Below are positions 1 to 64,000 of a stretch of 64,000 nucleotides of DNA, in pieces. How positions within the stretch are numbered: position 1 is the stretch's first letter; each line of letters starts with the position of its first letter. The notes under the pieces were generated by a model. It was not told the origin of the DNA and made no database searches. It saw nothing but the letters and a program-made list of their open reading frames with translations. The stretch spans positions 472-64,471 of the forward strand of contig JAPPHT010000020.1 of assembly GCA_028874795.1 (NCBI GenBank), given 5' to 3'. The DNA is from Chloroflexota bacterium (lineage in GTDB: Bacteria > Chloroflexota > Dehalococcoidia > Lucifugimonadales > Australimonadaceae). The position numbers were made by a program, and so were the translations under genes.

Positions 1-23
1 CCGTGTCACAGGGCGTCAAGGAC

Positions 24-491
24 TCAGGTGGGGCGAGGCAAGAACCCACTTCTCTCGTCTGGGTGGTGTGGTTCGATGATGACGCTGCGTTGCTCTGCAT
101 CGACGACGTAGCGGCAACGATTGAGGATGTCTCGCCCGAGCAGCGACGGCAAACCGCCCGCGGCATGCTCCTCGTCAAGGGAGGCGATATCGACCTCTAG
201 GTTGAAGTAGTGCCAGCCTCCTCTGGGCCTGTCCTGGACAAAGATGAAGGCGTTCTTTTGTACATAGCTCATCGGGCCTCCAACCCCGCGAGCGACGATG
301 GGTTCCTGCTGAAAGGTCGAGGAGTGAAGGCCCATTGAGCTGATAGCGTCCCAATGGAGCGAAGTGGTATCGGCTCCGGTGTCGAGCATGAACTCTACAG
401 AAGCGGTTGCGTCCAGCCTGGGGAGATGTATCCACATCTGAACGTAAGGAGCGGGGACTCGTGAAGAGTCGAAGTAGCCGTGTGCCGCCAA
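24..491 (-). CDS. retropepsin-like aspartic protease
   Basis: 155-aa ORF with an FMLDTGADTTSL segment, the D-T-G-A active-site signature of clan AA retropepsin-like proteases. Confidence 0.6.
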   Translation of the reverse strand: MAAHGYFDSSRVPAPYVQMWIHLPRLDATASVEFMLDTGADTTSLHWDAISSMGLHSSTFQQEPIVARGVGGPMSYVQKNAFIFVQDRPRGGWHYFNLEVDIASLDEEHAAGGLPSLLGRDILNRCRYVVDAEQRSVIIEPHHPDERSGFLPRPT

Positions 492-492
492 G

Positions 493-804
493 TTACAAGA
501 TCAACCGCATTGGCTCTTTGGTGATGTATCTGGCGGCGACAAGGTTCCGGGGAACTCCACGGGCAGCCGCACTTTGCAGTACCTCTTCCAGTACAGGACC
601 GGTCCCCACGACCTTCCCCTTGTACACGACCACCCAGGAGTCGGGATGCTCCTTGCGCATCTGCTCCGTGATGGATGACAGGTACTCGCAGTCGTGGCTG
701 AACTGGTCAAGGTTGTCCTGCATCCGTGCGAACCCGCCCAGGGACCTTATGGCTGCCTCTGCTTGTTCGCGGATGGTGGATGTCGTTCCCGGCTGCGTAC
801 TCAC
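493..804 (-). CDS. small conserved hypothetical protein (DUF5678-like), paired with the aspartic protease
   Basis: The C-terminal part of ORF 493..933 looks protein-like (HPDSWVVVYKGKVVGTGP...ARYITKEP). GTG at 804 or ATG at 723 are possible starts. Its stop is 2 nt from the downstream gene start. Confidence 0.4.
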   Translation of the reverse strand: MSTQPGTTSTIREQAEAAIRSLGGFARMQDNLDQFSHDCEYLSSITEQMRKEHPDSWVVVYKGKVVGTGPVLEEVLQSAAARGVPRNLVAARYITKEPMRLIL

Positions 805-874
805 GTGGTCCTCCGGCGTATTGACCGCTACCGTCAGTCTACCGCCCGCGCCGACCCTCTCCAAGGGCCGCGTG

Positions 875-1327
875 TCACACGTCCGGCGACAGCCACACCC
901 GAAGCAGCACTGACTCCGACGCTGGCAGCGCAACGAGCGTCCGGGCGACGACGCCCCGCGACGCCAGCGCGCGCTCGACCTCCGATGGGTCGTCGATGCC
1001 GCGCACGACGTCGATGCGCGCCTGTCGCTCGCGGCCCCGGTGGTAGACGGTTGCCGGAGCGCCGCTCTCGATGTTGCGCCACCAGACGGCGCGGACGCTC
1101 GTCAGCGCGTGGAGCGCCCCACCCCCGGATGGACGGCAGACCACCGGCACGAGGTACGTCCTGCCGGTGCGACGGCCCTCGCAGCGGATGACGATGATGG
1201 TCCCGAGCAGCAGTGGGTGAAGCGGCGAGCGCACGACCCGCGCGATGGCGGCGTTGACGCGGCGGAACACGGCGGGGATGACCGTCGCCACCATCCACCG
1301 TGCGAGTCCGACCCTGAGCGCGCGCAT
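875..1327 (-). CDS. deazaflavin-dependent nitroreductase family protein (DUF385-like)
   Basis: 150-aa ORF. The IRCEGRRTGRTYLVPV segment resembles the GR(K/R)(S/T)G...P(L/V) core of F420H2-dependent reductases. Confidence 0.55.
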   Translation of the reverse strand: MRALRVGLARWMVATVIPAVFRRVNAAIARVVRSPLHPLLLGTIIVIRCEGRRTGRTYLVPVVCRPSGGGALHALTSVRAVWWRNIESGAPATVYHRGRERQARIDVVRGIDDPSEVERALASRGVVARTLVALPASESVLLRVWLSPDV

Positions 1328-1360
1328 GGGCCGAGGCTACCGGGGGCCGTTGGGGGTGTC

Positions 1361-1366
1361 TATAAT
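1361..1366 (+). promoter_or_regulatory. candidate -10 box (TATAAT) giving a near-leaderless transcript of the DpnI-like gene
   Basis: Perfect TATAAT, with 9 nt between the hexamer and the ATG at 1376. There is no clear -35 and no SD. Confidence 0.3.
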
Positions 1367-1375
1367 CCGCGCCCC

Positions 1376-2155
1376 ATGGACTTACGCTTAGACCTGACCG
1401 TCGCCGAGGGATACAAGAGCAAGAGCCAGATTGCTCGGCGTTTGACCGAAGATTGGGCGACTCGAAATCTCTACTGCCTCGCCTGCGCCTCCCCCCACCT
1501 TAATGCTGCGAGAACGAATACTGCAGTCTTGGACTACTCGTGCCCAACCTGCGGAGCGCCCTACCAACTCAAGAGCAAGAAGAGTCGGTTCGGTCGAAAG
1601 GTCGAGAACTCTCAGTACGACAAGAAGATGCGAGCTATTGCCGAAGGCTGTGCACCGCACTACGCATTTCTTCGATACTCGGTACCTACCGCGACGGTGA
1701 CCGATCTCTTTGTTGTTCCTGGCCACTTCTTTAGTCCTGCGGTAGTAGAGAAGAGACCTCCACTACCACCTCATGCTAAGAGAGCTGGCTGGATTGGCTC
1801 GAAGATAATCCTCGGGCAGTTGCCACCAGAGGGACGAGTCCCGGTTGTGGAAGGTGGGGCTGCACGCAACCCTATGGCAGTCCGTGACGACTGGCAGCGC
1901 TACCAGTTTCTCGCGGGTAAGAGAGGCGGTTGGGCTGCTGACGTGTTGTCGTGCGTCCGCGTGCTGGAGCGGGAGACGCAGAGCACGGAGTTCACGTTGC
2001 AGGACTTCTACCGGCGATTCCAGGCAGAGCTCGCTTCGCGACATACGGACAATCGGAACGTGCAGGCGAAGATTCGCCAGCAGATACAGGTACTCGCCAA
2101 AGGGCACGTGCTCTTGTTCGTGGATAACAGGGGACGCTACAGGGTCATAGCCTGA
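1376..2155 (+). CDS. DpnI-like methyl-directed (Type IIM) restriction endonuclease
   Basis: Collinear match to DpnI as I recall it: LTEDWATRNLYCLAC...DYSCPTCGAPYQLKSKK...RAGWIGSKI...EFTLQDFY...KIRQQIQVL...RGRYRV. The Cys4 ribbon, PD..xK core and C-terminal winged-helix region are all recognisable. The ATG at 1376 is in frame within ORF 1040..2155. Confidence 0.8.
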   Translation: MDLRLDLTVAEGYKSKSQIARRLTEDWATRNLYCLACASPHLNAARTNTAVLDYSCPTCGAPYQLKSKKSRFGRKVENSQYDKKMRAIAEGCAPHYAFLRYSVPTATVTDLFVVPGHFFSPAVVEKRPPLPPHAKRAGWIGSKIILGQLPPEGRVPVVEGGAARNPMAVRDDWQRYQFLAGKRGGWAADVLSCVRVLERETQSTEFTLQDFYRRFQAELASRHTDNRNVQAKIRQQIQVLAKGHVLLFVDNRGRYRVIA

Positions 2156-2206
2156 CGGCTCTCACCAACCTTGACACTTCCCACAACCGCGATCAACGAT
2201 CCGCGC

Positions 2207-2524
2207 ATGGCGCGTGACGGATTCCAACTCGTGCAGGAGGCTGTTTCCAACTGGGAGAGCCTGGACGGTGTCGCTGGTGTCGAGGTAGTTCAGGAGTGGC
2301 TCGGCAACACCAGCGAGCTCGGCTTCATGGCGAAGGTCACCTTGGAGGACGAACCGGAGCCGTTCTACATCCAGTTGACACTCGTCGACCCGCATGAGCG
2401 GATGGAATACTCCTTGGACGACGACCTGACTCAGGAGCAGTTCGACTTGCTCGCGCCTGTCTTCTATGAGGCGAGATTCAGGGAGAAGCCGCCTGTCCGG
2501 TGGCGGGACGAGCCTTGGGAGTAG
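2207..2524 (+). CDS. acidic hypothetical protein
   Basis: ORF 2171..2524 with an internal ATG at 2207. No recognisable motif. It lies immediately downstream of the DpnI-like gene. Confidence 0.35.
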   Translation: MARDGFQLVQEAVSNWESLDGVAGVEVVQEWLGNTSELGFMAKVTLEDEPEPFYIQLTLVDPHERMEYSLDDDLTQEQFDLLAPVFYEARFREKPPVRWRDEPWE

Positions 2525-2540
2525 CGCTTTCGATGCCCCA

Positions 2541-2561
2541 TCACACGATTAAATCGTGTGA
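2541..2561. terminator. perfect 21-nt palindrome between convergent genes (possible bidirectional terminator)
   Basis: TCACACGATTAAATCGTGTGA, a 10-bp arm palindrome between the stop at 2524 and the uvrA stop at 2588. There is no U-tract. Confidence 0.4.
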
Positions 2562-2587
2562 CGTATGCATTTGATCGCGTAGCCCCC

Positions 2588-5554
<2,967 letters not shown>

Positions 5555-5630
5555 GGACCTTGCGCTGGGGGTGTGTCTCGCGGCCCTTCCCATCGTTGAA
5601 ACAGGCTGCGCCGCTGGGGTAGATGGTACG

Positions 5631-5864
5631 TCAGCGCGCGGGGCGCGACAACGCAGCGTCGGCTTTGCTGGCTACCTCGCGCAGCAGCACACTCGCGCCG
5701 TCGATCTCTATCGCCACGGCGCGGCCCGCCTCATCGTAGTCCAGGACCACGCCCTCAGCGACTTCGACCGACCGGACGCTGGGCTTGTCCTCAAACTGCA
5801 CCCGGAGGATGTCCGATGCCTGGTCGTAGATGGATTCAGGCTTTCGCACTACCGCGTCAACCAT
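5631..5864 (-). CDS. DUF2283-like small protein (putative antitoxin partner)
   Basis: 77-aa ORF with [12 protein letters not shown]...[16 protein letters not shown], typical of DUF2283. It overlaps the upstream ORF by 16 nt. Confidence 0.55.
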
Positions 5865-6094
5865 CGCTCTGCCTCCCCGTCGATGAATGCATTGTGCACT
5901 GTCTCGCCGTCGGGCTCAACCACCACTCTAAGGTAGTGCTGCAGTTCCTCGACGTAACCCCATAGGCGCGTACGTCCGGGACGAGGGTCGGGACGCGACC
6001 ACTCGGGACTCTGCATCACACGTTCACAATACTCATCGTTGAGATAGGGCCTTCTCTTCTCGACGATGTTCCGGTAGTACTCTGTGGCCTTCAT
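5849..6094 (-). CDS. DUF4258-like small protein (putative toxin partner)
   Basis: 81-aa ORF overlapping the DUF2283-like gene. The pair architecture is typical of this two-gene module. Confidence 0.5.
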
Positions 6095-6127
6095 TCGTCA
6101 GACAGTGTAGTGGCGCGGCTCGCATCC

Positions 6128-6499
6128 CTATACCCGGGCCCGCTTCAGCGGACGCCCCGGCAGGCGCGCCCAGACCTCGTCGCCGCGCACGAACGTCTCA
6201 TAGGCTGTCGCGTCGTACGTGTAGCGGTCGAGGCACTCGCCGGTGACGATGTCGAAGATCGCGGAGTGCAGCGGGCAGATCACCTGTCCCGGCTCCACGG
6301 TGCCCCATGAGAGCAGCGCGCCCTGGTGCGGGCAGAAGTTCTCCAGCGTGCCGACGCGCTCGCCGTCCCAGAAGACCGCGACCTCCCACCCCCGGTACCT
6401 GGGGTGCTCGATCTCGATGCCGAGCGCGCCCTTCTCCTGGAGCTCGCCCAGAGGACAGACGTAGTACTCGTTCAGCGTTGTTGGGGTCTGGCCGACCAT
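6128..6499 (-). CDS. Rieske (2Fe-2S) domain protein
   Basis: CPHQGALL...CPLHSAIF gives the CxH...CxxH Rieske ligands. The ATG at 6499 lies within the longer ORF 6128..6886. Confidence 0.8.
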   Translation of the reverse strand: MVGQTPTTLNEYYVCPLGELQEKGALGIEIEHPRYRGWEVAVFWDGERVGTLENFCPHQGALLSWGTVEPGQVICPLHSAIFDIVTGECLDRYTYDATAYETFVRGDEVWARLPGRPLKRARV

Positions 6500-6501
6500 G
6501 C

Positions 6502-6909
6502 CTACTGGATCTCGAGCAGCGGTTGCCCGGCCTCGACGGCCTGGTTCTTCTTGATCTTCACGCCCTTCACCACGCCGCCCCGCGCCATGCGCACGCTCTG
6601 CTCCATCTTCATGGACTCCAGCAGGCAGATCTCGTCGCCGGCCTCCAGCTCCTGGCCCTTGGTGATGGAGACGGAGACGATCTTGCCCGGCAGCGGGCAG
6701 CGGATGACACGCTCGTCGCCCTGCGTGATGCCGCGCAGACCGGGCTGCTCCGCCTTCGGCGGTCCGGCCCGGCGCACCGGCACGCCGGTGTCCGACGGGT
6801 CGCCGACCTCCACCAGGTACGTCTCGCCGTCCACGACGACCTCGACGGGCCGCTGGTAGAGGTCGCCCACCTCCACGTCGTACCAATCGTCATTCACTCG
6901 CACCCGCAT
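6502..6909 (-). CDS. biotin/lipoyl carrier domain protein (BCCP-like)
   Basis: C-terminal EICLLESMKMEQSV biotinylation motif. Only the last 135 codons of ORF 6502..8430 are credible. The start at 6909 follows the accC stop at 6918. Confidence 0.85.
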   Translation of the reverse strand: MRVRVNDDWYDVEVGDLYQRPVEVVVDGETYLVEVGDPSDTGVPVRRAGPPKAEQPGLRGITQGDERVIRCPLPGKIVSVSITKGQELEAGDEICLLESMKMEQSVRMARGGVVKGVKIKKNQAVEAGQPLLEIQ

Positions 6910-6917
6910 CCGTTTCA

Positions 6918-8405
6918 CTACAACACTCCGCTGCTGCTGAGGCGGTTCGCCATCGCCGTGCGGCGACCGTGCATCCGCCACCTGCTGGACTGTATCTCCT
7001 GGGGGGGCTCCTCTTCCAGCGCCATCACCACGGCTATCGCCGCCGCCAGCGCGCTGTTGCGGGCCGGCTCGTTCAACATCCGCTCCAGGAACGCATTGTC
7101 GAACGTGGCGTTCCTGAACTCGCGGTGCTCCATCACGCGACGGACCAGCGGGATGTTCACCACCGGCCCCTCGATGACGTACTGATCCAGCGCCGCGGTC
7201 ATCTGCGCGATCGCCTGCTCCCGCGTCTCGCCGTGGACGACGAGCTTCGCCATCATCGACTCGTAGTACGGCAACACCTCGTAGCCTTCGTACAGCGCGC
7301 TGTCCACCCGCACGTTCGGCCCTTCCGGCTCCACGAGGACGTCCACCGTCCCTGCTGTGGGCAACAGCATCACCGGGTCCTCGGGGTAGATGCGCGCCTC
7401 GATCGCCGCGCCGTGCTGTCGCACGTCCGCCTGCGAGAGCGGCAGGCGCTCGCCCGCCGCGACCCGAAGCTGCAGCTCCACGAGGTCCAGCCCCGTCACC
7501 ATCTCCGTGATGGGGTGCTCCACCTGCAGGCGCGTGTTCATCTCCAGGAAGTAGAAGCGCTCCTCGCTGGCGTCGTACAGATACTCGATGGTGCCCGCGT
7601 TCGTGTAGCCGATGCTCTGCACCAGCCGCACCGCGGAGTCCAGCAGCGCCTGCCGCACCTCCGGCTTGAGCTTGGCGCACGGCGTCTCTTCCACCACCTT
7701 CTGGTTGCGCCGCTGTACGGAGCAGTCGCGCTCGAACAGGTGCAGCGCCTTGCCGTGGTGGTCCGCGATGACCTGCACCTCCACGTGCGACGCGTTCAGG
7801 ATGCGCCGCTCCATGTAGACGCGGCTGCTGCCGAACGCGTTCAGCGCCTGCGAGCGCGCCCGCTCTGTCGCTTCCCGCACCTCCGACAGCTCGTTGACCA
7901 CGCGGATGCCCATACCGCCGCCGCCGTCCGCCGCCTTGATCATGAGCGGGAAGCCGATGCCGCGCGCTATCGCCTCCGCCTGCGCGTCGTCTATCTCGCC
8001 CTCCGCGCCGGGGCTGATCGGCACCCCGGCCTCCCGGGCGAGCCGCCGGGCCATGATCTTGTCGCCCATCTGCGCGATGACCTTGGACGTCGGCCCGATG
8101 AAGCTGAGCCCTTCCTTCTCGACGGCCTCGACGAACGCCGGGTTCTCGGAGAGGAAGCCGTAGCCGGGGTGGATGGCCTGCGCTTTCGCCTTCTTCGCCG
8201 CCTTGATGATGGACTCGCCGTTCAGGTACGACTGCGCTGCCGGTGCGCCGCCGATCTCGATGGCGCGGTCGGCCATCCGCACGTGGAGCGCCTTCGCGTC
8301 CGCGGAAGAGTAGACCGCGACGGCCTCTATGCCGAGGCGCTGGCAGGTGCGGATGACGCGGCAGGCGATCTCGCCCCGGTTGGCGATGAGAACGGTATCG
8401 AACAT
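6918..8405 (-). CDS. accC: biotin carboxylase subunit of a biotin-dependent carboxylase
   Basis: MFDTVLIANRGEIACRVIRTC..., ATP-grasp motifs and EMNTRLQVEHPITE. Start MFDTV at 8405. Confidence 0.95.
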   Translation of the reverse strand: MFDTVLIANRGEIACRVIRTCQRLGIEAVAVYSSADAKALHVRMADRAIEIGGAPAAQSYLNGESIIKAAKKAKAQAIHPGYGFLSENPAFVEAVEKEGLSFIGPTSKVIAQMGDKIMARRLAREAGVPISPGAEGEIDDAQAEAIARGIGFPLMIKAADGGGGMGIRVVNELSEVREATERARSQALNAFGSSRVYMERRILNASHVEVQVIADHHGKALHLFERDCSVQRRNQKVVEETPCAKLKPEVRQALLDSAVRLVQSIGYTNAGTIEYLYDASEERFYFLEMNTRLQVEHPITEMVTGLDLVELQLRVAAGERLPLSQADVRQHGAAIEARIYPEDPVMLLPTAGTVDVLVEPEGPNVRVDSALYEGYEVLPYYESMMAKLVVHGETREQAIAQMTAALDQYVIEGPVVNIPLVRRVMEHREFRNATFDNAFLERMLNEPARNSALAAAIAVVMALEEEPPQEIQSSRWRMHGRRTAMANRLSSSGVL

Positions 8406-8454
8406 AGGCGACCAGTTTATATGGCCGCACCCCCTTCCGGCCAACCTCGCCTGT

Positions 8455-8598
8455 TCCCTTCCCCCTCGACGGGGGAAGGCTAGGATGGGGGTGACTGGAC
8501 GGAGCATGGCTCCGTCGTTCCTGCGAAGGCAGGAACCTCGCATCCCTCCCCCTCGCCCCCTGGGAGAGGGGAACGCGCGTCAGCGCGGGGGTGAGGGC
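8455..8598. repeat. composite palindromic repeat (units A-B-C)
   Basis: Unit A is CTTCCCCC-loop-GGGGGAAGG..GGATGGGGGTGA. Unit B is GTTCCTGC-GAAG-GCAGGAAC. Unit C is CCCCTCGCCCCCTGGGAGAGGGGAACGCGCGTCAGCGCGGGGGTGAGGG. A near-identical copy lies at 9749..9892. Confidence 0.9.
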
Positions 8599-9546
8599 CT
8601 ACACGGACGGGGCCGCGAGGCCACTGCCTCCGGAGGAGCGACGGAGCTCTTCCAGCACGCCGCCGATGGCCGAGGCGTAGTCCTGCGGCTCGATGTGCGG
8701 GAAGAGCCTGTGCGCCAGGTCGTCGGTTACTACGACGTCGTTCCGGAGCCCTTCCACGAGCGCCCTCGTGATGTCGGTGGGGATGGGTGTGAACCAGTGC
8801 ACCCAGTACGAGGAGAGGCGGGGCGTGAGCACCGGGACGGCGAGCATCAGCCGGTGGAGCCCCCTTGCCCTGGCGTAACCGAGCATCATCCCTCCGTAGG
8901 TGGTCACGTCCCGCCCGCCCACCTCGATCGTGCGGCCACGGCACGCCGGGAAGTCCAGCGCCGAGACGAGGTAGTCCAGGAGGTCGTCGACGGCTATCGG
9001 CTGCACCCGGGAGTAGACCCATCGGGGGCAGACCATGACGGGCAGACGCTCCACAAGATAGCGGACCATCTCGAAGGAGATGCTGCCTGCCCCAACGACC
9101 ACGGCGGCCCGGAACTCGGTGACAGCGACGCCGCCTTGGCGGAGCGCCTCGCCGCACTCCTGCCGGGAACGGAGGTGCGGAGACAGGTTGGCGCCCGCAC
9201 CCAGGCCGCCCAGGTAGATGATGTGCTCGACCCCTGCATTCGCGGCGGCCTGGCCGAAGGTATGCGCGGCTCGGACGTCCAGCTCGTGGAACCCGGGGCC
9301 GCTGCCCATGCTGTGGACGAGGTAATAGGCGGTGCCCACGCCGTCCAACGCCTCGGCAAGGGCTGCGAGGTCGAGGACGTCGCCGACCGCTACCTTCACT
9401 CGCTCGGACCAGCTTCGGGACCGCACGCGGTCGGGGTCCCGGGCGAGAACGCGAACGGGGCGCCCTTTCTCGACGAGACGGGGGACCAGCCTTCCGCCGA
9501 TGTACCCCGTGGCTCCGGTGACCAGGATCGTTCGAGGAGCCGCCAT
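8599..9546 (-). CDS. NAD(P)-binding NmrA/atypical SDR family protein
   Basis: N-terminal ILVTGATGYIGGRLV Rossmann motif; 315 aa. Confidence 0.75.
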   Translation of the reverse strand: MAAPRTILVTGATGYIGGRLVPRLVEKGRPVRVLARDPDRVRSRSWSERVKVAVGDVLDLAALAEALDGVGTAYYLVHSMGSGPGFHELDVRAAHTFGQAAANAGVEHIIYLGGLGAGANLSPHLRSRQECGEALRQGGVAVTEFRAAVVVGAGSISFEMVRYLVERLPVMVCPRWVYSRVQPIAVDDLLDYLVSALDFPACRGRTIEVGGRDVTTYGGMMLGYARARGLHRLMLAVPVLTPRLSSYWVHWFTPIPTDITRALVEGLRNDVVVTDDLAHRLFPHIEPQDYASAIGGVLEELRRSSGGSGLAAPSV

Positions 9547-9691
9547 CCTGTCGCCTCCGCCTCTCCCTGCGCGGCAGTGAGGCGTCGCGCAGGGAACCGT
9601 TCCTACTTCTATTGTACGTGGCGCTCTCTTCTGGCCCGGCGGCCAACCCCTGCTCGGCGCAGGAGTGTCCCTCGTGGGGCGCCCCTTTTGC

Positions 9692-9892
9692 CCCCCTCGC
9701 CCCCCGGGAGAGGGGAACGCGCGTCAGCGCGGGGGTGAGGGCGCCTGGTCCCTTCCCCCTTGATGGGGGAAGGTTAGGATGGGGGTGACCGGACGGAGCA
9801 TGGCTCCGTCGTTCCTGCGAAGGCAGGAACCTCGCATCCCTGCCCCCCTCGCCCCTGGGAGAGGGGAACGCGCGTCAGCGCGGGGGTGAGGG
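9692..9892. repeat. composite palindromic repeat (units C-A-B-C)
   Basis: Same units as 8455..8598, with an extra C unit at 9692..9742. Hairpin stems are conserved while the loops differ (TCGAC versus TTGAT). Confidence 0.9.
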
Positions 9893-9907
9893 TGCCGCGT
9901 GTGAAGG

Positions 9908-11962
9908 TTGCCCCGCAGGTATACAATTCCCGCCGTGGCAACGCTCTACCGTTTCTCCCGATGGGACGGCTCCCAGGAGCCGTTCGAGGCCGACGCCGAC
10001 GCGCTCCTCGATGCGATGGCCGAGGACGTCATCGACCACGGCGACCTCCGCCGCGCGCTCCGAGACCTCATCCGGCGCGGCTCCCGCGAAGACGGCGCCC
10101 GCCTCCCCGGACTCGACGACCTGCTCGAACGCCTGCGCTCCCGCCGCAACCAGACGCTCGACCGCTACGACCCCGACTCCGTCATGCGCGACCTCAAGGA
10201 GCGGCTCGAGGACGTCATCCGCACCGAGCGCGCTGGCACCGACCGACGCCTCAGCGAGATCGAGGAAGACCTCGCCGGCATGAGCGGGGAGCAGGCGGAG
10301 CAAGCGTCGAAGATGCGCGACCTCTTCAAACAGCGCGCCGACCGCAACCGCGAACGCCTCGACCGGCTCCCCGAAAGCACGGCGGGCGCCATCCGCGACC
10401 TCCAGGACTTCGACTTCATCGACCCGGAGGCACAGCGCAAGTTCCAGGAGCTCATGGACGAGCTCCGGAAGGAGATGCTCGGCTCCGTCGCCTCGGAGAT
10501 GCGCGAGCAGATCGAGAACATGGACCCGCAGCAGATGGCCGCCATGCGCGAGATGCTGCGCGACCTCAACCAGATGATGCGGGACAAGCTCGACGGCCTC
10601 GAGCCGGACTTCGACGGCTTCATGGAGAAGTGGGGCGGCATGTTCGGCGACGATCCGCCGCGCAGCTTCGACGAGCTCATGGAGATGCTCGCCCGCCAGA
10701 TGGGGCAGATGCAGAGCCTCCTCGACAGCATGTCGCCCGAGCAGCGCCGCGAGCTCTTCGAGGCGATGAACGCCGCCATGGACCCCGATACCGCCGATGA
10801 GCTTGCCGAGCTCGCCGCCAACCTCGGGCAGCTCCTGCCGTTCAACGACTTCGCCGAGCAGTACCCGTTCATGGGCGAGGAGAGCATGACGCTCGAAGAA
10901 GCGATGAACGTCATGGGCGAGATGCAGTCGATGGACGACCTCGAGGCGCAGATCCGCCAGGCGATGCGCCGCGGCGACCTCGATGAGCTCGACGCCGACA
11001 TGCTCGAGGCGCTGCTCGGCGACGAGGCCCGCCAGGACCTCGACCGGCTCGCCGAGATCGCGAAGCGGCTGGAGGAGGCGGGCTACCTCCGGCGGGACGG
11101 CGACCGCCTGGAGCTCACGCCCGCAGGCGTCCGGAAGATCGGCCAGAAGGCGCTCCGCGACCTCTTCGGCACCCTCCGCAGGGGGCGCGCCGGCGATCAC
11201 GAGCTGACGTCGCGGGGCACGGGTGGCGAGCACACGGACGAGACGAAGCAGTACGAGTTCGGCGACCCGATGGAGATCCACCTGCAGCGCACCATCATGA
11301 ACGCCGTCGAGCGCCAGGGCACCGGCACGCCGGTGAAGGTCGGCATCCAGGACTTCGAGGTCCGGCGCACGGAGCACATGGTCCGTGCCGCCACCGTCCT
11401 GCTCATCGACCAGAGCAAGTCGATGGGGATGTTCGGCTCGTGGGGCGCGGCCAAGCGCGTCGCCCTCGCGCTGGAGGCGCTGATCCGCGGGAAGTTCCCG
11501 CGCGACCGCTTCTGGATGGTCGGCTTCTCCGACTACGCCGTCCCCATCAAGAGCGACGACCTCCCGACGCTCACGTGGAACATGTGGGTCTCCGGCACCA
11601 ACATGCAGCACGCGTTCGCCATGTCCCGTAAGCTGCTCGCCCCGTACAAGGACTGCTCGCGGCAGATACTCATGATCACGGACGGCGAGCCGACGGCCCA
11701 CCTGGAGGGCACGCGCTCATGGTTCAGCTACCCGCCGACCCACCGCACGATCCAGGAGACGCTGCGTGAGGTGCGCCGCTGCACGGCCGAGGGCATCACT
11801 ATCAACACGTTCATGCTGGAGACGAGCTACTACCTGCTGGACTTCATCGACCGCGTCACCCGCATCAACAACGGCCGCGCGCTCTACACCTCTCCCTCCA
11901 ACCTGGGCCAGTACGTCCTGGTCGACTACCTCAACAACCGCAAGCGCCGCATCGTCAGCTGA
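9908..11962 (+). CDS. von Willebrand factor type A (VWA) domain protein
   Basis: C-terminal VWA fold with a MIDAS-like LLIDQSKSMG and ...MITDGEPTAH. Long acidic helical N-terminal region. TTG at 9908 or GTG at 9935 are possible starts. Confidence 0.8.
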   Translation: MPRRYTIPAVATLYRFSRWDGSQEPFEADADALLDAMAEDVIDHGDLRRALRDLIRRGSREDGARLPGLDDLLERLRSRRNQTLDRYDPDSVMRDLKERLEDVIRTERAGTDRRLSEIEEDLAGMSGEQAEQASKMRDLFKQRADRNRERLDRLPESTAGAIRDLQDFDFIDPEAQRKFQELMDELRKEMLGSVASEMREQIENMDPQQMAAMREMLRDLNQMMRDKLDGLEPDFDGFMEKWGGMFGDDPPRSFDELMEMLARQMGQMQSLLDSMSPEQRRELFEAMNAAMDPDTADELAELAANLGQLLPFNDFAEQYPFMGEESMTLEEAMNVMGEMQSMDDLEAQIRQAMRRGDLDELDADMLEALLGDEARQDLDRLAEIAKRLEEAGYLRRDGDRLELTPAGVRKIGQKALRDLFGTLRRGRAGDHELTSRGTGGEHTDETKQYEFGDPMEIHLQRTIMNAVERQGTGTPVKVGIQDFEVRRTEHMVRAATVLLIDQSKSMGMFGSWGAAKRVALALEALIRGKFPRDRFWMVGFSDYAVPIKSDDLPTLTWNMWVSGTNMQHAFAMSRKLLAPYKDCSRQILMITDGEPTAHLEGTRSWFSYPPTHRTIQETLREVRRCTAEGITINTFMLETSYYLLDFIDRVTRINNGRALYTSPSNLGQYVLVDYLNNRKRRIVS

Positions 11963-11967
11963 CCTAG

Positions 11968-12030
11968 CCCGTCGTTCCTGCGGAGGCAGGAACCTCGCCT
12001 GGTGTAGGGGCGCCCCTTGTGGGCGCCCTG
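11968..12030. repeat. palindromic repeat (unit B plus GC hairpin unit D)
   Basis: CCCGTCGTTCCTGCGGAGGCAGGAACCTCGC followed by GGGCGCC-CCTTGTG-GGCGCCC. Confidence 0.8.
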
Positions 12031-12040
12031 CTCGGCCCCC

Positions 12041-12328
12041 CTAGTAGACATCCAGCGTGAAGCGCGGGCTCGGCACGCCGCTCGTCTTGTAGTCCAGCAC
12101 GGCGTTGGCGAGCGCGTTCGCTACCTCCTGCTCGATGACGAGCACCGTCGCCCCGTCGTGGGCGTAGGCAACGTCCGCCGCGCCGCGCTGGTCGATGACG
12201 ATGCCCCAGTCGCCCTGGCCCGTCCACACCGGCGGCACCGCGAGGCGCAGCAGCCTGCCGGGCTCCAGCGCCCGGGCGTCCGCTACCTTCTTCAACTCGG
12301 CGCGCGCCGTGTCCGTCACCGTCAGCAT
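12041..12328 (-). CDS. HesB/IscA-fold-like small protein lacking the conserved cysteines
   Basis: 95 aa, MLTVTDTARAELKKV...LRLAV...VLVIEQEVANAL...LDY, which resembles the IscA/HesB layout but has no Cys. ATG at 12328. Confidence 0.35.
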   Translation of the reverse strand: MLTVTDTARAELKKVADARALEPGRLLRLAVPPVWTGQGDWGIVIDQRGAADVAYAHDGATVLVIEQEVANALANAVLDYKTSGVPSPRFTLDVY

Positions 12329-12330
12329 CA

Positions 12331-13068
12331 CTACTGCAGCACCACCAGCTCGCCGTCCTTGTAGTCGAGCAGGTGGCCGGACAGCTCCATCGACGCCTCG
12401 GCGGCCAGCAGGAAGCGGGGCCCGGCGTAGTCCGGTCCCGGCATCCGGTTGCGCGCCTCCTCCGGCGCGTCCTCGGTCGCGATGGCCGCGCCCGGCGAGA
12501 TGATGACCACAGCGATGTTGGAGTCGCGCACCTCTTCGGCGTGGAACTTCGTGAACGTGATGAGCGAGTCCTTGGCCGTCGCGTAGGCGAGCGCGCCGGG
12601 CGGGGTGAGACCTCCGCCGCCGTGCAGGTTCACGATGTTTCCGCCGCCGCCCTGCTCCATGTACGGCACCGCGTGCTTGGAGGCGAGGAACGAGCCGAGC
12701 AGCGCCACCCCCATCACCGTGTCCCAGAACCACGTCTTCTCCATGTCCTGGATCTTCGGCCAGCGCGGCTTGTCGTTCCAGTTGAAGTGCGGCACGATCG
12801 CCGCGTCGTTGATGAGCACGTCGATCCCGCCGAAGCGCTCGTTCACCTGCGCCATCAGCGATCGCACCGTCTCCTCGTTCGTGACGTCGGTGGGGACCGC
12901 CATCGCCTCCGCGCCGAGTTCGCCCAGCTCACCGAGCGTCTGCTGCAGGCGGGTCTCGTCGATGTCGGCGATCGCCACCTTCGCGCCCTCCCGGGCGAAC
13001 CCGTGCGCGATGTAGCGTCCTATCCCCTTCGCGGAACCCGTGATGACCACGGACTTGTCCTTCAGCAT
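12331..13068 (-). CDS. SDR family oxidoreductase
   Basis: VVITGSAKGIGRYIA glycine-rich motif, NAA... and SDR-typical length (245 aa). Confidence 0.9.
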   Translation of the reverse strand: MLKDKSVVITGSAKGIGRYIAHGFAREGAKVAIADIDETRLQQTLGELGELGAEAMAVPTDVTNEETVRSLMAQVNERFGGIDVLINDAAIVPHFNWNDKPRWPKIQDMEKTWFWDTVMGVALLGSFLASKHAVPYMEQGGGGNIVNLHGGGGLTPPGALAYATAKDSLITFTKFHAEEVRDSNIAVVIISPGAAIATEDAPEEARNRMPGPDYAGPRFLLAAEASMELSGHLLDYKDGELVVLQ

Positions 13069-13090
13069 CCTGCGCCTCCATATTCAGATG

Positions 13091-13255
13091 CTCCCCTCGC
13101 CCTCTGGAAGAGAGCCTGCCCTGAGCTTGCCGAACGGGGCAACCCGCTTCAGCGCGCGGTGAGGGTTGCACCGCAACCTATGGGATATGGCGCGGAGGGT
13201 CAAGGGATGGCACGTCCCAGCGGGCACGTCGTTCCTGCGGAGGCAGGAACCTCGC
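13091..13255. repeat. palindromic repeat cluster (C-like variant plus unit B)
   Basis: CCCCTCGCCCTCTGGAAGAGAG...CAGCGCGCGGTGAGGG and GTCGTTCCTGCGGAGGCAGGAACCTCGC. Confidence 0.7.
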
Positions 13256-13328
13256 CCCACCTGCCACTCATGGTGAGCCTATCGAGCAATCCCGTCCCAC
13301 ACTCGGCATGCGTCGCAACGAGCCCCAC

Positions 13329-13600
13329 CCACTGACACCCGCCCCTTACGCGGTCGCCCCTGCCCGCCCTACCATGATTCCGGCTGGAGTGAGCCCGGCG
13401 GCCACGGCGGACGAACCCTCCGCGTCGGGGGTGCAGTGGCACCGAATGTCACCAAATGGCACCCTTGGAACGACTGAGGGCGATGCAACCCCCGCGGGAA
13501 CGTGGCCGTAGGAGTGCATCGAGACCGAATGAGACCAGATGAGGCCGGACTTTTTGCGTCGTCCCTCTGTCAGACCGTCCGTACGAGGGAACGGCACGCT
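13329..13600 (+). other. diverged third copy of the conserved-spacing intergenic element (see 29890 and 48066)
   Basis: Its 5-prime block CCACTGACACCCGCCCCTTACGCGGTCG closely matches 48066..48093 (about 24 of 28 nt). It has a GGGAACGTGGCCG block and its own repeated words (GAGACC, GAGACC, GAGGCC; TGGCACC, TGTCACC, TGGCACC). It is shorter than the other two copies. Confidence 0.4.
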
Positions 13601-13821
13601 CATCCTGCCGTCATCCTGTCCATCGATGTTCGTTTCCGGCCCGCAAGTTGACACGCTACTCGCCCCGTCATAGTGTCGCGGGCGTGGGGAGTGGTTCGAC
13701 AGGCTCACCATGAGCGGGGAGGGCTGCGAGATTCCCGCCTCCGCGGGAATGACGGGAAGAAGCGGGAATGATGGGAAGAGGCGGAGACGACGGGAGCGAG
13801 GCAGGCTGAAGGAGGGCGCAC

Positions 13822-14574
13822 ATGCTGGAGGGTAGGGTTGCCATCGTCTCGGGCGCGGGCCCGAACATCGGACGCGAGATCGCAGGCACGCTCGCGCAGA
13901 ACGGCGCGAAGGTCGTCTGTCTGGACCTGCGCCGGGAGGCTGCGGAGGCCTCCGCTCGCGAGGTCGTCGACCGCGGCTACGAGGCCATTGCCGTCGACGG
14001 CGACATCACGAAACCGGAGGACATGGAGAACCTCGTCTCCCAGGCGCTCGCCGCCTACGGCCACATCGACATCCTCGTGAACAACGCGGCCATCACCAGC
14101 AGCCCCGGCCTGCTCGATGAGGACCTCGGCACCTTTCGGAAGGTCGTGGACGTCATCCTCGCCGGCACGTTCAACTGCACGCAGCACGTCGCGAAGCAGA
14201 TGGTGGCGCAGGGCACCGGCGGCGCGATTGTCAACGTCGCCTCCACGTCCGGCCACCGCGGCAAGAGCGGCGCGATCGCCTACCAGTCGGCCAAGGCGGG
14301 CATCCTCAACTTCACGCGCGCATGCGCGATGGAGCTTGCTCCGCACAACATCCGCGTCAACTCGCTCACGCCCACGCAGACCGGCATGCCGGTGGGCGGC
14401 AAGCCCGCGCGCCCGGACGACGAGGTCCCGCAGAGCGTGCCGCGCGGACGGTGGGGTAGACCCCGCGACCAGGCCCAGGCCGTCCTCTTCCTCGTCTCCG
14501 ACAACGCGGACTTCATCACCGGCGCGGACCTGCCCGTCGACGGCGGCAACCTGGCCATGCGCCAATCCGGCTAG
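13822..14574 (+). CDS. SDR family oxidoreductase
   Basis: VAIVSGAGPNIGREIA, NNAA, and S...YxxxK-type layout (YQSAK); 250 aa. Confidence 0.9.
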   Translation: MLEGRVAIVSGAGPNIGREIAGTLAQNGAKVVCLDLRREAAEASAREVVDRGYEAIAVDGDITKPEDMENLVSQALAAYGHIDILVNNAAITSSPGLLDEDLGTFRKVVDVILAGTFNCTQHVAKQMVAQGTGGAIVNVASTSGHRGKSGAIAYQSAKAGILNFTRACAMELAPHNIRVNSLTPTQTGMPVGGKPARPDDEVPQSVPRGRWGRPRDQAQAVLFLVSDNADFITGADLPVDGGNLAMRQSG

Positions 14575-14581
14575 CCTCTTA

Positions 14582-14720
14582 TCCCTTCCCCCTTGACGGG
14601 GGAAGGTTAGGATGGGGGTGAACCGGCGAAGCAGAGCTTCGTCATTCCCGCGAAGGCGGGAATCTCGCAGCCCGGCGAGGTAGGGGTGCCTGAAAGCAGG
14701 GGCGTTCCTCGTGGGCGCCC
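14582..14720. repeat. palindromic repeat cluster (unit A, ATTCCCGC-type hairpin, GC hairpin)
   Basis: CCCTTCCCCCTTGACGGGGGAAGGTTAGGATGGGGGTGA, then CATTCCCGCGAAGGCGGGAATC, then GGGGCGTTCCTCGTGGGCGCCC. Confidence 0.85.
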
Positions 14721-14740
14721 AACGAACAAAGGAGAACATC

Positions 14741-15496
14741 ATGACAACGCACCAGCACGCGCGCAGGGGCCACGGCGAGCACGAAGGGCTCCCCTGGGGC
14801 CACTCCTGGAAGGAAGAGGACCGCGTCACCGAATACGTCGATAGGATGGACCGGCAGCAGGACGAGCGGCAGCCCGTGTTCGAGCTGCTGACCCGCCTCG
14901 TGCAGGCGGAACCGGACGCGCAGTTGCGCATCCTCGACATCGGCACAGGCTACGGTCCCGTCGCGACGGCCTGCCTCGACGCGTTCCCGAACGCCACCGC
15001 GGTCGGGCTCGACATATCGGAGGCGATGATGGAGGCGGGCAGGCCCCGCATGGCGCGGTTCGGCGACCGCTTCGCCTACATGCTCGGCGACTTCGCCGGC
15101 GGTGCGCTCCCGCAGGAGGCCGTCGACGCCGGGCCGTACGACGTCGTCGTCTCGGCGCGCGCCATCCACCACCTGCCCCCCGAGCTGATGGCGAGCCTCT
15201 ACGCCAGCGTCCACGGCGCACTCAACCCGGGCGGCGTGTTCTTCAACCTCGACACGGCATCGCCGGAGACGGAGTACATCAACCAGGCCATGCGCCGCGC
15301 CCGACGCCGCGACGAGAACCGCCCGCCCCGGGAGGAGCGGCGCACACCGGAGCAGCTCGCCCACGACGCGATGCACCATCACCGTAACGCCACGCTCGCG
15401 CGTCACCTGGAGTGGCTGCGCGCCGCCGGATTCGCCGAGGTCGACTGCTTCTGGAAGAACCTCACCCTCGCCCTCGTCGGCGGCTACAAGGTGTAG
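14741..15496 (+). CDS. class I SAM-dependent methyltransferase
   Basis: ILDIGTGYGPVA motif I. ATG at 14741 is preceded by AAGGAG. The upstream part of ORF 14711.. lies in repeat DNA. Confidence 0.85.
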   Translation: MTTHQHARRGHGEHEGLPWGHSWKEEDRVTEYVDRMDRQQDERQPVFELLTRLVQAEPDAQLRILDIGTGYGPVATACLDAFPNATAVGLDISEAMMEAGRPRMARFGDRFAYMLGDFAGGALPQEAVDAGPYDVVVSARAIHHLPPELMASLYASVHGALNPGGVFFNLDTASPETEYINQAMRRARRRDENRPPREERRTPEQLAHDAMHHHRNATLARHLEWLRAAGFAEVDCFWKNLTLALVGGYKV

Positions 15497-15499
15497 GGA

Positions 15500-16069
15500 A
15501 TGACGGGAACTGCGCAGCACCGAACGATGCCGGAACTGGAAGCGGGACTCGATGACGTGCGTCAGTCGCCGAAGGACGAGGGCCCGGTGCAACTCATCGT
15601 GCGCCGTCCTGAGCGGGAAGAGCGTGAACTGGTGGCCGAGGCAAGGCTCGACATAGACGAGGGTCTGGTGGGTGACAACTGGAAGACACGCGGGAGCACC
15701 GGCACCCCGGACGGCTCGGCCGACCCCGAGATGCAGGTGACGCTCATGAACTCCCGGGCCGCCGACCTCATGACAGGCAGCAGGGAGCGTTGGCATCTGG
15801 CGGGAGACCAGTTGTTCGTCGACCTGGACATCAGCATGACGAACCTCCCGCCAGGCACGCGGCTGGCTGTCGGGACGGCGGTGCTGGAGGTGTCGGCCGC
15901 GCCTCACAAGGGCTGCGCGAAGTTCAGCGGACGGTTCGGCGCTGACGCGCTGCGGCTCGTCAGTTCGGCGATGGGCCAGGAGCTCTGCCTGCGCGGTATC
16001 AACGCGAAGGTCGTGCGGTCCGGCGCAGTGCGCGTGGGAGAGTCCGTGCGCAAGCTCGGTACGGTATAG
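15500..16069 (+). CDS. MOSC domain protein
   Basis: 189 aa with the layout of MOSC beta-barrel proteins (...GLVGDNW...; C-terminal GINAKVVRSGAVRVGESV). Confidence 0.7.
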   Translation: MTGTAQHRTMPELEAGLDDVRQSPKDEGPVQLIVRRPEREERELVAEARLDIDEGLVGDNWKTRGSTGTPDGSADPEMQVTLMNSRAADLMTGSRERWHLAGDQLFVDLDISMTNLPPGTRLAVGTAVLEVSAAPHKGCAKFSGRFGADALRLVSSAMGQELCLRGINAKVVRSGAVRVGESVRKLGTV

Positions 16070-16074
16070 CCCGC

Positions 16075-17208
16075 ATGACCACGGGAGAGCGGGAGGTCGT
16101 CATCATCGGCGGGGGGATCGTCGGCATCGCTACGGCATACTACCTTGCGGCCGCGGGCGTCCGCAGCACGATCATCGAGCGCGACGGCATCGCGAGCCAC
16201 GCGTCGGGCTTCGCCTACGGCGGGCTCTCCGGAGGCGTCCCGAACGGCCCGCAGGTGAACACACCCGTCATCGAGTACAGCATGTCGCTCTACCCCGCGC
16301 TCGCCGCCGACCTTACCTCCGAGACGAACGTGGACATCCAGTTCCAGCCGCGTCCCCTGCTGCGCCTCGCCCTCTCGGACGAGGAGGCCGCCGCTCTGAC
16401 GCAGCACCTCTCCTGGCAGCAGGCGCAGCCGGGATACGACGTCGAGTGGCTGACCCCCGAGGAGGCCCGCGCGCTGGAGCCGCGCATCGCAGAGGAGACC
16501 GTCGGCGCACTGCACGTCGAGGGCTCGTCCGACGTGGAGCCGTACCGGCTGACGCTCGCGCTGGGGCAGGCCGCCGAGCAGCGCGGCGCGACCCTCCGTT
16601 CCGGCGAGGTCACCGCCGTCCACCTGGACAACCGGCGCGTCGATGGCGTCAGCATAGCGACCGGCGCCGGGAGCGTGGAGCGCGTCGACTGCGACACGGT
16701 CGTCGTGGCGATGGGGCCGTGGACGGCGCGGGCGTCGGAGTGGTTCGGCGTGCCGCTCCCGGTGCATCCCCTCAAGGGACAGATCATCCGCCTGCGGGCG
16801 ACGGGCGCGCCGTACGCGCTCAGCATCGGCCATCGCTCCAACTACGCGATGACCAAACCCGCAGACGGCCTCGTTTGGTGCGGCACCACCGAGGAGCATG
16901 CGGACTTCGACGAGTCCCGCACGACCGAGGCGCGCGACACCATCATCGAGTCCACGCTGCGGATGCTGCCCGCCTTGGAGGACGCGGAGCTGGTCCTGCA
17001 GACGGCCTGCCTGCGCCCCGTCACGCCGGACGGCGCGGTGATGCTCGGCCCCGTCCCCGGTGTGGACGGCGTATACGTTGCCACCGGCGGCGGACGCCAG
17101 GGCATCATGATGGGGCCCGCGATGGGCAGGGCAACGGCGGACCTCATCGCGGGCGGCGTCGCGGCGCTCGACCTCTCTCCGTACGCGCCGGGCCGCTTCT
17201 CCGCATGA
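16075..17208 (+). CDS. FAD-dependent oxidoreductase (DAO family)
   Basis: VVIIGGGIVGIATAYYLA dinucleotide-binding motif; 377 aa. Confidence 0.85.
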   Translation: MTTGEREVVIIGGGIVGIATAYYLAAAGVRSTIIERDGIASHASGFAYGGLSGGVPNGPQVNTPVIEYSMSLYPALAADLTSETNVDIQFQPRPLLRLALSDEEAAALTQHLSWQQAQPGYDVEWLTPEEARALEPRIAEETVGALHVEGSSDVEPYRLTLALGQAAEQRGATLRSGEVTAVHLDNRRVDGVSIATGAGSVERVDCDTVVVAMGPWTARASEWFGVPLPVHPLKGQIIRLRATGAPYALSIGHRSNYAMTKPADGLVWCGTTEEHADFDESRTTEARDTIIESTLRMLPALEDAELVLQTACLRPVTPDGAVMLGPVPGVDGVYVATGGGRQGIMMGPAMGRATADLIAGGVAALDLSPYAPGRFSA

Positions 17209-18425
17209 GCGTACAGCCGCAGGCGCAGCTGGACCGGCGCACGGAGTACCGCGCCATCCTGCTCATCTACAGCGCGGCGTTCTCCTACCAGTTGACGTTG
17301 GGCCTCATCACGGTGCTCGTGCCGCTGTATGCGCTCCACCTCGGCTACGACCTCACCCTGCTCGGCGTCATCGTTGCATCGCAGGCTGTTTTCGGGCTGA
17401 TGCTGCGGTTGTTCGCGGGCGCGATAGCCGACCAGTTCGGCGAGCGATGGGTGCTCTGGGTGAGCTTCGTGACGATGGTGACCGGCATGGTTCTGTTCGT
17501 CGTCTCCGGCGTCTTCTGGATGCTCATCCTCGCGCAGTCGTTCGTCGGTTACTCGCGGGCGACTTACTGGACGGCAACGCAGTCGTACGTCAGCCGCATC
17601 AACCCGGAGCGGTCCGGGGAGGTGTACGGCCGTCTCAACGGCGCCGGGAACGCGGGTGGACTGATCGGCGCGTTCCTCAGCGGTGTGCTCGTGGCCACAC
17701 TCGGCTACGGCGCGGCATTCGGCTTCACGGGAGCGGTGGCGCTCGCCGGATTCCTGGGAAGCATCGCGCTTCCGCCGCTGGCGGCGCGACCGACACGGCG
17801 CGGCTTCCGCGAACCGCTCGGTCAGATCCCCAGTCTCGCGCGGCATCGCGGCATGGGCCTCGGCGGGTTCGCGGCGTTCGCGGCCTCGACCGCCATGATC
17901 CTGCCAAGCGTCCTCTTCATCCCGTACCTCCGCGAGCTCGACTACAGCGAGGCCGTGACCGGCGGGATGCAGGCCGTCAGCGTCGGCAGCAGCATCGCGG
18001 TCGGCATCGTGTTCGGTCACATCCTCGGGCGGCTGGGCCGGCGCTGGACGTACACCATAGCGATGGCCATGGCAGGGCTGACGGTGCTCGGCATATCGGT
18101 GGGTGCGGGGGCGTACGCGACGCTTGTGCCGCTCATGCTGCTCTACGGGCTGTTCAGGGCGTCGGTCAGCATCCTGTATCCCATATCGGCGTCCGACCAC
18201 AGCGCCACGAACCAGCGCGGGATGGCGATGGCCTACGTGGGGCTGTACTGGGGGACGGCGCAGCTCGTCGTGCCGGTCGGGTTCGGGGCGCTGGCCGGTG
18301 CTGTCGACCTCCGGGCGAGCCTCTGGGCGGCAGGCGCGCTCTTCCTTGTTGCGGGGGCGTTCTTCCCCATGCTCTATCGCTGGTTCGTCCCCGGCGCGGA
18401 GCGCACCTTCGGGGAGCGCCCTTGA
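17205..18425 (+). CDS. MFS transporter
   Basis: About 12 hydrophobic segments. ATG at 17205 overlaps the upstream TGA (ATGA coupling). Only the 3-prime part of ORF 16446..18425 is credible. Confidence 0.85.
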   Translation: MSVQPQAQLDRRTEYRAILLIYSAAFSYQLTLGLITVLVPLYALHLGYDLTLLGVIVASQAVFGLMLRLFAGAIADQFGERWVLWVSFVTMVTGMVLFVVSGVFWMLILAQSFVGYSRATYWTATQSYVSRINPERSGEVYGRLNGAGNAGGLIGAFLSGVLVATLGYGAAFGFTGAVALAGFLGSIALPPLAARPTRRGFREPLGQIPSLARHRGMGLGGFAAFAASTAMILPSVLFIPYLRELDYSEAVTGGMQAVSVGSSIAVGIVFGHILGRLGRRWTYTIAMAMAGLTVLGISVGAGAYATLVPLMLLYGLFRASVSILYPISASDHSATNQRGMAMAYVGLYWGTAQLVVPVGFGALAGAVDLRASLWAAGALFLVAGAFFPMLYRWFVPGAERTFGERP

Positions 18426-18490
18426 CGCAACCCGCGTGCTGATACACGATTGCCTCTACCCGCCCTTGGCGCGCGGAGGGATTACCGGCG

Positions 18491-19894
18491 ATGACCAGTT
18501 TCGACTATGACATGGTGGTCATCGGCTCAGGCCCGGCTGGCCATAGAGCCGCCGTGCAGGCTGCAACGATGGGAAAGCGGGTGGCCGTGGCGGAGCGGCT
18601 TCCGCACATCGGCGGCCTCAACGTCACCACCGGGACTGCCAGCAAGGCGCTGCGCGAGGCTGCGCTCCACCTGAGCGGCTTCCGCGAGCGCACCCTGTAC
18701 GGCGAGTCGTACACCGTCAAGCAGAACATCACGATGAGCGACCTCATGGTGAGCACGAACCTCGTGATGCACCAGCAGGCCGAGATGCTCCGCACCCAGC
18801 TCGCCAGGAACAAGGCGGACATGTTCCACGCGGAGGCGTCGTTCGTCGACCGCCACACCATCAACCTCGCCACCAACGACGGCTCCCCGGACAGCGCCAT
18901 CACCACCGACAAGGTGATCATCGCCGTTGGCTCGTACTCCACGCAGCCTCCGACGGTGCACACGGACGGGCGGCTGATATTCGTCAGCGATGACGTCATG
19001 GACCTGCCGGACGTGCCGCGCACGTTGACCGTGGTGGGCGGAGGCGCGATCGGGCTCGAGTACGGCAGTACGTTCGCCGCGCTCGGCGTTCGCGTCACGC
19101 TCGTGGACAGGAGCCCGCGGCTGCTGCCGTTCGCCGACGACGAGATCGTGGACGCCCTCGTCTACCACCTGCGGGAGAACGGCGTGACGTTCCGCCTGAA
19201 CGAGGACGTCTTCGACATCGAGTACCTGCGCAACGAACGCGGCAATCACGTGCGCGTCCTGCTGAAGAGCGGCAAACAGATCATGAGCGACGCGGTGATG
19301 TACTGCGTGGGCCGGACGGGCGCGACGGAGGGGCTCAACCTCAGCGCCGCGGGACTGGATACCGATGCCAGGGGCCGCATCAGCGTCGACGAGAACTACC
19401 AGACGAGCGTGGAGGGCATCTACGCGGTCGGCGGCGTCATCGGTTTCCCCGACCTCGTGTCGACGTCACAGATGCAGGGGCGGCTGGCCGCGTGTCATGC
19501 GTTCAACGTCCCAACCAACAGCTTCCCCGGCCTCTTCCCGTACGCGGTCAAGACGACGCCCGAGGTCGCGATGGTCGGCAGGACCGAGGCCCAACTGACC
19601 GACGAGGGCATTCCGTACGAGGTGGGCAAGGCCCACTACCGGGAGATCGCGAAGAGCGTTATCGAAGGCGACGTCTCGGGCATCCTGAAGCTGCTGTTCC
19701 ACATCGAGACACACGAGCTGCTGGGCGTCCACATCGCCGGCGAGGGCGCGGCCGAACTGATCCAGATCGGACAGGCGGTCATCGCCCACGGCGGGAAGGT
19801 CGACTACTTCCTGGAGGCGGTCACCAGCTTCCCGACTCTGGCCGAAGCCTACGTGGCTGCGGCCTTGGACGGGGTCCAACGCCTCGAGGAGTAA
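18491..19894 (+). CDS. pyridine nucleotide-disulfide oxidoreductase family, soluble transhydrogenase (SthA)-like
   Basis: MVVIGSGPAGHRAA FAD motif, a second NAD(P) Rossmann (VVGGGAIGLEYG) and a dimerisation domain. The redox CxxxxC is replaced by GGLNVTTGTASK. Confidence 0.75.
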   Translation: MTSFDYDMVVIGSGPAGHRAAVQAATMGKRVAVAERLPHIGGLNVTTGTASKALREAALHLSGFRERTLYGESYTVKQNITMSDLMVSTNLVMHQQAEMLRTQLARNKADMFHAEASFVDRHTINLATNDGSPDSAITTDKVIIAVGSYSTQPPTVHTDGRLIFVSDDVMDLPDVPRTLTVVGGGAIGLEYGSTFAALGVRVTLVDRSPRLLPFADDEIVDALVYHLRENGVTFRLNEDVFDIEYLRNERGNHVRVLLKSGKQIMSDAVMYCVGRTGATEGLNLSAAGLDTDARGRISVDENYQTSVEGIYAVGGVIGFPDLVSTSQMQGRLAACHAFNVPTNSFPGLFPYAVKTTPEVAMVGRTEAQLTDEGIPYEVGKAHYREIAKSVIEGDVSGILKLLFHIETHELLGVHIAGEGAAELIQIGQAVIAHGGKVDYFLEAVTSFPTLAEAYVAAALDGVQRLEE

Positions 19895-19898
19895 CCCA

Positions 19899-20492
19899 TC
19901 ACAGCGCTTCGAGCGCCGCCACCGCCTCCTCCGTCGAGACCACCTGCGCGAACGTGCCCATGTTCAGCAGCGATGCCTGGTGGTTCTCGGTGCGCCCGTT
20001 GCAGGCGTCGCCAACGACGATGCTTTCGAAGTCCCGCTCCCGTGCGTCGCGCACCGTGCTCTCGACTCCCGCCTGTGTCGCGATGCCCGCCACGATGAGC
20101 GTCGACACGCCCAGCCGCCGCAGCCATTTATCCAGCGCCGTCCCCGTGAAAGCGCTCATCCCGCCGCCCTTGCGGATGAGGAACTCGCCGGGCAGCGGCG
20201 CGAGGTCGTCGATGATGTCCGCCCCCCACGTGCCGTCGCGCAGCGAGCCCAGCGACTTCGCCCGTCCGTGCCTCGCGGCGTCGAGGTAGTCCTCTCGCAG
20301 GAAGTGGCCGGTGAAGAAGACCGGCAGACCGGCGCCGCGGGCCGCCGACAACAGGCGCACGTGGTTCTGGATGAGTTGCGGCGTGGCCGGGTTGCGACCC
20401 GCTTCGGGCGTGCGTCCGCCCTCCTTCAGGTAGTCGTTCTGCATGTCGTGGCAGACGTACGCAAGCGTCTCCTTGGCGGGCAGTTCGAGCAT
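19899..20492 (-). CDS. isochorismatase-family hydrolase-like protein (nucleophile Cys replaced)
   Basis: HDMQNDY..., K..MSAFTGT, GIATQAGVESTVRDA. The family layout is present but Gly sits where the catalytic Cys is expected. Start MLELP at 20492. Confidence 0.75.
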   Translation of the reverse strand: MLELPAKETLAYVCHDMQNDYLKEGGRTPEAGRNPATPQLIQNHVRLLSAARGAGLPVFFTGHFLREDYLDAARHGRAKSLGSLRDGTWGADIIDDLAPLPGEFLIRKGGGMSAFTGTALDKWLRRLGVSTLIVAGIATQAGVESTVRDARERDFESIVVGDACNGRTENHQASLLNMGTFAQVVSTEEAVAALEAL

Positions 20493-20656
20493 GGCGCAGC
20501 CTCCGGTGCGTGATCGGGCGCATTGTAGACCGCGCCGCACGTGAAGGGCCCCCGCCTCCTTTGACACCCCACCCGCGCAGTGCTAGCGTCCCATTTGTCG
20601 AAGTATGTGTGTCCGCTCCCACGGGAGCGGACTGCGGAACGGCAAGGAGGCCTGTC

Positions 20657-21751
20657 ATGCCGGTCATCGACTCTGACGCGCACGTCGTTGAGACGGAGCA
20701 GACCTGGGACTACATGGACCCCGGGGACAAGAAGTACCGCCCGCAGGTGGTGGACGACGGCACCGGCGCGAAGTTCTGGAAGATAGACGGCCAGATCCGT
20801 GGGCGCGCCCGCGGCCCGGTCGCCGCCTTCGGACTGTCCGACAAGGTGAAGCGCAACATGGTGACGGACGACGCCAAGCGCTACATGGAGGACATCCCCG
20901 GACGCATCGCCCACATGGACGAGCTCGGCATCGACGTGCAGGTGCTCTATCCCACCATGTACATCGGGCGGATGTGCGAGAACCCGGATACGGAGATCGC
21001 GCTCGCCAAGAGCTACAACCGCTGGCTCGCCGACATCTGGCAGCAGAGCAAGGGCCGCCTCCGCTGGACTTCCATCCTGCCCCTCGCCACGATGGACGAG
21101 GCGCTGGCGCAGCTGCGCTGGTCCGCCGAGCACGGCGCCTGCGGCGTCACGATGCGCGCCATCGAGGACGAGCGGCTGCTGATCGACGAGTACTTCTACC
21201 CGGTCTACGAAGAAGCAGCACGTCTGAACCAACCGATAACCGTCCACATCGGAAGCTCCAACGTCTACATCCGCAACCTCATGGCCAAGGACGGCATCGG
21301 CGGCACCTTCGGCGGCCTGCGTCTGATGTCCGTTGCCAGCTTCCACCAGCTCATCACCACGGGCACCCCGAAGAAGTTCCCGGACCTGCGTTGGGGCTAC
21401 ATCGAGGCGAGCAGCCAGTGGCTCCCCTACGCCATCCACGACCTGCGCCGAAGGCTGGAGACGCGGGGCCGCGAACTGGAGGAGGACGTGCTCGGTGCGT
21501 ACAACATCTGGGTGACGGCACAGACCGACGACAACCTCGTCGACGTGCTGAAGTACGTCAACCACCGTCACATCCTGATCGGCACGGACTACGGCCACCA
21601 GGACCAGTCGAGCGAGATCGAAGCGATGCGCATCATCAAGGAGGAGGGCGGCCTCGCGCCTGGCATCGTCGACGACATCATGGGCCAGAACGCACTGGAC
21701 TTCTACGGCATCACCGTGGAGTCTCCCGTCCTCGCCGGCGCCGCGGGCTGA
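20657..21751 (+). CDS. amidohydrolase-2 (ACMSD-like) family protein
   Basis: MPVIDSDAHVVE metal-binding start, ...GTDYGHQD. ATG at 20657 with AAGGAGG 7 nt upstream. Confidence 0.8.
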   Translation: MPVIDSDAHVVETEQTWDYMDPGDKKYRPQVVDDGTGAKFWKIDGQIRGRARGPVAAFGLSDKVKRNMVTDDAKRYMEDIPGRIAHMDELGIDVQVLYPTMYIGRMCENPDTEIALAKSYNRWLADIWQQSKGRLRWTSILPLATMDEALAQLRWSAEHGACGVTMRAIEDERLLIDEYFYPVYEEAARLNQPITVHIGSSNVYIRNLMAKDGIGGTFGGLRLMSVASFHQLITTGTPKKFPDLRWGYIEASSQWLPYAIHDLRRRLETRGRELEEDVLGAYNIWVTAQTDDNLVDVLKYVNHRHILIGTDYGHQDQSSEIEAMRIIKEEGGLAPGIVDDIMGQNALDFYGITVESPVLAGAAG

Positions 21752-21811
21752 CGGAGCCGTTGCAGACCGCGCCCGCACCGTACGGAAGTTCCAGCATAGG
21801 GAGGAAAGCTG

Positions 21812-23176
21812 ATGTTGACTGCTGAACAGAACGACCGGCTCACCAGAGTCGGCCCCGGCACCCCGACCGGCGAACTGATGCGCCGCTACTGGCACCCCAT
21901 CGCCGCCGTAGCCATGATGAACGACCGTGCCACCAAGCCCATCCGCCTGCTCGGCGAGGACCTCATCCTCTACAAGAGCAACAGGGGCGTCTTCGGGCTG
22001 GTCGACAACTACTGCCCCCATCGCCGCATGGGCATGGTCTACGGCATCCCGACCGACGAGGGCATCCGCTGCGCGTATCACGGGTGGATGTTCGACGAGA
22101 CCGGCCGCTGTCTCGAACAGCCCTACGAGGAGACCGAGGCGCCGGACAACCGCTTCAAGGACAAGGTGCGTATCAAGGCGTACCCACTGCAGGCGAAGGC
22201 GGGCCTCATCTTCGCCTACCTCGGCCCTGCGCCCGTGCCGCTGCTTCCCAACTGGGACGTGTTCGCGCTCGACAACGTCGTGCGGGACATCGGCTACACG
22301 GAGCTCCCGAGCAACTGGCTGCAGTGTCAGGAGAACTCGCTGGACCCCGTGCACTCAGAGTGGCTGCATGGCGAGTGGGCGAACTACATCCTGCAGATGC
22401 GCGGCGAGGGCGACAAGGTGCGCAAGCGGTATGAGAACGAGCGCATCGGCTTCGACAAGTTCCAGTACGGCATCTACAAGCGCAGGCTCGTCAAGGGCGG
22501 CAGCTACGAGGACGGCGAGTGGGCGCAGGGACACCCCATCGTCTTCCCCTACTTCCTCCGGCAGGGCGGCAGCGGCACCGCCATCGACACCTGGGACGGC
22601 AGGCGCGGCGGCGGCAACCCCGGTGTCGGCCCATCGTTCCAGATACGCGTGCCACTGGACGACACGCACACCGGCCACTGGTGGGTGATGTGCCACGCGA
22701 AACTGGAGGGCGATCCCGACCAGCGCGACGAGGACGTGCCGCTCTTCTTCCCGCCCCTCATCCAGTTGGCCGAGGACGGACGGGTGCGCTTCGAGATACT
22801 CGACTCCAACTCGGCGCAGGACGTCGCTGCGTGGATCACGCAGGGCGCCATAGCCGACCGCACGAAGGAGTCGCTCGGGCGCTCGGACAAGGGCATCATC
22901 ATGTTCCGGCGCATGCTGGAGGAGAACATCCGCATCGTCGAGGACGGCGGCGACCCCATCAACACGTTCCGCGACCCGGCGTCCAACGTCTACCTCGGCA
23001 TGGACACCGAGCACAAGTCCCGCCGGAACGAGCAGTACGAAGAGCGCGGCGAGGGGCAGAAGGGGATCAGGCGCCAGGGCATGGCGAGCAAGTACAGCCC
23101 CATCCTGAACCAGCGCGGCGTTGAGGGCGGCGCGGACTCTATCGAGCGTCGCAAGCAGGTGGGCCAGGCCGTCTAG
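21812..23176 (+). CDS. Rieske non-heme iron oxygenase, alpha subunit-like
   Basis: CPHRRMGMVYG...CAYHGWMF Rieske ligands and DPVHSEWLH mononuclear iron motif. Confidence 0.85.
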   Translation: MLTAEQNDRLTRVGPGTPTGELMRRYWHPIAAVAMMNDRATKPIRLLGEDLILYKSNRGVFGLVDNYCPHRRMGMVYGIPTDEGIRCAYHGWMFDETGRCLEQPYEETEAPDNRFKDKVRIKAYPLQAKAGLIFAYLGPAPVPLLPNWDVFALDNVVRDIGYTELPSNWLQCQENSLDPVHSEWLHGEWANYILQMRGEGDKVRKRYENERIGFDKFQYGIYKRRLVKGGSYEDGEWAQGHPIVFPYFLRQGGSGTAIDTWDGRRGGGNPGVGPSFQIRVPLDDTHTGHWWVMCHAKLEGDPDQRDEDVPLFFPPLIQLAEDGRVRFEILDSNSAQDVAAWITQGAIADRTKESLGRSDKGIIMFRRMLEENIRIVEDGGDPINTFRDPASNVYLGMDTEHKSRRNEQYEERGEGQKGIRRQGMASKYSPILNQRGVEGGADSIERRKQVGQAV

Positions 23177-23198
23177 CCCAACACGAGAGGAGAAGGTC

Positions 23199-24380
23199 AT
23201 GCTGACGAAACAGGACAACGAGAAGCTCACCCGCGTGGGCCCTGGCACGCCCGCGGGCGAACTGCTGCGGCGCTACTGGCATCCCATCGCCATCGCTTCC
23301 GAGATCACGGAGGAGCGCCCCACGAAGGCCGTCCGCATCCTGGGCGAGGACCTGGTCATCTTCCGCGACAAGTCCGGGCGCTGGGGTCTCCTCGCCGACC
23401 ACTGTGCGCATCGCAGCGCGTCACTCGTCTACGGACGCGTGGAGGAGCGTGGCATCTCCTGCGCCTACCACGGCTGGCTGTACGACACAGAGGGCAACAT
23501 CCTGGAGACGCCGCCCGAGAAGAACGAGGCGATCATGCGCTCCGTGAAGCAGCCCGCCTACGACTGCAAGGTCTACCTCGGCGTCGTCTGGGCGTACATG
23601 GGGCCGAAGCCCGCGCCGGTCTTCACCCCGTTCGACACGCTCGTGCGGGAGGACGGACGGCGCAAGATACTCGTCCATCCCGTGCTGGACTGCAACTGGT
23701 TCCAGGCCATGGAGAACTCCATGGACCCGGCGCACCTGCAGATCCTGCACCAGGAGTACTACGCGCGCGGCCAGCGCGCGCCCGTGAACACGACGCGCGG
23801 CTTCACCGACGACGTGGACTCGTTCGAGTTCTACCTCACCAACTACGGCCTGATGAAGAAGCGCACCTACACGAACGGCGTCGTGGACGAGCACCCGGTG
23901 CTCTTCCCCTCCATCCTCCGGCAGGGGCCAAGCACCCAGTTCCGCACGCCCATAGACGACGAGCACACCTGGCACGTACACATCAACTTCTGGCTCACCG
24001 AGGACGGCCAGCCCAACGAGACGACCTGGGACCCGCCCGTCGAGTACATCGAGCCGTACAAGGAACCCGCGGACAAGAGCCACCCCCACGCCTGGTACGA
24101 CCGCCGCTCCGTCCTCTCGCAGGACCACATGGCGTGGGAGACGCAGGGCCCCATCACCGACCGCTCGGTCGAGCACCTCTCCTACTCGGACCGGGGCGTC
24201 GTCCTGCTGCGCCGCACGATGTTCGAACAGATGGAGCGCGTCGCCCGCGGCGAGGACCCCATGGGCGTCATCCGCGACCTGGACCACCCCGTCGTCGACA
24301 CCAACATCGACGAGGACGTCTGGCAGAAGCAGCCCACCCACCGCTGGACGGCGCCCGGCGCCGCCCCCACCCGGGCATAG
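23199..24380 (+). CDS. Rieske non-heme iron oxygenase, alpha subunit-like (paralogue)
   Basis: CAHRSASLVYG...CAYHGWLY and DPAHLQILH. It shares its N-terminus (LTRVGPGTP.GELLRRYWHPIA) with the upstream paralogue. Confidence 0.85.
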   Translation: MLTKQDNEKLTRVGPGTPAGELLRRYWHPIAIASEITEERPTKAVRILGEDLVIFRDKSGRWGLLADHCAHRSASLVYGRVEERGISCAYHGWLYDTEGNILETPPEKNEAIMRSVKQPAYDCKVYLGVVWAYMGPKPAPVFTPFDTLVREDGRRKILVHPVLDCNWFQAMENSMDPAHLQILHQEYYARGQRAPVNTTRGFTDDVDSFEFYLTNYGLMKKRTYTNGVVDEHPVLFPSILRQGPSTQFRTPIDDEHTWHVHINFWLTEDGQPNETTWDPPVEYIEPYKEPADKSHPHAWYDRRSVLSQDHMAWETQGPITDRSVEHLSYSDRGVVLLRRTMFEQMERVARGEDPMGVIRDLDHPVVDTNIDEDVWQKQPTHRWTAPGAAPTRA

Positions 24381-24402
24381 GGGCAAGCGGCAGACAGTAC
24401 GA

Positions 24403-24450
24403 CGTGAGCCCCGCGATAGCGGGGCTCACGTACTGCACGCGTTTTTCTTT
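24403..24450 (+). terminator. rho-independent terminator
   Basis: 12-bp stem CGTGAGCCCCGC-GATA-GCGGGGCTCACG followed by GTTTTTCTTT. It sits between convergent genes. Confidence 0.7.
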
Positions 24451-24474
24451 GGCGTTCCGGGCGTGCACTGACCC

Positions 24475-25206
24475 CTACCGCCACTCCTCGTACAGCGGGT
24501 CCTCGTCCACGAACGCACGCACGATGCCGTCGTAGACCAGCCAGAAGATGTCGAGCGTCGCGTTCAGCGACTCCCGCACGGACTGCTGCTCCAGGTCGCT
24601 CACCGCGTACTTCTCGATCACGTACGGCCCCACCTTCATGTGCTCCTCGTCGACCGACATGTGCAGCGTCCAGTACAGGATGTCGTCGCTGTCGCGCTCG
24701 AAGCCGTAGTGGTTGACGAGGCCGTTGACCACGCGGTTCATCCGGCCGCTCGCCGTGCCCTCCAGCGCGAGCCCCTGCGAAGCGTACAGCTCCAGCCAGG
24801 AGCGCTGGCCTATGAGGAGCTCACGCCAGTTCAGCAGGCCGCGCGTCTCGGGCAGCGGCTGTGTCGCGTTGAGTTCGTCGCGCGGGATGCCGGCCGCCTC
24901 GGCGAAGCGCATGTACAGCTCCTTGTGGCCCGCGGTGCCGGTCTCGCCGCCCTCCGCTTCCTCGGAGAGGTTCTCGAACCACATCCGCTCCAACTCCGTG
25001 TCCTGCGGGGAACGCGCGAACATCGCCGCGATCGGCTTCGGGAACGGCTTGGGGAAGAGCAGGTAGAACTGCTTGATGAAGCCGTTGAGCTGGGGGCGGG
25101 TGAGCTGCCCCTCCTCGATCATCTCGAACAGCGGGTGCTTGCGGCTGTGCTTCCGCTCCTGCAACTGCTGCATCTCGGCGAGAAACTCTCTGGTATCGAG
25201 CGCCAT
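24475..25206 (-). CDS. TenA/PqqC-like (heme-oxygenase-fold) iron-containing redox enzyme family protein
   Basis: 243-aa all-helical protein, HPLFEMI...QFYLLF...EEAEGG...H.ELY, reminiscent of the PqqC/TenA family. Confidence 0.55.
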   Translation of the reverse strand: MALDTREFLAEMQQLQERKHSRKHPLFEMIEEGQLTRPQLNGFIKQFYLLFPKPFPKPIAAMFARSPQDTELERMWFENLSEEAEGGETGTAGHKELYMRFAEAAGIPRDELNATQPLPETRGLLNWRELLIGQRSWLELYASQGLALEGTASGRMNRVVNGLVNHYGFERDSDDILYWTLHMSVDEEHMKVGPYVIEKYAVSDLEQQSVRESLNATLDIFWLVYDGIVRAFVDEDPLYEEWR

Positions 25207-25272
25207 CGGTGCGCCTCCGTGCGGTCAAGGATGCGGCGGCAAGTATACGCGCCTACGGCATCCTCCTGTACC

Positions 25273-26223
25273 ATGCGCCCCATGATCGAGTTCGGCGTCT
25301 CGCTCCCCACCATCGGCATGGGCGACCCCTCCGCCGTGCGGCTCGTCGCCGAGCAGGCCGAGGCGTCCGACCTCGACTCCGTCTGGGCCGCCGACCACAT
25401 CGTGCTCCCCACCAGCCACACCTCCACCTACCCCTACAGCGCCGACGGCGAGTTCCTCATCGCGCCCGGCCTGCCGTTCCTCGACCAGTTCACGACGCTC
25501 GCCTACGTGGCGGGTTTCACGTCGCGTGTGAAGCTCGGTACCGCAGTCACGCTGCTGCCGCTGCGCCACCCGCTCGCCGTGGCGAAGACGACCGCGACGC
25601 TGGACGTCCTCTCCGGTGGGCGAAGCATCCTCGGCGTCGCGGCGGGCTGGCTCCGCGAGGAGTTCGAGGCGCTTGGCCTCGACTTCGAGCACCGGGGCGC
25701 CACGCTCGACGAGAGCCTGCGCCTCGTGCTCGAAGCGTGGACGGAACAGGAGGTGCGGTTCGAGGGGCGCTTCTTCAACGTGCAGGGGGTTGAGTCGTAC
25801 CCGCACCCGGCACAGGAGCCGCATCCGCCCATCTGGGTGGGCGGCCACACGAAGCCGGTCATGCGCCGCGCCGCGCGCTACGGCGATGCGTGGTTCCCGC
25901 CGCTGTTCGCCACGACGCCGAGGAAGCTCGCGGAAGCGCACCGCGCGATGAACGAGGAGGCGGCCCAGCACGGACGCGGCGACGATGCGGTTGCGCTCTC
26001 GCTCCGCGTGCTCGTCGACCTGCGCAGCGAACCGGACCTTGCGGGCGCGGAGAAGCGTGGCGCGCTCACCGGCGAGCCGCACCGCATCGCGGCGACCCTC
26101 GCGGAGTATGCGGAGGCGGGCGTCAGCCACTTCGTCTTCCTGCCGCAAGCGCGGAGCCTCGCCGACGTGCAGCGGACCATAGACACCCTCAGCGCGAAGG
26201 TCGTGCCGGAGTTGCGGGCATGA
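25273..26223 (+). CDS. LLM-class (luciferase-like) flavin/F420-dependent oxidoreductase
   Basis: IEFGVSLP...DSVWAADHIV...TSRVKLGTAV layout. ATG at 25273 or 25282. Confidence 0.8.
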   Translation: MRPMIEFGVSLPTIGMGDPSAVRLVAEQAEASDLDSVWAADHIVLPTSHTSTYPYSADGEFLIAPGLPFLDQFTTLAYVAGFTSRVKLGTAVTLLPLRHPLAVAKTTATLDVLSGGRSILGVAAGWLREEFEALGLDFEHRGATLDESLRLVLEAWTEQEVRFEGRFFNVQGVESYPHPAQEPHPPIWVGGHTKPVMRRAARYGDAWFPPLFATTPRKLAEAHRAMNEEAAQHGRGDDAVALSLRVLVDLRSEPDLAGAEKRGALTGEPHRIAATLAEYAEAGVSHFVFLPQARSLADVQRTIDTLSAKVVPELRA

Positions 26224-27071
26224 CGCTGGGCGACTACCAGACCGGCGCCATCGAGGTCGCTCCCGGCGCCTACGCTTTCATCCAGGCAGGCGGCGCGACC
26301 GATGCCGGCTTCCTCGTGGAGGAGGAGGGTGTCGTCATCATCGACACGCTCATGACCCCGACCCTTGCGGAGCGGCTGTTGGCCGAGGCTCGCCGAGTGA
26401 CTGACAAGCCCGTGCGCTACGTCGTGAACACGCACTGGCACGGCGACCACCTCTTCGGGAACGCGCTCATGCCCCAGGCGCCGATCATCGCCCACGACAC
26501 CTGTCGCGACGACCTCGCCGCCGAGTGGGACACGCACCGCGAGTTCCTGCGCGACCTCTACCCCGCGATCTACGAGGAGTGGCGCGACCTGCCGCAGACG
26601 CCCCCCAACCTGACGTTCAGCGATACGCTCACGGTCCACCTTGGCGACAGGCCCGTCGAGTTGCGCTTCTTCGGCAGGGCCCACACGCGCGGCGACATCG
26701 CCGTCTACCTGCCGACGGAGGGCGTGCTCTTTGCGGGCGACCTCTCCTTCCACCAGTACATCCCGAACGCGCGCGACGGCTTCCCGCTCGCGTGGACCGA
26801 CGCCGCCGAGCGCGCGGCACAGGTGGAGTGCGACGTCGTGGTGCCGGGACACGGGCCGCTGGGGACGCGCGCCGACCTGGACGAGATGCGCGAGTGCCTG
26901 CTGCGCATCACGGCACACGGCGAGCGCAGCTTTGCCCGGGGACGCTCAGAAGAGGAGGCGCTGGCGACCCTTGACCTCGGCCCGTTCTCAGGCTGGGGAC
27001 GGCAGGAGGACCGCCTCCCGCCGCTCATGTCCCGCCTCTACCGCGAGCTCCGCGGTGAGTTCGTGGAGTAG
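26220..27071 (+). CDS. MBL-fold metallo-hydrolase
   Basis: VVNTHWHGDHLFGN (HxHxDH) motif. ATG at 26220 overlaps the upstream TGA. Confidence 0.8.
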   Translation: MTLGDYQTGAIEVAPGAYAFIQAGGATDAGFLVEEEGVVIIDTLMTPTLAERLLAEARRVTDKPVRYVVNTHWHGDHLFGNALMPQAPIIAHDTCRDDLAAEWDTHREFLRDLYPAIYEEWRDLPQTPPNLTFSDTLTVHLGDRPVELRFFGRAHTRGDIAVYLPTEGVLFAGDLSFHQYIPNARDGFPLAWTDAAERAAQVECDVVVPGHGPLGTRADLDEMRECLLRITAHGERSFARGRSEEEALATLDLGPFSGWGRQEDRLPPLMSRLYRELRGEFVE

Positions 27072-27074
27072 ACC

Positions 27075-27872
27075 CTAGTCCCACCTCGAGTTGGGCTTCG
27101 GCTCCAGTTCGCCGTCCACGTACACGTCCGCCTTGCCCTGCGGGAAGCAGACGTACCCCGCCACCTTCGCCGACTCCACGGTCGGGTCGCGGTACGTCCA
27201 GGCGATGTCCTCGAACGTCTCGCCGCCAACGTCCGCGTGGAAGTAGCTTGCGAGCCCCTTGTAGGTGGAGCCCAGCACCCGCTCGCTCGGCCGCAGGAAG
27301 TCCTTCCGCACGTCCTTCCCGGGGATGTAGTAGCGGTGGGGCAGCCCGGTCTCCAGCAGCATGACAGGCTGGTCCGTCTCGGCAACGGTAACGCCGTTCA
27401 GTTCGACGCGGACGTGGCGGGAGCTCTGCAGGCAGTCTACGCGTGTGTACGGGTCTTTCGGCCCGATGAAGACCTCCTCGTCCTCCTCGAACCAGCCGTC
27501 CATCCTGTTCCAGTAGAACGCCAGGTAGTCCCGCGCGTCCACGAAACCCTCCAACGGTTCCTGGTACGCCCAGACCGCGTTCTCCTCCACCCGTTCGCCG
27601 ACCTTGACGCTCCAGTACTGAGCGTCTCCCTTGATCGGTCAGAAGGTGCTCTTATCGGTCTCTTCCAGCAGGTCCATCCGCACGTCGGCCATCGGGAAGT
27701 AGTAGACGGGCTGGTGCCCTGTCTCGTACATGATGACCGCCTGCTTGCTGTCGACGAGCGTCTCTCCGCCGAATGTCGCGCGTATGCGCTTGGGCGTCGG
27801 CTCCAGGAAGGCGACATGTTCTGCGATGCCCTTTGCCGCGCCGATCCCGAATGCCCTGAAGACTTGTGTCAT
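27075..27872 (-). CDS. tandem DUF427 protein interrupted by one in-frame TGA (27639..27641): candidate selenoprotein or pseudogene
   Basis: ORFs 27639..27929 and 27075..27590 share a frame. ATG at 27872 has AAGGAGG 5 nt upstream. The combined product has two DUF427-like halves (...YYFPMADVRMDLLEETDKSTF-TGA-PIKGDAQYWSV... and ...YYIPGKDVRKDFLRPSE...STYKGLASYF...). Confidence 0.6.
27598..27641 (-). other. UGA plus SECIS-like stem-loop
   Basis: mRNA reads UGA-CCGAUC-AAGGGA-GACGCUC-AGUACUG-GAGCGUC-AA-GGUCGG. It forms a 6-bp lower stem (one G.U), an internal loop and a 7-bp perfect upper stem starting 12 nt after UGA. Confidence 0.45.
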
Positions 27873-27956
27873 ACCGTCCTCCTTTCGCCTTTCCGTCGTC
27901 CCTGCGCAGGCCCGCGCTTCAGCGCGCAACCTCGCTCCTGTTCGCCTCGCGCGCCC

Positions 27957-29015
27957 TCAGTTCCAGAGGGTGATGCCCATGAGCACGTGGCCGTGGTGCA
28001 CATCCTCGATGGCCTCGTTGATCTGCTCGAAACCGTACCGCTTCGTGATGAAGGAGCCAAGTTCGATGCGGCCCTGCGAAACGAGGTCGAGCACCTCCGT
28101 GACGTCGCTCGTCCGCCGCATCGCCACGCCCGTCACCTTGATCTCCTTGAATGCGAAGCGCGAGTCGTTGATCGTAATAGGGCCAGGCGGCATCGAGCCG
28201 ACGATGGTGGCGGTGCCCGTGGGACGCGTTGCCCGCACGATCTGGTCCGCGGTTACGGGGTTGCCGATGGCCTCGAACGTCTTGCGCGCGCCTCCTTTGG
28301 TTATCTCGATCGTCGCTTCCACCGGGTCCTCGGAACTCGCGTTCACGATGTGGGTTGCCCCGTAGGAGAGCGCGGCCTCCAGTTTGCTGCCGACGAGGTC
28401 CACCGCGACGATGGGGTACGCGCCGAAGAGCCGCAGCAGTTGGATGATGTTCAGCCCGACGCCGCCGCAACCGATGACCATTGCCGACTCGCCCGGTGCG
28501 AGGTGCGCGCCGTTCTTCACCGCGTTGTACGCCGTCGTGACCCTGCAGCCCACGATGCAGGACTCCTCCAGCCCCACGCCCTCCGGCAGGTGGAAGACCA
28601 TGTACCCCGGGACCGACAGCAGTTGCGTGAAGCCGCCGACGTTCCAGCGTGTCACAGTCCCTCCGTCCATCCTGCGGAACGGGGAGCCCGTCGGCCTCCG
28701 GTTACAGAGGTTCGACAGCCCGGACGTGCAGTACTCGCACCGCCCGCAGGAGAACCGCATGCCCACGGTTACGTGGTCGCCGTCCTTGAAGTGGTCCTGT
28801 TGGTTCTTGCCCGCGCCCACGACCACCCCGGAGACCTCGTGTCCCAGCACCGTGGGCGGCGACGACGGTATGGAGCCGTCCTGCACCTTCAGGTCTGTGT
28901 GGCAGACCCCGCAAGCGGCCACCTCGAGCAGCACGTCGTCGTCGCCAACGTCGGGCGTCTCGAACTCCTCGATGACGAGGTCCTGGTCGATGCCCTGCAA
29001 GACCGCTGCCTTCAT
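27957..29015 (-). CDS. zinc-dependent alcohol dehydrogenase (MDR family)
   Basis: ACGVCHTDL, GHEVSGVVV, CGRCEYC structural zinc site and GCGGVGLN Rossmann motif. Confidence 0.9.
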   Translation of the reverse strand: MKAAVLQGIDQDLVIEEFETPDVGDDDVLLEVAACGVCHTDLKVQDGSIPSSPPTVLGHEVSGVVVGAGKNQQDHFKDGDHVTVGMRFSCGRCEYCTSGLSNLCNRRPTGSPFRRMDGGTVTRWNVGGFTQLLSVPGYMVFHLPEGVGLEESCIVGCRVTTAYNAVKNGAHLAPGESAMVIGCGGVGLNIIQLLRLFGAYPIVAVDLVGSKLEAALSYGATHIVNASSEDPVEATIEITKGGARKTFEAIGNPVTADQIVRATRPTGTATIVGSMPPGPITINDSRFAFKEIKVTGVAMRRTSDVTEVLDLVSQGRIELGSFITKRYGFEQINEAIEDVHHGHVLMGITLWN

Positions 29016-29082
29016 GTCCCGCCTCCCGCTGGTGCGGATGGCGCGATTCTACTCCAACGCGGCATGCGGCGCGCCTGCCAAA

Positions 29083-29177
29083 TGTCATTTCGAGCGCAGC
29101 CGAGAAGTCTCTCGGGCTGTTCCCCACCTCACCCTTGAGAGGAGAGGTCGCCGCCCGCAGGGCGGCCGGTGAGGGCC
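29083..29177. repeat. palindromic repeat cluster (unit F plus C-like unit)
   Basis: TGTCATTTCGAGCGCAGCCGAGAAGTCTCTCGGG (compare 44484, 44641, 49293) and CCCCACCTCACCC..GGCGGCCGGTGAGGGCC. Confidence 0.75.
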
Positions 29178-29291
29178 CTCCGGCGAAGCTGGGCCTCGGC
29201 CCGCTCACTGACCATCACCAGAGCGACCTCAGCAGTACAATGGCGGAGAATCCTCCCGGCCGGATCGGGCGTTGATGCCCCAGGAGAAGTC

Positions 29292-29840
29292 ATGCCACGC
29301 ATCGAGATGATCACCGACAAGGCCCAGGTCCCCGAGGACCGGCACGCTGAGTTCGACGCGATCGTTGAAACGCTTCACGGGGTGCGTGGGCCTTTCGCCG
29401 TCCTGATGCACAGCCCCGGCCTCGCTCAGAAAGTCATGGAGGCCGGCGCTCAGGTCAGGCTGGGCTCAACCCTCAGCCCGGTCGAGCGCGAACTGGCCAT
29501 CATCGCCGTCGCCAGGGAGAAGGACGCGACCTACGAGTGGGCCGCGCACGTGAGGGCCGGACGCGCCGCCGGCATGCGGGAAGAAGCCATCGAAGTCGTC
29601 AGGCACCGGCAGGACACCAGTGGCCTCGAAGAGGACGAGCGCGACGTCATCGAGTTCGTGCGGCAACTCCTGCGGAACAACAAGGTCGAGCAGGACCTCT
29701 TCGACGCGCTGGAGGACCGCAAGGGTGTCCGGTGGCTCGTCGAACTCGCTGCCACCGTCGGCCAGTACCAGTACATCTCGGCGATCAACACCACGTTCGG
29801 CGTCGTCGCAGCCCCGGATGCCGACCAGCTCCCCGTCTGA
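29292..29840 (+). CDS. carboxymuconolactone decarboxylase (AhpD-like) family protein
   Basis: 182-aa helical protein, LSPVERELAIIAVAREKDATYEWAAHV. ATG at 29292 with AGGAG upstream. No CxxC. Confidence 0.7.
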   Translation: MPRIEMITDKAQVPEDRHAEFDAIVETLHGVRGPFAVLMHSPGLAQKVMEAGAQVRLGSTLSPVERELAIIAVAREKDATYEWAAHVRAGRAAGMREEAIEVVRHRQDTSGLEEDERDVIEFVRQLLRNNKVEQDLFDALEDRKGVRWLVELAATVGQYQYISAINTTFGVVAAPDADQLPV

Positions 29841-29889
29841 GAAGAGCTTCTCTGACCAACGCCCGGCACGCGAGGCCAGGTGCGACATT

Positions 29890-30190
29890 CACTTGATACC
29901 CGCCCCTTTCGCGATTGCCCCCTGACCCCTACGCTGGTTGCATGACTGTCGCACCGGCACCACCCATAGACCGCGTCTATAGCTCGCAGGCACAGCTATC
30001 GACGGCGTCTATGGTTCCGGTCCCAAACTTTGAAATCGATGGCCCCCTTGCCGCCTTAGACACGGAAGCAGGCCACGGCCTTGTAAACGCGCACATTAAG
30101 GTGGCCAAGGTGGCCAGATCGGCTGTCCGGTTTACTCGTGGACCGGCGACTAAGGTGGCCAGGATTCCGGGGTGTTGGCCCCCTTAACCA
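29890..30190 (+). other. conserved-spacing intergenic element, copy 1
   Basis: Blocks TACGCTGGTTGCATGACTGTCG (29930), CACCCATAGACCGCGTCTATA (29961), CCCAAACTTTGAAATC (30022), GGAAGCAGGCCACGGCCTTG (30064) and CCGGTTTACTCGT (30127). Copy-specific 9-mers are GGCCCCCTT (30041, 30177) and AAGGTGGCC (30098, 30107, 30152). Confidence 0.6.
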
Positions 30191-30296
30191 ATCCAGCCCG
30201 TCCCCGCCGATGGCGCGCCGCAGTCCAAGATGGCACACTTAACCAACGCTCCCACGCCCTGTGCGGCGGGTGCGCGAACACCGACAGGAGTACCGA

Positions 30297-31613
30297 ATGT
30301 CCGTCCCCCTCGAATCGAAAGTCTTCCCCATCACCACCGCCATCAGCGGCGACGGCCACCTGGAGATCGGCGGCTGCGACGTCACCGCGCTCGCCCGCGA
30401 GTTCGGGACGCCGCTCTACGTGTTCGACGAGGCGACGCTCCGCAACCAGGCGGAGGGTTTCCTGAATGCCTTCCGTTCCCGCTACGCCAACAGCCGCGTC
30501 GTCTACGCCTGCAAGGCCTTCGTCAACGTGCCGCTCGCGCGCTACCTCGCGGGCCTTGGCCTGGGGTTCGACGTGGTCTCGGGAGGCGAGATCGCCGTGC
30601 TACGCGCCGCCGGAGTCGACCTCGCCACGGTCGATTTCCATGGCAACAACAAGACGCCTGAGGAGATCAAGCAGGCCGTCGCATGGGGTGTCGGCCACTT
30701 CGTGATCGACAGCTTCCACGAGCTGCGCCTGCTGGATGAGGCCGCGGGCGCGGCCGGGTGCACGCAGCCGGTCCTCATCCGGGTCTCTCCTTCCATAGAC
30801 CCGCACACGCACCGCCTCACTACAACGGGAGTGCTCGACAGCAAGTTCGGCTTCCCCATCGAGACCGGCGACGCCGAGGAGGCGGTGAAACAGGTGATGG
30901 CTGCGCCCAACCTGGACCTGCGGGGCCTCCACTTCCATCTCGGATCGCCCATCTTCGAGTTGGAGCCGTACACCGAGGCGATCGAGCGCGTCATACGCTT
31001 CGCGGCCCGTATGGGAGAGTACGGTCTGGACATGCGGCGCTTCAGCCCCGGCGGTGGCTTCGCCATCGCCTACACGGAGGACGACGCGCCGCCCGCGATC
31101 ACCGACTACGCCGAAGCCATCGTGCAGGCCCTCACGGACGGCTGCGCCGCGAATGGCCTCCCGCAGCCCGAGTTGACCGTTGAACCCGGGCGCTCGCTCG
31201 CCGGTCCCGCCGGCGTCGCCGTCTACACCGTGGGCGCCATCAAGGACGTGCCCGGCGTCCGCACCTACGTCTCCGTGGACGGCGGCATGGGCGACAACAT
31301 CCGCCCCGCGCTCTACGGCTCCCGCTACATCGCCATCGCCGCCAACCACGCCAACGACGCAGCCACCGAGACCGTCACCATCGCCGGCAAGTACTGCGAG
31401 TCCGGCGACGTACTCGTTCACGACGCCTCGCTCGCCCCGGTTCGTGCGGACGACCTCATCGCCATTCCAGCGTCAGGCGCTTACGCCCCAGCCATGGCAA
31501 GCGTCTACAACATGAATGGACGCCCCGCCATCGTCATGGTCGGGGACGGCTCGGCCACGCTCATCCGCCGCCGTGAGTCCTACGAGGACCTCATCGCGCA
31601 GGATGTCGTCTGA
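30297..31613 (+). CDS. lysA: diaminopimelate decarboxylase
   Basis: PLP-dependent group IV decarboxylase layout (YACKAF, HFHLGS, EPGRSL, CESGD). ATG at 30297 with AGGAG upstream. Confidence 0.9.
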   Translation: MSVPLESKVFPITTAISGDGHLEIGGCDVTALAREFGTPLYVFDEATLRNQAEGFLNAFRSRYANSRVVYACKAFVNVPLARYLAGLGLGFDVVSGGEIAVLRAAGVDLATVDFHGNNKTPEEIKQAVAWGVGHFVIDSFHELRLLDEAAGAAGCTQPVLIRVSPSIDPHTHRLTTTGVLDSKFGFPIETGDAEEAVKQVMAAPNLDLRGLHFHLGSPIFELEPYTEAIERVIRFAARMGEYGLDMRRFSPGGGFAIAYTEDDAPPAITDYAEAIVQALTDGCAANGLPQPELTVEPGRSLAGPAGVAVYTVGAIKDVPGVRTYVSVDGGMGDNIRPALYGSRYIAIAANHANDAATETVTIAGKYCESGDVLVHDASLAPVRADDLIAIPASGAYAPAMASVYNMNGRPAIVMVGDGSATLIRRRESYEDLIAQDVV

Positions 31614-31616
31614 CCC

Positions 31617-32615
31617 ATGCTCAGCCTCCACGGCCAGCAGCTCCCCGTCCGGACCCTGGAACGGTCGCTCTCGGAAGGCCGTCTCCACCACGCATACCTG
31701 TTCATAGGACCGGCGCACCTGGGCAAAACCACGCTCGCGGTGCAGTTCGCACAGGCGCTGAACTGCGACGCGGACGCGCCTCCATGCGGCGCGTGCTCCG
31801 GTTGCACACGCATCGCCGAGGGCAACCATGCGGACGTGCGCCTCATAAGCCTCGGCGAGGAGGCAGGTTCCATCGGCATCGGCGCGGTGCGGGAGATCAT
31901 CAACTCTGCCCACCTGCGTCCCTACGAGGGGCGGACCCGCGTTTTCATCATCGCCGAGGCCGACCTGCTCACCCGGGACGCGGCCAATGCCCTGCTCAAG
32001 GTGCTCGAGGAACCCCCGGACGACGTGGTGCTCATACTCGTCGGCAATAGCCTGGACAACCTGCTGCCGACCGTCCGCTCCCGCTGCCAGACGCTCCACT
32101 TCCATCCCCTCTCGGTCAGCGAGGTCGCCCACATCCTGCAGGAAGAGCGCGGGGTGAGTCCGCAGCACGCCGAAGTGCTTGCGCGTCTCTCTCGGGGCTG
32201 CATCGGCTGGGCCCTCGCCGCAACCGGAGACGACACGATGTACGCGTCCGTGCACCAGCGGATCGAACAGATCGTCGATGCCATCGATGGCGGGCTTGAG
32301 GAGCGGTTCGCCTACGCAGGAGAGCTCGCGCGGCGCCTCGATCGCGACCGCGGCGCCGGGCGGGAGGAACTCCTCCTGTGGCTCCGGTGGCTGCGAGACA
32401 TCATGCTTGTGCAGCAGGGGAACGCCGCAGGCATAACCAATCTCTCCTGGCGCGAGGTCCTGGAAGGGCAGGCCGCCGCCCTGCAACCGGCTGATGTCGT
32501 CCGGTGGACCCACAACGTCAACCGGACCATCGAGGCCCTGGAGCGGAACGCCAATGTCCGGCTCGCTCTGGACGTCTTCATGCTGGAAGCCCCGCTCCTG
32601 AAGGCGGGGGCGTGA
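31617..32615 (+). CDS. holB: DNA polymerase III subunit delta-prime
   Basis: HAYLFIGPAHLGKTTLA Walker-like motif, zinc module CGACSGC, and the VFIIAEADLL and SRCQ sensor motifs. Confidence 0.85.
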   Translation: MLSLHGQQLPVRTLERSLSEGRLHHAYLFIGPAHLGKTTLAVQFAQALNCDADAPPCGACSGCTRIAEGNHADVRLISLGEEAGSIGIGAVREIINSAHLRPYEGRTRVFIIAEADLLTRDAANALLKVLEEPPDDVVLILVGNSLDNLLPTVRSRCQTLHFHPLSVSEVAHILQEERGVSPQHAEVLARLSRGCIGWALAATGDDTMYASVHQRIEQIVDAIDGGLEERFAYAGELARRLDRDRGAGREELLLWLRWLRDIMLVQQGNAAGITNLSWREVLEGQAAALQPADVVRWTHNVNRTIEALERNANVRLALDVFMLEAPLLKAGA

Positions 32616-32656
32616 CAGGAAGCCGGATGCGTGCTCTGCCGCTGCCCAGCGACAGG

Positions 32657-33259
32657 CTACGCGTGAACGAGCGCCTCGAATCCACGCTCTGTGATGTGGC
32701 GCTTCTGCGCCATCCACGGCAGGTAGATGCTCCACTCGTCCGGCAGGCTGCGGTGCATGAGGTGATAGTAGGGGTTTGCCTTGGGTGGCATGGGCTCGCG
32801 CAGCAGCCGCATGTTCGCCTGCGCGGGCGTGCGCCCGGCCTTGCGGTGGTTGCACGGAACGCAGGCCGCGACGACGTTCTCCCACGTATGCGGACCGTTG
32901 AGCACACGAGGCACGACGTGGTCGAGGGTCAGGTCTCGCGTCTGCTTGCCGCAGTACTGGCAAGAGAACTGGTCGCGCCAGAATACCTCCCGCCTGGACA
33001 GACGGCGTGTGAACAACGGGCGCTTGACCATGTAGAGCAGCCGTATGACTGAAGGGATGGGGAAGCTCTCATACACGGAGTGGTACTCGCCGCTTCCCAG
33101 CTCCAGGGGCTGTGCTTTCTGCCCCAGTACGAGGAGCAGCGCGCGCCTCACGCCGCAGACGTTCAACGGCTCGTAGTTCTGGTTCAGGATGAGGACCGCC
33201 TCGGCCAGAGCGTCTCCTCCTTGCGAGACCACCGTCAGTGGAGAGGCCCGCTCTCGCAA
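32657..33259 (-). CDS. HNH endonuclease domain protein
   Basis: CQYCGKQ...LTLDHVVPR...NVVAACVPCNHRK beta-beta-alpha-metal motif. Confidence 0.75.
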   Translation of the reverse strand: MRERASPLTVVSQGGDALAEAVLILNQNYEPLNVCGVRRALLLVLGQKAQPLELGSGEYHSVYESFPIPSVIRLLYMVKRPLFTRRLSRREVFWRDQFSCQYCGKQTRDLTLDHVVPRVLNGPHTWENVVAACVPCNHRKAGRTPAQANMRLLREPMPPKANPYYHLMHRSLPDEWSIYLPWMAQKRHITERGFEALVHA

Positions 33260-33324
33260 TCATAAGAGGGCAGGGGAGCGCACGGCAACCTCCATCCGTT
33301 AACCGGAGGAGCACGTCCCGGCAG

Positions 33325-33834
33325 CTACGCTTCTCCCGGGTCGGCGAACAGCGAGGTTCGGATATCGAACTCCGCAGGCATGAGCCCGCGCAGGAAAGAG
33401 GTCCCGTCCAGGAGGATGTCCGCAACCAGTGACTCCCGCAGGGCCTCCTGCACCTCTTCCACCGGTATGGCGTCCATCGCCAGGACCAGCGCGGACGCGC
33501 CCAGCAGGCCGACGAGCAGGCCAACGGCCATCCCGACGCCCCTGTCGACCCAACCGAGCATGAGGATGCTCAGCGTCGCCTTGATCGCGCGTCCGAGCAC
33601 CCACGCCCCTACTACCACGGCGGCCAGGATGACGACGAACGTGATGAACTGCCGAAGGCCGTCGCTGTCGACCATCGGGATGGCCCAGTCGAGCGTGTCG
33701 TAGAGCCTGCTGGCGAGGAAGAGTCCGACGATGAACCCCAAGAAAGTGAACAGCCACTTGATGACGCCGTTCACCCAGCCAAGGAATCCTCCGGCGACCA
33801 GCAGGAACAGGATGAGCAGGTCTATCAGGTTCAT
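33325..33834 (-). CDS. CvpA-family membrane protein
   Basis: 169 aa with four hydrophobic segments and MNLIDLLILFLLVAGGFLGW start. ATG at 33834 lies within the longer spurious ORF. Confidence 0.65.
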   Translation of the reverse strand: MNLIDLLILFLLVAGGFLGWVNGVIKWLFTFLGFIVGLFLASRLYDTLDWAIPMVDSDGLRQFITFVVILAAVVVGAWVLGRAIKATLSILMLGWVDRGVGMAVGLLVGLLGASALVLAMDAIPVEEVQEALRESLVADILLDGTSFLRGLMPAEFDIRTSLFADPGEA

Positions 33835-34042
33835 CACCCGTCCCTGTTCGGGATCGCCTCTGGACGAGGCATGGAACTGGCCTCCCACTATGCACGCGCG
33901 GCGTTCCGCCTTCAACGAGGTAGCGGTGCGTGCTTCCGGGAACCCGTCCCGATGCGATGAATCCGCACCGAAGCCAGGGGCGTAGTGCCGTGTAGCGCGC
34001 TTGAAGAGACCGTTGGAATCGCAACCGAAGGAGGCAACATCC

Positions 34043-34507
34043 ATGCGCAAGAGATGGCTGGTAGTCCCCGCCCTGGCGGCCCTGCTCCTGACCGGAGTCA
34101 TCGCGGGGACGGCATTCGCCCAGGACGGATCGTCAGACGACGATTCCAGGGTGTCCCGTTTCGTGGAGATCCTCGCCGGGAAGCTCGGCATCGGCGAAGA
34201 GGAGCTCCAGACGTCGGTGGACGAGACGATGGAGGAGTTGCAGGCCGAGCGGAAGGCGGCCTGGGAGCAGCGCCTGCGTGACAAGCTGGCCGCGATGGTC
34301 GAGGAAGGGAAGGTCACCCAGGAACAGGCGGACGAGTACCTGGACTGGTACCTGGATCCACCCGAGATCGCGCGCGGTGACTCACGCGGGAGGTTCGGCT
34401 TCGGGAAGGGCCACCACCGCGGCATGCGCGGCGGGTTCTCGGGACGTGGCCGGATGCATCGGGGAGGAGACTCCGGTGAGACGTCATCGGACGCCGTCGC
34501 TTCCTGA
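34043..34507 (+). CDS. secreted hypothetical protein with Gly/Arg-rich tail
   Basis: MRKRWLVVPALAALLLTGVIAGTAFA signal peptide, GGAGG upstream, helical acidic core and GRFGFGKGHHRGMRGGFSGRGRMHRGG tail. Confidence 0.5.
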   Translation: MRKRWLVVPALAALLLTGVIAGTAFAQDGSSDDDSRVSRFVEILAGKLGIGEEELQTSVDETMEELQAERKAAWEQRLRDKLAAMVEEGKVTQEQADEYLDWYLDPPEIARGDSRGRFGFGKGHHRGMRGGFSGRGRMHRGGDSGETSSDAVAS

Positions 34508-34530
34508 GCGGGAGCAACCACCGCCACGAG

Positions 34531-34555
34531 GAAGGGGCGCTCGGTGCGCCCCTTC
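34531..34555. terminator. GC-rich hairpin between convergent genes
   Basis: GAAGGGGCGC-TCGGT-GCGCCCCTTC, a 10-bp stem. Confidence 0.55.
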
Positions 34556-34588
34556 TCCATGTCCGCCGATGATGGGCAGGAGCCGGTC

Positions 34589-35518
34589 CTAGACCGCGAA
34601 AACAGGGTTGTCCCTGGTGATGATGCGCTTCTCTGCCGCGACCGCCTCCCGCACGAACTTCGGGAGGCCGAACATCCCGCGGTGCGCCGTTCCGTCGTAG
34701 AAGCGGAGCCCGGACGCGATGCGCTCTCGCACGCGTGCGTCCACTTCGGTGTCGCTCATCGCGCTCACGTTGGGCGCGTCAGGGCCGCCGCAGGCTATGA
34801 ACCCCCACGTCATCCCGAAACTCGGGATATGCACGTCATAACCGGAGACCTCATCGAACACGCGCTCCATCGTGCGCGCGATGGCCGTGAACACCTCGCG
34901 CACGGTCGTGGGCCCGGTCGGTCCGGACTGCGCCACCATGAGCCCTCCGGGCGCGAGCCGGGAACGCACCAGTTCGTAGAACTCCACCGTGAAGAGCAGG
35001 TAGGCGGGCCCGCCTTCCAATGGGTCCGGTACGTCGATGATGATGACGTCGAACGGAGTCTCCCGCTGCTCCAGGTACGCCAGCGCATCCTCGTGCAGCA
35101 ACGACACGCGCGGGTCGTCGAAGGAGCCTTGATGGTGGGCCGGCAGGTGCTCCCTGCACAGATCGACGACAGCCTTGTCGAGGTCGACCATGACAACCTC
35201 CTCGACCGTGCCGTGACGGAGTACCTCACGTATCGTCGCACCCTCGCCACCACCGGCCACCATCACGCGCCGGGGGTTTGCGTGGGCGACCATGACTGGT
35301 TGGACGAGCGCCTCGTGATACACCCACTCATCGGACTCCGACGACTGGGTCTTGCCATCCAGTACGAGCATCCTGCCGAAGGAGCCGGTCTCCAGCACCT
35401 GTACGTGTTGATAGGGCGTATCGCCCTCGAAGATGACCTGCCGGACGCTGGATGCCTGTACGAGGTCCGGCGTCAGGTGCTCCAGGTACCAGAGCGTCCT
35501 GGGTGAGAGTCCGTTCAT
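34589..35518 (-). CDS. speE: spermidine synthase (polyamine aminopropyltransferase)
   Basis: YQHVQVLETGSFGRMLVLDG, VMVAGGGEGATIREVLRH and IIIDVPDP motifs. Confidence 0.9.
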   Translation of the reverse strand: MNGLSPRTLWYLEHLTPDLVQASSVRQVIFEGDTPYQHVQVLETGSFGRMLVLDGKTQSSESDEWVYHEALVQPVMVAHANPRRVMVAGGGEGATIREVLRHGTVEEVVMVDLDKAVVDLCREHLPAHHQGSFDDPRVSLLHEDALAYLEQRETPFDVIIIDVPDPLEGGPAYLLFTVEFYELVRSRLAPGGLMVAQSGPTGPTTVREVFTAIARTMERVFDEVSGYDVHIPSFGMTWGFIACGGPDAPNVSAMSDTEVDARVRERIASGLRFYDGTAHRGMFGLPKFVREAVAAEKRIITRDNPVFAV

Positions 35519-35519
35519 C

Positions 35520-35891
35520 TCAAGCGGTGGCGGCGAAGGAAAGGATATCGATGCCGCGCGAGACCTCGGTCATCTCCGCGTCGGTCGATTCGAGTCCGGC
35601 GATGATGAGTCGGGCGGCTTCGATGGGGTTGAAGTTCTCGCCGCAGGTGAAGATGTCCACGGCGGCGTAGGAGAACTCGGGCCAGGTATGGATGCACAGG
35701 TGGGACTCGGCGATGGCGACGACGCCGGTAACTCCCTGGGGGCTGAACTGGTGGAAGATCTTGCCTATAACAGTTGCGCCGGTTTCCTCGGCGGCACGAA
35801 GCATCATGCCTTCCAGCAAGGGAAGGTCATCGAGCGATGCGGGGTTACAGGAGCGGAGCTCCAGCAGAACGTGGCGACCCAGCGCTTCCAA
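35520..35891 (-). CDS. speH: S-adenosylmethionine decarboxylase proenzyme (small bacterial/archaeal type)
   Basis: GRHVLLELRSC..., the VAIAESHLCIHTWPE self-cleavage ES site and DIFTCG. Stop is 2 nt before the speE start. Confidence 0.85.
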   Translation of the reverse strand: MEALGRHVLLELRSCNPASLDDLPLLEGMMLRAAEETGATVIGKIFHQFSPQGVTGVVAIAESHLCIHTWPEFSYAAVDIFTCGENFNPIEAARLIIAGLESTDAEMTEVSRGIDILSFAATA

Positions 35892-36082
35892 TCAAGCAGC
35901 CCCCCTTTCCGGAAAGTACCGCTTGCGGAGTTCCCTGGCGGAACAAGCGGACACAATAGCGCATACTAGCACCGGCCTCGCTCTTGATGCAAGCGACCGG
36001 TGCCCACCTGTCGCCATCCCTGGCGCGCCCCATTGCATCCTCCTGCTTGACGCCTGGGAAGCGGCCTCCATAGCATGGAGCC

Positions 36083-36526
36083 ATGGAAGACTACCTTAGG
36101 CAGTACGGGCTCGTACTCATGCTTTCCGCCGTCGCCGTCATCGTGCCTGCCAGCGTGCTCGTCCTCTCTCAGTTGGCGACCAGGATCAAGGCTCGCCCGT
36201 TCCGCCCAAACCCCATCAAGTACACCCCGTACGAATGCGGCATGGAACCGGAGCGCGGGCGCTGGGAGCGCTTCAACGTGCGCTACTACCGGTTCGCGCT
36301 CCTCTTCCTCCTGTTCGACGTGGAGGTGGTATTCCTCTTCCCATGGGCTTCCCGGGCCGGCGCTATGGGATGGTCTGCGTTCGGCGCCATCCTCTTCTTC
36401 ACCGCGGTGATGGTTGCCGGCTGGGCCTACGAATGGAAGCGCGGCGGGATGGAGTGGGACGAGACCCTTCCCGGTGCGTCGACCGACGACGTCGGCTCCG
36501 AAGCAGCCGGTCCTGTGGCAGCCTGA
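36083..36526 (+). CDS. nuoA: NADH-quinone oxidoreductase subunit A
   Basis: YECGMEP...RYYRFALLFLLFDVEVVFLFPWA signature. No nuoB follows in this window. Confidence 0.85.
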   Translation: MEDYLRQYGLVLMLSAVAVIVPASVLVLSQLATRIKARPFRPNPIKYTPYECGMEPERGRWERFNVRYYRFALLFLLFDVEVVFLFPWASRAGAMGWSAFGAILFFTAVMVAGWAYEWKRGGMEWDETLPGASTDDVGSEAAGPVAA

Positions 36527-36544
36527 GCCCCTAGGCGAGTCGGC

Positions 36545-37618
36545 TCAGACGACAGCTTCTGCCTCTTCGAGGAGGCGCGCCTGCTCGTCCTGCAGCAGCG
36601 CATCCACCACGGCGTCTATCTGCCCGTCCATGATCTCCTGTAGGCCGTGGACCGACATGCCGATGCGATGGTCCGTGAGACGGTCCTGGGGAAAGTTGTA
36701 GGTCCGTATCTTCTCGGAGCGGTCGCCGGCCCCCACCTGGGAGCGCCGCGCTGCCGAAGTCGCGGCCTGCTGCTCGTGGAGTTGCTGCTCGTAGAGGCGT
36801 GAACGGAGAACGGCCATGGCCTTCGTCTTGTTCCGCAGCTGCGAGCGCTCATCCTGCGACACGACGACGATGCCGGTGGGGTTATGGACGACGCGCACCG
36901 CGGTGGCCACCTTGTTGACGTTCTGGCCGCCCGGACCGCCTGAGTGGAAGATATCCACCCGCAGGTCCTCGGGCCTGATGTCCACGTCCACTTCGTCCGC
37001 TTCCGCCAGGACCGCGACCGTCGCCGTGGAGGTGTGTATGCGGCCCTGGGCCTCGGTTACCGGCACGCGCTGCACGCGGTGAACCCCGCTCTCGTGCTTC
37101 AGGAGGCGGTACGCATCGGACCCTTCGATCTCGCAGACCACTTCCTTCAGTCCGCCCTGCTCGGTCTCGCTCGTGTTCACGATGTCCACGCGCAGGCCGT
37201 GCCGCTGCGCGTAACGCTGGTACATGCGGAAGAGGTCCCCTGCGAAGAGCGCGGCCTCATCTCCACCCGTACCGCCGCGGATCTCCATGATGACGTTCTT
37301 GCTGTCATTCGGGTCCTTCGGGAGGAGCGCATCGCGCAGCGCCCCATTGAGCCGCTCGATATCGGCGGCAAGGCTCTCGGCCTCCTCCTCTGCCAGGGCT
37401 GCGACCTCCGGATCGGAGTCGTCAGCGAGCTCTCTCACCCCCGCGAGTTCACTCTGCGCAACCTGCAACTGTTCCCAAGCGTTCACGACGGGCAGCAGCG
37501 CGGCTCGCTCTCTGCTCAGCCGCGTGAGTTGGGTGGGGTCGGCAACCACATCCGGAGATGCGAGAAGCGTGTCGATCTCCTCGCGGCGCTTCAGCAGATT
37601 GTCCAGTCGTTCGAACAT
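36545..37618 (-). CDS. prfA: peptide chain release factor 1
   Basis: GGPGGQNVNKVATAVR (GGQ) and RVPVTEAQGRIHTS (PxT-type RF1 tripeptide). Confidence 0.95.
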   Translation of the reverse strand: MFERLDNLLKRREEIDTLLASPDVVADPTQLTRLSRERAALLPVVNAWEQLQVAQSELAGVRELADDSDPEVAALAEEEAESLAADIERLNGALRDALLPKDPNDSKNVIMEIRGGTGGDEAALFAGDLFRMYQRYAQRHGLRVDIVNTSETEQGGLKEVVCEIEGSDAYRLLKHESGVHRVQRVPVTEAQGRIHTSTATVAVLAEADEVDVDIRPEDLRVDIFHSGGPGGQNVNKVATAVRVVHNPTGIVVVSQDERSQLRNKTKAMAVLRSRLYEQQLHEQQAATSAARRSQVGAGDRSEKIRTYNFPQDRLTDHRIGMSVHGLQEIMDGQIDAVVDALLQDEQARLLEEAEAVV

Positions 37619-37822
37619 GACGGAGCGTTCTCACAATGGAACCCCGGCATGCCGGGGAACGTAGTTAATCAGCATAGCACAGCGACCCGGCCGGACCGGG
37701 AGGGCGACTGATACACCGTTGCAAACAAGCAACCCTAACTCATTGGAGATGGTCTGCGTGCAACATAGAATCGTCGCATTGTCCGGCTGCGGACGATAGG
37801 TTGCCAGCCTTTGTGAGGCCTA

Positions 37823-39031
37823 ATGCGGATACCTCTGCTCACTCCAGCCATTGCCCTTCTCCTCGTCGCCCTCGCGACGACGGTTAGCGTCGCTTGCGCG
37901 GACGAACCGGTGATCGTCCCTCCCCAGCTCAACACACCGACGCCACTGCCGACACCCACGGCCACGCCTACCGCCACTCCCACTCCTACGGCGACGCCCA
38001 CGGCGACCCCAACCGTGACGCCCACGCCCACGCCGACGCCGACGCCCACCCCGACCCCGACGCCTACGGCGACGCCTACCCCGACTCCGTTGCCTGCAGC
38101 CACGCCCACGCCTACGGCCCTGCCGCCCGGAGTCGCCTCTGATGCCGCCAAAGGGGCCATGGTAAGGCTGCTCATCAACGAGCAGGTCTGGACAGGCGCC
38201 GTCGTCAGCGACAGCGGTGAGATATTGACCACGTCCAGCGCTCTGGGTAGGGCTCCGATGGTGAACTACGTCCTGGCCAACGGAACGCAGGGAGAGGCAT
38301 GGGTGGTTGGCAGAGACGACGACGCAGGCCTGGCCCTGCTCCGGCCTCTCGTCGAGTCGCCCCCGTACGACTTCGTCCAGCTCTCCCCGGACGCCCCCAC
38401 CATCGGCGACGGGCTCACGTTGCTCCAGCACTCCGGTTTCTCAACCGCGCTGGACCAGCGGCCCACCTCCGTAAGCGGCTACAAGCCCGGGATACTCGGC
38501 TACAACTACATGCAGATCAACGCCGCCGACAACGCCACTGCGGATGGCGCGATGCTCATAGACAGCTTCGGAAGGATCCAGGGCATCCGCATGCCGTCTG
38601 TATGGCTGTTGCAGCACCAGATAGCCAATCCCAATGAGGTCTACGCGGTGGACGCGGCCCAGGTTGGAAACGCCGCTGTACCTTCGCTGAGAGCAGGGCG
38701 CTACCACGTCGAGGCTCGCCCGCAGACCGGCGAGATCGGGACGATCCCGCCTATCCCCATCATCTTCAACGGGCACATCACCATAGACGGTGTGGACGCG
38801 ACCCAGGGGACTCCGATCTACGCCAGGCTGCGGAAGGCCGGCGAGCGCGACCACTGGATCGATGACACCGTCGAGGACCTTGGGTTCTACATCCTCAACG
38901 TCTCTGCGCCATCCAACAGCTATGACGGCGCCATCGTGGAGTTCTGGACCAACGGCAGACTCGCGGACCAGAGAGGGAACTACAGTTTCCAGCCGCAGGG
39001 CGAACAAGTGAGGTTGGACCTCGCGTTCTAG
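37823..39031 (+). CDS. secreted trypsin-fold (HtrA-like) homologue without catalytic His/Ser, with Thr/Pro linker
   Basis: Signal/TM segment and about 60 aa of (T/A)P repeats. The protease-like core is WTGAVVSDSGEILTTSSAL...DDDAGLALLRP...NATADGAMLIDSFGRIQGI. Confidence 0.5.
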   Translation: MRIPLLTPAIALLLVALATTVSVACADEPVIVPPQLNTPTPLPTPTATPTATPTPTATPTATPTVTPTPTPTPTPTPTPTPTATPTPTPLPAATPTPTALPPGVASDAAKGAMVRLLINEQVWTGAVVSDSGEILTTSSALGRAPMVNYVLANGTQGEAWVVGRDDDAGLALLRPLVESPPYDFVQLSPDAPTIGDGLTLLQHSGFSTALDQRPTSVSGYKPGILGYNYMQINAADNATADGAMLIDSFGRIQGIRMPSVWLLQHQIANPNEVYAVDAAQVGNAAVPSLRAGRYHVEARPQTGEIGTIPPIPIIFNGHITIDGVDATQGTPIYARLRKAGERDHWIDDTVEDLGFYILNVSAPSNSYDGAIVEFWTNGRLADQRGNYSFQPQGEQVRLDLAF

Positions 39032-39143
39032 CCTGCCGCACCGATCCGACCGGGCGGCGGTGCGCACGTTGCCAGAGCGCGCCGTCGCCTCGAACCAGGC
39101 GACCAAGCCCCTGTGCTGAAGGAGCGGGCATCCCGGATAGACC

Positions 39144-40364
39144 ATGCGGAAGAACCTGCGCATTCCAACTGCAGTCGTCCTCGCGGCGATCTTCGTGCTG
39201 GCGCTCGCCGTCGCCTACGACGGTTCCCGCGAAGAGACCCCCGCGCCCGAACCAACCCCCACGCCGGCGGCAACACCGACGCCGACTCCCACGCCTACCG
39301 CGACGCCCACTCCCACGCCGACGGCGACGCCGACTCCCACCCCGACGCCGACGCCTACCCCCACTCCGACACCGACACCCACGCCTACTCCGACGCCTAC
39401 GCCCACGCCTGTCCCCACACCGACACCTGAGCCAACTCCGGAGCCGATGCTGACGCTGGAGGAGGCCGCGGAGCGGTCCAGGAACGCCATCGTGGAGCTC
39501 TCCGTCGGCGACACCATCTGGACCGGCGCGATCGTCAGCGAAAGCGGGGAGATCATCACCGCAGCTTCCCCGCTGGGGAACTCGCCGCAGGTCTCCTTCA
39601 CGCTCGCGGACGGCACGGAGGGCGTGGCATGGGTGACGGGCAGGAGCGACGAACAGGGGCTGGCGCTGCTAAGCCCGCTCGGCGAGCCCCGCACCTACGA
39701 CTTCCTGGAGCTCTCTTCCGACATCCCGACCATCGGCGAACGGATGGTGCTCATGCAGTACGACCCGTTCGACGGGATGCTGGACCCGCGCCCGGTCACC
39801 GCCAGGGGGTTCATCTTCTCCTTCCTCGGCTACGGCTTCATCCAGCTGCACATCGGTGAGACTTCCGCCTTCGACGGCGCGGCCGTTGTCAACGACAAGG
39901 CCGAGCTGCAGGGTGTGCGGATGCCTGCCCCCTGGCTGACCGCAAGGGGCATCGGCGAGCCCAGGGAGGTCTACGCGGCTGCCGCGTCCGACATCGCGAG
40001 CAGGCTCATACCGCAGCTCCGGACCGGGTACACGCAGATCAGTCCTCCACCGGAGGACACCATCGGTCCGGCGGGCCCGCCTCCCCAGATCCCCATCGTG
40101 TTCATCGGCAACGTCACGGTGGGCGGCGAGCCCGCGCTCCCCGGCTCACGGCTGTATGCGAAGGTGAGCAAGGAGGGACGTCCCACGCTCTGGTTCACCC
40201 AGCAGGTTTCGAGACTGGGCGAGTACGACCTCCCCATATCGTTGAACGTCGCCACGTACCTCGGGGCAACCATCGAGTTCTGGATGGACGCGGAAGCCTC
40301 TCTCGTCACAGCGGAAGTCACCCGCAAGGACAACAATACGCACTCCCTGGACCTGGCGTTCTAG
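39144..40364 (+). CDS. paralogue of 37823..39031 (inactive trypsin-fold protein with Thr/Pro linker)
   Basis: Same architecture: [19 protein letters not shown]...[10 protein letters not shown]...[19 protein letters not shown]. It has a shared C-terminal domain ending LDLAF. Confidence 0.5.
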
Positions 40365-40372
40365 TCCGCGCC

Positions 40373-41620
40373 TTAGCGCGCTGCGTCAGCCGCCTGGGTC
40401 AGGGGCACCTCGCACTGCTCACTCGTGGCCATGTCCCGGAACGTCACCGTGCCGTGCTCGAGTTCCGCGTCGCCCAGGATGAAGACCCCACGCGCCCCGA
40501 GCGCCGACGCGTACCGGAGCTGCGCCTTGAGGCTGCGCGGCGGCGCGACCACGACCGCGGCCGCTGAGCCTTTTCGCAGCGTTGCAGCGAGGCGTACGGC
40601 CTCCGCCTTGGCCCGCTCTCCGCGGTACGCCAGCAGCAGCGGCGCGGACGCGGCATCCTGCGGCTCCGCGCCCTGCTCGCGCAGGTTCAGGATGAGGCGC
40701 TCTATCCCGGCCGCGAAGCCGATGCCCGGAGTCGGCCGCCCGCCGAGTTGCTCGATGAGGCCGTCGTAGCGGCCGCCGGCGCAGACGGCGCTCTGCGCGC
40801 CCTCGCGCGCCGGATGCACCTCGAAGACCGTGCGGGTGTAGTAGTCCAGTCCCCGCACGAGCGTGTGGTCGAGGCGGTACGGGATGCCGAGCGCGTCGAG
40901 ATAGCCGAGCAGCTCCTGCCAGTGCGCCCGCGCCTCTTCGCCGATGTAGTCCACGCTCCGCGGCGCCGACGCCATGAACGACTCGCCCTCGAGCTCCTTC
41001 GAATCGAGCAGCCGCAGCGGGTTCGTGTCGAGGCGGCGCCGGTCGTCCCGTCCCATGTGGGCGGCGTGCGGGCGGAAGTGCTCGCGCAGCGCCTCGACGT
41101 AGCGGGGCCTGTCGGCGGCGTCGCCGATGTTGTTCAGCACGAGCCTCATGCCCCCGAGGCCGAGCCGCTCCATGCTCTCCATCGCCAGCTGCAGCACCTC
41201 CAGGTCGACCGTCGCGTCCGAGTCGCCGATGGCCTCGATGCCGAACTGGTGGAACTGGCGGAAGCGTCCGGCCTGCGGCCGGTCGTACCGGAACATGGGG
41301 CAGAGGTAGTAGAGCCGCACCGGCAGCGGCTGGTTGTGCAGGCCGTGCTCCAGGTAGGCGCGGCAGACGGCGGCGGTCCCCTCCGGCCGGAGCGTGATCT
41401 CCTGACCGCCCCGGTCCTGGAAGCTGTACATCTCCTTCTGGACGATGTCCGTCTCCTCGCCGACGGTGCGGGCGAAGAGGGCCGTGTCCTCGAAGATGGG
41501 CGTATCGATGCGCGCGTAGCCGAACGCCCGGGCGGCCTCGGCAACCGTGCCGTACACGAACGACCAGTCGCGCTGCTGTTCCGGCAGGATGTCGGCTGTT
41601 CCTCGGGGGGCCTGGTGCAT
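40373..41620 (-). CDS. hisS: histidine--tRNA ligase
   Basis: PRGTADILP, class II motifs (MYSFQDRGG..ITLRPE, FHQFGIE, GGGRYDGL) and an anticodon-binding C-terminus. Start is 41620 or 41653. Confidence 0.9.
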   Translation of the reverse strand: MHQAPRGTADILPEQQRDWSFVYGTVAEAARAFGYARIDTPIFEDTALFARTVGEETDIVQKEMYSFQDRGGQEITLRPEGTAAVCRAYLEHGLHNQPLPVRLYYLCPMFRYDRPQAGRFRQFHQFGIEAIGDSDATVDLEVLQLAMESMERLGLGGMRLVLNNIGDAADRPRYVEALREHFRPHAAHMGRDDRRRLDTNPLRLLDSKELEGESFMASAPRSVDYIGEEARAHWQELLGYLDALGIPYRLDHTLVRGLDYYTRTVFEVHPAREGAQSAVCAGGRYDGLIEQLGGRPTPGIGFAAGIERLILNLREQGAEPQDAASAPLLLAYRGERAKAEAVRLAATLRKGSAAAVVVAPPRSLKAQLRYASALGARGVFILGDAELEHGTVTFRDMATSEQCEVPLTQAADAAR

Positions 41621-41665
41621 CGGACCTCTCGCGCAGAACGGGGTACGGTTCATTATAGGCGTTGG

Positions 41666-41935
41666 CCCGTCGTTCCTGCGGAGGCCCGCGCTCCCGCCCG
41701 GTCCCTTCCCCCTTGACGGGGGAAGGTCAGGATGGGGGTGAACCTGAGCGGTGTCCCCCTTGTCATGCTGAGCGGAGCCTGCGCTTCTGCGCGCAGCATC
41801 CTCTCGGGTACCGGCACCCCCTCCCTCGGGGAGAGGTTAGGTAGAGGGTGAACTGGGGATGGCGGAGTGGCGTTGCGATGAGTTCCCACCCTCTCCCTCG
41901 GGGAGAGGGTGCCGCGCCAGCGGCGGGTGAGGGCG
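41666..41935. repeat. palindromic repeat cluster (truncated B, A, F-like, two C-like units)
   Basis: GTCCCTTCCCCCTTGACGGGGGAAGGTCAGGATGGGGGTGA at 41701, TTGTCATGCTGAGCGGAGCC at 41761, and CCCTCGGGGAGAGG variants to 41935. Confidence 0.8.
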
Positions 41936-42111
41936 AGCGGTGACGGTGGGGCGCCTGATTGCGGGAGCGCAGAGGGAGATTCCCTCTGCCGGGGGCGTGG
42001 GGGTGTCCCCCACAGGCGTTCGGGCGGGCGGGTGGGAAGAACGCCGCCGCTGTCGGTGAGGCGTATCGCATAGTGGTCTCAATTAACGCACGGAGCACGT
42101 ATAATGCCCGT

Positions 42112-44409
42112 GTGCATACCCTTCTCGAAAAGGTGCGTGGCTATCTCCCCGGCGATCGCGCGGAGATGATCGAGCGGGCGCTCGATTTCGCCACGGACGC
42201 GCACGAGGGGCAGAAGCGCCGCTCCGGCGAGGACTACATCCAGCACCCCATCTCCGTCGCCGAGTACCTCGCCGACCTCAATCTCGACGCCCCGACCATA
42301 GCCGCGGCGCTCCTGCACGACGTCATCGAGGACTGCGACGTGACCGCCGACGACCTCCGCGCGGAGTTCGGCGACGACGTGGCGAAACTGGCCGACGGCG
42401 TCACCAAGCTGACCCGCATGGACACCATCACCGGCGATGCAGAGCCGCTCGTCGCCAGGACCGACAGCGAGGCGGAGAGCCTGCGGAAGATGCTCGTCGC
42501 GATGGCCAACGACATCCGCGTCGTCCTTATCAAGCTGGCGGACCGGATGCACAACATGCGCACGCTCCACGCCCTGCCGCCGGACCGGCGCGTCGCCATC
42601 GCGCAGGAGACGCTGGACATCTACGCGCCGCTCGCTCACCGCCTCGGCATGGGCGAGGTCAAGTGGCAGCTGGAGGACCTCGCCTTCCGCTACATCCAGC
42701 CGAACCAGTACCGGAGCATCTCCAGCCTGCTCGCCACCAAGCGCACGGAGCGTGAGTCCTACGTCAAGCAGGTGACCGGCGTGCTCCGGGACGAACTCGC
42801 GAAGGCGGGCTTCGATGCCGAGGTGACGGGCCGCCCCAAGCACATCTACAGCATCCACCGCAAGGCCCAGTCCTACGCCGCGCAGGGGAAGCAGATGAGC
42901 GACATCTACGACCTCTTCGCGGTGCGCGTGCTCGTCAACACGGTCCAGGACTGCTACGGCGTGCTCGGCCTGGTGCACTCGATCTGGCACCCCGTCCCGG
43001 GCCAGTTCGACGACTACATCGCGAACCCCAAGGAGAACATGTACCAGTCGCTGCACACGACGGTGCGCTCCATCGACGGGCTGCCGGTGGAGGTGCAGGT
43101 GCGCACGCACGAGATGCACCGCATCTCCGAGTACGGCGTCGCGTCGCACTGGAGCTACAAGGAGGGCGGCGCGCGGAGCAGCCAGTTCGAGGAGCGGATG
43201 ACGTGGCTCCGCCAGCTGTTGGAATGGCAGCGCGATGTGAGCATGACGGACGAGTTCCTGGAGAACGTCACCGGAGACCTGTTCCGGGACCAGGTGTTCG
43301 TCTACACGCCGAAGAACGAGGTGCGCGAATTGCCGGCGGGCGCGACGCCTATCGACTTCGCGTACCGCATCCACACCGAGATTGGGCACCGGTGCATCGG
43401 CGCGAAGGTGAACGGCAGGCTCGTCGCGCTCAACACCCCGCTCAAGAACGGCGACACCGTGGAGGTGCTGACCAGCAAGGTGGCGCGCGGGCCGAGTCTG
43501 GACTGGCTGAACCCGCACCTGGACTACGTGAAGACGGCGAGCGCGCGGCAGGCGATACGCTCCTGGTTCAGGCACCAGGAGCGCGGAACGAACGTCGAGC
43601 GCGGGCGTGCCATCCTCAAGAAGGAGCTGAAGCGCCTCTCCGCGCAGGTGGACGAGGCCGAGGTCGCCCGCTGGTTCCACTACGATTCCATCGACGACCT
43701 GTACGCGGCGATCGGCTCCGGCCTCGTGACGGTGGCCCAGATCGCGGGACGCCTCTCCGCGGCCCAGCAGGCAACGGAGCGCACGCTCCCCCGGGGCATG
43801 CCGGACACGACGGACGAGCCCGTCCTCGGCAGCGTCAGCGTCCTCGGCGTCGGCGACCTCCTCACCCGCATGGGCGAGTGCTGCAACCCGCTGCCGGGCG
43901 ACGAGATCGAGGGGTTCGTCACCCGCACCCGGGGCGTCACCGTCCACAAGGTGGACTGCCCGAACGTCCGCAACGTCAGCGAGACGGACCGCATCGTGCC
44001 CGTCACCTGGGGACAGAGCCGGAACGTCTACCCCGCCCGCATCATCGTCGAGTGCTTCGACCGCGTGGGCCTGCTGCACGACATCACGGGCGCGACCTCC
44101 GCCGAGCACGTGAACATCGCCGGCTCCCTGACGGAGCCCATGGAGGGCGGCATGGTCGTCATCCACCTCAACGTGCAGGTGACGAGCATCGAGCAGCTCT
44201 CCCGTCTGTTCACGCGGATCGAGGGCGTGCGCGGCGTGCGAGGCGTCAGCCGCACGGCCCAGAAACCGCCCCCGAAGTCCGCATCGCGCAACAACGCCTC
44301 TTCCCGCAACGGCAACGCGCCTCGTAACGGCGCAGGCAGCCGGAACGGGGCCAGCGCCCGCAACGGCAAAGCCCCGTCCCGTCGCAACGCCCGCTCCTCG
44401 CGCAACTAG
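42112..44409 (+). CDS. rel: bifunctional (p)ppGpp synthetase/hydrolase (RelA/SpoT homologue)
   Basis: HD hydrolase (HDVIEDC), synthetase (YQSLHTTV) and TGS and ACT regions. GTG at 42112 lies 6 nt after a TATAAT (42100..42105). It has an Arg/Asn/Gly-rich C-terminal tail. Confidence 0.9.
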   Translation: MHTLLEKVRGYLPGDRAEMIERALDFATDAHEGQKRRSGEDYIQHPISVAEYLADLNLDAPTIAAALLHDVIEDCDVTADDLRAEFGDDVAKLADGVTKLTRMDTITGDAEPLVARTDSEAESLRKMLVAMANDIRVVLIKLADRMHNMRTLHALPPDRRVAIAQETLDIYAPLAHRLGMGEVKWQLEDLAFRYIQPNQYRSISSLLATKRTERESYVKQVTGVLRDELAKAGFDAEVTGRPKHIYSIHRKAQSYAAQGKQMSDIYDLFAVRVLVNTVQDCYGVLGLVHSIWHPVPGQFDDYIANPKENMYQSLHTTVRSIDGLPVEVQVRTHEMHRISEYGVASHWSYKEGGARSSQFEERMTWLRQLLEWQRDVSMTDEFLENVTGDLFRDQVFVYTPKNEVRELPAGATPIDFAYRIHTEIGHRCIGAKVNGRLVALNTPLKNGDTVEVLTSKVARGPSLDWLNPHLDYVKTASARQAIRSWFRHQERGTNVERGRAILKKELKRLSAQVDEAEVARWFHYDSIDDLYAAIGSGLVTVAQIAGRLSAAQQATERTLPRGMPDTTDEPVLGSVSVLGVGDLLTRMGECCNPLPGDEIEGFVTRTRGVTVHKVDCPNVRNVSETDRIVPVTWGQSRNVYPARIIVECFDRVGLLHDITGATSAEHVNIAGSLTEPMEGGMVVIHLNVQVTSIEQLSRLFTRIEGVRGVRGVSRTAQKPPPKSASRNNASSRNGNAPRNGAGSRNGASARNGKAPSRRNARSSRN

Positions 44410-44419
44410 CGCCCCGTCG

Positions 44420-44712
44420 GGTCCCTTCCCCCTCGACGGGGGAAGGCTAGGATGGGGGTGAACTCCCGGGCGTGGCGCGGGGCCTTGTCATGTTGAGCGG
44501 AGCCCGGTGGCGAAGCCGAGGGCGCAGTCGAAACATCTCTCAGGGGCCTGGTCCCTTCCGCCTCGACGGGGGAAGGCTAGAGCCTGCCCCGCACTTGATG
44601 CGGGGATGGGGGTTGAACTCCCGGGCTTGGCGCCGGGGCCTTGTCATGTTGAGCGGAGCCCGGTGGCGAAGCCGAGAACGCAGTCCTGCGCTTGAGCGCG
44701 CAACATCCTCTC
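44420..44712. repeat. tandem duplicated A-F composite repeat
   Basis: Copies at 44420..44545 and 44549..44712. The second A unit carries an insertion. F units read TTGTCATGTTGAGCGGAGCCCGGTGGCGAAGCCGAG... Confidence 0.85.
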
Positions 44713-44831
44713 AGGGAACGTCTGCCTGCTCTGAGCATCTCTGGATCAAGAGCGCTTGGCGGGTGCTTTCCTGTAACTGTCGGATTCTGACGGTTCTGCA
44801 CGAGTATCACTCCTGAGACGGCCTTTCCGGC

Positions 44832-44911
44832 TCGACAGCCGGACCCCGCCGTCCGACAGGGAACCCGGCAGAAACCGACAGCGATCCGACACTTTCCGAC
44901 ATATTCCGACA
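44832..44911 (+). repeat. iteron-like array of six (T/C)CGACA words with helical phasing
   Basis: TCGACA at 44832 and CCGACA at 44853, 44875, 44886, 44896 and 44906. Spacings are 21, 22, 11, 10 and 10 nt. Confidence 0.6.
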
Positions 44912-45061
44912 CCCCTCTCGAAGCGGCCCCTGGCTTCCACCTGCAAACGCGCGCAGGCGAACGCCGCCCGTCGCATGACAGCGTACGCCGGAGTGGGACG
45001 ACTGCGTAAGGGGCGCGTGTCACTAGTGTTGGAAGGCAGTTTGGAATGGCGCGAAGAGGAA

Positions 45062-45742
45062 TTACCTCATCTGATCAATCAGACTCTCCACCGTATCCAG
45101 GAAGGCAGGATCATACTGTTCGTCTACGTGGTTACTGTTCCACAGGCCCGACCGCTTGACCTTCTCGCGGTTGCAGTAACAGCCCAGCCAGTCCTGCGAC
45201 GGAGGGTCCACTGGTTCCTTGTCGTAGTTGCTGAGCAAGGCAATCGCGTTGCGTTCGATGTAGCCTCGTAGGCTGTCCGGCCCCGGCTCGTCGTCCACCG
45301 CAAGCCAGAGCAGGTACATGTTGCCTATCGTTGCGCTGGCAACGTCTTCCAAGTCCCTCTCGGCCTCCCTGACCTCTCTGGGCGCAGAATTACCTCGCCC
45401 CCAGGACGGGCAAACCCAGCCACCCCGCTTCATCAAGGCAGTCCCCACGATCTTCCTGAAGACAGACAGTCTATTTGTGCCGCTGCGGTGCTGACGAAGA
45501 CGGTCCCACAGGGTGGCGCGAGAACCCTTCTTCAGGGCGTGTGTTCCCACTCGAACGATGCGGGGGCCTGTGCCTGTGTCGCTCCGGTTCTCGCCGGATT
45601 CCTGGAAGAAATAGACGCCTCGGGCTGGCCAGCCTGTGCGCACAGAGCAATCCGACAGCCTGCGAGGTCCGTTGGTCTTCTTTTTCGCTAGCATGGTCAG
45701 CAAGTTGTAGAAGCGCTTGAGGTCATGGGTGCGGTCGCTCAT
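45062..45742 (-). CDS. GIY-YIG-like nuclease family protein
   Basis: GVYFFQE...RIVRVGTHA...LWDRLRQH...YIERNAIALL, as in a widespread bacterial GIY-YIG-like family of unknown role. Start is 45742 (GAGAGG upstream) or 45763. Confidence 0.5.
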   Translation of the reverse strand: MSDRTHDLKRFYNLLTMLAKKKTNGPRRLSDCSVRTGWPARGVYFFQESGENRSDTGTGPRIVRVGTHALKKGSRATLWDRLRQHRSGTNRLSVFRKIVGTALMKRGGWVCPSWGRGNSAPREVREAERDLEDVASATIGNMYLLWLAVDDEPGPDSLRGYIERNAIALLSNYDKEPVDPPSQDWLGCYCNREKVKRSGLWNSNHVDEQYDPAFLDTVESLIDQMR

Positions 45743-45786
45743 CGTGTTCAACCTCTCGTTCATGGTGCACTTCAAGACGGCACAGG

Positions 45787-46068
45787 TTAGTAGACGATGT
45801 TGGGGTCGTCGCTGTACTCGAACGGTGGATCGACGCCCAGCAGTTTGGCATCCATGTTTTCTATAGCGCCCGCCACGTAGTGCATTCCCGGGGGAAACGT
45901 CGGAACCCAGAGGAGATCCAGGCACGCGTCATCCAGAAGCACCGTGATGCTCTCCTCATCAACTTGCTTCGGATTGTCAACGACCCTCCAGTTACCCTCG
46001 TCGTCGACGGTTACAATAGCCCCCATGACCTCCAGCTTGTAGATGCGACTCTTCTCTTCAGTCATCAA
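45787..46068 (-). CDS. hypothetical protein (93 aa)
   Basis: AGGAGG 5 nt upstream of the ATG at 46068. Acidic, with no recognisable motif. Confidence 0.45.
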   Translation of the reverse strand: MMTEEKSRIYKLEVMGAIVTVDDEGNWRVVDNPKQVDEESITVLLDDACLDLLWVPTFPPGMHYVAGAIENMDAKLLGVDPPFEYSDDPNIVY

Positions 46069-46151
46069 GCACCTCCTGCTCGTAGTTCATAGCGGAAGAC
46101 ACAATTCCTCCCTATACCCGATCAGCCTCCCCTCCAGATGGAAGGGTCACG

Positions 46152-47108
46152 TTATCGACCCAGTGGGAGTTCCCCCGTGATGCGCCCCTTGAACTTGCCG
46201 TGGTCCCAGCCGAACTGGAAGATCGCCATCTCGATGTCGCGGAGGTACCAGCGACCGCCGCCTCGTGGCGCGGGCCGTTCCAGTTCTTTCGCAATGTGCT
46301 CGCAGAATCTGATGAACTGCTCGTAGCTCTTCACCTTCTTGCCACCAATCGTGAAGTCGCGCAAGCAAGCCTTGGCGATCTCGTCCCAGATAGGGGCACT
46401 CTCAGGAGAGCGCATCGCCAGCGCCTTAGTGCCGAATGAATCGCTACAGTACTTGAGGCGTTTCAACTCCTCCAACGCTCGTACCGGGTCTCCATCTGCG
46501 AGCACAGAGAAGGCGGCTTTCATCTGTTCTTGAATCTCATCACTAGAGTTGTTCTTCTTGATCTGAGCAAACAGATTGTGGCCGCGACCGCCTCCCCAGC
46601 GATAAACAATCTCAAGGTCATCCTCTGGATGGATAAACTCGTCTTTCCCTTTCAGTTGCTCGATGAGACTCTCAACCCTTCGGTGACTCTGCTCGCAAAG
46701 TGATTCCTCCAAGCACGGATTCTTCCAATCCCTTTGGATGAAGGCTTCCACCTTGAAGACACACATGTTGTTTTCCAAGTACTTGTCGCGCCATTCAGGC
46801 ACTTTCTGGATGAAGGCTTTGATAGATGTTCCGCTAAGGTTGTCTGCCATGCTAATCTCCTCCAGTGGTGTCCTCCGTCGTCCTGTAAGAACACGCTCCC
46901 AGGTTGCTACGAGTGCTTGCCTCCTCAGCTCCTTGATGTCTGTACCCACAGTCTGCGTTGATCTCCTCGTCTGGATTGGTCCAATGCCAGCCTTTCGGAG
47001 TGTCCCAGCGCATGACGTGCAGTACCGGTATTCTTCCGATCTTTCTATGCCTGATTCAAACTTCTCTTCGCAGCCCATGCAGGTGTAGGTGACCTTACGA
47101 CTCGTCAT
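46152..47108 (-). CDS. Zn-ribbon plus OGG-fold (8-oxoguanine DNA glycosylase-fold)-like protein
   Basis: N-terminal CMGC...CTSC ribbon. The C-terminal IVYRWGGGRG...LKRLKYCSDSFGTKALAMRSPESAPIWD...LRDIEMAIFQFG resembles the family annotated as OGG-fold proteins. GAGGAGG lies upstream of the ATG at 47108. Low GC. Confidence 0.5.
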   Translation of the reverse strand: MTSRKVTYTCMGCEEKFESGIERSEEYRYCTSCAGTLRKAGIGPIQTRRSTQTVGTDIKELRRQALVATWERVLTGRRRTPLEEISMADNLSGTSIKAFIQKVPEWRDKYLENNMCVFKVEAFIQRDWKNPCLEESLCEQSHRRVESLIEQLKGKDEFIHPEDDLEIVYRWGGGRGHNLFAQIKKNNSSDEIQEQMKAAFSVLADGDPVRALEELKRLKYCSDSFGTKALAMRSPESAPIWDEIAKACLRDFTIGGKKVKSYEQFIRFCEHIAKELERPAPRGGGRWYLRDIEMAIFQFGWDHGKFKGRITGELPLGR

Positions 47109-47110
47109 GC

Positions 47111-47317
47111 TTACTGCTCCTCCTCTCCGAACAGGCGCTTGAGCAACGTTTGAGCGTCCTGAATGATTTCGCAGGCTATGCGAAGAACCCAGGCCCCGAA
47201 CGCAGCCATAACAAGCCAGTAGACCCACGTCGTCGGCTTCAACGTCTCCAGATCCATCGTCATGAATGCACAGATCCACAACACGCCGAAGACCGCTATG
47301 TTCCTGAGACAGTGCAT
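47111..47317 (-). CDS. small two-TM membrane protein (68 aa)
   Basis: AGGAGG upstream of the ATG at 47317 and two hydrophobic helices. Its stop abuts the next gene start. Confidence 0.45.
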   Translation of the reverse strand: MHCLRNIAVFGVLWICAFMTMDLETLKPTTWVYWLVMAAFGAWVLRIACEIIQDAQTLLKRLFGEEEQ

Positions 47318-47409
47318 CGCTTACGCACCTCCTGTTCACCGTATCGAGGCTTGTCCTGCGCCGACGCTTCGAGGCACTCGCGAAGCGCGTCTGATCTCGC
47401 CGTATCGAC

Positions 47410-47911
47410 CTACTCTGCTTCCTCCGCACCCCCCTCGCGCTGCTCCCGTTCCAGCCGTTGCCTTCTAACCTCGTGCAGCCAGTTGTGACTCTCGTCGTCT
47501 GTCAGGTCGATCACCGGCGGCTCTTTCCGCAATGGGCCGTCCACCGCTCCACACAGGTCGCAGTAGTAGTCGGCTGGCAGCGAGCCTCCGTCCACCGATG
47601 CCCGGCGGGCCTGCCTCCCTTCCTGGCCCTCGCAGCGCGGGCATGGGGCAGACGTGCGCCAAGACGTGGATGCCAGCAGCCGCTTCGCCTCGGTCAGGGC
47701 CGCGATGACCTCGTCCAGTTCACTCGGATGGACCACTACCCCCCTCTCGGTCGGGTAGGAGAGCTCCCTCAGCGGAGGCAGCCACCACTCGCGGATGTGT
47801 ATCCCCCGGACGAAATGACTGCCGCGAGCAACGATGGCTCACTCGGAGTTCAACATTGGCGACGAGTCCTTCCCGGGGGATGCGTGCAATGATGGTCTCT
47901 TGTTGTGGCAT
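47410..47911 (-). pseudogene. PC4/YdbC-like ssDNA-binding domain fused to a Cys4 ribbon, read in two frames (1-nt shift near 47839)
   Basis: ATG at 47911 with AAGGAG upstream gives MPQQETIIARIPREGLVANVELRV. Skipping nt 47839 continues AIVARGSHFVRGIHIREWWLPPLRELSYPTERGVVVHPSELDEVIAAL...CPRC...CDLC in the frame of ORF 47410..47736. Confidence 0.35.
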
Positions 47912-47957
47912 GTGGCGCTCCTTCCCTTCGGGCAAATCAAGACAAAAAGAATGAAAC

Positions 47958-47988
47958 ATTATATCAGAATTGGAGGTGGATTTGTCAA
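47958..47988 (-). promoter_or_regulatory. strong sigma70-type promoter for the minus-strand accessory operon
   Basis: On the minus strand: TTGACA (47988..47983), 19-nt spacer, TGATATAAT (extended -10; hexamer at 47963..47958). An inverted repeat GGAGGT-N10-ACCTCC (47972..47993) overlaps the -35. Confidence 0.6.
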
Positions 47989-48065
47989 CCTCCTTGAGGC
48001 AACACACGGAGTTGGGGCAGGCGTAAGCAGTCGACCGTAGAAGCAGGGCAACCCGCCCTTGGCCC

Positions 48066-48366
48066 CCACTGACATCCGCCCCTATCGCGGTCGGCACTCG
48101 ATTGCGTACGCTGGTTGCGTGACCGTCGTTCGGACAGCACCCATAGACTGCGTCTATATCTCGGGGCCCAGCCATAGATATGGTCTATGGGTCCGCCGCC
48201 CAACTTTTGAATTCATTGCACACCTTGTTCACTTGTTGCGGGAAGCAGGCCGTGGCCTTGCGCAGAGCGGCGCAAGGTGCTCAAGATGCTCAAATCGAGC
48301 CCCCGGTTTACTCGTAACGCCGGCAACAAGGTGCTCAGAATTCGAGGGCGGTTGCACACCTTGTTC
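48066..48366 (+). other. conserved-spacing intergenic element, copy 2
   Basis: Same five blocks as copy 1, at 48107, 48138, 48199, 48241 and 48303. Block-to-block distances are 31, 61, 42 and 62, against 31, 61, 42 and 63 in copy 1. Copy-specific 9-mers are GCACACCTT (48218, 48354), AAGGTGCTC (48274, 48328) and AAGATGCTC (48283). Confidence 0.6.
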
Positions 48367-48371
48367 AGGCT

Positions 48372-48400
48372 GCGAGGTTCCTGCCTCCGCAGGAACGACG
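48372..48400. repeat. unit B palindromic repeat (inverted orientation)
   Basis: GCGAGGTTCCTGCCTCCGCAGGAACGACG. Confidence 0.8.
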
Positions 48401-48415
48401 AAAACGCGTGGTTCG

Positions 48416-49243
48416 CTATTGGCGCCGCCCCTCTCCACCGTATCCACTGAGCCGCTCCTCGAGGCGGCGGAGCGTCTCCTGCGTCGTGCGCAGCTCGCGC
48501 AACAGCTCCTCGCGCGAAGGCGGCTCCTCCAACGTGCGGAGTTGGTCGACCTTCGCGCGGTCCAGGTTGTTTATGACCACAGCGATGAAGAGGTTCGCCA
48601 CCACGAATGTGCCACCCACCACGAAGCTGAGGAAGTAGAGCCACGCGAGCCCGTGGTGCTCCATCGCCGCGTACATGATGTCCGTCCAGTCCTCCAGCGT
48701 GATGACCCGGAAGAGCGACAGCAGCGAGATGCCCAGGGTGCGCCAGTGGGTGGGGTCGGCCTCGTGGAAGAGGTGGTAGCCGATGATGGCGTAGATGTAC
48801 ACCACGATGCTCATGAGCATCATGATGTTGGCCACGCTGGGGATGGAGCGCACGAGCGCCCCGACGATGAGCCGCAGCTCCTTGATCGCCGAGATCAGGC
48901 GCAGGACCCGCAGCAGCCGTCCGAGCCGCGCGACCATCGCGAACGAGCCGGTGGCAGGCACGAGCGCGAAGACGATGATGGCGAAGTCGAAGACGTTCCA
49001 GCCGTCACGGAAGTAGCGCTGCGGGGTCGGGGCGAGCGCCAGCATCTTGAGCGCCGCCTCCACGATGAATACACCGAGGATGACCCGGTTCCCCATCTCG
49101 ATGGCGTCGCCGTATTCGTCGACGATATCGGGGGAGGTGGCGAGTCCGAGCAGCGCGCCGCTCGCGAGGATGAGCGCGATGATGGCGTACTCGAATATGC
49201 GCGCGCCAACGATGCGCTGCGCGATGTGGGCTGTGCGGTCCAT
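48416..49243 (-). CDS. voltage-gated cation channel, single 6-TM domain (NaChBac/BacNav-like)
   Basis: S4 with spaced arginines (RLGRLLRVLRLISAIKELR), pore FRVITLEDWTDIMY and a C-terminal coiled coil. Start MDRTAH at 49243. Confidence 0.85.
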   Translation of the reverse strand: MDRTAHIAQRIVGARIFEYAIIALILASGALLGLATSPDIVDEYGDAIEMGNRVILGVFIVEAALKMLALAPTPQRYFRDGWNVFDFAIIVFALVPATGSFAMVARLGRLLRVLRLISAIKELRLIVGALVRSIPSVANIMMLMSIVVYIYAIIGYHLFHEADPTHWRTLGISLLSLFRVITLEDWTDIMYAAMEHHGLAWLYFLSFVVGGTFVVANLFIAVVINNLDRAKVDQLRTLEEPPSREELLRELRTTQETLRRLEERLSGYGGEGRRQ

Positions 49244-49292
49244 CGGTCTCGTGCCTCCGTGAGGGGTGTCGGTCGCGGGGAAATCATAGCAA

Positions 49293-49351
49293 TTGTCATT
49301 CCGAGCGGAGCCGTCGGCGGAAGCCGATGGCGGAGTCGAGGAATCTCTCGG
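49293..49351. repeat. unit F palindromic repeat
   Basis: TTGTCATTCCGAGCGGAGCCGTCGGCGGAAGCCGATGGCGGAGTCGAGGAATCTCTCGG. Confidence 0.8.
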
Positions 49352-49432
49352 TGACGCGCCGGGATCGGTGACACGCGGCGGTCGTTGGGGCGGAGGCCCG
49401 TTGCTATAATCGCCGCGCACGGAGGAGAGTCG

Positions 49433-49792
49433 ATGAGTTCACCGGACCGCATGGAGATGCACGCCAGGGCAATAGCCAACCTCGTCCAGGCGATGGACCG
49501 GATGGAGGCGGGGCAGCAGGCACAGGACGAACGTCTACAGGCACTCGAAGACCGTTCGCGGGCGCTCGAGGAGTGGCGGCAGTTGCACGAAGATTGGCGG
49601 CGGGCGCATGAAGAGTGGGTACGAGTGCACGAAGATCGGATGCGAGGAAGCGAAGAATGGATGGACGCGCATAACCAGTGGGCGCGGGGCGCCCAGGCGG
49701 ACAGCAGGGAGAACCGGGCCCGCATCAGGGAGATCATCACCGAGCTCACAAATATCCAGGCCGATATCGCCCGGTTGGACGCGGCATCGTGA
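49433..49792 (+). CDS. coiled-coil protein with Trp-containing heptad repeats
   Basis: GGAGGAG upstream of the ATG at 49433, then LEEWRQLHEDWRRAHEEWVRVHEDRMRGSEEWMDAHNQW. Its stop overlaps the GTG start of the next gene. Confidence 0.45.
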   Translation: MSSPDRMEMHARAIANLVQAMDRMEAGQQAQDERLQALEDRSRALEEWRQLHEDWRRAHEEWVRVHEDRMRGSEEWMDAHNQWARGAQADSRENRARIREIITELTNIQADIARLDAAS

Positions 49793-50793
49793 AGTTCGGA
49801 CTCTCCCTCTCAGGCCTCCTCCAGCACTCCGGTGACGGCGACATGGTGCAGCGGTTCGCGGACGTCCTCCATCTCGTGCGCGTCGGACGCGAGCTCGGAT
49901 TCGACTACGTCTACGCGGGGCAACACTACCTCTCGCACCCGTTCCAGATGCTGCAGCCGCTCATCGCGCTCGCCCGCATCAGCGCCGAGACCGAGGGCAT
50001 GGACATGCTCTCGACGGTCCTCATCCCGCTGCAGAACCCGGTGCAGATGGCCGAAGACGTTGCAACGCTCGACGTGCTCACGAACGGCCACGTCATCATC
50101 AACGCGGCGCTCGGCTACCGCGACGAGGAGTACGAGGCGTTCGGCGTCACGCACGAGGACCGCATCGCGCGGATGTTCGAGAACCTGCGCCTCGCACGGG
50201 AGCTCTGGGCCGGAGGCGAAGTGACGTTCGAGGGACGCTTCACGAAGGTCACCGGCGTGCACATCGGCATACGCCCCATCCAGCAGCCGCATCCGCGCAT
50301 CTGGATCGCCGCCAACGGCGACGGCATGGTGCGGCGCATCGCCCGCAACGGCGAGACGTGGTACCTCAACCCGCACGCGCCGTTCGACACGCTGGCGCGA
50401 CAGGTGGAGCTGTACAAGGCAGTGCGCGCGGAGCACGGCCACCCGCCCGTAGACACACTCCCGATGTCGCGCGAGACGTTCGTCGCGCCGACGCGGGAGC
50501 AGGCCATCGCCACCGCGCGCCCCTTCCTCGAGGGCAAGTATCAGGCCTACGCCGCGTGGGGACAGGACAAGGCGCTGCCCGGCGAGGAGGACTTCACTGC
50601 GCCGTTCGAAGAGCTGGCCGCGGGCCGCTTCATCGTCGGCAGCCCGGACGACGTCACCGCCGACCTGCAGCGTTTCGCCGACATCGGCGTCACGCACGCG
50701 TCGCTGCGCTTCGGGTGGCCCGGCACGCCGCGCGAGGTCGTCGAGGGCGCGATACGCCTCGCGGCGGCAGAGGTGCTGCCCGCGCTGCGGTAG
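49789..50793 (+). CDS. LLM-class flavin-dependent oxidoreductase
   Basis: VKFGLSL...FDYVYAGQHY...RIWIAANG layout. GTG at 49789 (GTGA overlap). Confidence 0.8.
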   Translation: MKFGLSLSGLLQHSGDGDMVQRFADVLHLVRVGRELGFDYVYAGQHYLSHPFQMLQPLIALARISAETEGMDMLSTVLIPLQNPVQMAEDVATLDVLTNGHVIINAALGYRDEEYEAFGVTHEDRIARMFENLRLARELWAGGEVTFEGRFTKVTGVHIGIRPIQQPHPRIWIAANGDGMVRRIARNGETWYLNPHAPFDTLARQVELYKAVRAEHGHPPVDTLPMSRETFVAPTREQAIATARPFLEGKYQAYAAWGQDKALPGEEDFTAPFEELAAGRFIVGSPDDVTADLQRFADIGVTHASLRFGWPGTPREVVEGAIRLAAAEVLPALR

Positions 50794-50808
50794 ACGTCAG
50801 ATTCCGAC

Positions 50809-51177
50809 ATGGAGATCAGTACGCAGGACCGGCAACACCTGCAACGACTCGAAGAAGGTCTCTGGCGGACCGAGACTCGCTTTGACCGGGCGTGGATGGA
50901 ACGTGTACTCGCGCCGGGCTTCTTCGAGTTCGGCAGGTCGGGCCGCGCCTACAGCCGGGAGGAGACGCTGGCCATCCCGGCGCGGCCCATCGATGCGAGG
51001 TTCCCACTCACGAACTTCGACACCCGCCTGCTGGGCCCGGACGTCGTGCAGGCGACCTACACCAGCATCGAGACGTACGACGGCGAGGAGCAGGTCGCGA
51101 ACCGCAGCTCGATCTGGCTGCGGACCGGGGACGGCTGGCGGCTGCTGTTCCACCAGGCGACGCCCATCCCCGACTAG
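50809..51177 (+). CDS. NTF2-like (DUF4440/SnoaL-like) protein
   Basis: 122 aa, ...APGFFEFGRSGRAYSREE...SSIWLRTGDGWRLLFHQATP, typical of DUF4440. Confidence 0.55.
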   Translation: MEISTQDRQHLQRLEEGLWRTETRFDRAWMERVLAPGFFEFGRSGRAYSREETLAIPARPIDARFPLTNFDTRLLGPDVVQATYTSIETYDGEEQVANRSSIWLRTGDGWRLLFHQATPIPD

Positions 51178-51606
51178 CTCCACTCTCCACGCGGTAGGCA
51201 GCCATCCCACCGAACCGCGCCCACTCCCGCTCATGGTGAACCAGAGGCTACCGTATTGCGAACTTTCGAGTGGGAGGTGGCGTTGTAAAAGATGCTCAAA
51301 GGGCCACAAGGCAACTGGCTACCGGTGGGGATACGCTCAACTTCCTTGCCACCGGGCAACGTTCAATCCGCAAACGCTCCGTCGTAGTCTTCTTCGCTCC
51401 TTGCGTAGCCTCCGTCACGGGCTCTTCTTTATGGTGCTGCGTACCTCTCGACGCAACGGTGTGTTCCTGCGCTGCTCTTTCAGACAGCGATAGCGGACTT
51501 CCGTAAGAACATCTTGACGTGCTGTCGAGGCTGTTCCCGCAGGCTTTGGCACCGTGTGCAGCGACGGGTCTGGTGAAGCTGGGTCCGCTGATCGGATTCG
51601 ACGGTC

Positions 51607-52266
51607 TCAGTACCAACCTAGCGGCTTGGAGAAAAGTCCTTGTGCGTCAGTGAGCTGGTCGGGGAACTGACACCTCCGCAGCAGAGAGGTGTTGATCCTG
51701 TCAATCATCCGTGTGGAGGCGCGCCTCATCTCCCAGACTCCTTGCCTGGCCCTACGCTGCGGGTTGATGACGATGACCGGTTTCCTAAACTCGTCCCGGA
51801 CAATTCTGACAGGCAACGCAAGATCAGAGTCGTTCGAAACGACCACTGCCTGTTCGTAGTCTCCCCTGAAGCAATCGAGTAGGAGGTAAGCGGCAATGTT
51901 GACGTCCGTGCCCTTCTCCTCGTCCTTGATGATTTCCTCCATAAGCGGCAGAGCACCCGGTCCAGCCCCTTGAGCATACCGATACGGGTAGATGGGGTAC
52001 TTGCCCCGCCGGGCTTTGAATTGCCCCTCGATAATCTCCAGCACCGGCAGCGTACGGAGCGCGCGCAAATAAAATTCTTGGCGGTCTGGCGCATCCGGGT
52101 CATGGGGACGCGCCTTAACACGCGCTGTGAAGTACCGTATCCGATTGATCGACGCTGTGGGGAGCAGCGCTTGTACAAGCGCTTGGGGGTTCAGCCACTT
52201 GTTGTTGGTCCCCTTGACGGCGCCGTTGTACAGGTTGAGGCCGTCTATGTAGACGTTGGTCTTCAT
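51607..52266 (-). CDS. NYN (LabA/PIN-like) domain protein
   Basis: MKTNVYIDGLNLY...EEKGTDVNIAAYLL...AVVVSNDSDLALPV gives the acidic residues of NYN ribonuclease-like domains. Confidence 0.75.
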   Translation of the reverse strand: MKTNVYIDGLNLYNGAVKGTNNKWLNPQALVQALLPTASINRIRYFTARVKARPHDPDAPDRQEFYLRALRTLPVLEIIEGQFKARRGKYPIYPYRYAQGAGPGALPLMEEIIKDEEKGTDVNIAAYLLLDCFRGDYEQAVVVSNDSDLALPVRIVRDEFRKPVIVINPQRRARQGVWEMRRASTRMIDRINTSLLRRCQFPDQLTDAQGLFSKPLGWY

Positions 52267-52400
52267 TGAGAGCCGTTAACATGCGACGACCGCTCCGTAG
52301 AGCGGTCTCGCTACCCGGTAGCCACAGGCATCCGGGGGGGTCAAGCAATATACTAGTGCAACGTCAGCCGGGCGTCAAGCGCAATCCCTCAGGTAGTGTC

Positions 52401-52475
52401 TCAGTTTGAGGTGAACACCAGCGCGAGGCCAATGATGGCGACCCACGCCGCCAGGACAACCAAGGCTCCTCTCAT
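52401..52475 (-). CDS. 24-aa hydrophobic peptide (MRGALVVLAAWVAIIGLALVFTSN)
   Basis: ATG at 52475 is preceded by GGAGGGAG with 7-nt spacing. It has a single TM-length hydrophobic stretch and a TGA stop at 52401..52403. It is below the ORF-track size cut-off. Confidence 0.3.
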   Translation of the reverse strand: MRGALVVLAAWVAIIGLALVFTSN

Positions 52476-52834
52476 CACGCTCCCTCCGTCAAGCGGAATC
52501 CGAACATTCGTGCTAGGATACCACTACCCACCTTCCAGCGGCCCTATCCGCTCCAGCAGTCCCCTAAGCCTCGGCCGCGTTTGAGGCGTTCGAAGAAGAC
52601 AACTAACGCTGCCGCTGGAAGGAATCCTTGGCGTTGCCACCTCACGGCAGCTCTACTGCCGGCATCGTGTGGGCCTAGCGGGTCCGGCCCATGGCGATGG
52701 CTCGTAGTAGGCGGCGAAATCTGCGGTATCGACTCTTCCCGCCTCACCCCGCAGGCGTGGTATCGTTCCCACAACGCATCGGTTGTTCCGAGGCACCCGG
52801 ACGACCACCATGCTGATACCCGGAGAAGAGCTAC

Positions 52835-55800
52835 ATGGCCGACGAGTCCAACGCCACGAACGACAACATCATGAAGTTCCAAGACCTGCTCCGCGAGCTC
52901 TTCCAGTTCGACTGCGCCGACCTCGACTTCGGCATCTACCGCATAATGAACCACAAACGGGACGCCATCGAGCGGTTCATCACCGAGCAACTCCCTGCCT
53001 CTGTCGCCGCGGAGTTGGACAGCGGACCGTTGGCCCAACAAGCCCAGGCCGCCACTAAGCTCGCCGAAGCAGCACAGAGCATCAGGTCTGTCGCTCCTAA
53101 CGCCATTGGCGATGATGGCGTGCTGGCTGAGCAGTTCCATGACTCCGATGCAGGTCAACAGTACTTGCAGGCTCAGGCTAGGGTGGCCGGCAGCAGTCGC
53201 AGCCGAGGCGCTGCCGAAACCGCAATCTACAACCACCTGTACACCTTCTTCAGCCGTTACTACGACGAGGGAGATTTCATATCCAAGCGCCGCTACTCGC
53301 GCAACCAGCGTTACGCCATCCCTTACAACGGCGAGGAGGTCTACCTGCATTGGGCCAACAGCGACCAGTACTACGTGAAGACAGAAGAGCACTTCCGCAA
53401 CTACGACTGGACGGCCCCGAACGGCGTATCTATACGCTTCCGCCTCCAGATCGTCGACGTCGAGCAGAACAACGTCAAGGGCGACAAGCGCTTCTTCCTT
53501 CCTCTGGTTGACGAAGCCGAGTGGGATGCGGAAGTCGCTATCCTGACAGTCCCCTTCGAATATCGGCCCCTAAGCAGTTTCGAGAAGACTCGTTACGGCA
53601 GTCAGGCTCAGGACAGAATCATTGCTAACGCAGTTGAGACTCTACCAAGTTTGCTAGGCCATGCGCCCAACGCGCTTGCGGCACTCATCAGCGAACATCG
53701 CCGGGGCGCCAATGGCGAATCTGTCTCCAATCTACAGCACCACCTGGTGCGCTACACGCGCCGCAACAACTCCGACTTCTTCATTCACAAGGATCTCGCC
53801 GGGTTCCTCAACCGTGAGCTGGACTTCTACCTGAAGAACGAGGTGCTCAGCCTCGACGAGGTCGCCAACGCCGGAGAGAACATGGCGGACGGCTGGTTCC
53901 AGCAGTTGCGTCTCATCAAGGCTGTCGGCGGCAAGGTCATCGACTTCCTCGCCCAGATCGAGGACTTCCAGAAGATGCTCTGGGAGAAGCGCAAGTTCGT
54001 CACGGAGACGCAGTACTGCATCACTTTGGGGAACATCGACGCTGCCTTCTACCCGGAGGTTCTCACCAACGACATGCAATGGGAGGAGTGGCAGGAGCTG
54101 TTCAGCATCGACGGCAACGACCGGAGTGTGGCGTTCCTGCAGACCAACCCCACCCTCGTGCTGGACACCAAGCACTACAGTGCCGATTTCGCCGAGCGTT
54201 TGCTTGCGTCTTTTGCTTATTTGGACGGGATGACCGATGGAGTATTGATACACAGTGAGAACTGGCAAGCTTTAGGACTAACTGCTGAGAAATATGCTAA
54301 CAGTGTCCAGTGTGTTTATCTCGACCCTCCATACAATTCGAAGACCTCGGAAATCCTCTACAAGAATGACTACCGGCATTCCTCATGGCTTTCACTCATC
54401 GACAACCGCATAACCATCAGCAGTCATTATACAACTGCTACCGGCTCACATATTGTGGCAATCGACGAAAACGAACAAATCTTCTTAGGTCAGTTGCTCG
54501 CCTACCGATTTCCAGGCAATAACAACGTTTGTGTTAGCATTATCCATAACAAGAAAGGAATTCAAGGGGATCATTTATCCTACAATCATGATTTTGCGTA
54601 CTTTAGCATTCCAAAGGCACTCAAATCAACGCATGGACGGCCAATCATGGAAGATGATTGGGAGTACATCCAACTCAGAAAATGGGGGCGTGAATCAGAA
54701 CGATTTACCGCCAAGAACTGTTTCTTTCCAATCTTTGTACAAGACGGAGAATTAGTGGGCTTTGGAGACGTGTGCTAAGACACCTTCCACCCCGATATGT
54801 CTAATATCAGTCGCACAGACGGAAGTATTGCAGTTTATCCGGTGGATCCTGCGGGCATAGAGCGCAAATGGCGATATGCGAGAAACTCCATAGAGAGGAT
54901 AACTCATTTGCTGAAGGCTCACACTACAAGGCATGGAGAAGTGCAGATTCTGAAGGCAAATGAAGAGAAACAGGCGAAGACTGTTTGGGATGATTCGAGA
55001 TAGATTGCAGGCGATTATGGAACACGATGGCTTTCTAACCTTGGATTGAAAATACAGGACAATCTCTACCCCAAATCCGTCTACACGGTACAAGACTCCA
55101 TACGTTTGGTTTCGGAGAACGATTCTCTGACGATGGACTACTTCGCAGGATCCGGTACTACAGGCCACGCCGTGATCAACCTGAACCGTGAAGACGGAGG
55201 CGAACGCAAATTTATCCTTGTGGAAATGGGCGAATACTTCGATACGGTGCTGTTGCCCCGCATCAAGAAAGTGACTTTTTCCCCAGAATGGAAAGATGGG
55301 AAGCCTCAACGCGAAGCCACGCAAGAGGAGGCCGAACGATCGCCCCGTATCGTGAAATACATCCGCTTGGAGTCCTACGAAGATGCATTGGACAGCATAG
55401 AGTTTGACTCCGCCGCGGGGCAGATGCGGCTGGCAGAGGAGTCGGACGAATACCTGATTAAATACATGCTGCGGTGGGAGACGAAAGCGAGCGAAACACT
55501 GCTGAACACAGCCAAACTGACCAGGCCCTTTGCCTACCGGCTTCGGGTTCACGCCAACGGAGAGAAGCGGGAGCGGACGGTCGACGTGCCGGAGACGTTC
55601 AACTACCTCCTGGGGCTGCATGTCCGCAGGCGCCAGACGTACGACGACAATGGGCGACGCTACTTGGTATACCGTGGCGAAACTCGCGCCGAACCGGGGC
55701 GGGAGGTCGCGGTCGTGTGGCGGGAGACCGAAGGATGGTCGGAGGGCGACTTCGACCGGGACCGCCGGTTCGTTGCGGCAAGGGGAATGACTTGGGACGC

Positions 55801-55900
55801 GGACACCGTGTACATGAACGGAGGCTCCTCGATCCCGAACACCAAGGCGATCGAACCGCTGTTCGAGGCGCGCATGTTCGCGGCTGTGAGTGCGGTGTAG
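52835..55900 (+). pseudogene. Type III-like DNA methyltransferase (Mod, beta-class N6/N4) with two in-frame stops
   Basis: ORFs 52835..54778, 54797..55003 and 55046..55900 share one frame. TAA lies at 54776..54778 and TAG at 55001..55003. DPPYN (about 54323) is in the first part and DYFAGSGTTGHAV (about 55135) in the third. N-terminal DLDFGIYRIMN region. Confidence 0.7.
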
Positions 55901-55917
55901 CCGGGAGAGAGTCGCGG

Positions 55918-58900
55918 ATGCCGCCACGCAAGCCACCTACTTCCGGCCTCGGTTACGCTCGCTTGGAGCAACAATTGGTGCTCCTTGGCTGGCTACACCG
56001 GCAGCTGGGCTATTCCAGTACTCCTGAATTGCTGGCCGAACTCAAGTCTACGAACGAGGGGTTCGATGCGGACGGACGTAGTGACCTCCACGTCCGGTTG
56101 ACCACGCGATCAGAACGCCTACAAGGCGTGACTACTGACGACTTGGAGCGTTACAACGACAACATCCGTGGGTACTTGGGAGCGATGAACGCAGGCCGGT
56201 CTGAACCGATCACGCTGCGCTACTTCCAGTACCTCGCCGCGCTGTACGCCGAAATATACCTCGACCGCTACTACAGCGACCGCGACGCGCTCCTGCGCTC
56301 GCTGAACGAATTCGTTGACCGATCCGCCGGATGGTACGAACCGTTCCAAGGGGGAGACCTCTCCAAGCTGGCGTTCTGGATGGCCACGGGCAGCGGCAAG
56401 ACGCTGCTGCTGCACCTGAACTACCGACAGTTTCTCCACTACAACCGGAGATACGGTGGAGCACCCTTGGACAACATTCTGTTAATCACGCCCAACGAGG
56501 GGCTGAGCCAGCAGCACATCGGCGAACTAGAGGCGTCTAACATCTCAGCCTCGCGGTTCAACCTCAACGAACCCGGAGGGCTGCTCGGTGGAGACGGAAC
56601 GGTCAAAGTCACTGAGGTCACCAAACTCGTGATGAACAAGCGGGGCGAGGGCGAGAGCGTTCCAGTGGAAGCCTTCGAGGGGAACAACCTGATCTTCGTG
56701 GACGAGGGACACAAGGGAGCCAGTTCCGAAGCAAAGGCATGGCGGAAGGTGCGTGACGCGCTAGGCGAAACCGGGTTCACGTTCGAGTACAGCGCCACGT
56801 TCGGACAGGCGCTCGCTGCGGCGAAAGACGAGGCATTGCTAAAGGAGTACGGCAAGGCCATCGCCTTCGACTACTCCTACCGCCACTTCCACGCCGACGG
56901 CTACGGTAAGGACTTCCGTATTCTGAATCTCCAACAGGAAACAACGTCGGACCAAACGGACACGCTATTGCTGGCCAACATGCTCGCGTTCTACGAACAG
57001 CAACTGGTTTTTGCGGAATTAGGTGAACTACGCAGCGGTTACAAGCTTGATCGACCACTATGGCTGTTCGTTGGCAACACTGTCCAGAAGAAGGAGAATA
57101 GCGTTTACCAGAGCGACCTGTTCACGGTAATCAGATTCTTGCACAGGGTGCTCTCCGAACCGGCGTGGGCGAGAGAGCGCATAGGAGCATTTCTGCGAGG
57201 GGACTCGGGCTTGCCTGATGCTTCTGACGGAAGGGATATCTTCGCCGATGAGTTTGCGTACCTTCGAAGCAGCGGCAAGGATGCAACCACACTGTATAGC
57301 GACATGTTGGCCGGAGTGTTGCATGTGACAGGAGTAGGCGGATTGCACGTAGTTGAAATGAAAGGCTGCGAGGGGGAATTGGGGCTTAGATCTGCTGGTA
57401 GCGACGAATACTTCGGTGTTCTCTACATAGGCGACACTGCTTCATTCAAAGAGATGGTAAGGCAGAATGATGGCGGCATAGTGGTCGAAGATGACGCCTT
57501 GCACGGTTCTCTGTTCAATCGCATCAACGACCATGGCTCCACTGTAGAAGTGCTGGCGGGATCCCGAAAGTTCATGGAGGGCTGGAACTCGTGGCGGGTA
57601 TCCAACATGGGGCTGCTGAACATCGGCCACGGCGAAGGATCCCAGATCATCCAGCTGTTCGGGCGCGGCGTCCGCTTGCGAGGGCGGAACATGACGCTGA
57701 AGCGCAGCGCTGCGTTGCCGGGCGAGGCGCACCCCAAGGGTATCGGGCTCTTGGAAACCCTGAACATCTTCGCTCTTCGCGCCGACTACATGGGCCGCTT
57801 CCGGGATTATCTGGAGAACGAGGGCATAGAAGAGACGATAACACTCCCGCTGCCCATACAGACCAATGAAGACTTCCTGAAGCAGGGCCTGGTTATTCCC
57901 CGCCTAGAGCAGGGCGCCCGCTTCGATGAGTCCGTCCTTCTGAGATACGACAGCGGCGTTCGGCCGGTGTCGGTAGATCTGTCGGCGCGGGTGCAGGTGA
58001 TATCCAGTGGAGAGTCCGGCGTCGCCGTTGCCAGCGCACAGTCCGGCGGTGCGGTGCAGGTGCCGAGCGAGAGCCTGGACCTCGTTGACTGGGAGCGTGT
58101 GTATCTGGACCTGCTGGCGCACAAGGAAACGAGAGGCTACGGAAACCTCATCATACAACCTATCCGGTTGCGGGAGATACTGGAAGCCGGAGAGCAGGTG
58201 TACGAACTGACCGCCGACGAATCCCTGAGGAAACCGAGCAGCCGTGCCGACCAAGAGCGGTTGCAGGACGCGGTAGCGAGCATTCTGCGGAAGTACGCCG
58301 ACCGGCTCTACGCACGCCGCCAATCGGCTTGGGAGTCGCGGAACCTCATCTACAAGGAGTTGGACGACACCGACGAGAACTTCTTGGTAGTCATGGACGA
58401 TGAGGGCAAGGCGTATACGATTGAGGCACCGCGCAGTGAGCCGACCCTGCTCAGGGATATCCGGCGCCTGATCAACGATGTCAGCAGACTCTACGACGCA
58501 GGGGGAGAACCATTGCCGCGCATACACTTCGACCGGCATCTCTACCAGCCGTTGCTCGTCGAGCCTCAGCGGAAGGGGGTAAAGGTCTTGCCGCCTGCAC
58601 TGCAGGAGAGCGAGCGGAAGTTCGTTGATGACCTACGGGAGTTCTGTGGCGACGAACCGCGTAAGCTGCCGGACGGGGTCGAGCTATTCCTGCTGCGCAA
58701 CCTAACCCGAGGAAGGGGCGTGGGCTTCTTCGAAATGAACTGGTTCTACCCTGACTTCATCCTCTGGGTAAAGAGAGCCGATGGGCAGCGCATCGTGTTC
58801 GTGGAGCCCCACGGCATGGTGCATGCGTATGCTTATGAGCAGGACGAAAAGGCACAGCTGCACGAACGGTTGCCTGCACTGGCGAATGCGATAGCGCAAC

Positions 58901-59100
58901 GCTCGCCCGGAAGGAACGTGCAGCTCGACTCGTTCATCGTTTCAGCTACAAAATACGACGTGTTGCGCCCGCTGTACGGCGACGGGGATTGGACGAGAGA
59001 CGACTTCGCGGCGAAGCACATCCTGTTTCCGGACCGCAACGCCGACTACGACTACATCGCGAATATACTTGAGCCGCTTCCTCCAGACCCGGCTGAGTAG
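55918..59100 (+). CDS. Type III-like restriction subunit (Res): SF2 helicase plus C-terminal nuclease-like module
   Basis: WMATGSGKT (about 56380), FVDEGHK (about 56701) and a helicase C-lobe (FMEGWNSWRV...QLFGRGVRL). The C-terminus has FYPDFILWVK...IVFVEPHG, a PD-(D/E)xK-like motif. ATG at 55918 is 18 nt after the Mod stop. Confidence 0.75.
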   Translation: MPPRKPPTSGLGYARLEQQLVLLGWLHRQLGYSSTPELLAELKSTNEGFDADGRSDLHVRLTTRSERLQGVTTDDLERYNDNIRGYLGAMNAGRSEPITLRYFQYLAALYAEIYLDRYYSDRDALLRSLNEFVDRSAGWYEPFQGGDLSKLAFWMATGSGKTLLLHLNYRQFLHYNRRYGGAPLDNILLITPNEGLSQQHIGELEASNISASRFNLNEPGGLLGGDGTVKVTEVTKLVMNKRGEGESVPVEAFEGNNLIFVDEGHKGASSEAKAWRKVRDALGETGFTFEYSATFGQALAAAKDEALLKEYGKAIAFDYSYRHFHADGYGKDFRILNLQQETTSDQTDTLLLANMLAFYEQQLVFAELGELRSGYKLDRPLWLFVGNTVQKKENSVYQSDLFTVIRFLHRVLSEPAWARERIGAFLRGDSGLPDASDGRDIFADEFAYLRSSGKDATTLYSDMLAGVLHVTGVGGLHVVEMKGCEGELGLRSAGSDEYFGVLYIGDTASFKEMVRQNDGGIVVEDDALHGSLFNRINDHGSTVEVLAGSRKFMEGWNSWRVSNMGLLNIGHGEGSQIIQLFGRGVRLRGRNMTLKRSAALPGEAHPKGIGLLETLNIFALRADYMGRFRDYLENEGIEETITLPLPIQTNEDFLKQGLVIPRLEQGARFDESVLLRYDSGVRPVSVDLSARVQVISSGESGVAVASAQSGGAVQVPSESLDLVDWERVYLDLLAHKETRGYGNLIIQPIRLREILEAGEQVYELTADESLRKPSSRADQERLQDAVASILRKYADRLYARRQSAWESRNLIYKELDDTDENFLVVMDDEGKAYTIEAPRSEPTLLRDIRRLINDVSRLYDAGGEPLPRIHFDRHLYQPLLVEPQRKGVKVLPPALQESERKFVDDLREFCGDEPRKLPDGVELFLLRNLTRGRGVGFFEMNWFYPDFILWVKRADGQRIVFVEPHGMVHAYAYEQDEKAQLHERLPALANAIAQRSPGRNVQLDSFIVSATKYDVLRPLYGDGDWTRDDFAAKHILFPDRNADYDYIANILEPLPPDPAE

Positions 59101-59958
59101 AACTCACCAGCCAGCGGCGAGTCTCCTCATACATCATCGCAGGAGGTCTCACGAGTGAATGTATGGTTCGCGTCGAGGCTGCACCTACCGAGTTGCCGGG
59201 GGAACCGGCTTGTGGTCAGTGGGGAAGATGGGGAAGGTCAGCCGCGCACCCGGACGGACACCCGCCGGACGTGCGACGACGGCGCTGGTACGGCACCCAG
59301 CTGTCGCCCGGCGCGCCGGATCGCTTAGAAAGACCCTGTGCTCCCGGCATGTCGGTGGCAATCTAGTAACCGCGCTGCTTCGCCGCGACAACGCGGGGAG
59401 ACCCGCTGGGGAGTATCCTGACAACCGGTGGTGGAGTGTTGGCCCCGGAGCGGAGGGCCGGCACTCCATCGCCATCCTGGGGAAGGAAGCCGAGGGAGGC
59501 TTACAGGTTGAGGAAGCAACTGGTCGAGCTCCGGGCAGTGGCCTAGTTTGAAGTCGACCCCGCTTACATTCTTCCTATCGTGGCCGCTGCCTCCGGCCAA
59601 CGTGTAGCGGTGATTCGGATGAGCCCCCCACTGATCCCAATGGCTGCTGTAGCACCCTTCCAGCGCGGCCTCCGCATGGAGTTGCGCCGCCTGATTCGAG
59701 CCGAGACGCATGGGAGGCACACCAGCAGTCTACCGGGCCAACGACGGCGCTCTCGCCGGGTATGGCTCGCGCCGCTCCCGCGTGGAGTTTCACCGTCACG
59801 GGCGGTTCGACGCCATCATCACGCTGCACAGCGGACGAGTTTCGGCATGGTGCGCCAAGGCCAAGCGGTACAGTACTGCGAACCTTGAGTGGAGTTTCGC
59901 TTGGAGTGGGCCTCCCCTAGGAGCCAAATGCTACCATGAGCGAGGAGATAAGACCGCT

Positions 59959-60681
59959 ATGCCTTCGCAAGACATGTGGGGACCCGGGGGACCGCCGGAG
60001 GAAGCCTACAGCCGCGTAACCAACCCAGAACGCTTCCTGCCCCTGCACGACGCTGCGTTAGAGATGCTCGCCGCGTTGGTGCAGCAGTATGACGTCGAAC
60101 ATGTCGAAGGCTACGGCCTAGACGGGGAGTTGGAGCGCCGCGGGGTGGTCCGGCCATGCATCGCGCTGAGGCCGACCGGCGCGGAGGCCGCTCCCCTCAC
60201 AGTGGCCTTCACGGACTTCCCAGGTCTGTGTGTCCGCTTTGGGAAGTGGTATACCGAACCATTCCCTAGCTGTGGTTGTGACGCGTGCGCTGAGGATGCG
60301 GATGGCGAGATCGAGCGCTTGGTCGAGATGGTCGACATCCTCACAGTGGGCGGTTTCCGGGAGGCCGTCGTCCACTCCCCAGAACGGTGGAGGTCAGGGG
60401 GGTGGTTTGGAAGGGGCCTGGGACACCAGGGGGCCGCGGTAGCGGGCTACGCTCCCCTCAACGAGGAACCTCGGAGGGAAGTCAGGCTTCCATGGAGGCC
60501 GAGCATCCACCGGATACGGGGCAGCCGGTTGGAGAGAGCATTCGATGGGCCTACGCGCCGATCAAGGGGCAGTTCCTTGATTGATGACACCCGCGCACTC
60601 GAATTGTCCGGTGGGCGGCGCCGACTGGACCTCAACTGGAAACCGTGGGCGCAGAGAGTTGTCAGTCACTCCGTCGAATAG
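59959..60681 (+). CDS. hypothetical protein (DUF6226-like, FPSCGCDACAED motif)
   Basis: ATG at 59959 with GAGGAG upstream. The central PFPSCGCDACAEDADGEIERL is as I recall for DUF6226. The Arg-rich C-terminal third is less convincing. Confidence 0.4.
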   Translation: MPSQDMWGPGGPPEEAYSRVTNPERFLPLHDAALEMLAALVQQYDVEHVEGYGLDGELERRGVVRPCIALRPTGAEAAPLTVAFTDFPGLCVRFGKWYTEPFPSCGCDACAEDADGEIERLVEMVDILTVGGFREAVVHSPERWRSGGWFGRGLGHQGAAVAGYAPLNEEPRREVRLPWRPSIHRIRGSRLERAFDGPTRRSRGSSLIDDTRALELSGGRRRLDLNWKPWAQRVVSHSVE

Positions 60682-60781
60682 CAAGGGATACCCACGCTCT
60701 ACATTCCAGCTTGCGACTATCTACACAATGACTGAGCCTTAGATTCGTTCTATTGAGGAAACAACGCGAACTATATCGCCA

Positions 60782-61069
60782 TTATCGAGCACAATGACAC
60801 TCCTTGAACTTGTAGGGTGGCACTATTCCACCAAACGCCTTGATGATAGACTCATTAAGGTTGTTTATCGTAGACAACGCGGCATCTTTAGATATTCGCG
60901 GCGTCCACAACGAAGGCTCCCTATAGTTACCTGACCATCTAGCTAGTAGCCTGCCGAGAAACGATGGGCGCGGCGGACGGCATGCCGTATCTGCACGGTG
61001 CAAGGTCACTGTGCGGGTGTAGTCATCCATCTCTATAACGTAAGAATAGCCGAAAGGGTACATGGCCAC
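60782..61069 (-). CDS. hypothetical protein (95 aa, low GC)
   Basis: ORF only; no motif recognised. Confidence 0.3.
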   Translation of the reverse strand: MAMYPFGYSYVIEMDDYTRTVTLHRADTACRPPRPSFLGRLLARWSGNYREPSLWTPRISKDAALSTINNLNESIIKAFGGIVPPYKFKECHCAR

Positions 61070-61149
61070 TCTCTCCTAGCCTGGATATCCGAATCCTACC
61101 ACATGATAGGTTGACTTATCATACCCAGTGGTTAGCCTCCTGCGCGTCT

Positions 61150-61197
61150 TGGTGCTGGCAGCGGGAATCGAACCGCCTTTCCGGATTGATAGCCCGG
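61150..61197 (-). other. degenerate tRNA-like 3-prime fragment
   Basis: Minus strand reads CCGGGCTATCAATCCGG-AAA-GGCGGTTCGATTCCCGC-TGCCAGC-ACCA. It has a T-loop TTCGATT and a CCA end, but the T stem is out of register by 1 nt and no matching 5-prime acceptor strand lies upstream. Confidence 0.3.
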
Positions 61198-61326
61198 CGT
61201 ACTGGCCAATAGACGATGCTCATCGAACGACGGTTGCTTGGGCCTGCCATCGTCGCGCATAGGTGAAGTGCTAGTTCCTCCCCGTGCTATCGTGGGGGCA
61301 TCGTATCACGGGCTAGGGAGGATCCG

Positions 61327-61755
61327 ATGTTCCAACGACTGGCTGGAGCCTACCTCATCGCAGTATCGGTCGCGGTAGCCGCGTACTTCATCATCAACCC
61401 TCTGCACGCGGCCTCATACGACCCTGAGCGTGTCTGGTACGTCCTCGACATTCTGATGGTCGTCGCCGCTGTGCCCGCCCTGGTGTTCAACACCCGCCGC
61501 AAACTCAGTGCTGGCCGGGCCGCTAAAGTGGGGCCGTTGGCCTCCTCGTACTGGGAGGCCAATATCGCGTTCTACGCCACCGTCGGTGTGACCATTCTGC
61601 TGCTGCACAGCTGGTTCTCCATCCTTGCGCTGGGGCTTGATGCTGACGATCACCAGGGTTTCGTGAAGTGGGCCATCGTAGACACCCTGCTCCCTCTGGT
61701 CTACGGAGCAACCGGATGGGCCTTGTGGCGTGCTGGAGGGCGCCCGGTTGCCTGA
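61327..61755 (+). CDS. hypothetical membrane protein (about 4 TM)
   Basis: 142-aa ORF with four hydrophobic segments. Confidence 0.45.
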   Translation: MFQRLAGAYLIAVSVAVAAYFIINPLHAASYDPERVWYVLDILMVVAAVPALVFNTRRKLSAGRAAKVGPLASSYWEANIAFYATVGVTILLLHSWFSILALGLDADDHQGFVKWAIVDTLLPLVYGATGWALWRAGGRPVA

Positions 61756-62055
61756 CGCGATACGTCGCGCCGCCACCGGGATACGGAACCCGCTGGCGAG
61801 AGGGGCCTGCGCTGTGGTGAACCCGAAGGCTGGCGTGGGCGAAGTGGCGTGGGCTGGCTGTGCGTGCGTCGCGCCAACGCCCCTATCGTGATGGCCTTAA
61901 CGCAGAAACCCCCACACGTGCCGAGGGCCCACTCGAACATGGAGAAGGATGCGGGCCGAGGCTTGCGGCTGCGACCCTTGTGCTGAACTGGCCCATCGGC
62001 CATGAGAACAGTGTCTGCTACGACCAGCAGCAGGTCGGCCTTGCGACGCATGGCA

Positions 62056-62406
62056 CTATGAGCTGGCGGGAAGCCGCCTTGAGTAGACGCCGAGGAGCAG
62101 GAGGAGTGTGGATGGTAGCAGTACGAGCATCCCCACCATTAGCCCTGGCTGCGTGAAGAACATCATGCCCATCGTGGCGAACCGGAGCGCGATACTGCCC
62201 CATGCGGTTATCCCGGCATTCCTCGCTGCGTAGAGTCCGAATGCCCATATGGCGGCAAATACTCCCACTAGCGTTGCCATCTCAAACGCGAACTCTCCCT
62301 GGGTTCGGTTGGCGAGGCCGCCGACCAGCGAGCCGATGAAGAAAGCGACGAGGATAGTCGTGAACGCTACTGCCTCTATGGTCAGAACAATCTTCATCAA
62401 CCTCAT
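62056..62406 (-). CDS. hypothetical membrane protein (about 4 TM)
   Basis: 116-aa ORF with hydrophobic segments throughout. Confidence 0.45.
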   Translation of the reverse strand: MRLMKIVLTIEAVAFTTILVAFFIGSLVGGLANRTQGEFAFEMATLVGVFAAIWAFGLYAARNAGITAWGSIALRFATMGMMFFTQPGLMVGMLVLLPSTLLLLLGVYSRRLPASS

Positions 62407-62567
62407 CGCCCGCGTCCTCCTCCTACTATCCTATCGCAAGAAGGCGAGCCCGACTGTCATCCGGTCTGCGGTGGAACGTGCATGCGATGCCGATGCGTGA
62501 GAACCGATTGGCCTCATGGCTTGTATGTTCCTGGTGAAGGACACCGGCGCCCGGGAGAGCAGAGAGC

Positions 62568-63047
62568 GTGATCGACGAACAGGATGCCGTCCGGCGCTGC
62601 CAGATGGGTGATTGCGAAGCGTTTCGCCCGATCGTGGAGCGCTACAGGGACGTGCTCATGGGCACGATCTACCTGATGACGCGCGACAGGGCGGTCAGCG
62701 AAGAGCTGGTGCAGGAGACGTTCGTGCGTGCCTGGAACGGCATCGGAACGTTCCGCCTCGGCCAGCCTCTGAAGCCCTGGCTGGTCCGGATCGCCGTCAA
62801 CCAGGCGCTCAACGCGAAGGCCCGGCGCCAGGTACCGGTCGAACCGCTGTCGGAGGCCGATGTCGGCGGCAGTACGGACCCCGGGTTCAGCCGGGCGGAC
62901 GACCGGGATGAGGTCCGGCGGGCGCTCAGCCAGCTGTCCGCCGACTACCGACGGGTCGTCGTGCTCCGCTACTTCGCGGACCTCTCCACGAGGGAAGTGG
63001 CGAACGCCCTCGTCCTGATTCCCGCATCTGCGTTCGATGCGCTCTAG
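62568..63047 (+). CDS. ECF-type RNA polymerase sigma factor, apparently truncated in region 4.2
   Basis: Region 2 (LVQETFVRAWNGIGTF...PWLVRIAVNQALN) and the start of region 4 (YRRVVVLRYFADLSTREVANAL). The protein ends at ...LIPASAFDAL, before the usual recognition helix. Confidence 0.7.
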   Translation: MIDEQDAVRRCQMGDCEAFRPIVERYRDVLMGTIYLMTRDRAVSEELVQETFVRAWNGIGTFRLGQPLKPWLVRIAVNQALNAKARRQVPVEPLSEADVGGSTDPGFSRADDRDEVRRALSQLSADYRRVVVLRYFADLSTREVANALVLIPASAFDAL

Positions 63048-63489
63048 CTTCCCTTACGGGGAAGGAGTAGTGCTCCACCGCGAAGTGCAGAGCGATGGCC
63101 GCCTGCACCTAGATGAGCGTGACGATGACCTGCAAGCGCGGGTGACCGTGAATCTCCAGACCCCGGTGAGTCGTTCCCGTGGCGTTCGATCGGCGCGCTG
63201 GTTGCGGGTGGGTTGCTCATCGTGCTCAGCGTAGTCGGCACCCTGGTGCTCGTGTTCCGGGCGAGGCGGCGCAGGGCCTAGGGATCCTTGCGCCGCGCCG
63301 TCGGACACCCACAGCCCGCGAGCCCTTCGTCGGTTGGTGCGCGAAGCGCTCGTCCGGCTAGGCGAGTATGAGCGGAAGTGCCGGAACGCCCGATGTGCCG
63401 GAACGCCCGATGTCAGGAGAGAGCAAAAGCGAGCCTTCCCGTCCGGTCAGCGAGGAGCGTCGGTCCGCGGCAGAAACTATACTGCCGAC

Positions 63490-64000
63490 ATGGCGTCATC
63501 GACAGCGGGTGGCCTCTCTCTCCTCGTGTTGCTTCTCCCGGCATTGATCGCCTGCTCATCGCCGACTCCGACGCCAACGCCGTCTACGCCCACTCTCATG
63601 CCTAAGCCGACGCCACTGGCGACGCCTACACCCGCAGCAACGCCCACTTCCGCGCCCATCCCAACTGCTGCCATGCTGCCGCACGGTGAAGCTAGGCCCA
63701 CTGACCTATGGGACCTTGAACTCACCGCTGATACTACGGTACAGGAGGTGATCGAGGTGCTTCCTCCATCGGATGCCGAGTGCCTGCGCACGTCCGTGGG
63801 CCCGGATGTGTCCGACAAGGCCTTCGCGCGGCTGTTGAGCCCTTGGCTCGACTGTCTGTCGCCTGCGGCAAATGCCGGGATCGATTTCGCGGGGACTGCC
63901 GCGATGCTCAGGCCAAGCGGGCTTTCTGCCGATAGCAGGGGATGCCTCCGTGACGTGTTCGCCAAACACGGAGAGCTGTTCACGCCAGGGAACAACATAT
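63490..64000 (+). CDS. lipoprotein with Thr/Pro linker (3-prime partial, runs off the window)
   Basis: ATG at 63490. MASSTAGGLSLLVLLLPALIAC-SS gives a lipobox-like LIAC, followed by PTPTPTPSTPT... The frame is open to 64000 and is absent from the ORF track because it has no stop. Confidence 0.5.
   Translation, partial: MASSTAGGLSLLVLLLPALIACSSPTPTPTPSTPTLMPKPTPLATPTPAATPTSAPIPTAAMLPHGEARPTDLWDLELTADTTVQEVIEVLPPSDAECLRTSVGPDVSDKAFARLLSPWLDCLSPAANAGIDFAGTAAMLRPSGLSADSRGCLRDVFAKHGELFTPGNNI

Follow-up and report, generated by a model that had tools for sequence, protein, structure and literature searches.

A tandem-DUF427 gene with an in-frame UGA in Chloroflexota very probably encodes a selenoprotein of a previously unlisted family

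A tandem-DUF427 gene in a 64-kb stretch of DNA from a marine Chloroflexota (SAR202/Dehalococcoidia) bacterium (64,000 nucleotides, hereafter the window, in whose coordinates all positions are given) is very probably a selenocysteine-encoding gene that uses canonical recoding and belongs to a previously unlisted selenoprotein family. Under the proposed scheme, UGA codon 78 would be decoded as selenocysteine (Sec) to give a single protein of 265 residues that contains two DUF427 (beta-tent) domains, and a 41-nt hairpin directly 3' of the UGA would act as a bacterial SECIS (bSECIS) element. SelB with Sec-tRNA(Sec) would bind the 7-bp upper stem and the A-G-U-A-Y-U-G loop of this hairpin and bring the tRNA to a ribosome that has paused at the UGA, after which translation would run to the TAG at 27075. 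Sec would take the place of the signature Cys in the motif T-x-C-P-x-K-G-D-A-x-Y-W, a substitution that would imply a catalytic redox or nucleophilic centre at this residue. We infer from sequence the identity of the inserted residue, the binding of the hairpin by SelB and the biochemical role. A sequence-only reading of the window had proposed a selenoprotein on the basis of a UGA at a conserved Cys position and an adjacent SECIS-like hairpin; the alternation of TGA and Cys codons among homologues, purifying selection and constraint on the hairpin, all described below, support that proposal. The main features of the gene are as follows.

27075..27872, minus strand: tandem-DUF427 coding sequence (CDS), 265 codons including the proposed Sec78, plus a TAG stop; read from the sequence.
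27878..27884, minus strand: Shine-Dalgarno sequence AAGGAGG, with a 5-nt spacer to ATG 27872; read from the sequence.
27639..27641, minus strand: in-frame TGA, the proposed Sec78 codon, aligned with the Cys of homologues.
27510..27785, minus strand: DUF427 domain 1 (residues 30-121), which would bear Sec78; best Pfam stretch, with a TM of 0.9 between the AF2 model and 3DJM.
27123..27440, minus strand: DUF427 domain 2 (approximately residues 145-250, boundaries approximate); second Pfam stretch, with model strands E145-E252.

Two minus-strand open reading frames (ORFs), 27639..27929 and 27075..27590, lie in a common frame that ends at TAG 27077..27075, and TGA 27641..27639 is the sole interruption. 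The peptide context around this stop is ...EETDKSTF-TGA-PIKGDAQYWSVKVGE, and the read-through product across the UGA codon would be STF-U-PIKGDAQYWSVK; the motif in domain 2, GSTYKGLASYF, lacks Cys. The 265-residue read-through product matches Pfam PF04248 (DUF427/NTP_transf_9) in two stretches (E = 8e-65, 215 bits against a gathering cut-off of 22.1). The sequence-only reading had described the two ORFs as a single two-domain DUF427 gene starting at ATG 27872, with AAGGAGG 5 nt upstream, one TGA as the only interruption and a second domain devoid of Cys (STYKGLASYF), and this description stands on re-reading of the sequence and in the PF04248 match. In public annotation the gene is divided into 77-aa and 171-aa pieces named 'DUF427 domain-containing protein', and the 171-aa ORF of the window is matched exactly by one in assembly GCA_034423295.1, where the gene context is also the same. 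Of the 24 long ORFs in the window that are confidently coding, 8 stop at TGA, among them the adjoining alcohol dehydrogenase (ADH) gene; UGA is thus not reassigned genome-wide, and its recoding is site-specific.

The column occupied by TGA is Cys in 12/12 close full-length homologues (266-303 residues, 52-55% identity), in which the motif reads T-x-C-P-[FY]-K-G-D-A-S-Y-W, and also in PDB 3DJM; the sequence-only reading had assigned the stop to this same Cys of a T-x-C-P-x-K-G-x-A-x-Y-W motif. The protein search also returned several 171-residue matches, 78-93% identical and confined to the C-terminal 65% of the query, and on each contig behind them a gap separates a 77-aa ORF from a 171-aa ORF. 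A genome scan with one genome per species found full-length relatives in 30 genomes of Dehalococcoidia, SAR202 and other Chloroflexota (L005-L034), many of them complete chromosomes. Carriers include the complete chromosomes OZ242210.1, OZ220673.1, OY760183.1, OZ244813.1, OY764542.1, OZ244718.1 and OZ253588.1 and the assembly GCA_034423295.1. TGA is present at the column in 30/30 of these species genomes (68-92% identity). The metagenome set comprised 80 of at least 554 stretches encoding a relative; nine of these contigs (L085-L093; 51-90% identity; lowest gene GC 40%) also have TGA, and the other 71 loci (L094-L164) have TGC or TGT at the site (71/71). Loci L035-L084 have either TGC/TGT, at those sites that were located, or a domain-1 Ser/His. 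Overall, TGA forms span 51-92% identity and 40-66% gene GC, and, the window aside, all Sec-clade loci (40/40) have TGA. Alignment of orthologues, suggested at the outset as a check, thus returned TGA in every one of the 30 genomes and nine metagenome contigs and TGC/TGT in more distant homologues. In a neighbour-joining (NJ) tree built from 150 tandem-DUF427 proteins, all 38 distinct Sec forms fall into one clade, with Cys forms as its sister group; additional 'U' labels on L052 and L108 in this tree are artefacts, both loci having TGC at the site. The Sec form probably arose once from a Cys form, in an ancestor of this Chloroflexota (SAR202/Dehalococcoidia) clade, and was kept since, and the clade would have lost an otherwise invariant domain-2 Cys and gained Cys147.

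The hairpin downstream of the UGA comprises two nested elements.

27598..27638, minus strand: SECIS-like hairpin, 41 nt, inside the CDS; lower stem 27638..27633 with 27603..27598, internal loop 27632..27627.
27606..27626, minus strand: upper stem-loop, the putative SelB-binding core; GACGCUC 27626..27620, loop AGUACUG 27619..27613, GAGCGUC 27612..27606.

On refolding, the structure has a lower stem CCGAUC/GGUCGG, an internal loop and a 7-bp upper stem starting 12 nt after the UGA (-18.3 kcal/mol), in agreement with the stems, loop and bacterial SECIS geometry that the sequence-only reading had assigned to 27638..27598. Published bSECIS rules specify a loop of 3-9 nt with a G within its first two positions, an upper stem of 4-16 bp, a UGA-to-loop distance of 16-37 nt and a minimum free energy (MFE) of <= -7.5 kcal/mol (PMC13188914). 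The DUF427 hairpin lies within all of these ranges (loop 7 nt, stem 7 bp, UGA-to-loop 19 nt, MFE -17 to -18.3 kcal/mol), and its loop begins A-G-U, with the G at position 2 followed by U. The stability of the window hairpin is within chance for a sequence of 65% GC (z = -1.25, with 22/200 shuffles at least as stable), and its significance comes from comparative data only.

These comparative data show that the hairpin is under RNA-level constraint. It folds in 31/31 genes (16 distinct sequences), and synonymous codon entropy across the 31 genes has its gene-wide minimum in the 13-codon interval starting at the TGA (0.28 versus a gene mean of 0.75). Mean entropy is 0.33 for the 12 degenerate hairpin codons (Mann-Whitney p = 0.003), among which the synonymous choices for Gly (GGA, 31/31), Asp (GAC, 30/30), Ser (AGC, 31/31) and Val (GTC, 31/31) are frozen. 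Standard pairs are formed in 93.8% of cells across the 16 distinct sequences, compared with 29-45% in controls with the 3' partners shifted by 1-3 columns. In the low-GC forms L090-L093, GAC to GAU is accompanied by GUC to AUC, so that C-G becomes a compensatory U-A pair; altogether, C-G to U-A occurs in three sequences and G-C to A-U in one, and two pairs have double-sided changes. L093 also has AGC to AGU (G-C to G.U) and a lower stem re-paired as CCAAUU/GAUUGG, and in L026 an Asp-to-Gly substitution converts A-U to G.U with pairing kept. The sequence-only reading had suggested checking whether the hairpin is conserved or covaries; covariation is only modest (34/500 shuffles reach the observed score, and the majority of stem pairs are invariant). 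Constraints on protein and RNA are partly confounded, as the nucleotides of the stem code for the conserved peptide G-D-A-x-Y-W-S-V as well. A covariance model (R1) scored Sec sites at 59-77 bits and Cys sites at <=23 bits, except for L158/L160 at 37.7 bits, a Cys form that carries part of the hairpin; this separation is partly circular because the model was trained on Sec forms, including the TGA and clade-specific codons. Rfam returned no family over the window at gathering thresholds and two chance-level matches only in a permissive scan of the hairpin, a silence that says little because Rfam has no model for most bacterial SECIS elements.

Recoding of the UGA as a residue other than Sec is one alternative, either as Cys via a Sec-like tRNA(Cys), which some bacteria reportedly possess, or by hairpin-stimulated near-cognate read-through (Trp/Cys/Arg). 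Hairpins that follow a stop codon can in general promote read-through, sequence data do not identify the inserted residue, and the Sec machinery was not among the sequences scanned. No selA, selB, selD or tRNA-Sec was found in the 64-kb window, as the sequence-only reading had noted, or in 850 kb of related sequence, which amounts to partial genome coverage; ARAGORN detected no tRNA-Sec in either set and no tRNA of any kind in the window, and tblastn with an approximate E. coli SelD query detected no SelD in the 850 kb, again at partial genome coverage. However, the geometry and loop of the hairpin (G at position 2, 19 nt) fit the SelB-type bSECIS consensus, and so does a second hairpin in sister genomes. 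In L003, L021 and L024, a UGSC gene ~1.3 kb from the DUF427 gene has its TGA at the canonical HGD-U-GSC position and a hairpin whose loop, GGUCU, begins 18 nt after the UGA, the same UGA-hairpin geometry as in the DUF427 gene. Dehalococcoidia also includes very selenoprotein-rich genomes: two of its metagenome-assembled genomes (MAGs), with 49 and 46 selenoproteins, rank in the top ten of bacteria by selenoprotein number in BSepDB, and Chloroflexi were already among the listed Sec users in 2006. Moreover, long retention of a costly UGA for Cys would be hard to explain with TGC one mutation away. Taken together, these observations leave non-Sec recoding a small probability.

Two further observations concern selenoproteins in this lineage and in the window. 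One of the two BSepDB MAGs has a UUID-style isolate name, as do MAGs carrying the DUF427 Sec gene. A crude screen of the window for TGA-joined ORFs as other selenoprotein genes gave only same-frame neighbours, for example 30261..32615 (lysA-like plus holB-like), and antisense ORFs.

A truly split gene, in which the UGA ends a 77-residue fragment and a C-terminal protein starts downstream, for example at GTG 27590, would agree with the 77-aa and 171-aa ORFs that gene callers give in every genome. The GTG restart of the annotated 171-aa ORF, at +17 codons, is present in 20/31 genes only, and L027 and L029 have no in-frame start codon within 39 codons after the TGA; no start codon is conserved, and the frame is kept in every case. 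The split would also cut a beta-tent domain in the middle, exactly at the signature residue, and the family motif P-I-K-G-D-A-Q-Y-W-S-V, conserved at the protein level, is encoded in the 16 codons that separate the TGA from the GTG. We consider a split gene very improbable on these grounds.

Both halves of this gene are under purifying selection. Pairwise comparisons of the 31 genes gave dN/dS values of 0.13-0.41 upstream of the TGA (77 codons) and 0.06-0.36 downstream of it (187 codons), with dS reaching ~1.5, and these genes contain no further stops or frameshifts. A fresh nonsense mutation in a young pseudogene, or a sequencing or assembly error, both raised by the sequence-only reading, would take one base change from TGC/TGT to TGA and would suit a hairpin that is statistically unremarkable alone, but each is excluded for practical purposes because the TGA persists, across dS of up to ~1.5, in nine metagenome contigs and in 30 species genomes that were assembled independently, because dN/dS stays well below 1 before and after it in genes that are otherwise intact, and because the truncated products form clusters of 120 and 87 member sequences.

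The AlphaFold (AF2) model of the product (pLDDT 83.6) has two beta-rich domains, each of which superposes on 3DJM (TM ~0.9, rmsd 1.2 A); 3DJM also matches the product by sequence (E = 5e-14), and the next meaningful matches in the fold search are yippee/Mis18/YPEL5. 3DJM, a 2008 crystal structure of Rhodobacter sphaeroides DUF427 and the only solved structure, shares the fold and the signature motif and has Cys at the Sec position. Within the beta-tent fold, DUF427 has been grouped with MsrB, GFA, yippee and CULT, but it lacks the MsrB/GFA zinc site (PMC4287342). Neither MsrB nor GFA is significantly similar to the product in sequence, and neither is among the significant fold matches. MsrB/SelR and GFA have a catalytic Cys, and mammalian MsrB1 uses Sec, which provides a precedent, within this fold, for the exchange of an active-site Cys for Sec.

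Compared with Cys-form DUF427 proteins, the clade of the window has the proposed Sec in domain 1, Ser in place of the domain-2 Cys, and an additional Cys147. The residues at four positions in 38 Sec forms and 112 Cys forms are as follows.

Position 78 (domain 1): Sec in 38/38 Sec forms; Cys in 65% and Ser in 32% of Cys forms.
Position 147 (27432..27434, minus strand; Cys147 codon TGC, Sec-clade-specific): Cys in 37/38 Sec forms; Cys in 1/112 Cys forms, which have mostly Val/Ile.
Position 202 (domain 2; 27267..27269, minus strand; Ser202, TCC, at the family-Cys position by residue tabulation): Ser in 35/38 Sec forms; Cys in 112/112 Cys forms.
Position 242: Cys in 38/38 Sec forms; Cys in 57% of Cys forms.

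This pattern suggests that the Sec clade concentrated its chemistry in domain 1 and gained a possible resolving Cys, for which Cys147 would be the candidate.

The gene neighbourhood adds one recurrent partner.

27957..29015, minus strand: Zn-dependent alcohol dehydrogenase (Zn-ADH) gene, 84 nt upstream of the DUF427 gene, with an ordinary TGA stop.

In 17 distinct Sec-form genomes the Zn-ADH gene immediately precedes the DUF427 gene in the same orientation, and the two genes are probably co-transcribed. Its best NCBIfam matches are NDMA-, mycothiol- and glutathione-formaldehyde-type ADHs, every one of them below cut-off. Other members of the family have different neighbours, with KatG downstream in L002/L023, for example. 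The location of the DUF427 gene downstream of a Zn-ADH gene is akin to that of gfa, which adjoins a class III ADH gene. A literature search found no functional data on DUF427. One speculative reading, which we regard as unlikely though worth stating, is that DUF427 is a selenol/thiol enzyme with the motif Cys/Sec as its catalytic centre, that Sec78 and Cys147 came to form a selenenylsulfide couple in domain 1 once the ancestral domain-2 Cys had been lost, and that the protein partners a co-transcribed, class-III-like Zn-ADH, for example in the activation or detoxification of an aldehyde or other electrophile; such a partnership would parallel that of GFA, itself a beta-tent protein, with glutathione-dependent formaldehyde dehydrogenase.

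The proposed mechanism is ordinary for bacterial selenoprotein genes, and the protein family is the new part, judged by a published list of families and by NCBIfam. Canonical bacterial selenoprotein genes, such as those for the UGSC protein (NF041046) and FdhA, likewise have a UGA at the Cys position of homologues, one Sec per protein, a stem-loop directly 3' within the ORF with an early loop G, and Cys orthologues in other lineages. DUF427 lacks both a thioredoxin-like fold and a UxxC/CxxU motif, and its local motif would be T-x-U-P-I-[KR]-G-D-A-[QR]-Y-W. PF04248/DUF427 is not included in the 119 prokaryotic selenoprotein families and subfamilies of Table 1 as of May 2026 (PMC13188914), and NCBIfam, the home of curated selenoprotein models, gave zero matches to the DUF427 product, both in keeping with the statement in the sequence-only reading that DUF427 was not an established selenoprotein family. 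A literature search found no earlier report joining DUF427/PF04248/NTP_transf_9, or SAR202 DUF427, with selenoproteins.

New selenoprotein families turn up regularly; with this one, the prokaryotic selenoproteome would gain a family with a non-thioredoxin, beta-tent fold, in SAR202/Dehalococcoidia, an abundant marine lineage. Hundreds of database entries would be 77-aa and 171-aa fragments of one gene, an error that could be put right by a family model that includes a Sec exception. The stem is largely pre-specified by the peptide G-D-A-x-Y-W-S-[VI], and the gene would therefore illustrate how a SECIS can arise within a coding sequence. Sec is almost always found at catalytic redox positions, and the conserved DUF427 Cys is therefore likely to be an active-site residue, which would be the first functional clue for a domain that has thousands of homologues and a crystal structure and has so far lacked an assigned function. 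The reading of a Sec78-Cys147 couple working with the ADH would, if true, provide the first biochemical function for a widespread domain uncharacterised since its crystal structure of 2008.

The cysteine pattern of DUF427-Sec proteins has been rebuilt in the Sec clade. Cys147 is found in 37/38 Sec forms (homologues with TGA at the conserved domain-1 Cys column) versus 1/112 Cys forms. The domain-2 Cys is present in all 112 Cys forms and is replaced by Ser in 35 of the 38 Sec forms; it persists in L089, L092 and L093, which branch deeply among the Sec forms. The corresponding codons of the window gene are:
27432-27434, minus strand, Cys147 codon
27267-27269, minus strand, Ser202 codon

Terminator usage suggests that a second UGA may be avoided in Sec-form genes. 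Of the 31 such genes, 25 have TAG as their true stop (at 27075-27077 in the window), 5 use TAA and a single one ends in TGA, compared with TGA ends in 8/24 ordinary window genes. A hairpin-like sequence also occurs in one Cys form, found at two loci:
L158:886-933 and L160:1678-1725, Cys-form gene (TGT) with a partial hairpin
Here the Cys codon is followed by GAUGCU...AGCAUC, and the covariance model of Sec-form hairpins gives this gene 37.7 bits; the remaining Cys forms reach at most 23 bits. Because the peptide G-D-A-S-Y-W-S-I specifies half of the SECIS stem, this stem may represent a pre-adaptation for Sec acquisition.

Gene neighbourhoods differ among Sec forms, as exemplified by two adjacent genes:
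27957-29015, minus strand, Zn-ADH gene directly upstream of DUF427-Sec on the same strand
L002:3820-5952, plus strand, catalase-peroxidase gene (PF00141) downstream of DUF427-Sec, with an equivalent in L023
The Zn-ADH is kept upstream in 17 distinct Sec-form genomes and best resembles NDMA-, mycothiol- and glutathione-formaldehyde-type ADHs, with every score below curated cut-offs. GFA pairs with class III ADH, and the Zn-ADH/DUF427-Sec adjacency is, by analogy, reminiscent of that pairing. The downstream catalase-peroxidase marks a 78%-identity subgroup (L002/L023), in which an oxidative-stress context replaces the ADH pairing. More widely, the genes around DUF427-Sec (window 20000-27000; L165:11368-16934) are typical SAR202 catabolic island content, including:
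F420/LLM-class luciferase-like oxidoreductase
metallo-beta-lactamase-fold hydrolase (SoxH-related)
TenA/haem-oxygenase-like protein
two Rieske/LigXa oxygenases
amidohydrolase

Public records systematically mis-annotate DUF427-Sec genes, listing truncated pieces 171, 155, 142 or 95 aa long under the name 'DUF427 domain-containing protein' (for example, protein clusters P0001 and P0027, and NCBI MCY4449804.1), with 120 and 87 sequences in just two 90% clusters. Annotation likewise splits a second selenoprotein gene, of the UGSC family, into ORFs of 98 aa and 61 aa. This gene lies ~1.3 kb from DUF427-Sec in three SAR202 genomes:
L003:4239-4784, minus strand, UGSC-family selenoprotein gene (HGD-U-GSC), TGA at 4490..4488
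L021, UGSC-family selenoprotein gene, TGA at 4773
L024, UGSC-family selenoprotein gene, TGA at 369
It has its own hairpin (GAGC-GGUCU-GCUC), with 18 nt from UGA to loop start, and together with DUF427-Sec may constitute a small selenoprotein gene cluster.

Follow-up and report, generated by a model that had tools for sequence, protein, structure and literature searches.

Two copies of an intergenic cassette

The window analysed here, a 64,000-nt stretch of contig JAPPHT010000020.1 from a Chloroflexota bacterium, contains two complete cassettes of one body type (type A), the second of which lies convergent with an ion-transport gene, without a co-oriented gene downstream, and is followed directly by a hairpin of a kind found 3′ of 11 of 45 type A elements.

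29894..30189, + strand: copy 1, complete type A cassette between a CMD-family gene and lysA
48070..48366, + strand: copy 2, complete type A cassette (word subfamily GCACACC/GGTGCTC)
48368..48400, + strand: REP-like hairpin (GTTCCTGC-CTCC-GCAGGAAC; repeat pairs I8-I12) directly 3′ of copy 2

All five conserved blocks described in the first-pass annotation were found in both copies on the + strand, among them TACGCTGGTTGC (29930 and 48107 in copies 1 and 2, respectively), CACCCATAGAC (29961 and 48138), GGAAGCAGGCC (30064 and 48241) and CCGGTTTACTCGT (30127 and 48303). No block occurs elsewhere in the window, and the chance expectation from shuffled sequence is 0.00 occurrences of block 1 and 0.12 of block 4. 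The copy-specific 9-mers lie where they had been described: the flanking (F) and inner (I) words are GGCCCCCTT (30041, 30177) and AAGGTGGCC (30098, 30107, 30152) in copy 1, and GCACACCTT (48218, 48354), AAGGTGCTC (48274, 48328) and AAGATGCTC (48283) in copy 2. Counted from TACGCT, copy 1 has them at 111/168/177/222/247 and copy 2 at 111/167/176/221/247, offsets that agree to within 1 nt.

The cassettes belong to a large non-coding family

A covariance model of the 3′ half scored 150.4 bits on copy 1 (30032-30201) and 115.9 bits on copy 2 (48209-48378), and matched at least 59 sites (51 + 8), these two included, in 1.4 Mb of DNA from related Dehalococcoidia/SAR202 genomes, of which approximately 45 are full length and in which the word positions are conserved. 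One of the related loci, L029, is the syntenic orthologue of copy 2. The cassette is approximately 300 bp long with sharp edges; paralogues at unrelated loci share similarity over one stretch only, from TGACAC to a point about 300 nt further on, and two copies within one genome are 95% identical in unrelated flanks. No match to the element was found in Rfam, as had been supposed, or in plasmids, phages and viral contigs. Copies 1 and 2 are thus members of a large, undescribed, lineage-specific family of non-coding cassettes in Dehalococcoidia/SAR202 bacteria.

The non-coding assignment, also made at first pass, was borne out by the alignment. A small, possibly leaderless, protein could be imagined to start at the conserved ATG or GTG located 7 nt past TACGCT, which is present in 41 of 42 elements and is followed by 15 codons free of indels. 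However, substitutions are spread over the codon phases without bias (258/233/223), the length of most gap runs is 1 mod 3, the open frame from this start ends anywhere from codon 8 to beyond codon 98, and at the word arrays the copies are in different frames, making a protein product exceedingly improbable.

A promoter-like signature at the 5′ end

Conservation begins sharply at TGACAC with a near-invariant 24-nt block, upstream of which none is seen.

29894..29917, + strand: 5′ block of copy 1 (TGATACCCGCCCCTTTCGCGATTG), conserved and interpreted as an upstream promoter element (approximately -49 to -26)
29930..29935, + strand: TACGCT, the -10-like hexamer of copy 1 (T-A-N-N-N-T at a fixed offset from the block)
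48070..48112, + strand: candidate promoter of copy 2, block 48070-48093 and TACGCT 48107-48112

A pattern search located the block at more than 114 places in Dehalococcoidia/SAR202 metagenome-assembled genomes, and a T-A-N-N-N-T hexamer stands at an offset of 37 ± 1 nt in 118 of 121 blocks (background 0.25%), in seven variants that all keep T1, A2 and T6. The block is not confined to these cassettes and is found in front of ordinary genes and of other non-coding bodies as well. At the ordinary genes, block and hexamer lie 91-184 nt upstream of real start codons, short leaders with no room for another promoter, and we read the block as the probable promoter of these genes. By position, transcription would start near 29942 (the A of GCATGAC) in copy 1 and near 48119 in copy 2. 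Two observations count against the explanation favoured below: the '-35' position is TTWCGC, which matches no known consensus, and some downstream genes, as at L105, L032 and L074, have a good sigma-70-like promoter of their own directly behind the element.

Copy-specific words form the strands of two helices

Downstream of the hexamer the cassette was resolved into four paired parts, PA, PB, PC and PD.

29963..30013, + strand: PA, two conserved palindromes, CCATAGAC-N3-GTCTATAG and CTATCGAC-N3-GTCTATGG, with centres approximately 32 nt apart
30022..30038, + strand: A/U-rich junction CCCAAACTTTGAAATCG joining the 5′ and 3′ domains (CAACTTTTGAA in most members)
30041..30057, + strand: F1a and F1b words (GGCCCCCTT, GCCGCCTT), 5′ strand of helix PB
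30064..30083, + strand: near-invariant apical hairpin GGAAGCAGGCCACGGCCTTG capping PB, with three pairs constant or nearly constant
30098..30115, + strand: I1 and I2 words (AAGGTGGCC twice), Shine-Dalgarno-like, 3′ strand of helix PB
30127..30146, + strand: PC, small hairpin displaying the conserved GGTTTACTCGT
30152..30185, + strand: PD hairpin, I3 word (AAGGTGGCC), loop of 12-13 nt, F2 word (GGCCCCCTT)
48218..48362, + strand: 3′ domain of copy 2 (F1a 48218, apical hairpin 48241-48260, I1 48274, I2 48283, PC 48303-48315, I3 48328, F2 48354)

Across members, 79.2% of cells in the proposed helices are paired, compared to 66.8% in shuffles and 31-48% in slid controls. Changes on both sides occur at 39 of 50 pairs (18 of 21 in PB and all 16 in PD) and amount to 346 cells against 147.5 in shuffles, a value reached in none of 500 shuffles; folding z-scores were -2.9 and -3.4. 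The 9-mers are not the free specificity segments proposed at first pass: they make up the opposing strands of the long helices PB and PD, and this explains why the F and I words are near reverse complements at fixed offsets. PA is conserved in sequence with weak covariation, and the PC helix is only 55.7% paired. The site in copy 2 equivalent to the A/U-rich junction was flagged as terminator-like, and no U-run lies 3′ of PD, leaving the 3′ end of a putative RNA undefined.

The F words resemble an anti-Shine-Dalgarno sequence and the I words (CAAGGNNNCC) resemble Shine-Dalgarno sites. Word sets are kept within subfamilies, words of like orientation stay alike within an element (the difference between I2 and I3 is 1.24 of 9 positions), and at a syntenic orthologue the same dinucleotide had changed in all five words, in agreement with the concerted change noted earlier. 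Such change may have arisen by template switching in quasi-palindromes, a purely mutational route. A search of 950 kb of related DNA found no targets for the words beyond the elements, and the words showed no complementarity to the start region of the downstream gene.

The same features could belong to duplex DNA, with a promoter leading into arrays of operators for DNA-binding regulators, in which the two ATAGAC-N3-GTCTAT palindromes and the oriented words would be binding sites, each word subfamily would correspond to a regulon and the fixed geometry to a common nucleoprotein architecture. This reading, which we regard as unlikely, is favoured by the absence of strand signal in helix mismatches (interior G.U versus A.C, 19 versus 19 in PD and 30 versus 30 in PB), by PA palindromes that are conserved rather than covarying and stand approximately three helical turns apart, and by I words that all changed alike and F words that all changed alike without becoming complementary to each other. 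The minus strand also folds as well as the plus strand (z = -2.92), which counts against an RNA. Conversely, arms of 12-24 bp that reach past the word (e.g. L050) far exceed operator half-sites, the 8-9 nt word period of type A is no helical repeat, a one-base bulge is conserved in PB, the elements have no linked regulator gene, and one conserved scaffold would require many different regulators.

Other units behind the same 5′ block

Two further units in the window carry the block in front of a different body.

13333..13600, + strand: type B body upstream of an SDR gene, block 13333-13356, TACCAT as the -10-like hexamer
44770..45022, - strand: type D body (repeat pair I7), block 45022-44999, TACGCT 44985-44980

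The first had been taken for a third, diverged copy (13329-13600). Its 5′ block (13333-13356 plus TACCAT) is indeed shared, but its body is of a different type, in which Shine-Dalgarno-like motifs precede three decamer words. Word arrays lie at 13436-13463 (TGGCACC/TGTCACC) and at 13520-13547 (GAGACC), and the unit has orthologues with the same flanking genes at L005, L012, L019, L037, L041 and L077. The fourth unit, missed at first pass, repeats a TGTCGGA word five to six times in an array at 44912-44852 on the minus strand.

These sister body types bear on the RNA and DNA readings in both directions. Three direct decamers at an exact spacing of 10 + 10 nt in 39 of 49 cases suit operators, TGTCACC-N3 repeated three times in one sister type resembles Pho boxes, and one motif occurs in either orientation depending on body type (CAGGAGTG in some, CACTCCTG/CACTCGTG in type A). 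However, in the sister types a covarying long-range helix closes a loop around the word arrays, an arrangement better suited to RNA than to duplex DNA.

Elements mostly precede co-oriented genes and vary in presence

A co-oriented gene starts 0-200 nt past the 3′ end in 35 of 42 type A elements (83%) and in 90 of 115 elements of all body types, whereas co-orientation of the upstream gene is seen in only 44%. The genes behind elements are non-homologous (lysA, LeuRS, NAD kinase, amidohydrolases, dehydrogenases), and no protein gene, of the kind whose linkage had been suggested as a check, was consistently present at the elements or related loci. At the copy 1 locus, the same gene pair occurs in related genomes with no element between the two genes; at lysA a conserved proximal region is retained in genomes lacking it, indicating that the cassette is dispensable.

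Presence and absence within the same gene pair, together with the sharp edges, unrelated flanks and 95% identical copies, would also suit a dispersed repeat that is selfish or neutral, a mosaic comparable to REP/BIME or MITE elements, in which promoter block and hairpins are spreading, recombining modules, effects on neighbouring genes are incidental and concerted word changes reflect template switching or repair in quasi-palindromes instead of selection for specificity. Modules are evidently exchanged, L008 and L030 sharing flanks and 5′ half with different 3′ halves and L080, L087 and L061 carrying another 5′ domain; the host genome abounds in other REP-like hairpins, the words are almost confined to elements and mismatches are symmetric between strands. 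We nevertheless consider a mere repeat improbable. There are no terminal inverted repeats, target-site duplications or nearby transposase/RAYT genes, the orientation bias is specific to the downstream gene, and purifying selection is indicated by unpaired motifs (GGAAGCAGG, ACTCGT, the 24-nt block, T1/A2/T6), which show strong conservation in genomes that share 83-93% identity with the window in syntenic DNA.

Comparison with known systems

REP/BIME of enterobacteria, BOX of pneumococci and Correia elements of Neisseria are mosaic intergenic repeats. Like these, the cassette is extragenic, modular and hairpin-forming, has shuffled modules, can provide neighbouring transcripts with promoters or long RNA hairpins and varies in presence among related genomes. 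It differs from Correia elements in lacking terminal inverted repeats and TA duplications, and from REP in being much longer, and it has a strong downstream-gene orientation bias, an invariant promoter block at one end only and conserved unpaired motifs. Attenuators are leader RNAs with mutually exclusive helices, and TRAP and HutP read repeated leader motifs. Shared with such leaders are the position upstream of a co-oriented gene, the reuse of strand sequence in more than one helix, a U-run after a hairpin and, in sister types, three identical single-stranded looped words. The strand order F, I, I, I, F is not the classical 1:2/2:3/3:4 scheme, however, no terminator follows PD, no binding protein is known, and the words, of 7-9 nt, vary by subfamily.

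Reused or 'mobile' promoters are highly similar upstream regions found before unrelated genes (PMC3575422), and the cassette resembles them in its near-identical upstream sequence (45-300 nt), -10-like hexamer, non-homologous genes and several copies per genome and across genomes, but adds a 250-nt conserved hairpin scaffold, several body types and subfamily-specific word sets. The bridge RNA of IS110 is encoded beside its recombinase, and its two internal loops contain separate guides for target and donor (PMC11208160, PMC11208158); both it and the cassette are structured, non-coding and approximately 200-300 nt long, with copy-specific short segments at fixed positions. This geometry, noted at first pass and confirmed here, is what would commend a programmable guide RNA of a mobile element (IS110 bridge RNA or IS1111 seekRNA type) whose words pair with target and donor DNA and so direct recombination. 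That reading is close to refuted: recombinase, transposase and reverse transcriptase genes are absent beside all four window units, no such gene is consistently near related loci, the words are absent elsewhere in the 950 kb, and a single word is used five times and pairs with itself, unlike the bridge RNA's four different guides matching flanking DNA.

A model for the cassette

The explanation we favour, at about even confidence, is a dispersed, self-contained, structured non-coding RNA cassette of approximately 300 bp with its own promoter. The 24-nt block and the T-A-N-N-N-T hexamer 37 nt from the block start would form the promoter, with transcription beginning approximately 7 nt past the hexamer and yielding an RNA of about 250 nt in which PA (two palindromic hairpins, then a U-rich stretch) precedes PB (the long helix of two words, with the invariant GGAAGCAGGCC hairpin as its cap), PC (a small hairpin showing ACUCGU) and PD (a terminal hairpin of 12-16 bp). 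We infer that the cassette is transcribed, from these start sites, and that it acts in cis. Further points against this explanation are the dispensability of the cassette at lysA, the absence of a U-run 3′ of PD, and word targets that were found neither in trans nor in cis.

Within an element the F words are alike and the I words are alike, so that PB and PD would be able to exchange partners. Against this, with the F1 array kept unpaired in silico, partners were exchanged in one of five elements and PD persisted in three. We speculate that the 3′ domain is a strand-exchange switch, its outcome set by a subfamily-specific factor that recognises the words. Standing 0-200 nt upstream of a co-oriented gene, most cassettes would add a second, distal promoter and a long structured leader to that gene, and a minority, including copy 2, would be free-standing, in the manner of small-RNA genes.

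A dispersed cassette with several body types

The five conserved blocks that the first-pass annotation had described in copies 1 and 2 are all present in both copies and occur nowhere else in the window, and the 9-mers lie at the fixed offsets claimed for them, namely 111, 168, 177, 222 and 247 nt from TACGCT in copy 1 and 111, 167, 176, 221 and 247 nt in copy 2. The relatedness of a "third copy" held for the first ~45 nt, which a three-way alignment showed to be common to all three, and the remainder is a body of another kind (type B). A repeat search of the window located the 24-nt 5′ block at one further place, 45022 on the minus strand, giving a density of about one unit per 16 kb.

Cassette units in the window
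29894-30189 (+): copy 1, complete type A cassette before lysA
48070-48366 (+): copy 2, complete type A cassette
13333-13600 (+): third copy, 5′ block with type B body
44770-45022 (-): fourth unit, 5′ block with type D body

The fourth unit consists of the 5′ block and TACGCT, followed by five to six copies of TGTCGGA at 10-11 nt spacing and then one inverted copy (TCCGACA); three loci from related genomes (L076, L055, L098) are similar.

A degenerate form of the 5′ block (TGAYAYSCGCCCCTWWCGCRRTYG) was found in more than 114 places among the matches listed, many per genome. Nearly all of the matches listed come from Dehalococcoidia, SAR202 or Chloroflexota MAGs, the syntenic stretches of related MAGs being 83-93% identical to the window, and the lone out-of-group match among them, in Novosphingobium, looks like chance. 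Viral contigs searched with the 5′ block and plasmid and phage collections searched with copy 1 gave no match, and a metagenome scan with GGAAGCAGGCCNNGGCC gave chance matches only (L115-L194), none of which fits the 3′-domain covariance model described below. No description of such elements was found in the SAR202/Chloroflexi literature searched.

Several types of body lie downstream of the 5′ block. Type A has 42 strict matches, copies 1 and 2 among them. Bodies of types B-D have a GC hairpin and, ahead of three decamer words, an SD-like motif that reads AGGAGTG, AGAGGTG or ACGAGTG. Each of the words begins A/G/T-TG, and their spacing is an exact 10 + 10 nt in 39 of 49 cases.

The cassette is related to no curated RNA family, and the body-type leaders are not in Rfam. 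In line with the first-pass annotation, which could match the element to no RNA family, Rfam (release 15) gave 0 matches at gathering thresholds across the whole window; at E ≤ 1, the sole match in three related loci (types A, B and C) was weak, unrelated and elsewhere. There are no tRNAs in the window. The claim that the element is non-coding was likewise upheld: substitutions showed no codon-phase bias, indels were mostly not multiples of three and no stop was conserved, and a small ORF or protein-coding gene was rejected on all three counts.

The 5′ block resembles a promoter

Sequence conservation begins sharply at (G/C)TGACAC; the positions before it carry no information, and a hexamer is positioned at offset 37 ± 1 in 118 of 121 blocks (TANNNT background 0.25%). 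The seven hexamer variants (TACGCT, TACCAT, TACCCT, TAACCT, TAAGCT, TACGAT and TAGGCT) share an invariant T1, A2 and T6. At L054/L097, L036, L067 and L034 a real start codon with a Shine-Dalgarno site follows the block at 91-184 nt, and the preceding gene ends just before the block, which leaves no room for another promoter. Two properties of a promoter with a TANNNT-type -10 were thus observed, T1/A2/T6 at a fixed position and a location that would suit a gene's sole promoter. On account of the sharp conservation edge, the fixed hexamer and the short leaders, we read the block from its sequence as an upstream promoter element that would span about -49 to -26, taking the hexamer for a -10, and we infer transcription, which would begin close to the GCATGAC that type A conserves. 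No recognisable -35 (TTGACA) lies at 17 ± 1 nt; the -35 position is occupied by TTWCGC, which is not known to fit any consensus. An ECF-type reading of the block and a sigma-54 reading of the TGGCAC words were both dropped by eye due to unsuitable spacings.

A good sigma-70-like promoter (TTGACA, 17 nt, TAGTGT) is present at 13650-13686, just before an SDR gene, and its spacer (CCCGCCCC...TCGCGG) is similar to the cassette 5′ block. This likeness hints that the block may have originated from an ordinary promoter.

Reused or mobile promoters are recognised by highly similar upstream sequence before non-homologous genes (PMC3575422), and this was observed here, the downstream genes spanning many unrelated Pfam families and similarity between paralogous cassettes being limited to the element itself.

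Predicted fold of type A

The anatomy of type A was derived from an alignment of the 42 elements together with single-sequence folds.

Parts of the type A cassette, 5′ to 3′
PA: two palindromes, CCATAGAC-N3-GTCTATRG
Junction after PA: A/U-rich, CAACTTTTGAA
PB: strands F1a + F1b (flanking words) pair with I1 + I2 (inner words); near-invariant cap GGGAAGCAGGCCRYGGCC...CCC
PC: small hairpin displaying GGTTTACTCGT
PD: inner word I3 pairs with flanking word F2; stem 12-16 bp, loop 12-13 nt

In 36 of the 42 elements the span running from GGAAGCAGG through ACTCGT measures 75-77 nt. A covariance model for the 3′ domain (172 positions, 50 pairs) gave 51 matches in 830 kb and 8 in the remaining loci; within the window it matched only the two known copies. 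In the model-fitted alignment 79.2% of cells were paired, compared to 66.8% in shuffles and 31-48% with slid partners, and changes on both sides were seen for 39 of 50 pairs (18/21 in PB and 16/16 in PD). PB and PD therefore show compensatory changes beyond both shuffled and slid controls, as a generic test for structured RNA asks. PA is conserved in sequence with slight covariation and is weakly supported as a helix; PC is 55.7% paired across members. RNAalifold on the raw MAFFT whole-element alignment returned just 8 pairs, because the words are out of register in that alignment, and was replaced by anchored analyses and the covariance model.

Two RNA identities found no support at this level. 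In a CsrB/RsmZ-type sponge RNA many GGA motifs are placed in hairpin loops, whereas the AAGGA-like words of type A are in helix strands. The likeness of GGAAGCAGGCC to the SRP RNA motif GGAAGCAGCC is taken as coincidental, there being no Rfam SRP match and a different surrounding helix.

The words are helix strands that change together

The 9-mers are helix strands, which explains their near reverse complementarity and fixed offsets. Pairing alone is insufficient, since the I words are as close to one another as to the complement of F2 (differences per 9 positions of 1.24 for I2 vs I3, 1.34 for F2 vs I3 and 1.76 for F2 vs I2). Certain helix mismatches are also kept from genome to genome. One position in the GGCCCCC subfamily has C in I1, T in I2 and G in I3, and in the GCACACC subfamily the I words have GTGCTC where the complement of F is GTGTGC. 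Joint change of all five words, proposed from the window copies, was seen directly in L029, the syntenic orthologue of copy 2, which shares the ion-channel gene, the REP hairpin and a scaffold of ~89% identity; the same dinucleotide is altered in five of five words (CA/GC in both F words, CT/GC in three I words). At least six word classes are found in more than one genome, and several occur within single genomes.

As RNA, the I words (CAAGGNNNCC) resemble Shine-Dalgarno sites and the F words (e.g. CCTCCTTGG, CACCTTG) the 3′ end of 16S rRNA. A search for trans targets in 950 kb of related DNA found none, the 10-mers being nearly confined to elements (CAAGGGGGCC, 22 of 24 occurrences inside elements). 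The F2 arm showed no specific complementarity to its own downstream start region (cognate -21.2 kcal/mol vs non-cognate -20.2; permutation p = 0.06). When the F1 array was kept unpaired in silico, PB and PD exchanged partners in one of five elements and PD persisted in three.

The words may be a specificity code read by some factor, operator sites on DNA, or the outcome of concerted repair within quasi-palindromes. It is conceivable but unlikely that the cassettes are word-addressed riboregulators, in which a common promoter and RNA scaffold carry interchangeable sets of 7-9 nt words. Matching trans factors (paralogous RNA-binding proteins or partner RNAs) would then read the words, each word class would correspond to its own regulon within the catabolic gene families that are expanded in SAR202/Dehalococcoidia, and a change of address would need one dinucleotide to be altered in all words, as between the window and L029.

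Structure as RNA or as duplex DNA

Evidence that the structure is selected as RNA is mixed. In favour are the promoter-like signature, the way the element is oriented toward the downstream gene, stems well beyond operator half-site length (some extending past the word) and a single-base bulge that is conserved in PB. Types B-D add a long-range helix (e.g. GCAGAGG...CCTCTGC or GTAGGAGTGG...CCACTCCTGC) with covarying flanking bases, which encloses the three words in a ~60-nt loop. Against it, interior G.U pairs equal A.C mismatches in number (19 vs 19 in PD, 30 vs 30 in PB), so that G.U tolerance far above A.C, the strand-specific signature of RNA, was not seen, and the minus and plus strands fold equally well. 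Two further points count against RNA and suit proteins that bind duplex DNA: the decamers repeat every 10 nt, and one motif is used in both orientations.

Arrays with an exact 10-nt period (TGTCACC-N3 x3, TGAGACC-N3 x3) are found at 13436-13547 and in L003, L019, L043, L058 and L077; these type B arrays resemble the operators, made of direct repeats, that OmpR/PhoB-type regulators bind (Pho box). An SD-like AGGAGTG comes before each array and pairs with CACGCCTG ~60 nt downstream.

Genomic placement and variation

The downstream gene is co-oriented in 90 of 115 cases over all body types (35 of 42 for type A) and usually starts 0-200 nt past the element; the upstream gene has no comparable orientation bias. 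Downstream Pfam families include Amidohydro_2 (20), SDR, Zn-ADH, CinA, LeuRS, cupin, isochorismatase, biotin carboxylase, NAD kinase and LysA. A consistently linked protein gene, suggested as a possibility in the first-pass annotation, was not borne out, as no gene family recurs beside the related loci and none is linked upstream. The window neighbours carry CMD, LysA, Ion_trans, RelA/SpoT, SDR, ADH and LLM domains, and no transposase, recombinase or reverse transcriptase was found among them.

One word subfamily occupies unrelated loci, with similarity running from TGACAC to ~300 nt downstream, and two copies in the same genome are 95% identical. Modules are also swapped: L008 and L030 have orthologous flanks and an identical-type 5′ half with differing 3′ domains, and L061, L080 and L087 join a word-array 5′ domain to a type A 3′ domain. 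In L099 and L059 the CMD-gene/lysA pair has a REP-like element where the cassette would sit; the cassette is thus an insertion/deletion polymorphism and lysA is independent of it. A REP hairpin lies directly 3′ of the element in 11 of 45 cases, copy 2 included.

The lysA-proximal 90 nt (30207-30297; GATGGCGCG...AGRTGGCACACTTAAC...CAGGAG) is kept in four genomes with or without a cassette (also L059, L071, L099) and may be lysA's own regulatory region. It holds one isolated ATGGCACAC word of the type B array kind.

Three mobile-element readings of the cassette were rejected. An IS110 bridge RNA or IS1111 seekRNA was rejected because the required adjoining IS110-family recombinase gene is not present at the window units and the variable segments pair mutually in PB and PD; in those RNAs two internal loops match the target-site and element-end flanks, whereas the cassette words recur neither in the flanks nor elsewhere in the 950 kb searched. 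A MITE was rejected since the cassette ends (TGACAC... and ...CTTGGTCG) form no terminal inverted repeat, no target-site duplication is visible and paralogue flanks have nothing in common; for the empty-site comparison, the position is held by the REP-like element in L099 and L059. A retron-like reading lacks both a linked gene and the defining anatomy.

Other features of the window

45025-48066: 3-kb low-GC stretch (54-60% vs about 67%) filling the exact gap between the outward-facing 5′ blocks of units 4 and 2; all ORFs on the minus strand, one with a weak OGG-like match and the rest without Pfam match
51000-62000: second low-GC region (48-64%) with genes for an NYN-domain protein, a 647-aa protein that weakly matches DNA methylases, a 1208-aa ResIII helicase-like protein and a DUF6226 protein
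37900-38170 and 39210-39480: N-terminal linkers of two adjoining trypsin-like peptidase genes, encoded by long Pro/Thr-rich (ACNCCN) repeats
21812-24380: two adjoining, slightly overlapping Rieske/LigXa-like oxygenase paralogues, ~75% identical at their 5′ ends
8445-8598, 9692-9893, 11967-11999, 13224-13285, 13696-13754, 14572-14687, 41665-41741, 44412-44700 and 48368-48400: REP-like hairpins

The stretch at 45025-48066 has the appearance of an insertion that came between a pair of back-to-back cassettes, and 51000-62000 is probably a restriction or defence island. The REP-like intergenic hairpins belong to several families (e.g. CGTCGTTCCTGCGGAGGCAGGAACCTCGC, CCCTTCCCCCTCGACGGGGGAAGG) and are often clustered in both orientations; one family frequently sits immediately after type A elements. 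Paralogue expansion of the kind seen at 21812-24380 has been reported from SAR202 genomes.

Significance

The best-supported reading is that the cassette is a dispersed, promoter-led, non-coding element with a predicted transcript whose long helices are made from one repeated word. Most cassettes would act as an extra promoter and structured leader for the next gene, and some stand alone. If the cassette is no more than a selfish mosaic repeat, it remains of use as a marker and illustrates how promoters spread. The joint change of words would represent either a specificity code or a clear case of concerted evolution by palindrome repair. The SAR202/Dehalococcoidia hosts are little-studied, uncultured bacteria that abound in soil, in sponges and in the deep ocean. 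Should the cassettes be transcribed, many genes in these bacteria would be run from a single, unusually long and near-invariant promoter sequence joined to structured leaders that form a modular set. This would provide a natural case of several helices in one RNA that share, and jointly change, a short word, and would offer a new promoter class and a way into the gene regulation of a lineage where almost nothing is known of it.

Follow-up and report, generated by a model that had tools for sequence, protein, structure and literature searches.

Work on defences that recognise chemical modifications in phage DNA is advancing quickly and includes Brig1, Dag, END and CMoRE. In the END nucleases, an inactivated EndoIII/OGG-like sensor has a PLD or NucS-like nuclease or a McrB GTPase as its fusion partner, and the resulting proteins restrict hypermodified phages; the C-terminal domain of the sensor has been aligned to the Pfam family PF21790 (10.1101/2025.03.31.646159). 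Dag1 and Dag2 are stand-alone defence glycosylases of the HhH superfamily (10.1101/2025.10.29.685425), and Brig1 is a defence glycosylase with a UDG fold (Nature 2024, PMC11078745). CMoRE is a GIY-YIG type IV restriction enzyme in which an acidic loop causes autoinhibition (PMC12923530). PDC-M57, finally, was picked out because its genes are embedded in BREX, DISARM and R-M loci (10.1101/2024.01.29.577857), a case of 'guilt-by-embedding' that makes it a candidate defence system only.

The cassette described here lies in a 64-kb stretch of DNA, which we call the window, and places an OGG-like protein (g3) beside a GIY_YIG_3 protein (g5) that matches a component of PDC-M57. The candidate nuclease family to which g5 belongs occurs almost always with DUF6884; here it occurs with an OGG-like and an acidic protein, in a hotspot rich in type IV-like enzymes, making the locus a natural partner-swap experiment. 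We give an even chance to the reading that the cassette is a multi-gene, modification-dependent (type IV-like) anti-phage module, akin in logic to the END nucleases and to Dag and Brig1.

A low-GC cassette in a variable hotspot

The cassette occupies positions 45062-47995, between a voltage-gated-type ion-channel gene and relA, and contains six minus-strand ORFs, in line with the five or six genes of the preliminary description. We number the genes g1 to g5, with g1 being a broken frame. That description also called the patch AT-rich, and the base composition agrees: GC in 1-kb intervals from 45 to 48 kb is 0.585, 0.540 and 0.595 (about 0.54-0.60), compared to 0.63-0.70 in the flanks and 0.661 in the genome. 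Only one other patch in the whole window, at 51-59 kb, is equally low.

A promoter can be read from the sequence at 47958..47988 on the minus strand, with TTGACA at 47988-47983, a 19-nt spacer, TG at 47966-47965 and TATAAT at 47963-47958. Both hexamers are perfect, and the TG creates an extended -10 element (TGaTATAAT). A consensus scan that allows spacers of 16-18 nt only reported no promoter for the cassette because the spacer is 19 nt; despite this spacer, the near-consensus promoter claimed earlier is upheld. Identical hexamers and spacing, followed by the same TTCTTTTT block, accompany the OGG-like gene in all seven loci of the genus that carry it and are missing from the 11 loci without it. 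AGGAG-type SD sequences precede g1, g2, g3 and g4, and a weaker GAGAGG precedes the ATG of g5 at 45742, so the view that every gene has its own strong SD holds for the first four genes but not for g5. Nor is the packing uniformly tight, as had been claimed: the intergenic gaps are 92, 2, 86 and 44 nt.

Repeats lie on both sides. Separating the cassette promoter from the ion-channel gene is a dispersed repeat of ~300 nt (48066..48366, no strand assigned), a conserved flank rather than cargo, which has about 20 copies in the genome at 67-88% identity and no Rfam or tRNA match. In most loci of the genus, the ORFs that run through this flank immediately after the ion-channel gene fall into shared clusters (ORF families 1-3). 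On the relA side of the cassette, REP-like repeats in direct and inverted orientation (families D1, D3 and D5 and pair I5) occupy 44420..44685, again with no strand assigned.

Throughout the genus, the interval from the ion-channel gene to relA is a defence hotspot with variable content. Measured in 15 further congeneric species and in metagenome contigs, it spans 0.7-4.8 kb with a GC of 0.49-0.62, and its cargo in other species includes GmrSD (PADLOC Orf5, E 3.6e-158), Mrr_cat with ankyrin, a CAP12/Pycsar TIR protein, DUF4238, Abi_C/AbiJ and HNH genes. Within the window itself, the cassette has HEC-09 and a type III R-M system as neighbours at a distance of 3.5-11 kb. These neighbours bear out a defence-island setting. 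The cassette contains no integrase, transposase or phage structural gene, as noted before; a PHROG search gave no match, and neither did tblastn of the cassette against 50,697 phage records.

The OGG-like protein and the genes around it

The g3 gene (46152..47108, minus strand) encodes a Zn ribbon (residues 1-45) followed by an OGG-like HhH glycosylase-fold domain (87-318). Its match to PF21790 is borderline, with 26.6 bits (E 5.7e-6) by hmmscan and 27.3 bits in a six-frame search against a cut-off of 27. The AF2 model (pLDDT 84) finds SsOgg (3fhg; E 0.016, probability 0.99) as its first Foldseek match in the PDB, followed by MutY, EndoIII and OGG1, all of them HhH-GPD glycosylases, with low TM-scores (0.29/0.40). 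Together, these searches sustain the earlier assignment to the OGG fold. Among 38 relatives, down to 22% identity, K228 (the lysine of the G-x-K motif) is invariant, and conservation reaches at least 90% for D242 (the aspartate after a Pro-rich loop), D291 and E293. As positioned by motif and low-confidence hhalign rather than by structural superposition, g3 keeps the predicted Lys/Asp pair of active HhH-GPD glycosylases.

None of 14 model genomes contains PF21790, and six ordinary PF00730 (HhH-GPD) genes lie elsewhere in the present genome; for these reasons g3 is not the housekeeping base-excision OGG (Ogg1/Ogg2/AGOG). Such an OGG would be conserved, vertically inherited and found in the majority of genomes. 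The g3 profile matched none of 400 further genomes from the phylum, and g3 is present in four of the 15 loci extracted from the genus. Compared with two relatives, g3, g4 and g5 have dN/dS values of 0.07-0.34 and are therefore real, constrained genes.

Across 12 related loci (this one and 11 further), g3 is the constant core. The preliminary description raised the prospect of a five-gene cassette conserved elsewhere. Parts of the gene set do recur in the 11 further loci, with rearrangements and one fusion, but there is no fixed set, and g5 is restricted to one sub-lineage; among 21 further species representatives of the genus, the search found it in one. Every g3 locus seen has at least one partner gene, either g1 or a gene we designate X, and some relatives have g3 joined in one protein with domain X or with g4. 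At least six loci have g3 without g5 (L013, L014, L016, L021, L116 to the end of its contig, and L117); in these, the partner of g3 is X or g1, in most cases together with a g4-like gene. Co-occurrence in independent lineages was not found: all recurrences lie at the same chromosomal site in one genus, and the linkage of g3, g4 and g5 could therefore reflect shared ancestry rather than function.

The g4 gene (45787..46065, minus strand) encodes a 92-aa acidic protein (pI 4.05; 19 D+E versus 6 K+R) of a small family of 12 proteins, with a dN/dS of 0.07-0.17. It lies directly upstream of g5, at a distance of 44-48 nt, in all five loci that have g5, and this junction is kept although g3 shifts from upstream to downstream. 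In locus L001, g4 forms the C-terminal part of a fusion with g3, and g4-like genes stand beside g3 without g5 in L014, L116 and L117.

The first gene, g1 (47410..47911, minus strand), combines a PC4-like N-terminal domain with a CxxC...CxxC Zn ribbon. It had been described as one open frame from 47911 to 47410. Instead, a single additional T (47831/47830) throws the gene out of frame, and translation from the ATG runs into a stop at 47720; the sequence here is CGTTGC where three intact homologues (one in L014 and two copies in L021) align with CG-TGC. Further intact copies are present in L113 and L116, and the extra T may be an assembly error. The PC4/YdbC-like call is weakly supported: a profile of four homologues ranks three PC4-family structures first in the PDB (5a4n, BPSL1147; 1pcf, human PC4; and 6ycs), but with E values of only 0.33-1.3, and g1 has no Pfam match. 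The g2 gene (47111..47317, minus strand) was called as an ORF and encodes a 68-aa peptide with two hydrophobic segments and no family match. A 67-aa homologue (38% identical, E 3.9e-11) likewise follows g1 in L116, and L113 has none.

The GIY_YIG_3 protein and its partners

The most likely start of g5 (45062..45742, minus strand) is the ATG at 45742, which predicts a protein of 226 aa, the same as the database copy; translation could also begin at an ATG at 45763. The protein matches the PADLOC model PDLC04714 (PDC-M57B) with E 3.5e-77 over 222 of 233 residues, and all its homologues, of which there are more than 4,200, carry the precomputed Pfam label PF26468 (GIY_YIG_3). Invariant motifs are G49-V-Y51, R71-V-G73, R88, H92 and E170, and in the AF2 model (pLDDT 91) the order of elements fits the beta-beta-alpha-alpha-beta-alpha core of GIY-YIG domains. 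Foldseek gave no match with E below 2 in the PDB (entries up to April 2026) or in BFVD, and hhalign against 29 classical GIY-YIG domains was not significant (P 0.013). The GIY-YIG-like call in the preliminary description is consistent with the Pfam, PADLOC and motif evidence, and the Foldseek and hhalign comparisons lent it no support; the predicted membership rests on the Pfam family name and the motifs.

Outside this setting, g5 relatives keep different company. DUF6884 is immediately adjacent in 63 of 82 g5-family loci by phmmer and in five more by eye (at least 68/82), while g1-g4 were found in none of the 82. RefSeq annotates the pairing of GIY_YIG_3 and DUF6884 on a Deinococcus plasmid, and such pairs are often located among ordinary metabolic genes. 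DUF6884 is related to YaaA and is tied to lesion binding and repair; the family member YfjM binds abasic and RNA-base lesions (PMC11701544). In the present genome, which is 97% complete, DUF6884 (PF21818) is found nowhere. No protein from g1 to g4 has a PADLOC match, and the cassette has no PDC-M57A; hhalign of g1, g3, g4 and X against the DUF6884 alignment gave probabilities of at most 1.3%.

In a tree, all five g5 sequences from OGG-linked loci group together in a single clade (SH-aLRT 99), which lies inside a set of Chloroflexota sequences linked to DUF6884. The switch of partner from DUF6884 to the OGG-like and acidic proteins happened once, within a Chloroflexota clade. No g5 of this OGG-linked clade was found away from g3 and g4. 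At 19-31% protein divergence, the dN/dS of g5 is 0.24-0.31, and all family-invariant residues are kept.

Possible functions

In the defence reading, one promoter would drive the cassette as cargo of the hotspot, with the ancestral DUF6884 partner of g5 replaced. We envisage that g3 would scan incoming DNA, flip out non-canonical (hypermodified) bases and probably excise them, that g5 would cut DNA at or near the sites marked by g3, and that g4 would couple or restrain the two. The outcome would be restriction of phages with modified genomes. Our evenly balanced judgement counts in favour of this the hotspot, the PDC-M57B match, the partner swap, the gene linkage, the fold and residues of g3, the published precedents and the non-housekeeping nature of g3. 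Against it, we count the loci with g3 but no g5, indicating that the core does not need the nuclease, as well as the single genus and site, the weak support for the g5 fold, the PF21790 score at the cut-off, the low Foldseek TM-scores of g3, the candidate status of PDC-M57, the tie of DUF6884 to repair and the broken g1. The first proposal, a module for recognising and cutting DNA that is modified or foreign, fits the hotspot, the OGG fold and the PDC-M57B match but not the lack of a fixed five-gene cassette and the confinement to one genus.

A more specific version, which we hold only tentatively, is that GIY_YIG_3 proteins are effector nucleases acting in trans with interchangeable base-flipping sensors: mostly DUF6884 (YaaA/DpdC-like), here an OGG-like HhH protein, to which the nuclease would be docked by g4 in the role of adaptor or brake. 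If so, g3-g4-g5, which span only about 2 kb, would be a three-protein, trans-acting counterpart of the END nucleases, and sensing of modified or damaged bases would be assigned to the widespread PDC-M57/DUF6884 candidate pair. Should the coupling be real, DUF6884 and OGG-like proteins would have equivalent sensing roles, PDC-M57 would gain a testable mechanism, and the sensor-plus-nuclease logic of END would exist as separate, exchangeable genes.

The same parts could instead make up an accessory, horizontally acquired DNA-repair cassette, useful under oxidative or alkylation stress, in which the OGG-type glycosylase removes damaged bases, the GIY-YIG protein incises the lesion or abasic site (UvrC- or AP-endonuclease-like) and the PC4-like protein protects the intermediate. 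The fold and Lys/Asp pair of g3 are those of repair glycosylases, PC4/YdbC-type proteins bind ssDNA (the assignment of g1 to them being weak), many GIY_YIG_3-DUF6884 pairs sit amid metabolic genes, and the DUF6884 relative YfjM is a lesion binder (PMC11701544). We nevertheless judge a repair role unlikely, given that sister species hold bona fide defence genes at the same hotspot, that g5 and g3 are patchily distributed (1/21 species representatives and 4/15 loci), that GC is low, that the genome already has six HhH-GPD genes while PF21790 is missing from the model genomes, and that PDC-M57 genes were chosen for their embedding in BREX, DISARM or R-M loci.

Alternatively, g3 and g5 may be neighbours without any coupling, with g1 or X, g2, g3 and g4 forming a self-sufficient glycosylase module beside an orphan GIY_YIG_3 gene, a PDC-M57-type remnant minus its DUF6884. 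Independent systems accumulate in hotspots, six or more loci have g3 without g5, and g5 pairs with DUF6884 almost everywhere else. Against this, g5 is intact without DUF6884 and under constraint, with its invariant residues kept. The g4-g5 junction persists in 5/5 loci while other genes shuffle, and all five g5 genes share the same architecture, with no member of the clade elsewhere. For these reasons we think such chance adjacency rather improbable. Least probable, and in our estimate very much so, is a toxin-antitoxin or addiction pair that works independently of g3, with g5 as a DNA-cutting toxin and g4 as its inhibitor (a DNA mimic or antitoxin), stabilising the island or triggering abortive infection. 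The small size and acidity of g4 and its constant place directly upstream of g5 would suit this role, as would the autoinhibitory acidic loop of CMoRE (PMC12923530); yet g4-like genes accompany g3 where g5 is missing, the L001 fusion joins g4 to g3 and not to g5, and PADLOC and Pfam gave no toxin-antitoxin signature.

Relation to known systems

The preliminary description held that no described system has this gene set. This has to be qualified: g5 belongs to the listed candidate PDC-M57, whose usual partner is DUF6884, and OGG-like sensors (END) and HhH defence glycosylases (Dag) are published. The likeness to PDC-M57 lies in g5, which matches the PDC-M57B model end to end; the difference is that the DUF6884-type A component is missing from both cassette and genome, with the OGG-like HhH and acidic proteins in its stead. 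With the END nucleases, the cassette would share the logic of a base-flipping HhH module and a DNA-cutting module in a defence island, and g3 belongs to the sensor's PF21790 family, by a borderline score and consistent Foldseek matches. In contrast to END, g3 carries a Zn ribbon only, and g5 is a separate gene rather than a PLD, PD-DExK or McrB fusion; a GIY-YIG-type nuclease with such a sensor is not in the END paper (10.1101/2025.03.31.646159). The END sensor is also described as catalytically dead, whereas g3 retains the motif-assigned HhH Lys and Asp, and g4, g1 and g2 are additional partners.

Like Dag and Brig1, g3 would be a glycosylase fold turned to defence, with a highly divergent sequence and a place among variable cargo. 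The spacing of its putative catalytic residues (K228 to D242, 14 residues; D291 at K+63) resembles that of Dag1 (K118, D132 and D184, as given in 10.1101/2025.10.29.685425). Dag and Brig1 are single genes, unlike g3, which never occurs without X or g1, usually has a g4-type gene beside it and in this cassette has a nuclease as well; Brig1 further differs in its UDG fold. CMoRE offers the precedent of a GIY-YIG nuclease aimed at modified DNA, and its autoinhibition by negative charge may be a parallel to the acidic g4. CMoRE differs in being one polypeptide with its own sensor domain; g5 has no detectable structural neighbour in the PDB.

The gap between the ion-channel gene and relA is a defence hotspot

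The minus-strand cassette at 45062-47995 is AT-richer than its surroundings, as the preliminary description had noted. Successive 1-kb windows over 45-48 kb have GC contents of 0.585, 0.540 and 0.595, against 0.661 for the whole genome; in the same profile the rest of the window lies at 0.63-0.71, except for this patch and a second at 51-59 kb. We counted six minus-strand ORFs in the interval, and all six cassette genes occur once each in the genome. From the promoter onward lie g1, a PC4-like gene with a Zn ribbon (47911..47410); g2, encoding a 68-aa peptide with two hydrophobic segments (47317..47111); g3, encoding a 318-aa Zn-ribbon and OGG-like protein (47108..46152); g4, encoding a 92-aa acidic protein of pI 4.05 (46065..45787); and g5, encoding a 226-aa GIY_YIG_3 protein (45742..45062, with a further ATG upstream at 45763).

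The near-consensus promoter described ahead of g1 holds up in its two boxes, TTGACA (47988-47983) and TGaTATAAT (47966-47958, minus strand), but their spacer is 19 nt long. A consensus promoter scan reported none in front of the cassette because it permits spacers of 16-18 nt only. The TTGACA-19-TATAAT block and the TTCTTTTT that follows it are identical in all seven genus loci with g3 and in none of 11 other loci, and leftward of the -35 box similarity among the g3-carrying loci disappears. This distribution indicates that the predicted promoter is a property of the cassette. An inverted repeat previously drawn over the -35 box is unconserved in the six other cassettes.

Of the 21 other species representatives in the genus, 20 have a homologue of the ion-channel gene, and from 15 of these and from metagenome contigs we took the DNA between that gene and relA. 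Elsewhere in the genus this gap spans 0.7 to 4.8 kb at a GC content of 0.49-0.62. Its cargo includes GmrSD (Pfam GmrSD_N/C; PADLOC Orf5, E 3.6e-158), an Mrr_cat plus ankyrin protein (PDC-S02/type IV REase), a CAP12/Pycsar-type TIR protein (PDC-S35), DUF4238 (Pfam), Abi_C/AbiJ (Pfam and PADLOC) and HNH (Pfam). The gap is thus a defence hotspot, and the check for a defence-island setting asked for in the preliminary description comes out positive, with defence genes at the same site in relatives and others in the window itself. There, the second low-GC patch (51607-59100) carries a type III R-M system and the candidate defence gene HEC-09 (E 3.3e-37). The Res gene of the R-M system matches REase_III (E 3.4e-141), and the Mod gene is divided between two ORFs (52835-54778 and 55046-55900).

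Several repeats surround the cassette. Between the ion-channel gene and the promoter, a non-coding element of ~300 nt (48066-48366, also about 29890-30190) is a dispersed repeat with about 20 copies of 67-88% identity over many contigs of the genome and no match in Rfam or among tRNAs. In most of the genus's species the flank around it looks conserved beside the hotspot, and the element might be a recombination anchor for swapping cargo. Three relatives carry short duplicates of the ion-channel gene 3' end (about 27-42 codons) within the hotspot (L001:1625-1750, L002:4685-4777 and L018 about 5759-5839), which resemble scars left by successive insertion or recombination events. Between relA and the cassette, 44420-44685 contains three REP-like blocks of 31, 29 and 52 nt, in two copies each (90-97% identity), including a GGTCCCTTCC...GGGGGAAGG palindrome. 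The entire cassette is enclosed by two exact copies of a 16-nt direct repeat, CTCTCCACCGTATCCA, one in the final codons of g5 (45084-45099) and the other in those of the ion-channel gene (48431-48446); the chance expectation for such a match in 4.2 kb is about 0.002. We rejected it as an att-like site: the exact repeat is confined to this genome, relatives having two mismatches at the g5 end and no copy at the channel end, so it is not a conserved recombination site. A search of the island edge for tRNAs and known RNAs found none. The cassette is not a prophage remnant either, as it has no significant PHROG matches and no integrase. Searching 50,697 phage records with g3 or g5 by tblastn gave no match, in agreement with the earlier statement that no integrase or phage structural gene accompanies the cassette.

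Composition of the cassette family

Homologues of g3 occur in seven genus loci: the window, L001, L002, L013, L014, L016 and L021. With P for the promoter and Zg3 for g3 with its Zn ribbon, the window reads P-g1(broken)-g2-Zg3-g4-g5. Related loci read g1-Zg3-g4-g5 (L113), P-X-g3::g4-g5 with g3 and g4 fused (L001 only), P-X-ADP-ribosylglycohydrolase-g4-g5-Zg3 (L002), g1-g2-g4'-g3... (L116), g1-g4'-g3 (L117), P-g1-g4'-Zg3 (L014), P-g1-g1short-g3 (L021) and P-X-g3 (L013, L016). These architectures make g3 the invariant core of the family. The first position is taken by g1 or X, and g4 mostly travels with g3; g5 is found in five loci only, always 44-48 nt downstream of g4, while g3 changes place. 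The question raised in the preliminary description, whether the five genes recur together as a conserved cassette, has a mixed answer: pieces of the set recur in related loci, but the five are not a fixed unit and g3 alone is constant. Among the window, L001 and L002, dN/dS is 0.22-0.34 for g3, 0.07-0.17 for g4 and 0.24-0.31 for g5, showing that these genes are under purifying selection.

X, the domain of ~150 aa that alternates with g1 (L001:2251-2868, L002:4983-5528, L013:7066-7611), also occurs as an N-terminal fusion partner of the OGG-like domain, in seven proteins (P0127, P0132, P0140, P0142, P0145, P0148, P0156). It has an N-terminal (F/V)IG...R stretch, invariant E9, E42 and H83, and an invariant C-terminal GVY, and looks like a possibly permuted GIY-YIG-like nuclease. 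Pfam, PADLOC and the PDB gave no matches to X, and hhalign of X or g4 against GIY-YIG or g5 was not significant. The ADP-ribosylglycohydrolase (PF03747) in the cassette of one relative (L002:5538-6647) is one more enzyme acting on nucleic-acid or protein modification. Its longer ORF begins at ATG L002:5538, 23 codons upstream of the contig's called start, and the N-terminal extension repeats the g1 C-terminal tail motif PVIDLT(D/N)DESHxWLH, which suggests shuffling of cassettes via recombination at gene ends.

The OGG-fold assignment of g3 is upheld. It scores 26.6 bits against Pfam OGG (PF21790), or 27.3 bits in a six-frame search, around a cut-off of 27. Mean confidence of its AF2 model is pLDDT 84 (>90 across residues 90-318), and the best Foldseek matches of the model in the PDB are all HhH-GPD glycosylases, led by SsOgg (3fhg; E 0.016, prob 0.99) and followed by MutY, CacOgg, EndoIII, a thymine glycosylase and mOGG1, with low TM-scores. 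The helix-hairpin-helix, ...SFG(T/S)K..., is followed by a Pro-rich loop and Asp (SPESAPIWD), an order that matches the pattern of a bifunctional HhH-GPD enzyme. K228 and D242 are invariant in 34 close homologues; in 38 relatives, down to 22% identity, K228 never varies, and conservation is 90% or higher at D242, D291 and E293. When g3 was compared by hhalign with the six HhH-GPD proteins of this genome, the HhH-Asp region aligned but the match as a whole was not significant (probability 5%). From the motif and this alignment, we infer that K228 and D242 are putative catalytic positions. Profiles of g3, g5 and X had no significant match when searched against PDB sequences.

The g3 family is small, with 34 proteins in a word-indexed search and, at E 1e-3 or better, 270 representatives in a set of 1.84 billion. 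Its profile matched in this genome only, with no carriers among 400 other genomes of the phylum, and a JGI metagenome scan for relatives gave no confirmed match. Because PF21790 is missing from 14 model genomes and six PF00730 genes lie elsewhere in this genome, the family falls outside the housekeeping set.

The preliminary description read 47911..47410 as one PC4/YdbC-like gene with a Cys4 ribbon, but it is not a single open frame. The frame from ATG 47911 meets a stop at 47720, and the PC4-like and Zn-ribbon remainder is in the +1 frame. Three unbroken homologues in other species, aligned with g1, place one extra T at 47831/47830 (CGTTGC against CG-TGC); L113 and L116 hold additional intact copies. 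A real pseudogene and an assembly error are both possible. A programmed frameshift is unlikely, as the sequence has no slippery site and the extra T is simply missing from the homologues. The PC4 identity itself is weak. A profile of four homologues ranked BPSL1147 (5a4n), human PC4 (1pcf) and 6ycs at the top of the PDB with E 0.33-1.3, and Pfam returned only faint Zn-ribbon matches.

g5 has swapped its partner

PADLOC identifies g5 as PDC-M57B (E 3.5e-77), and its homologues at ~60-80% identity, which number more than 4,200, are without exception labelled PF26468 GIY_YIG_3 in the precomputed Pfam annotation. Invariant residues are G49-V-Y51, R71-V-G73, R88, H92 and E170, and the AF2 model (pLDDT 91) has an order of elements consistent with a GIY-YIG core. 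The earlier GIY-YIG-like assignment agrees with the matches, label and motifs. The fold searches gave no independent confirmation: Foldseek found no neighbour in the PDB or BFVD, and hhalign against classical GIY-YIG domains from this genome and related ones reached only P 0.013. We therefore grade a GIY-YIG nuclease fold as probable rather than shown.

Among 82 g5-family loci from across Bacteria, DUF6884 lies directly beside g5 in 63 (phmmer), and five more have a divergent DUF6884 recognised by its CxxxK and LSAxxG motifs. Relatives of g1, g2, g3, g4 or X are present in none of the 82. A Deinococcus plasmid shows this pairing too in its RefSeq annotation, and the DUF6884 partner in L003 matches PDC-M57A (E 2.8e-6) and, weakly, DpdC. 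We found no DUF6884 in this genome, and no cassette protein is a cryptic version of it, as hhalign detected no resemblance. In g5's neighbourhood DUF6884 is missing and an OGG-like protein is present: the partner has been swapped. A maximum-likelihood tree groups the five g5 sequences from OGG-linked loci into a single clade (SH-aLRT 99) nested within a DUF6884-linked Chloroflexota/Dehalococcoidia clade (SH-aLRT 98), their closest DUF6884-linked relative, L114, being 65% identical. This nesting points to a single replacement.

Other GIY_YIG_3 neighbourhoods vary as well. In Dehalococcoidia relatives one or two PaREP1-family genes follow the GIY_YIG_3 gene, with or without DUF6884 (L114:7380-8505, L050:6705-7103, L094:6656-7493), and are a further recurrent partner. 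A Planctomycetales MAG has two tandem paralogues without DUF6884 (L037:5887-6714 and 7390-8097), and in L032 the gene is broken into two ORFs and is likely a pseudogene. Haloarchaeal megaplasmids hold distant homologues (38-40% identity); in the one examined (L112, Haloarcula plasmid NZ_CP010533.1), the gene's neighbours are an ArdC-like ssDNA-binding gene and an HNH endonuclease, and DUF6884 is absent.

Possible functions and known systems

The preliminary description thus rests on a real observation that needed corrections, and its interpretation is partly supported. We give about an even chance to the cassette being a multi-gene, modification-dependent defence, in which g3 would recognise, and probably excise, non-canonical bases, g5 would cut DNA, and g4 may couple or restrain. 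The evidence for linkage is confined to one genus and one site, and g3 occurs without g5 in several species, as expected if the g3 module and g5 were two independent neighbours, which we think unlikely. A role in accessory repair is similarly doubtful, and a toxin-antitoxin-type pairing of g4 with g5 seems quite improbable. With its exchanged partner the cassette is a small natural experiment open to testing, and it could account for a candidate system of very wide distribution.

The PDC set consists of untested candidate systems, picked because BREX, DISARM or type I R-M loci have them embedded within (10.1101/2024.01.29.577857). DUF6884 is YaaA-like; one protein of this family binds lesions of the abasic and RNA-base types and has been modelled flipping a base (PMC11701544). 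In END nucleases, an inactivated EndoIII/OGG-like domain, which the authors align to PF21790, senses hypermodified bases and is fused to PLD, NucS-like or McrB modules (10.1101/2025.03.31.646159). CMoRE, a type IV enzyme of the GIY-YIG kind, is autoinhibited by an acidic loop (PMC12923530). Dag1 and Dag2 are HhH glycosylases that act on their own in defence against 7-deazaguanine phages, and Dag1 is bifunctional, requiring K118, D184 and partly D132 (10.1101/2025.10.29.685425). Dag1 and g3 have a 14-residue Lys-Asp spacing in common, and g3 has a conserved Asp at K+63 as well. The cassette is a variant of PDC-M57, END nucleases and Dag glycosylases rather than something categorically new.
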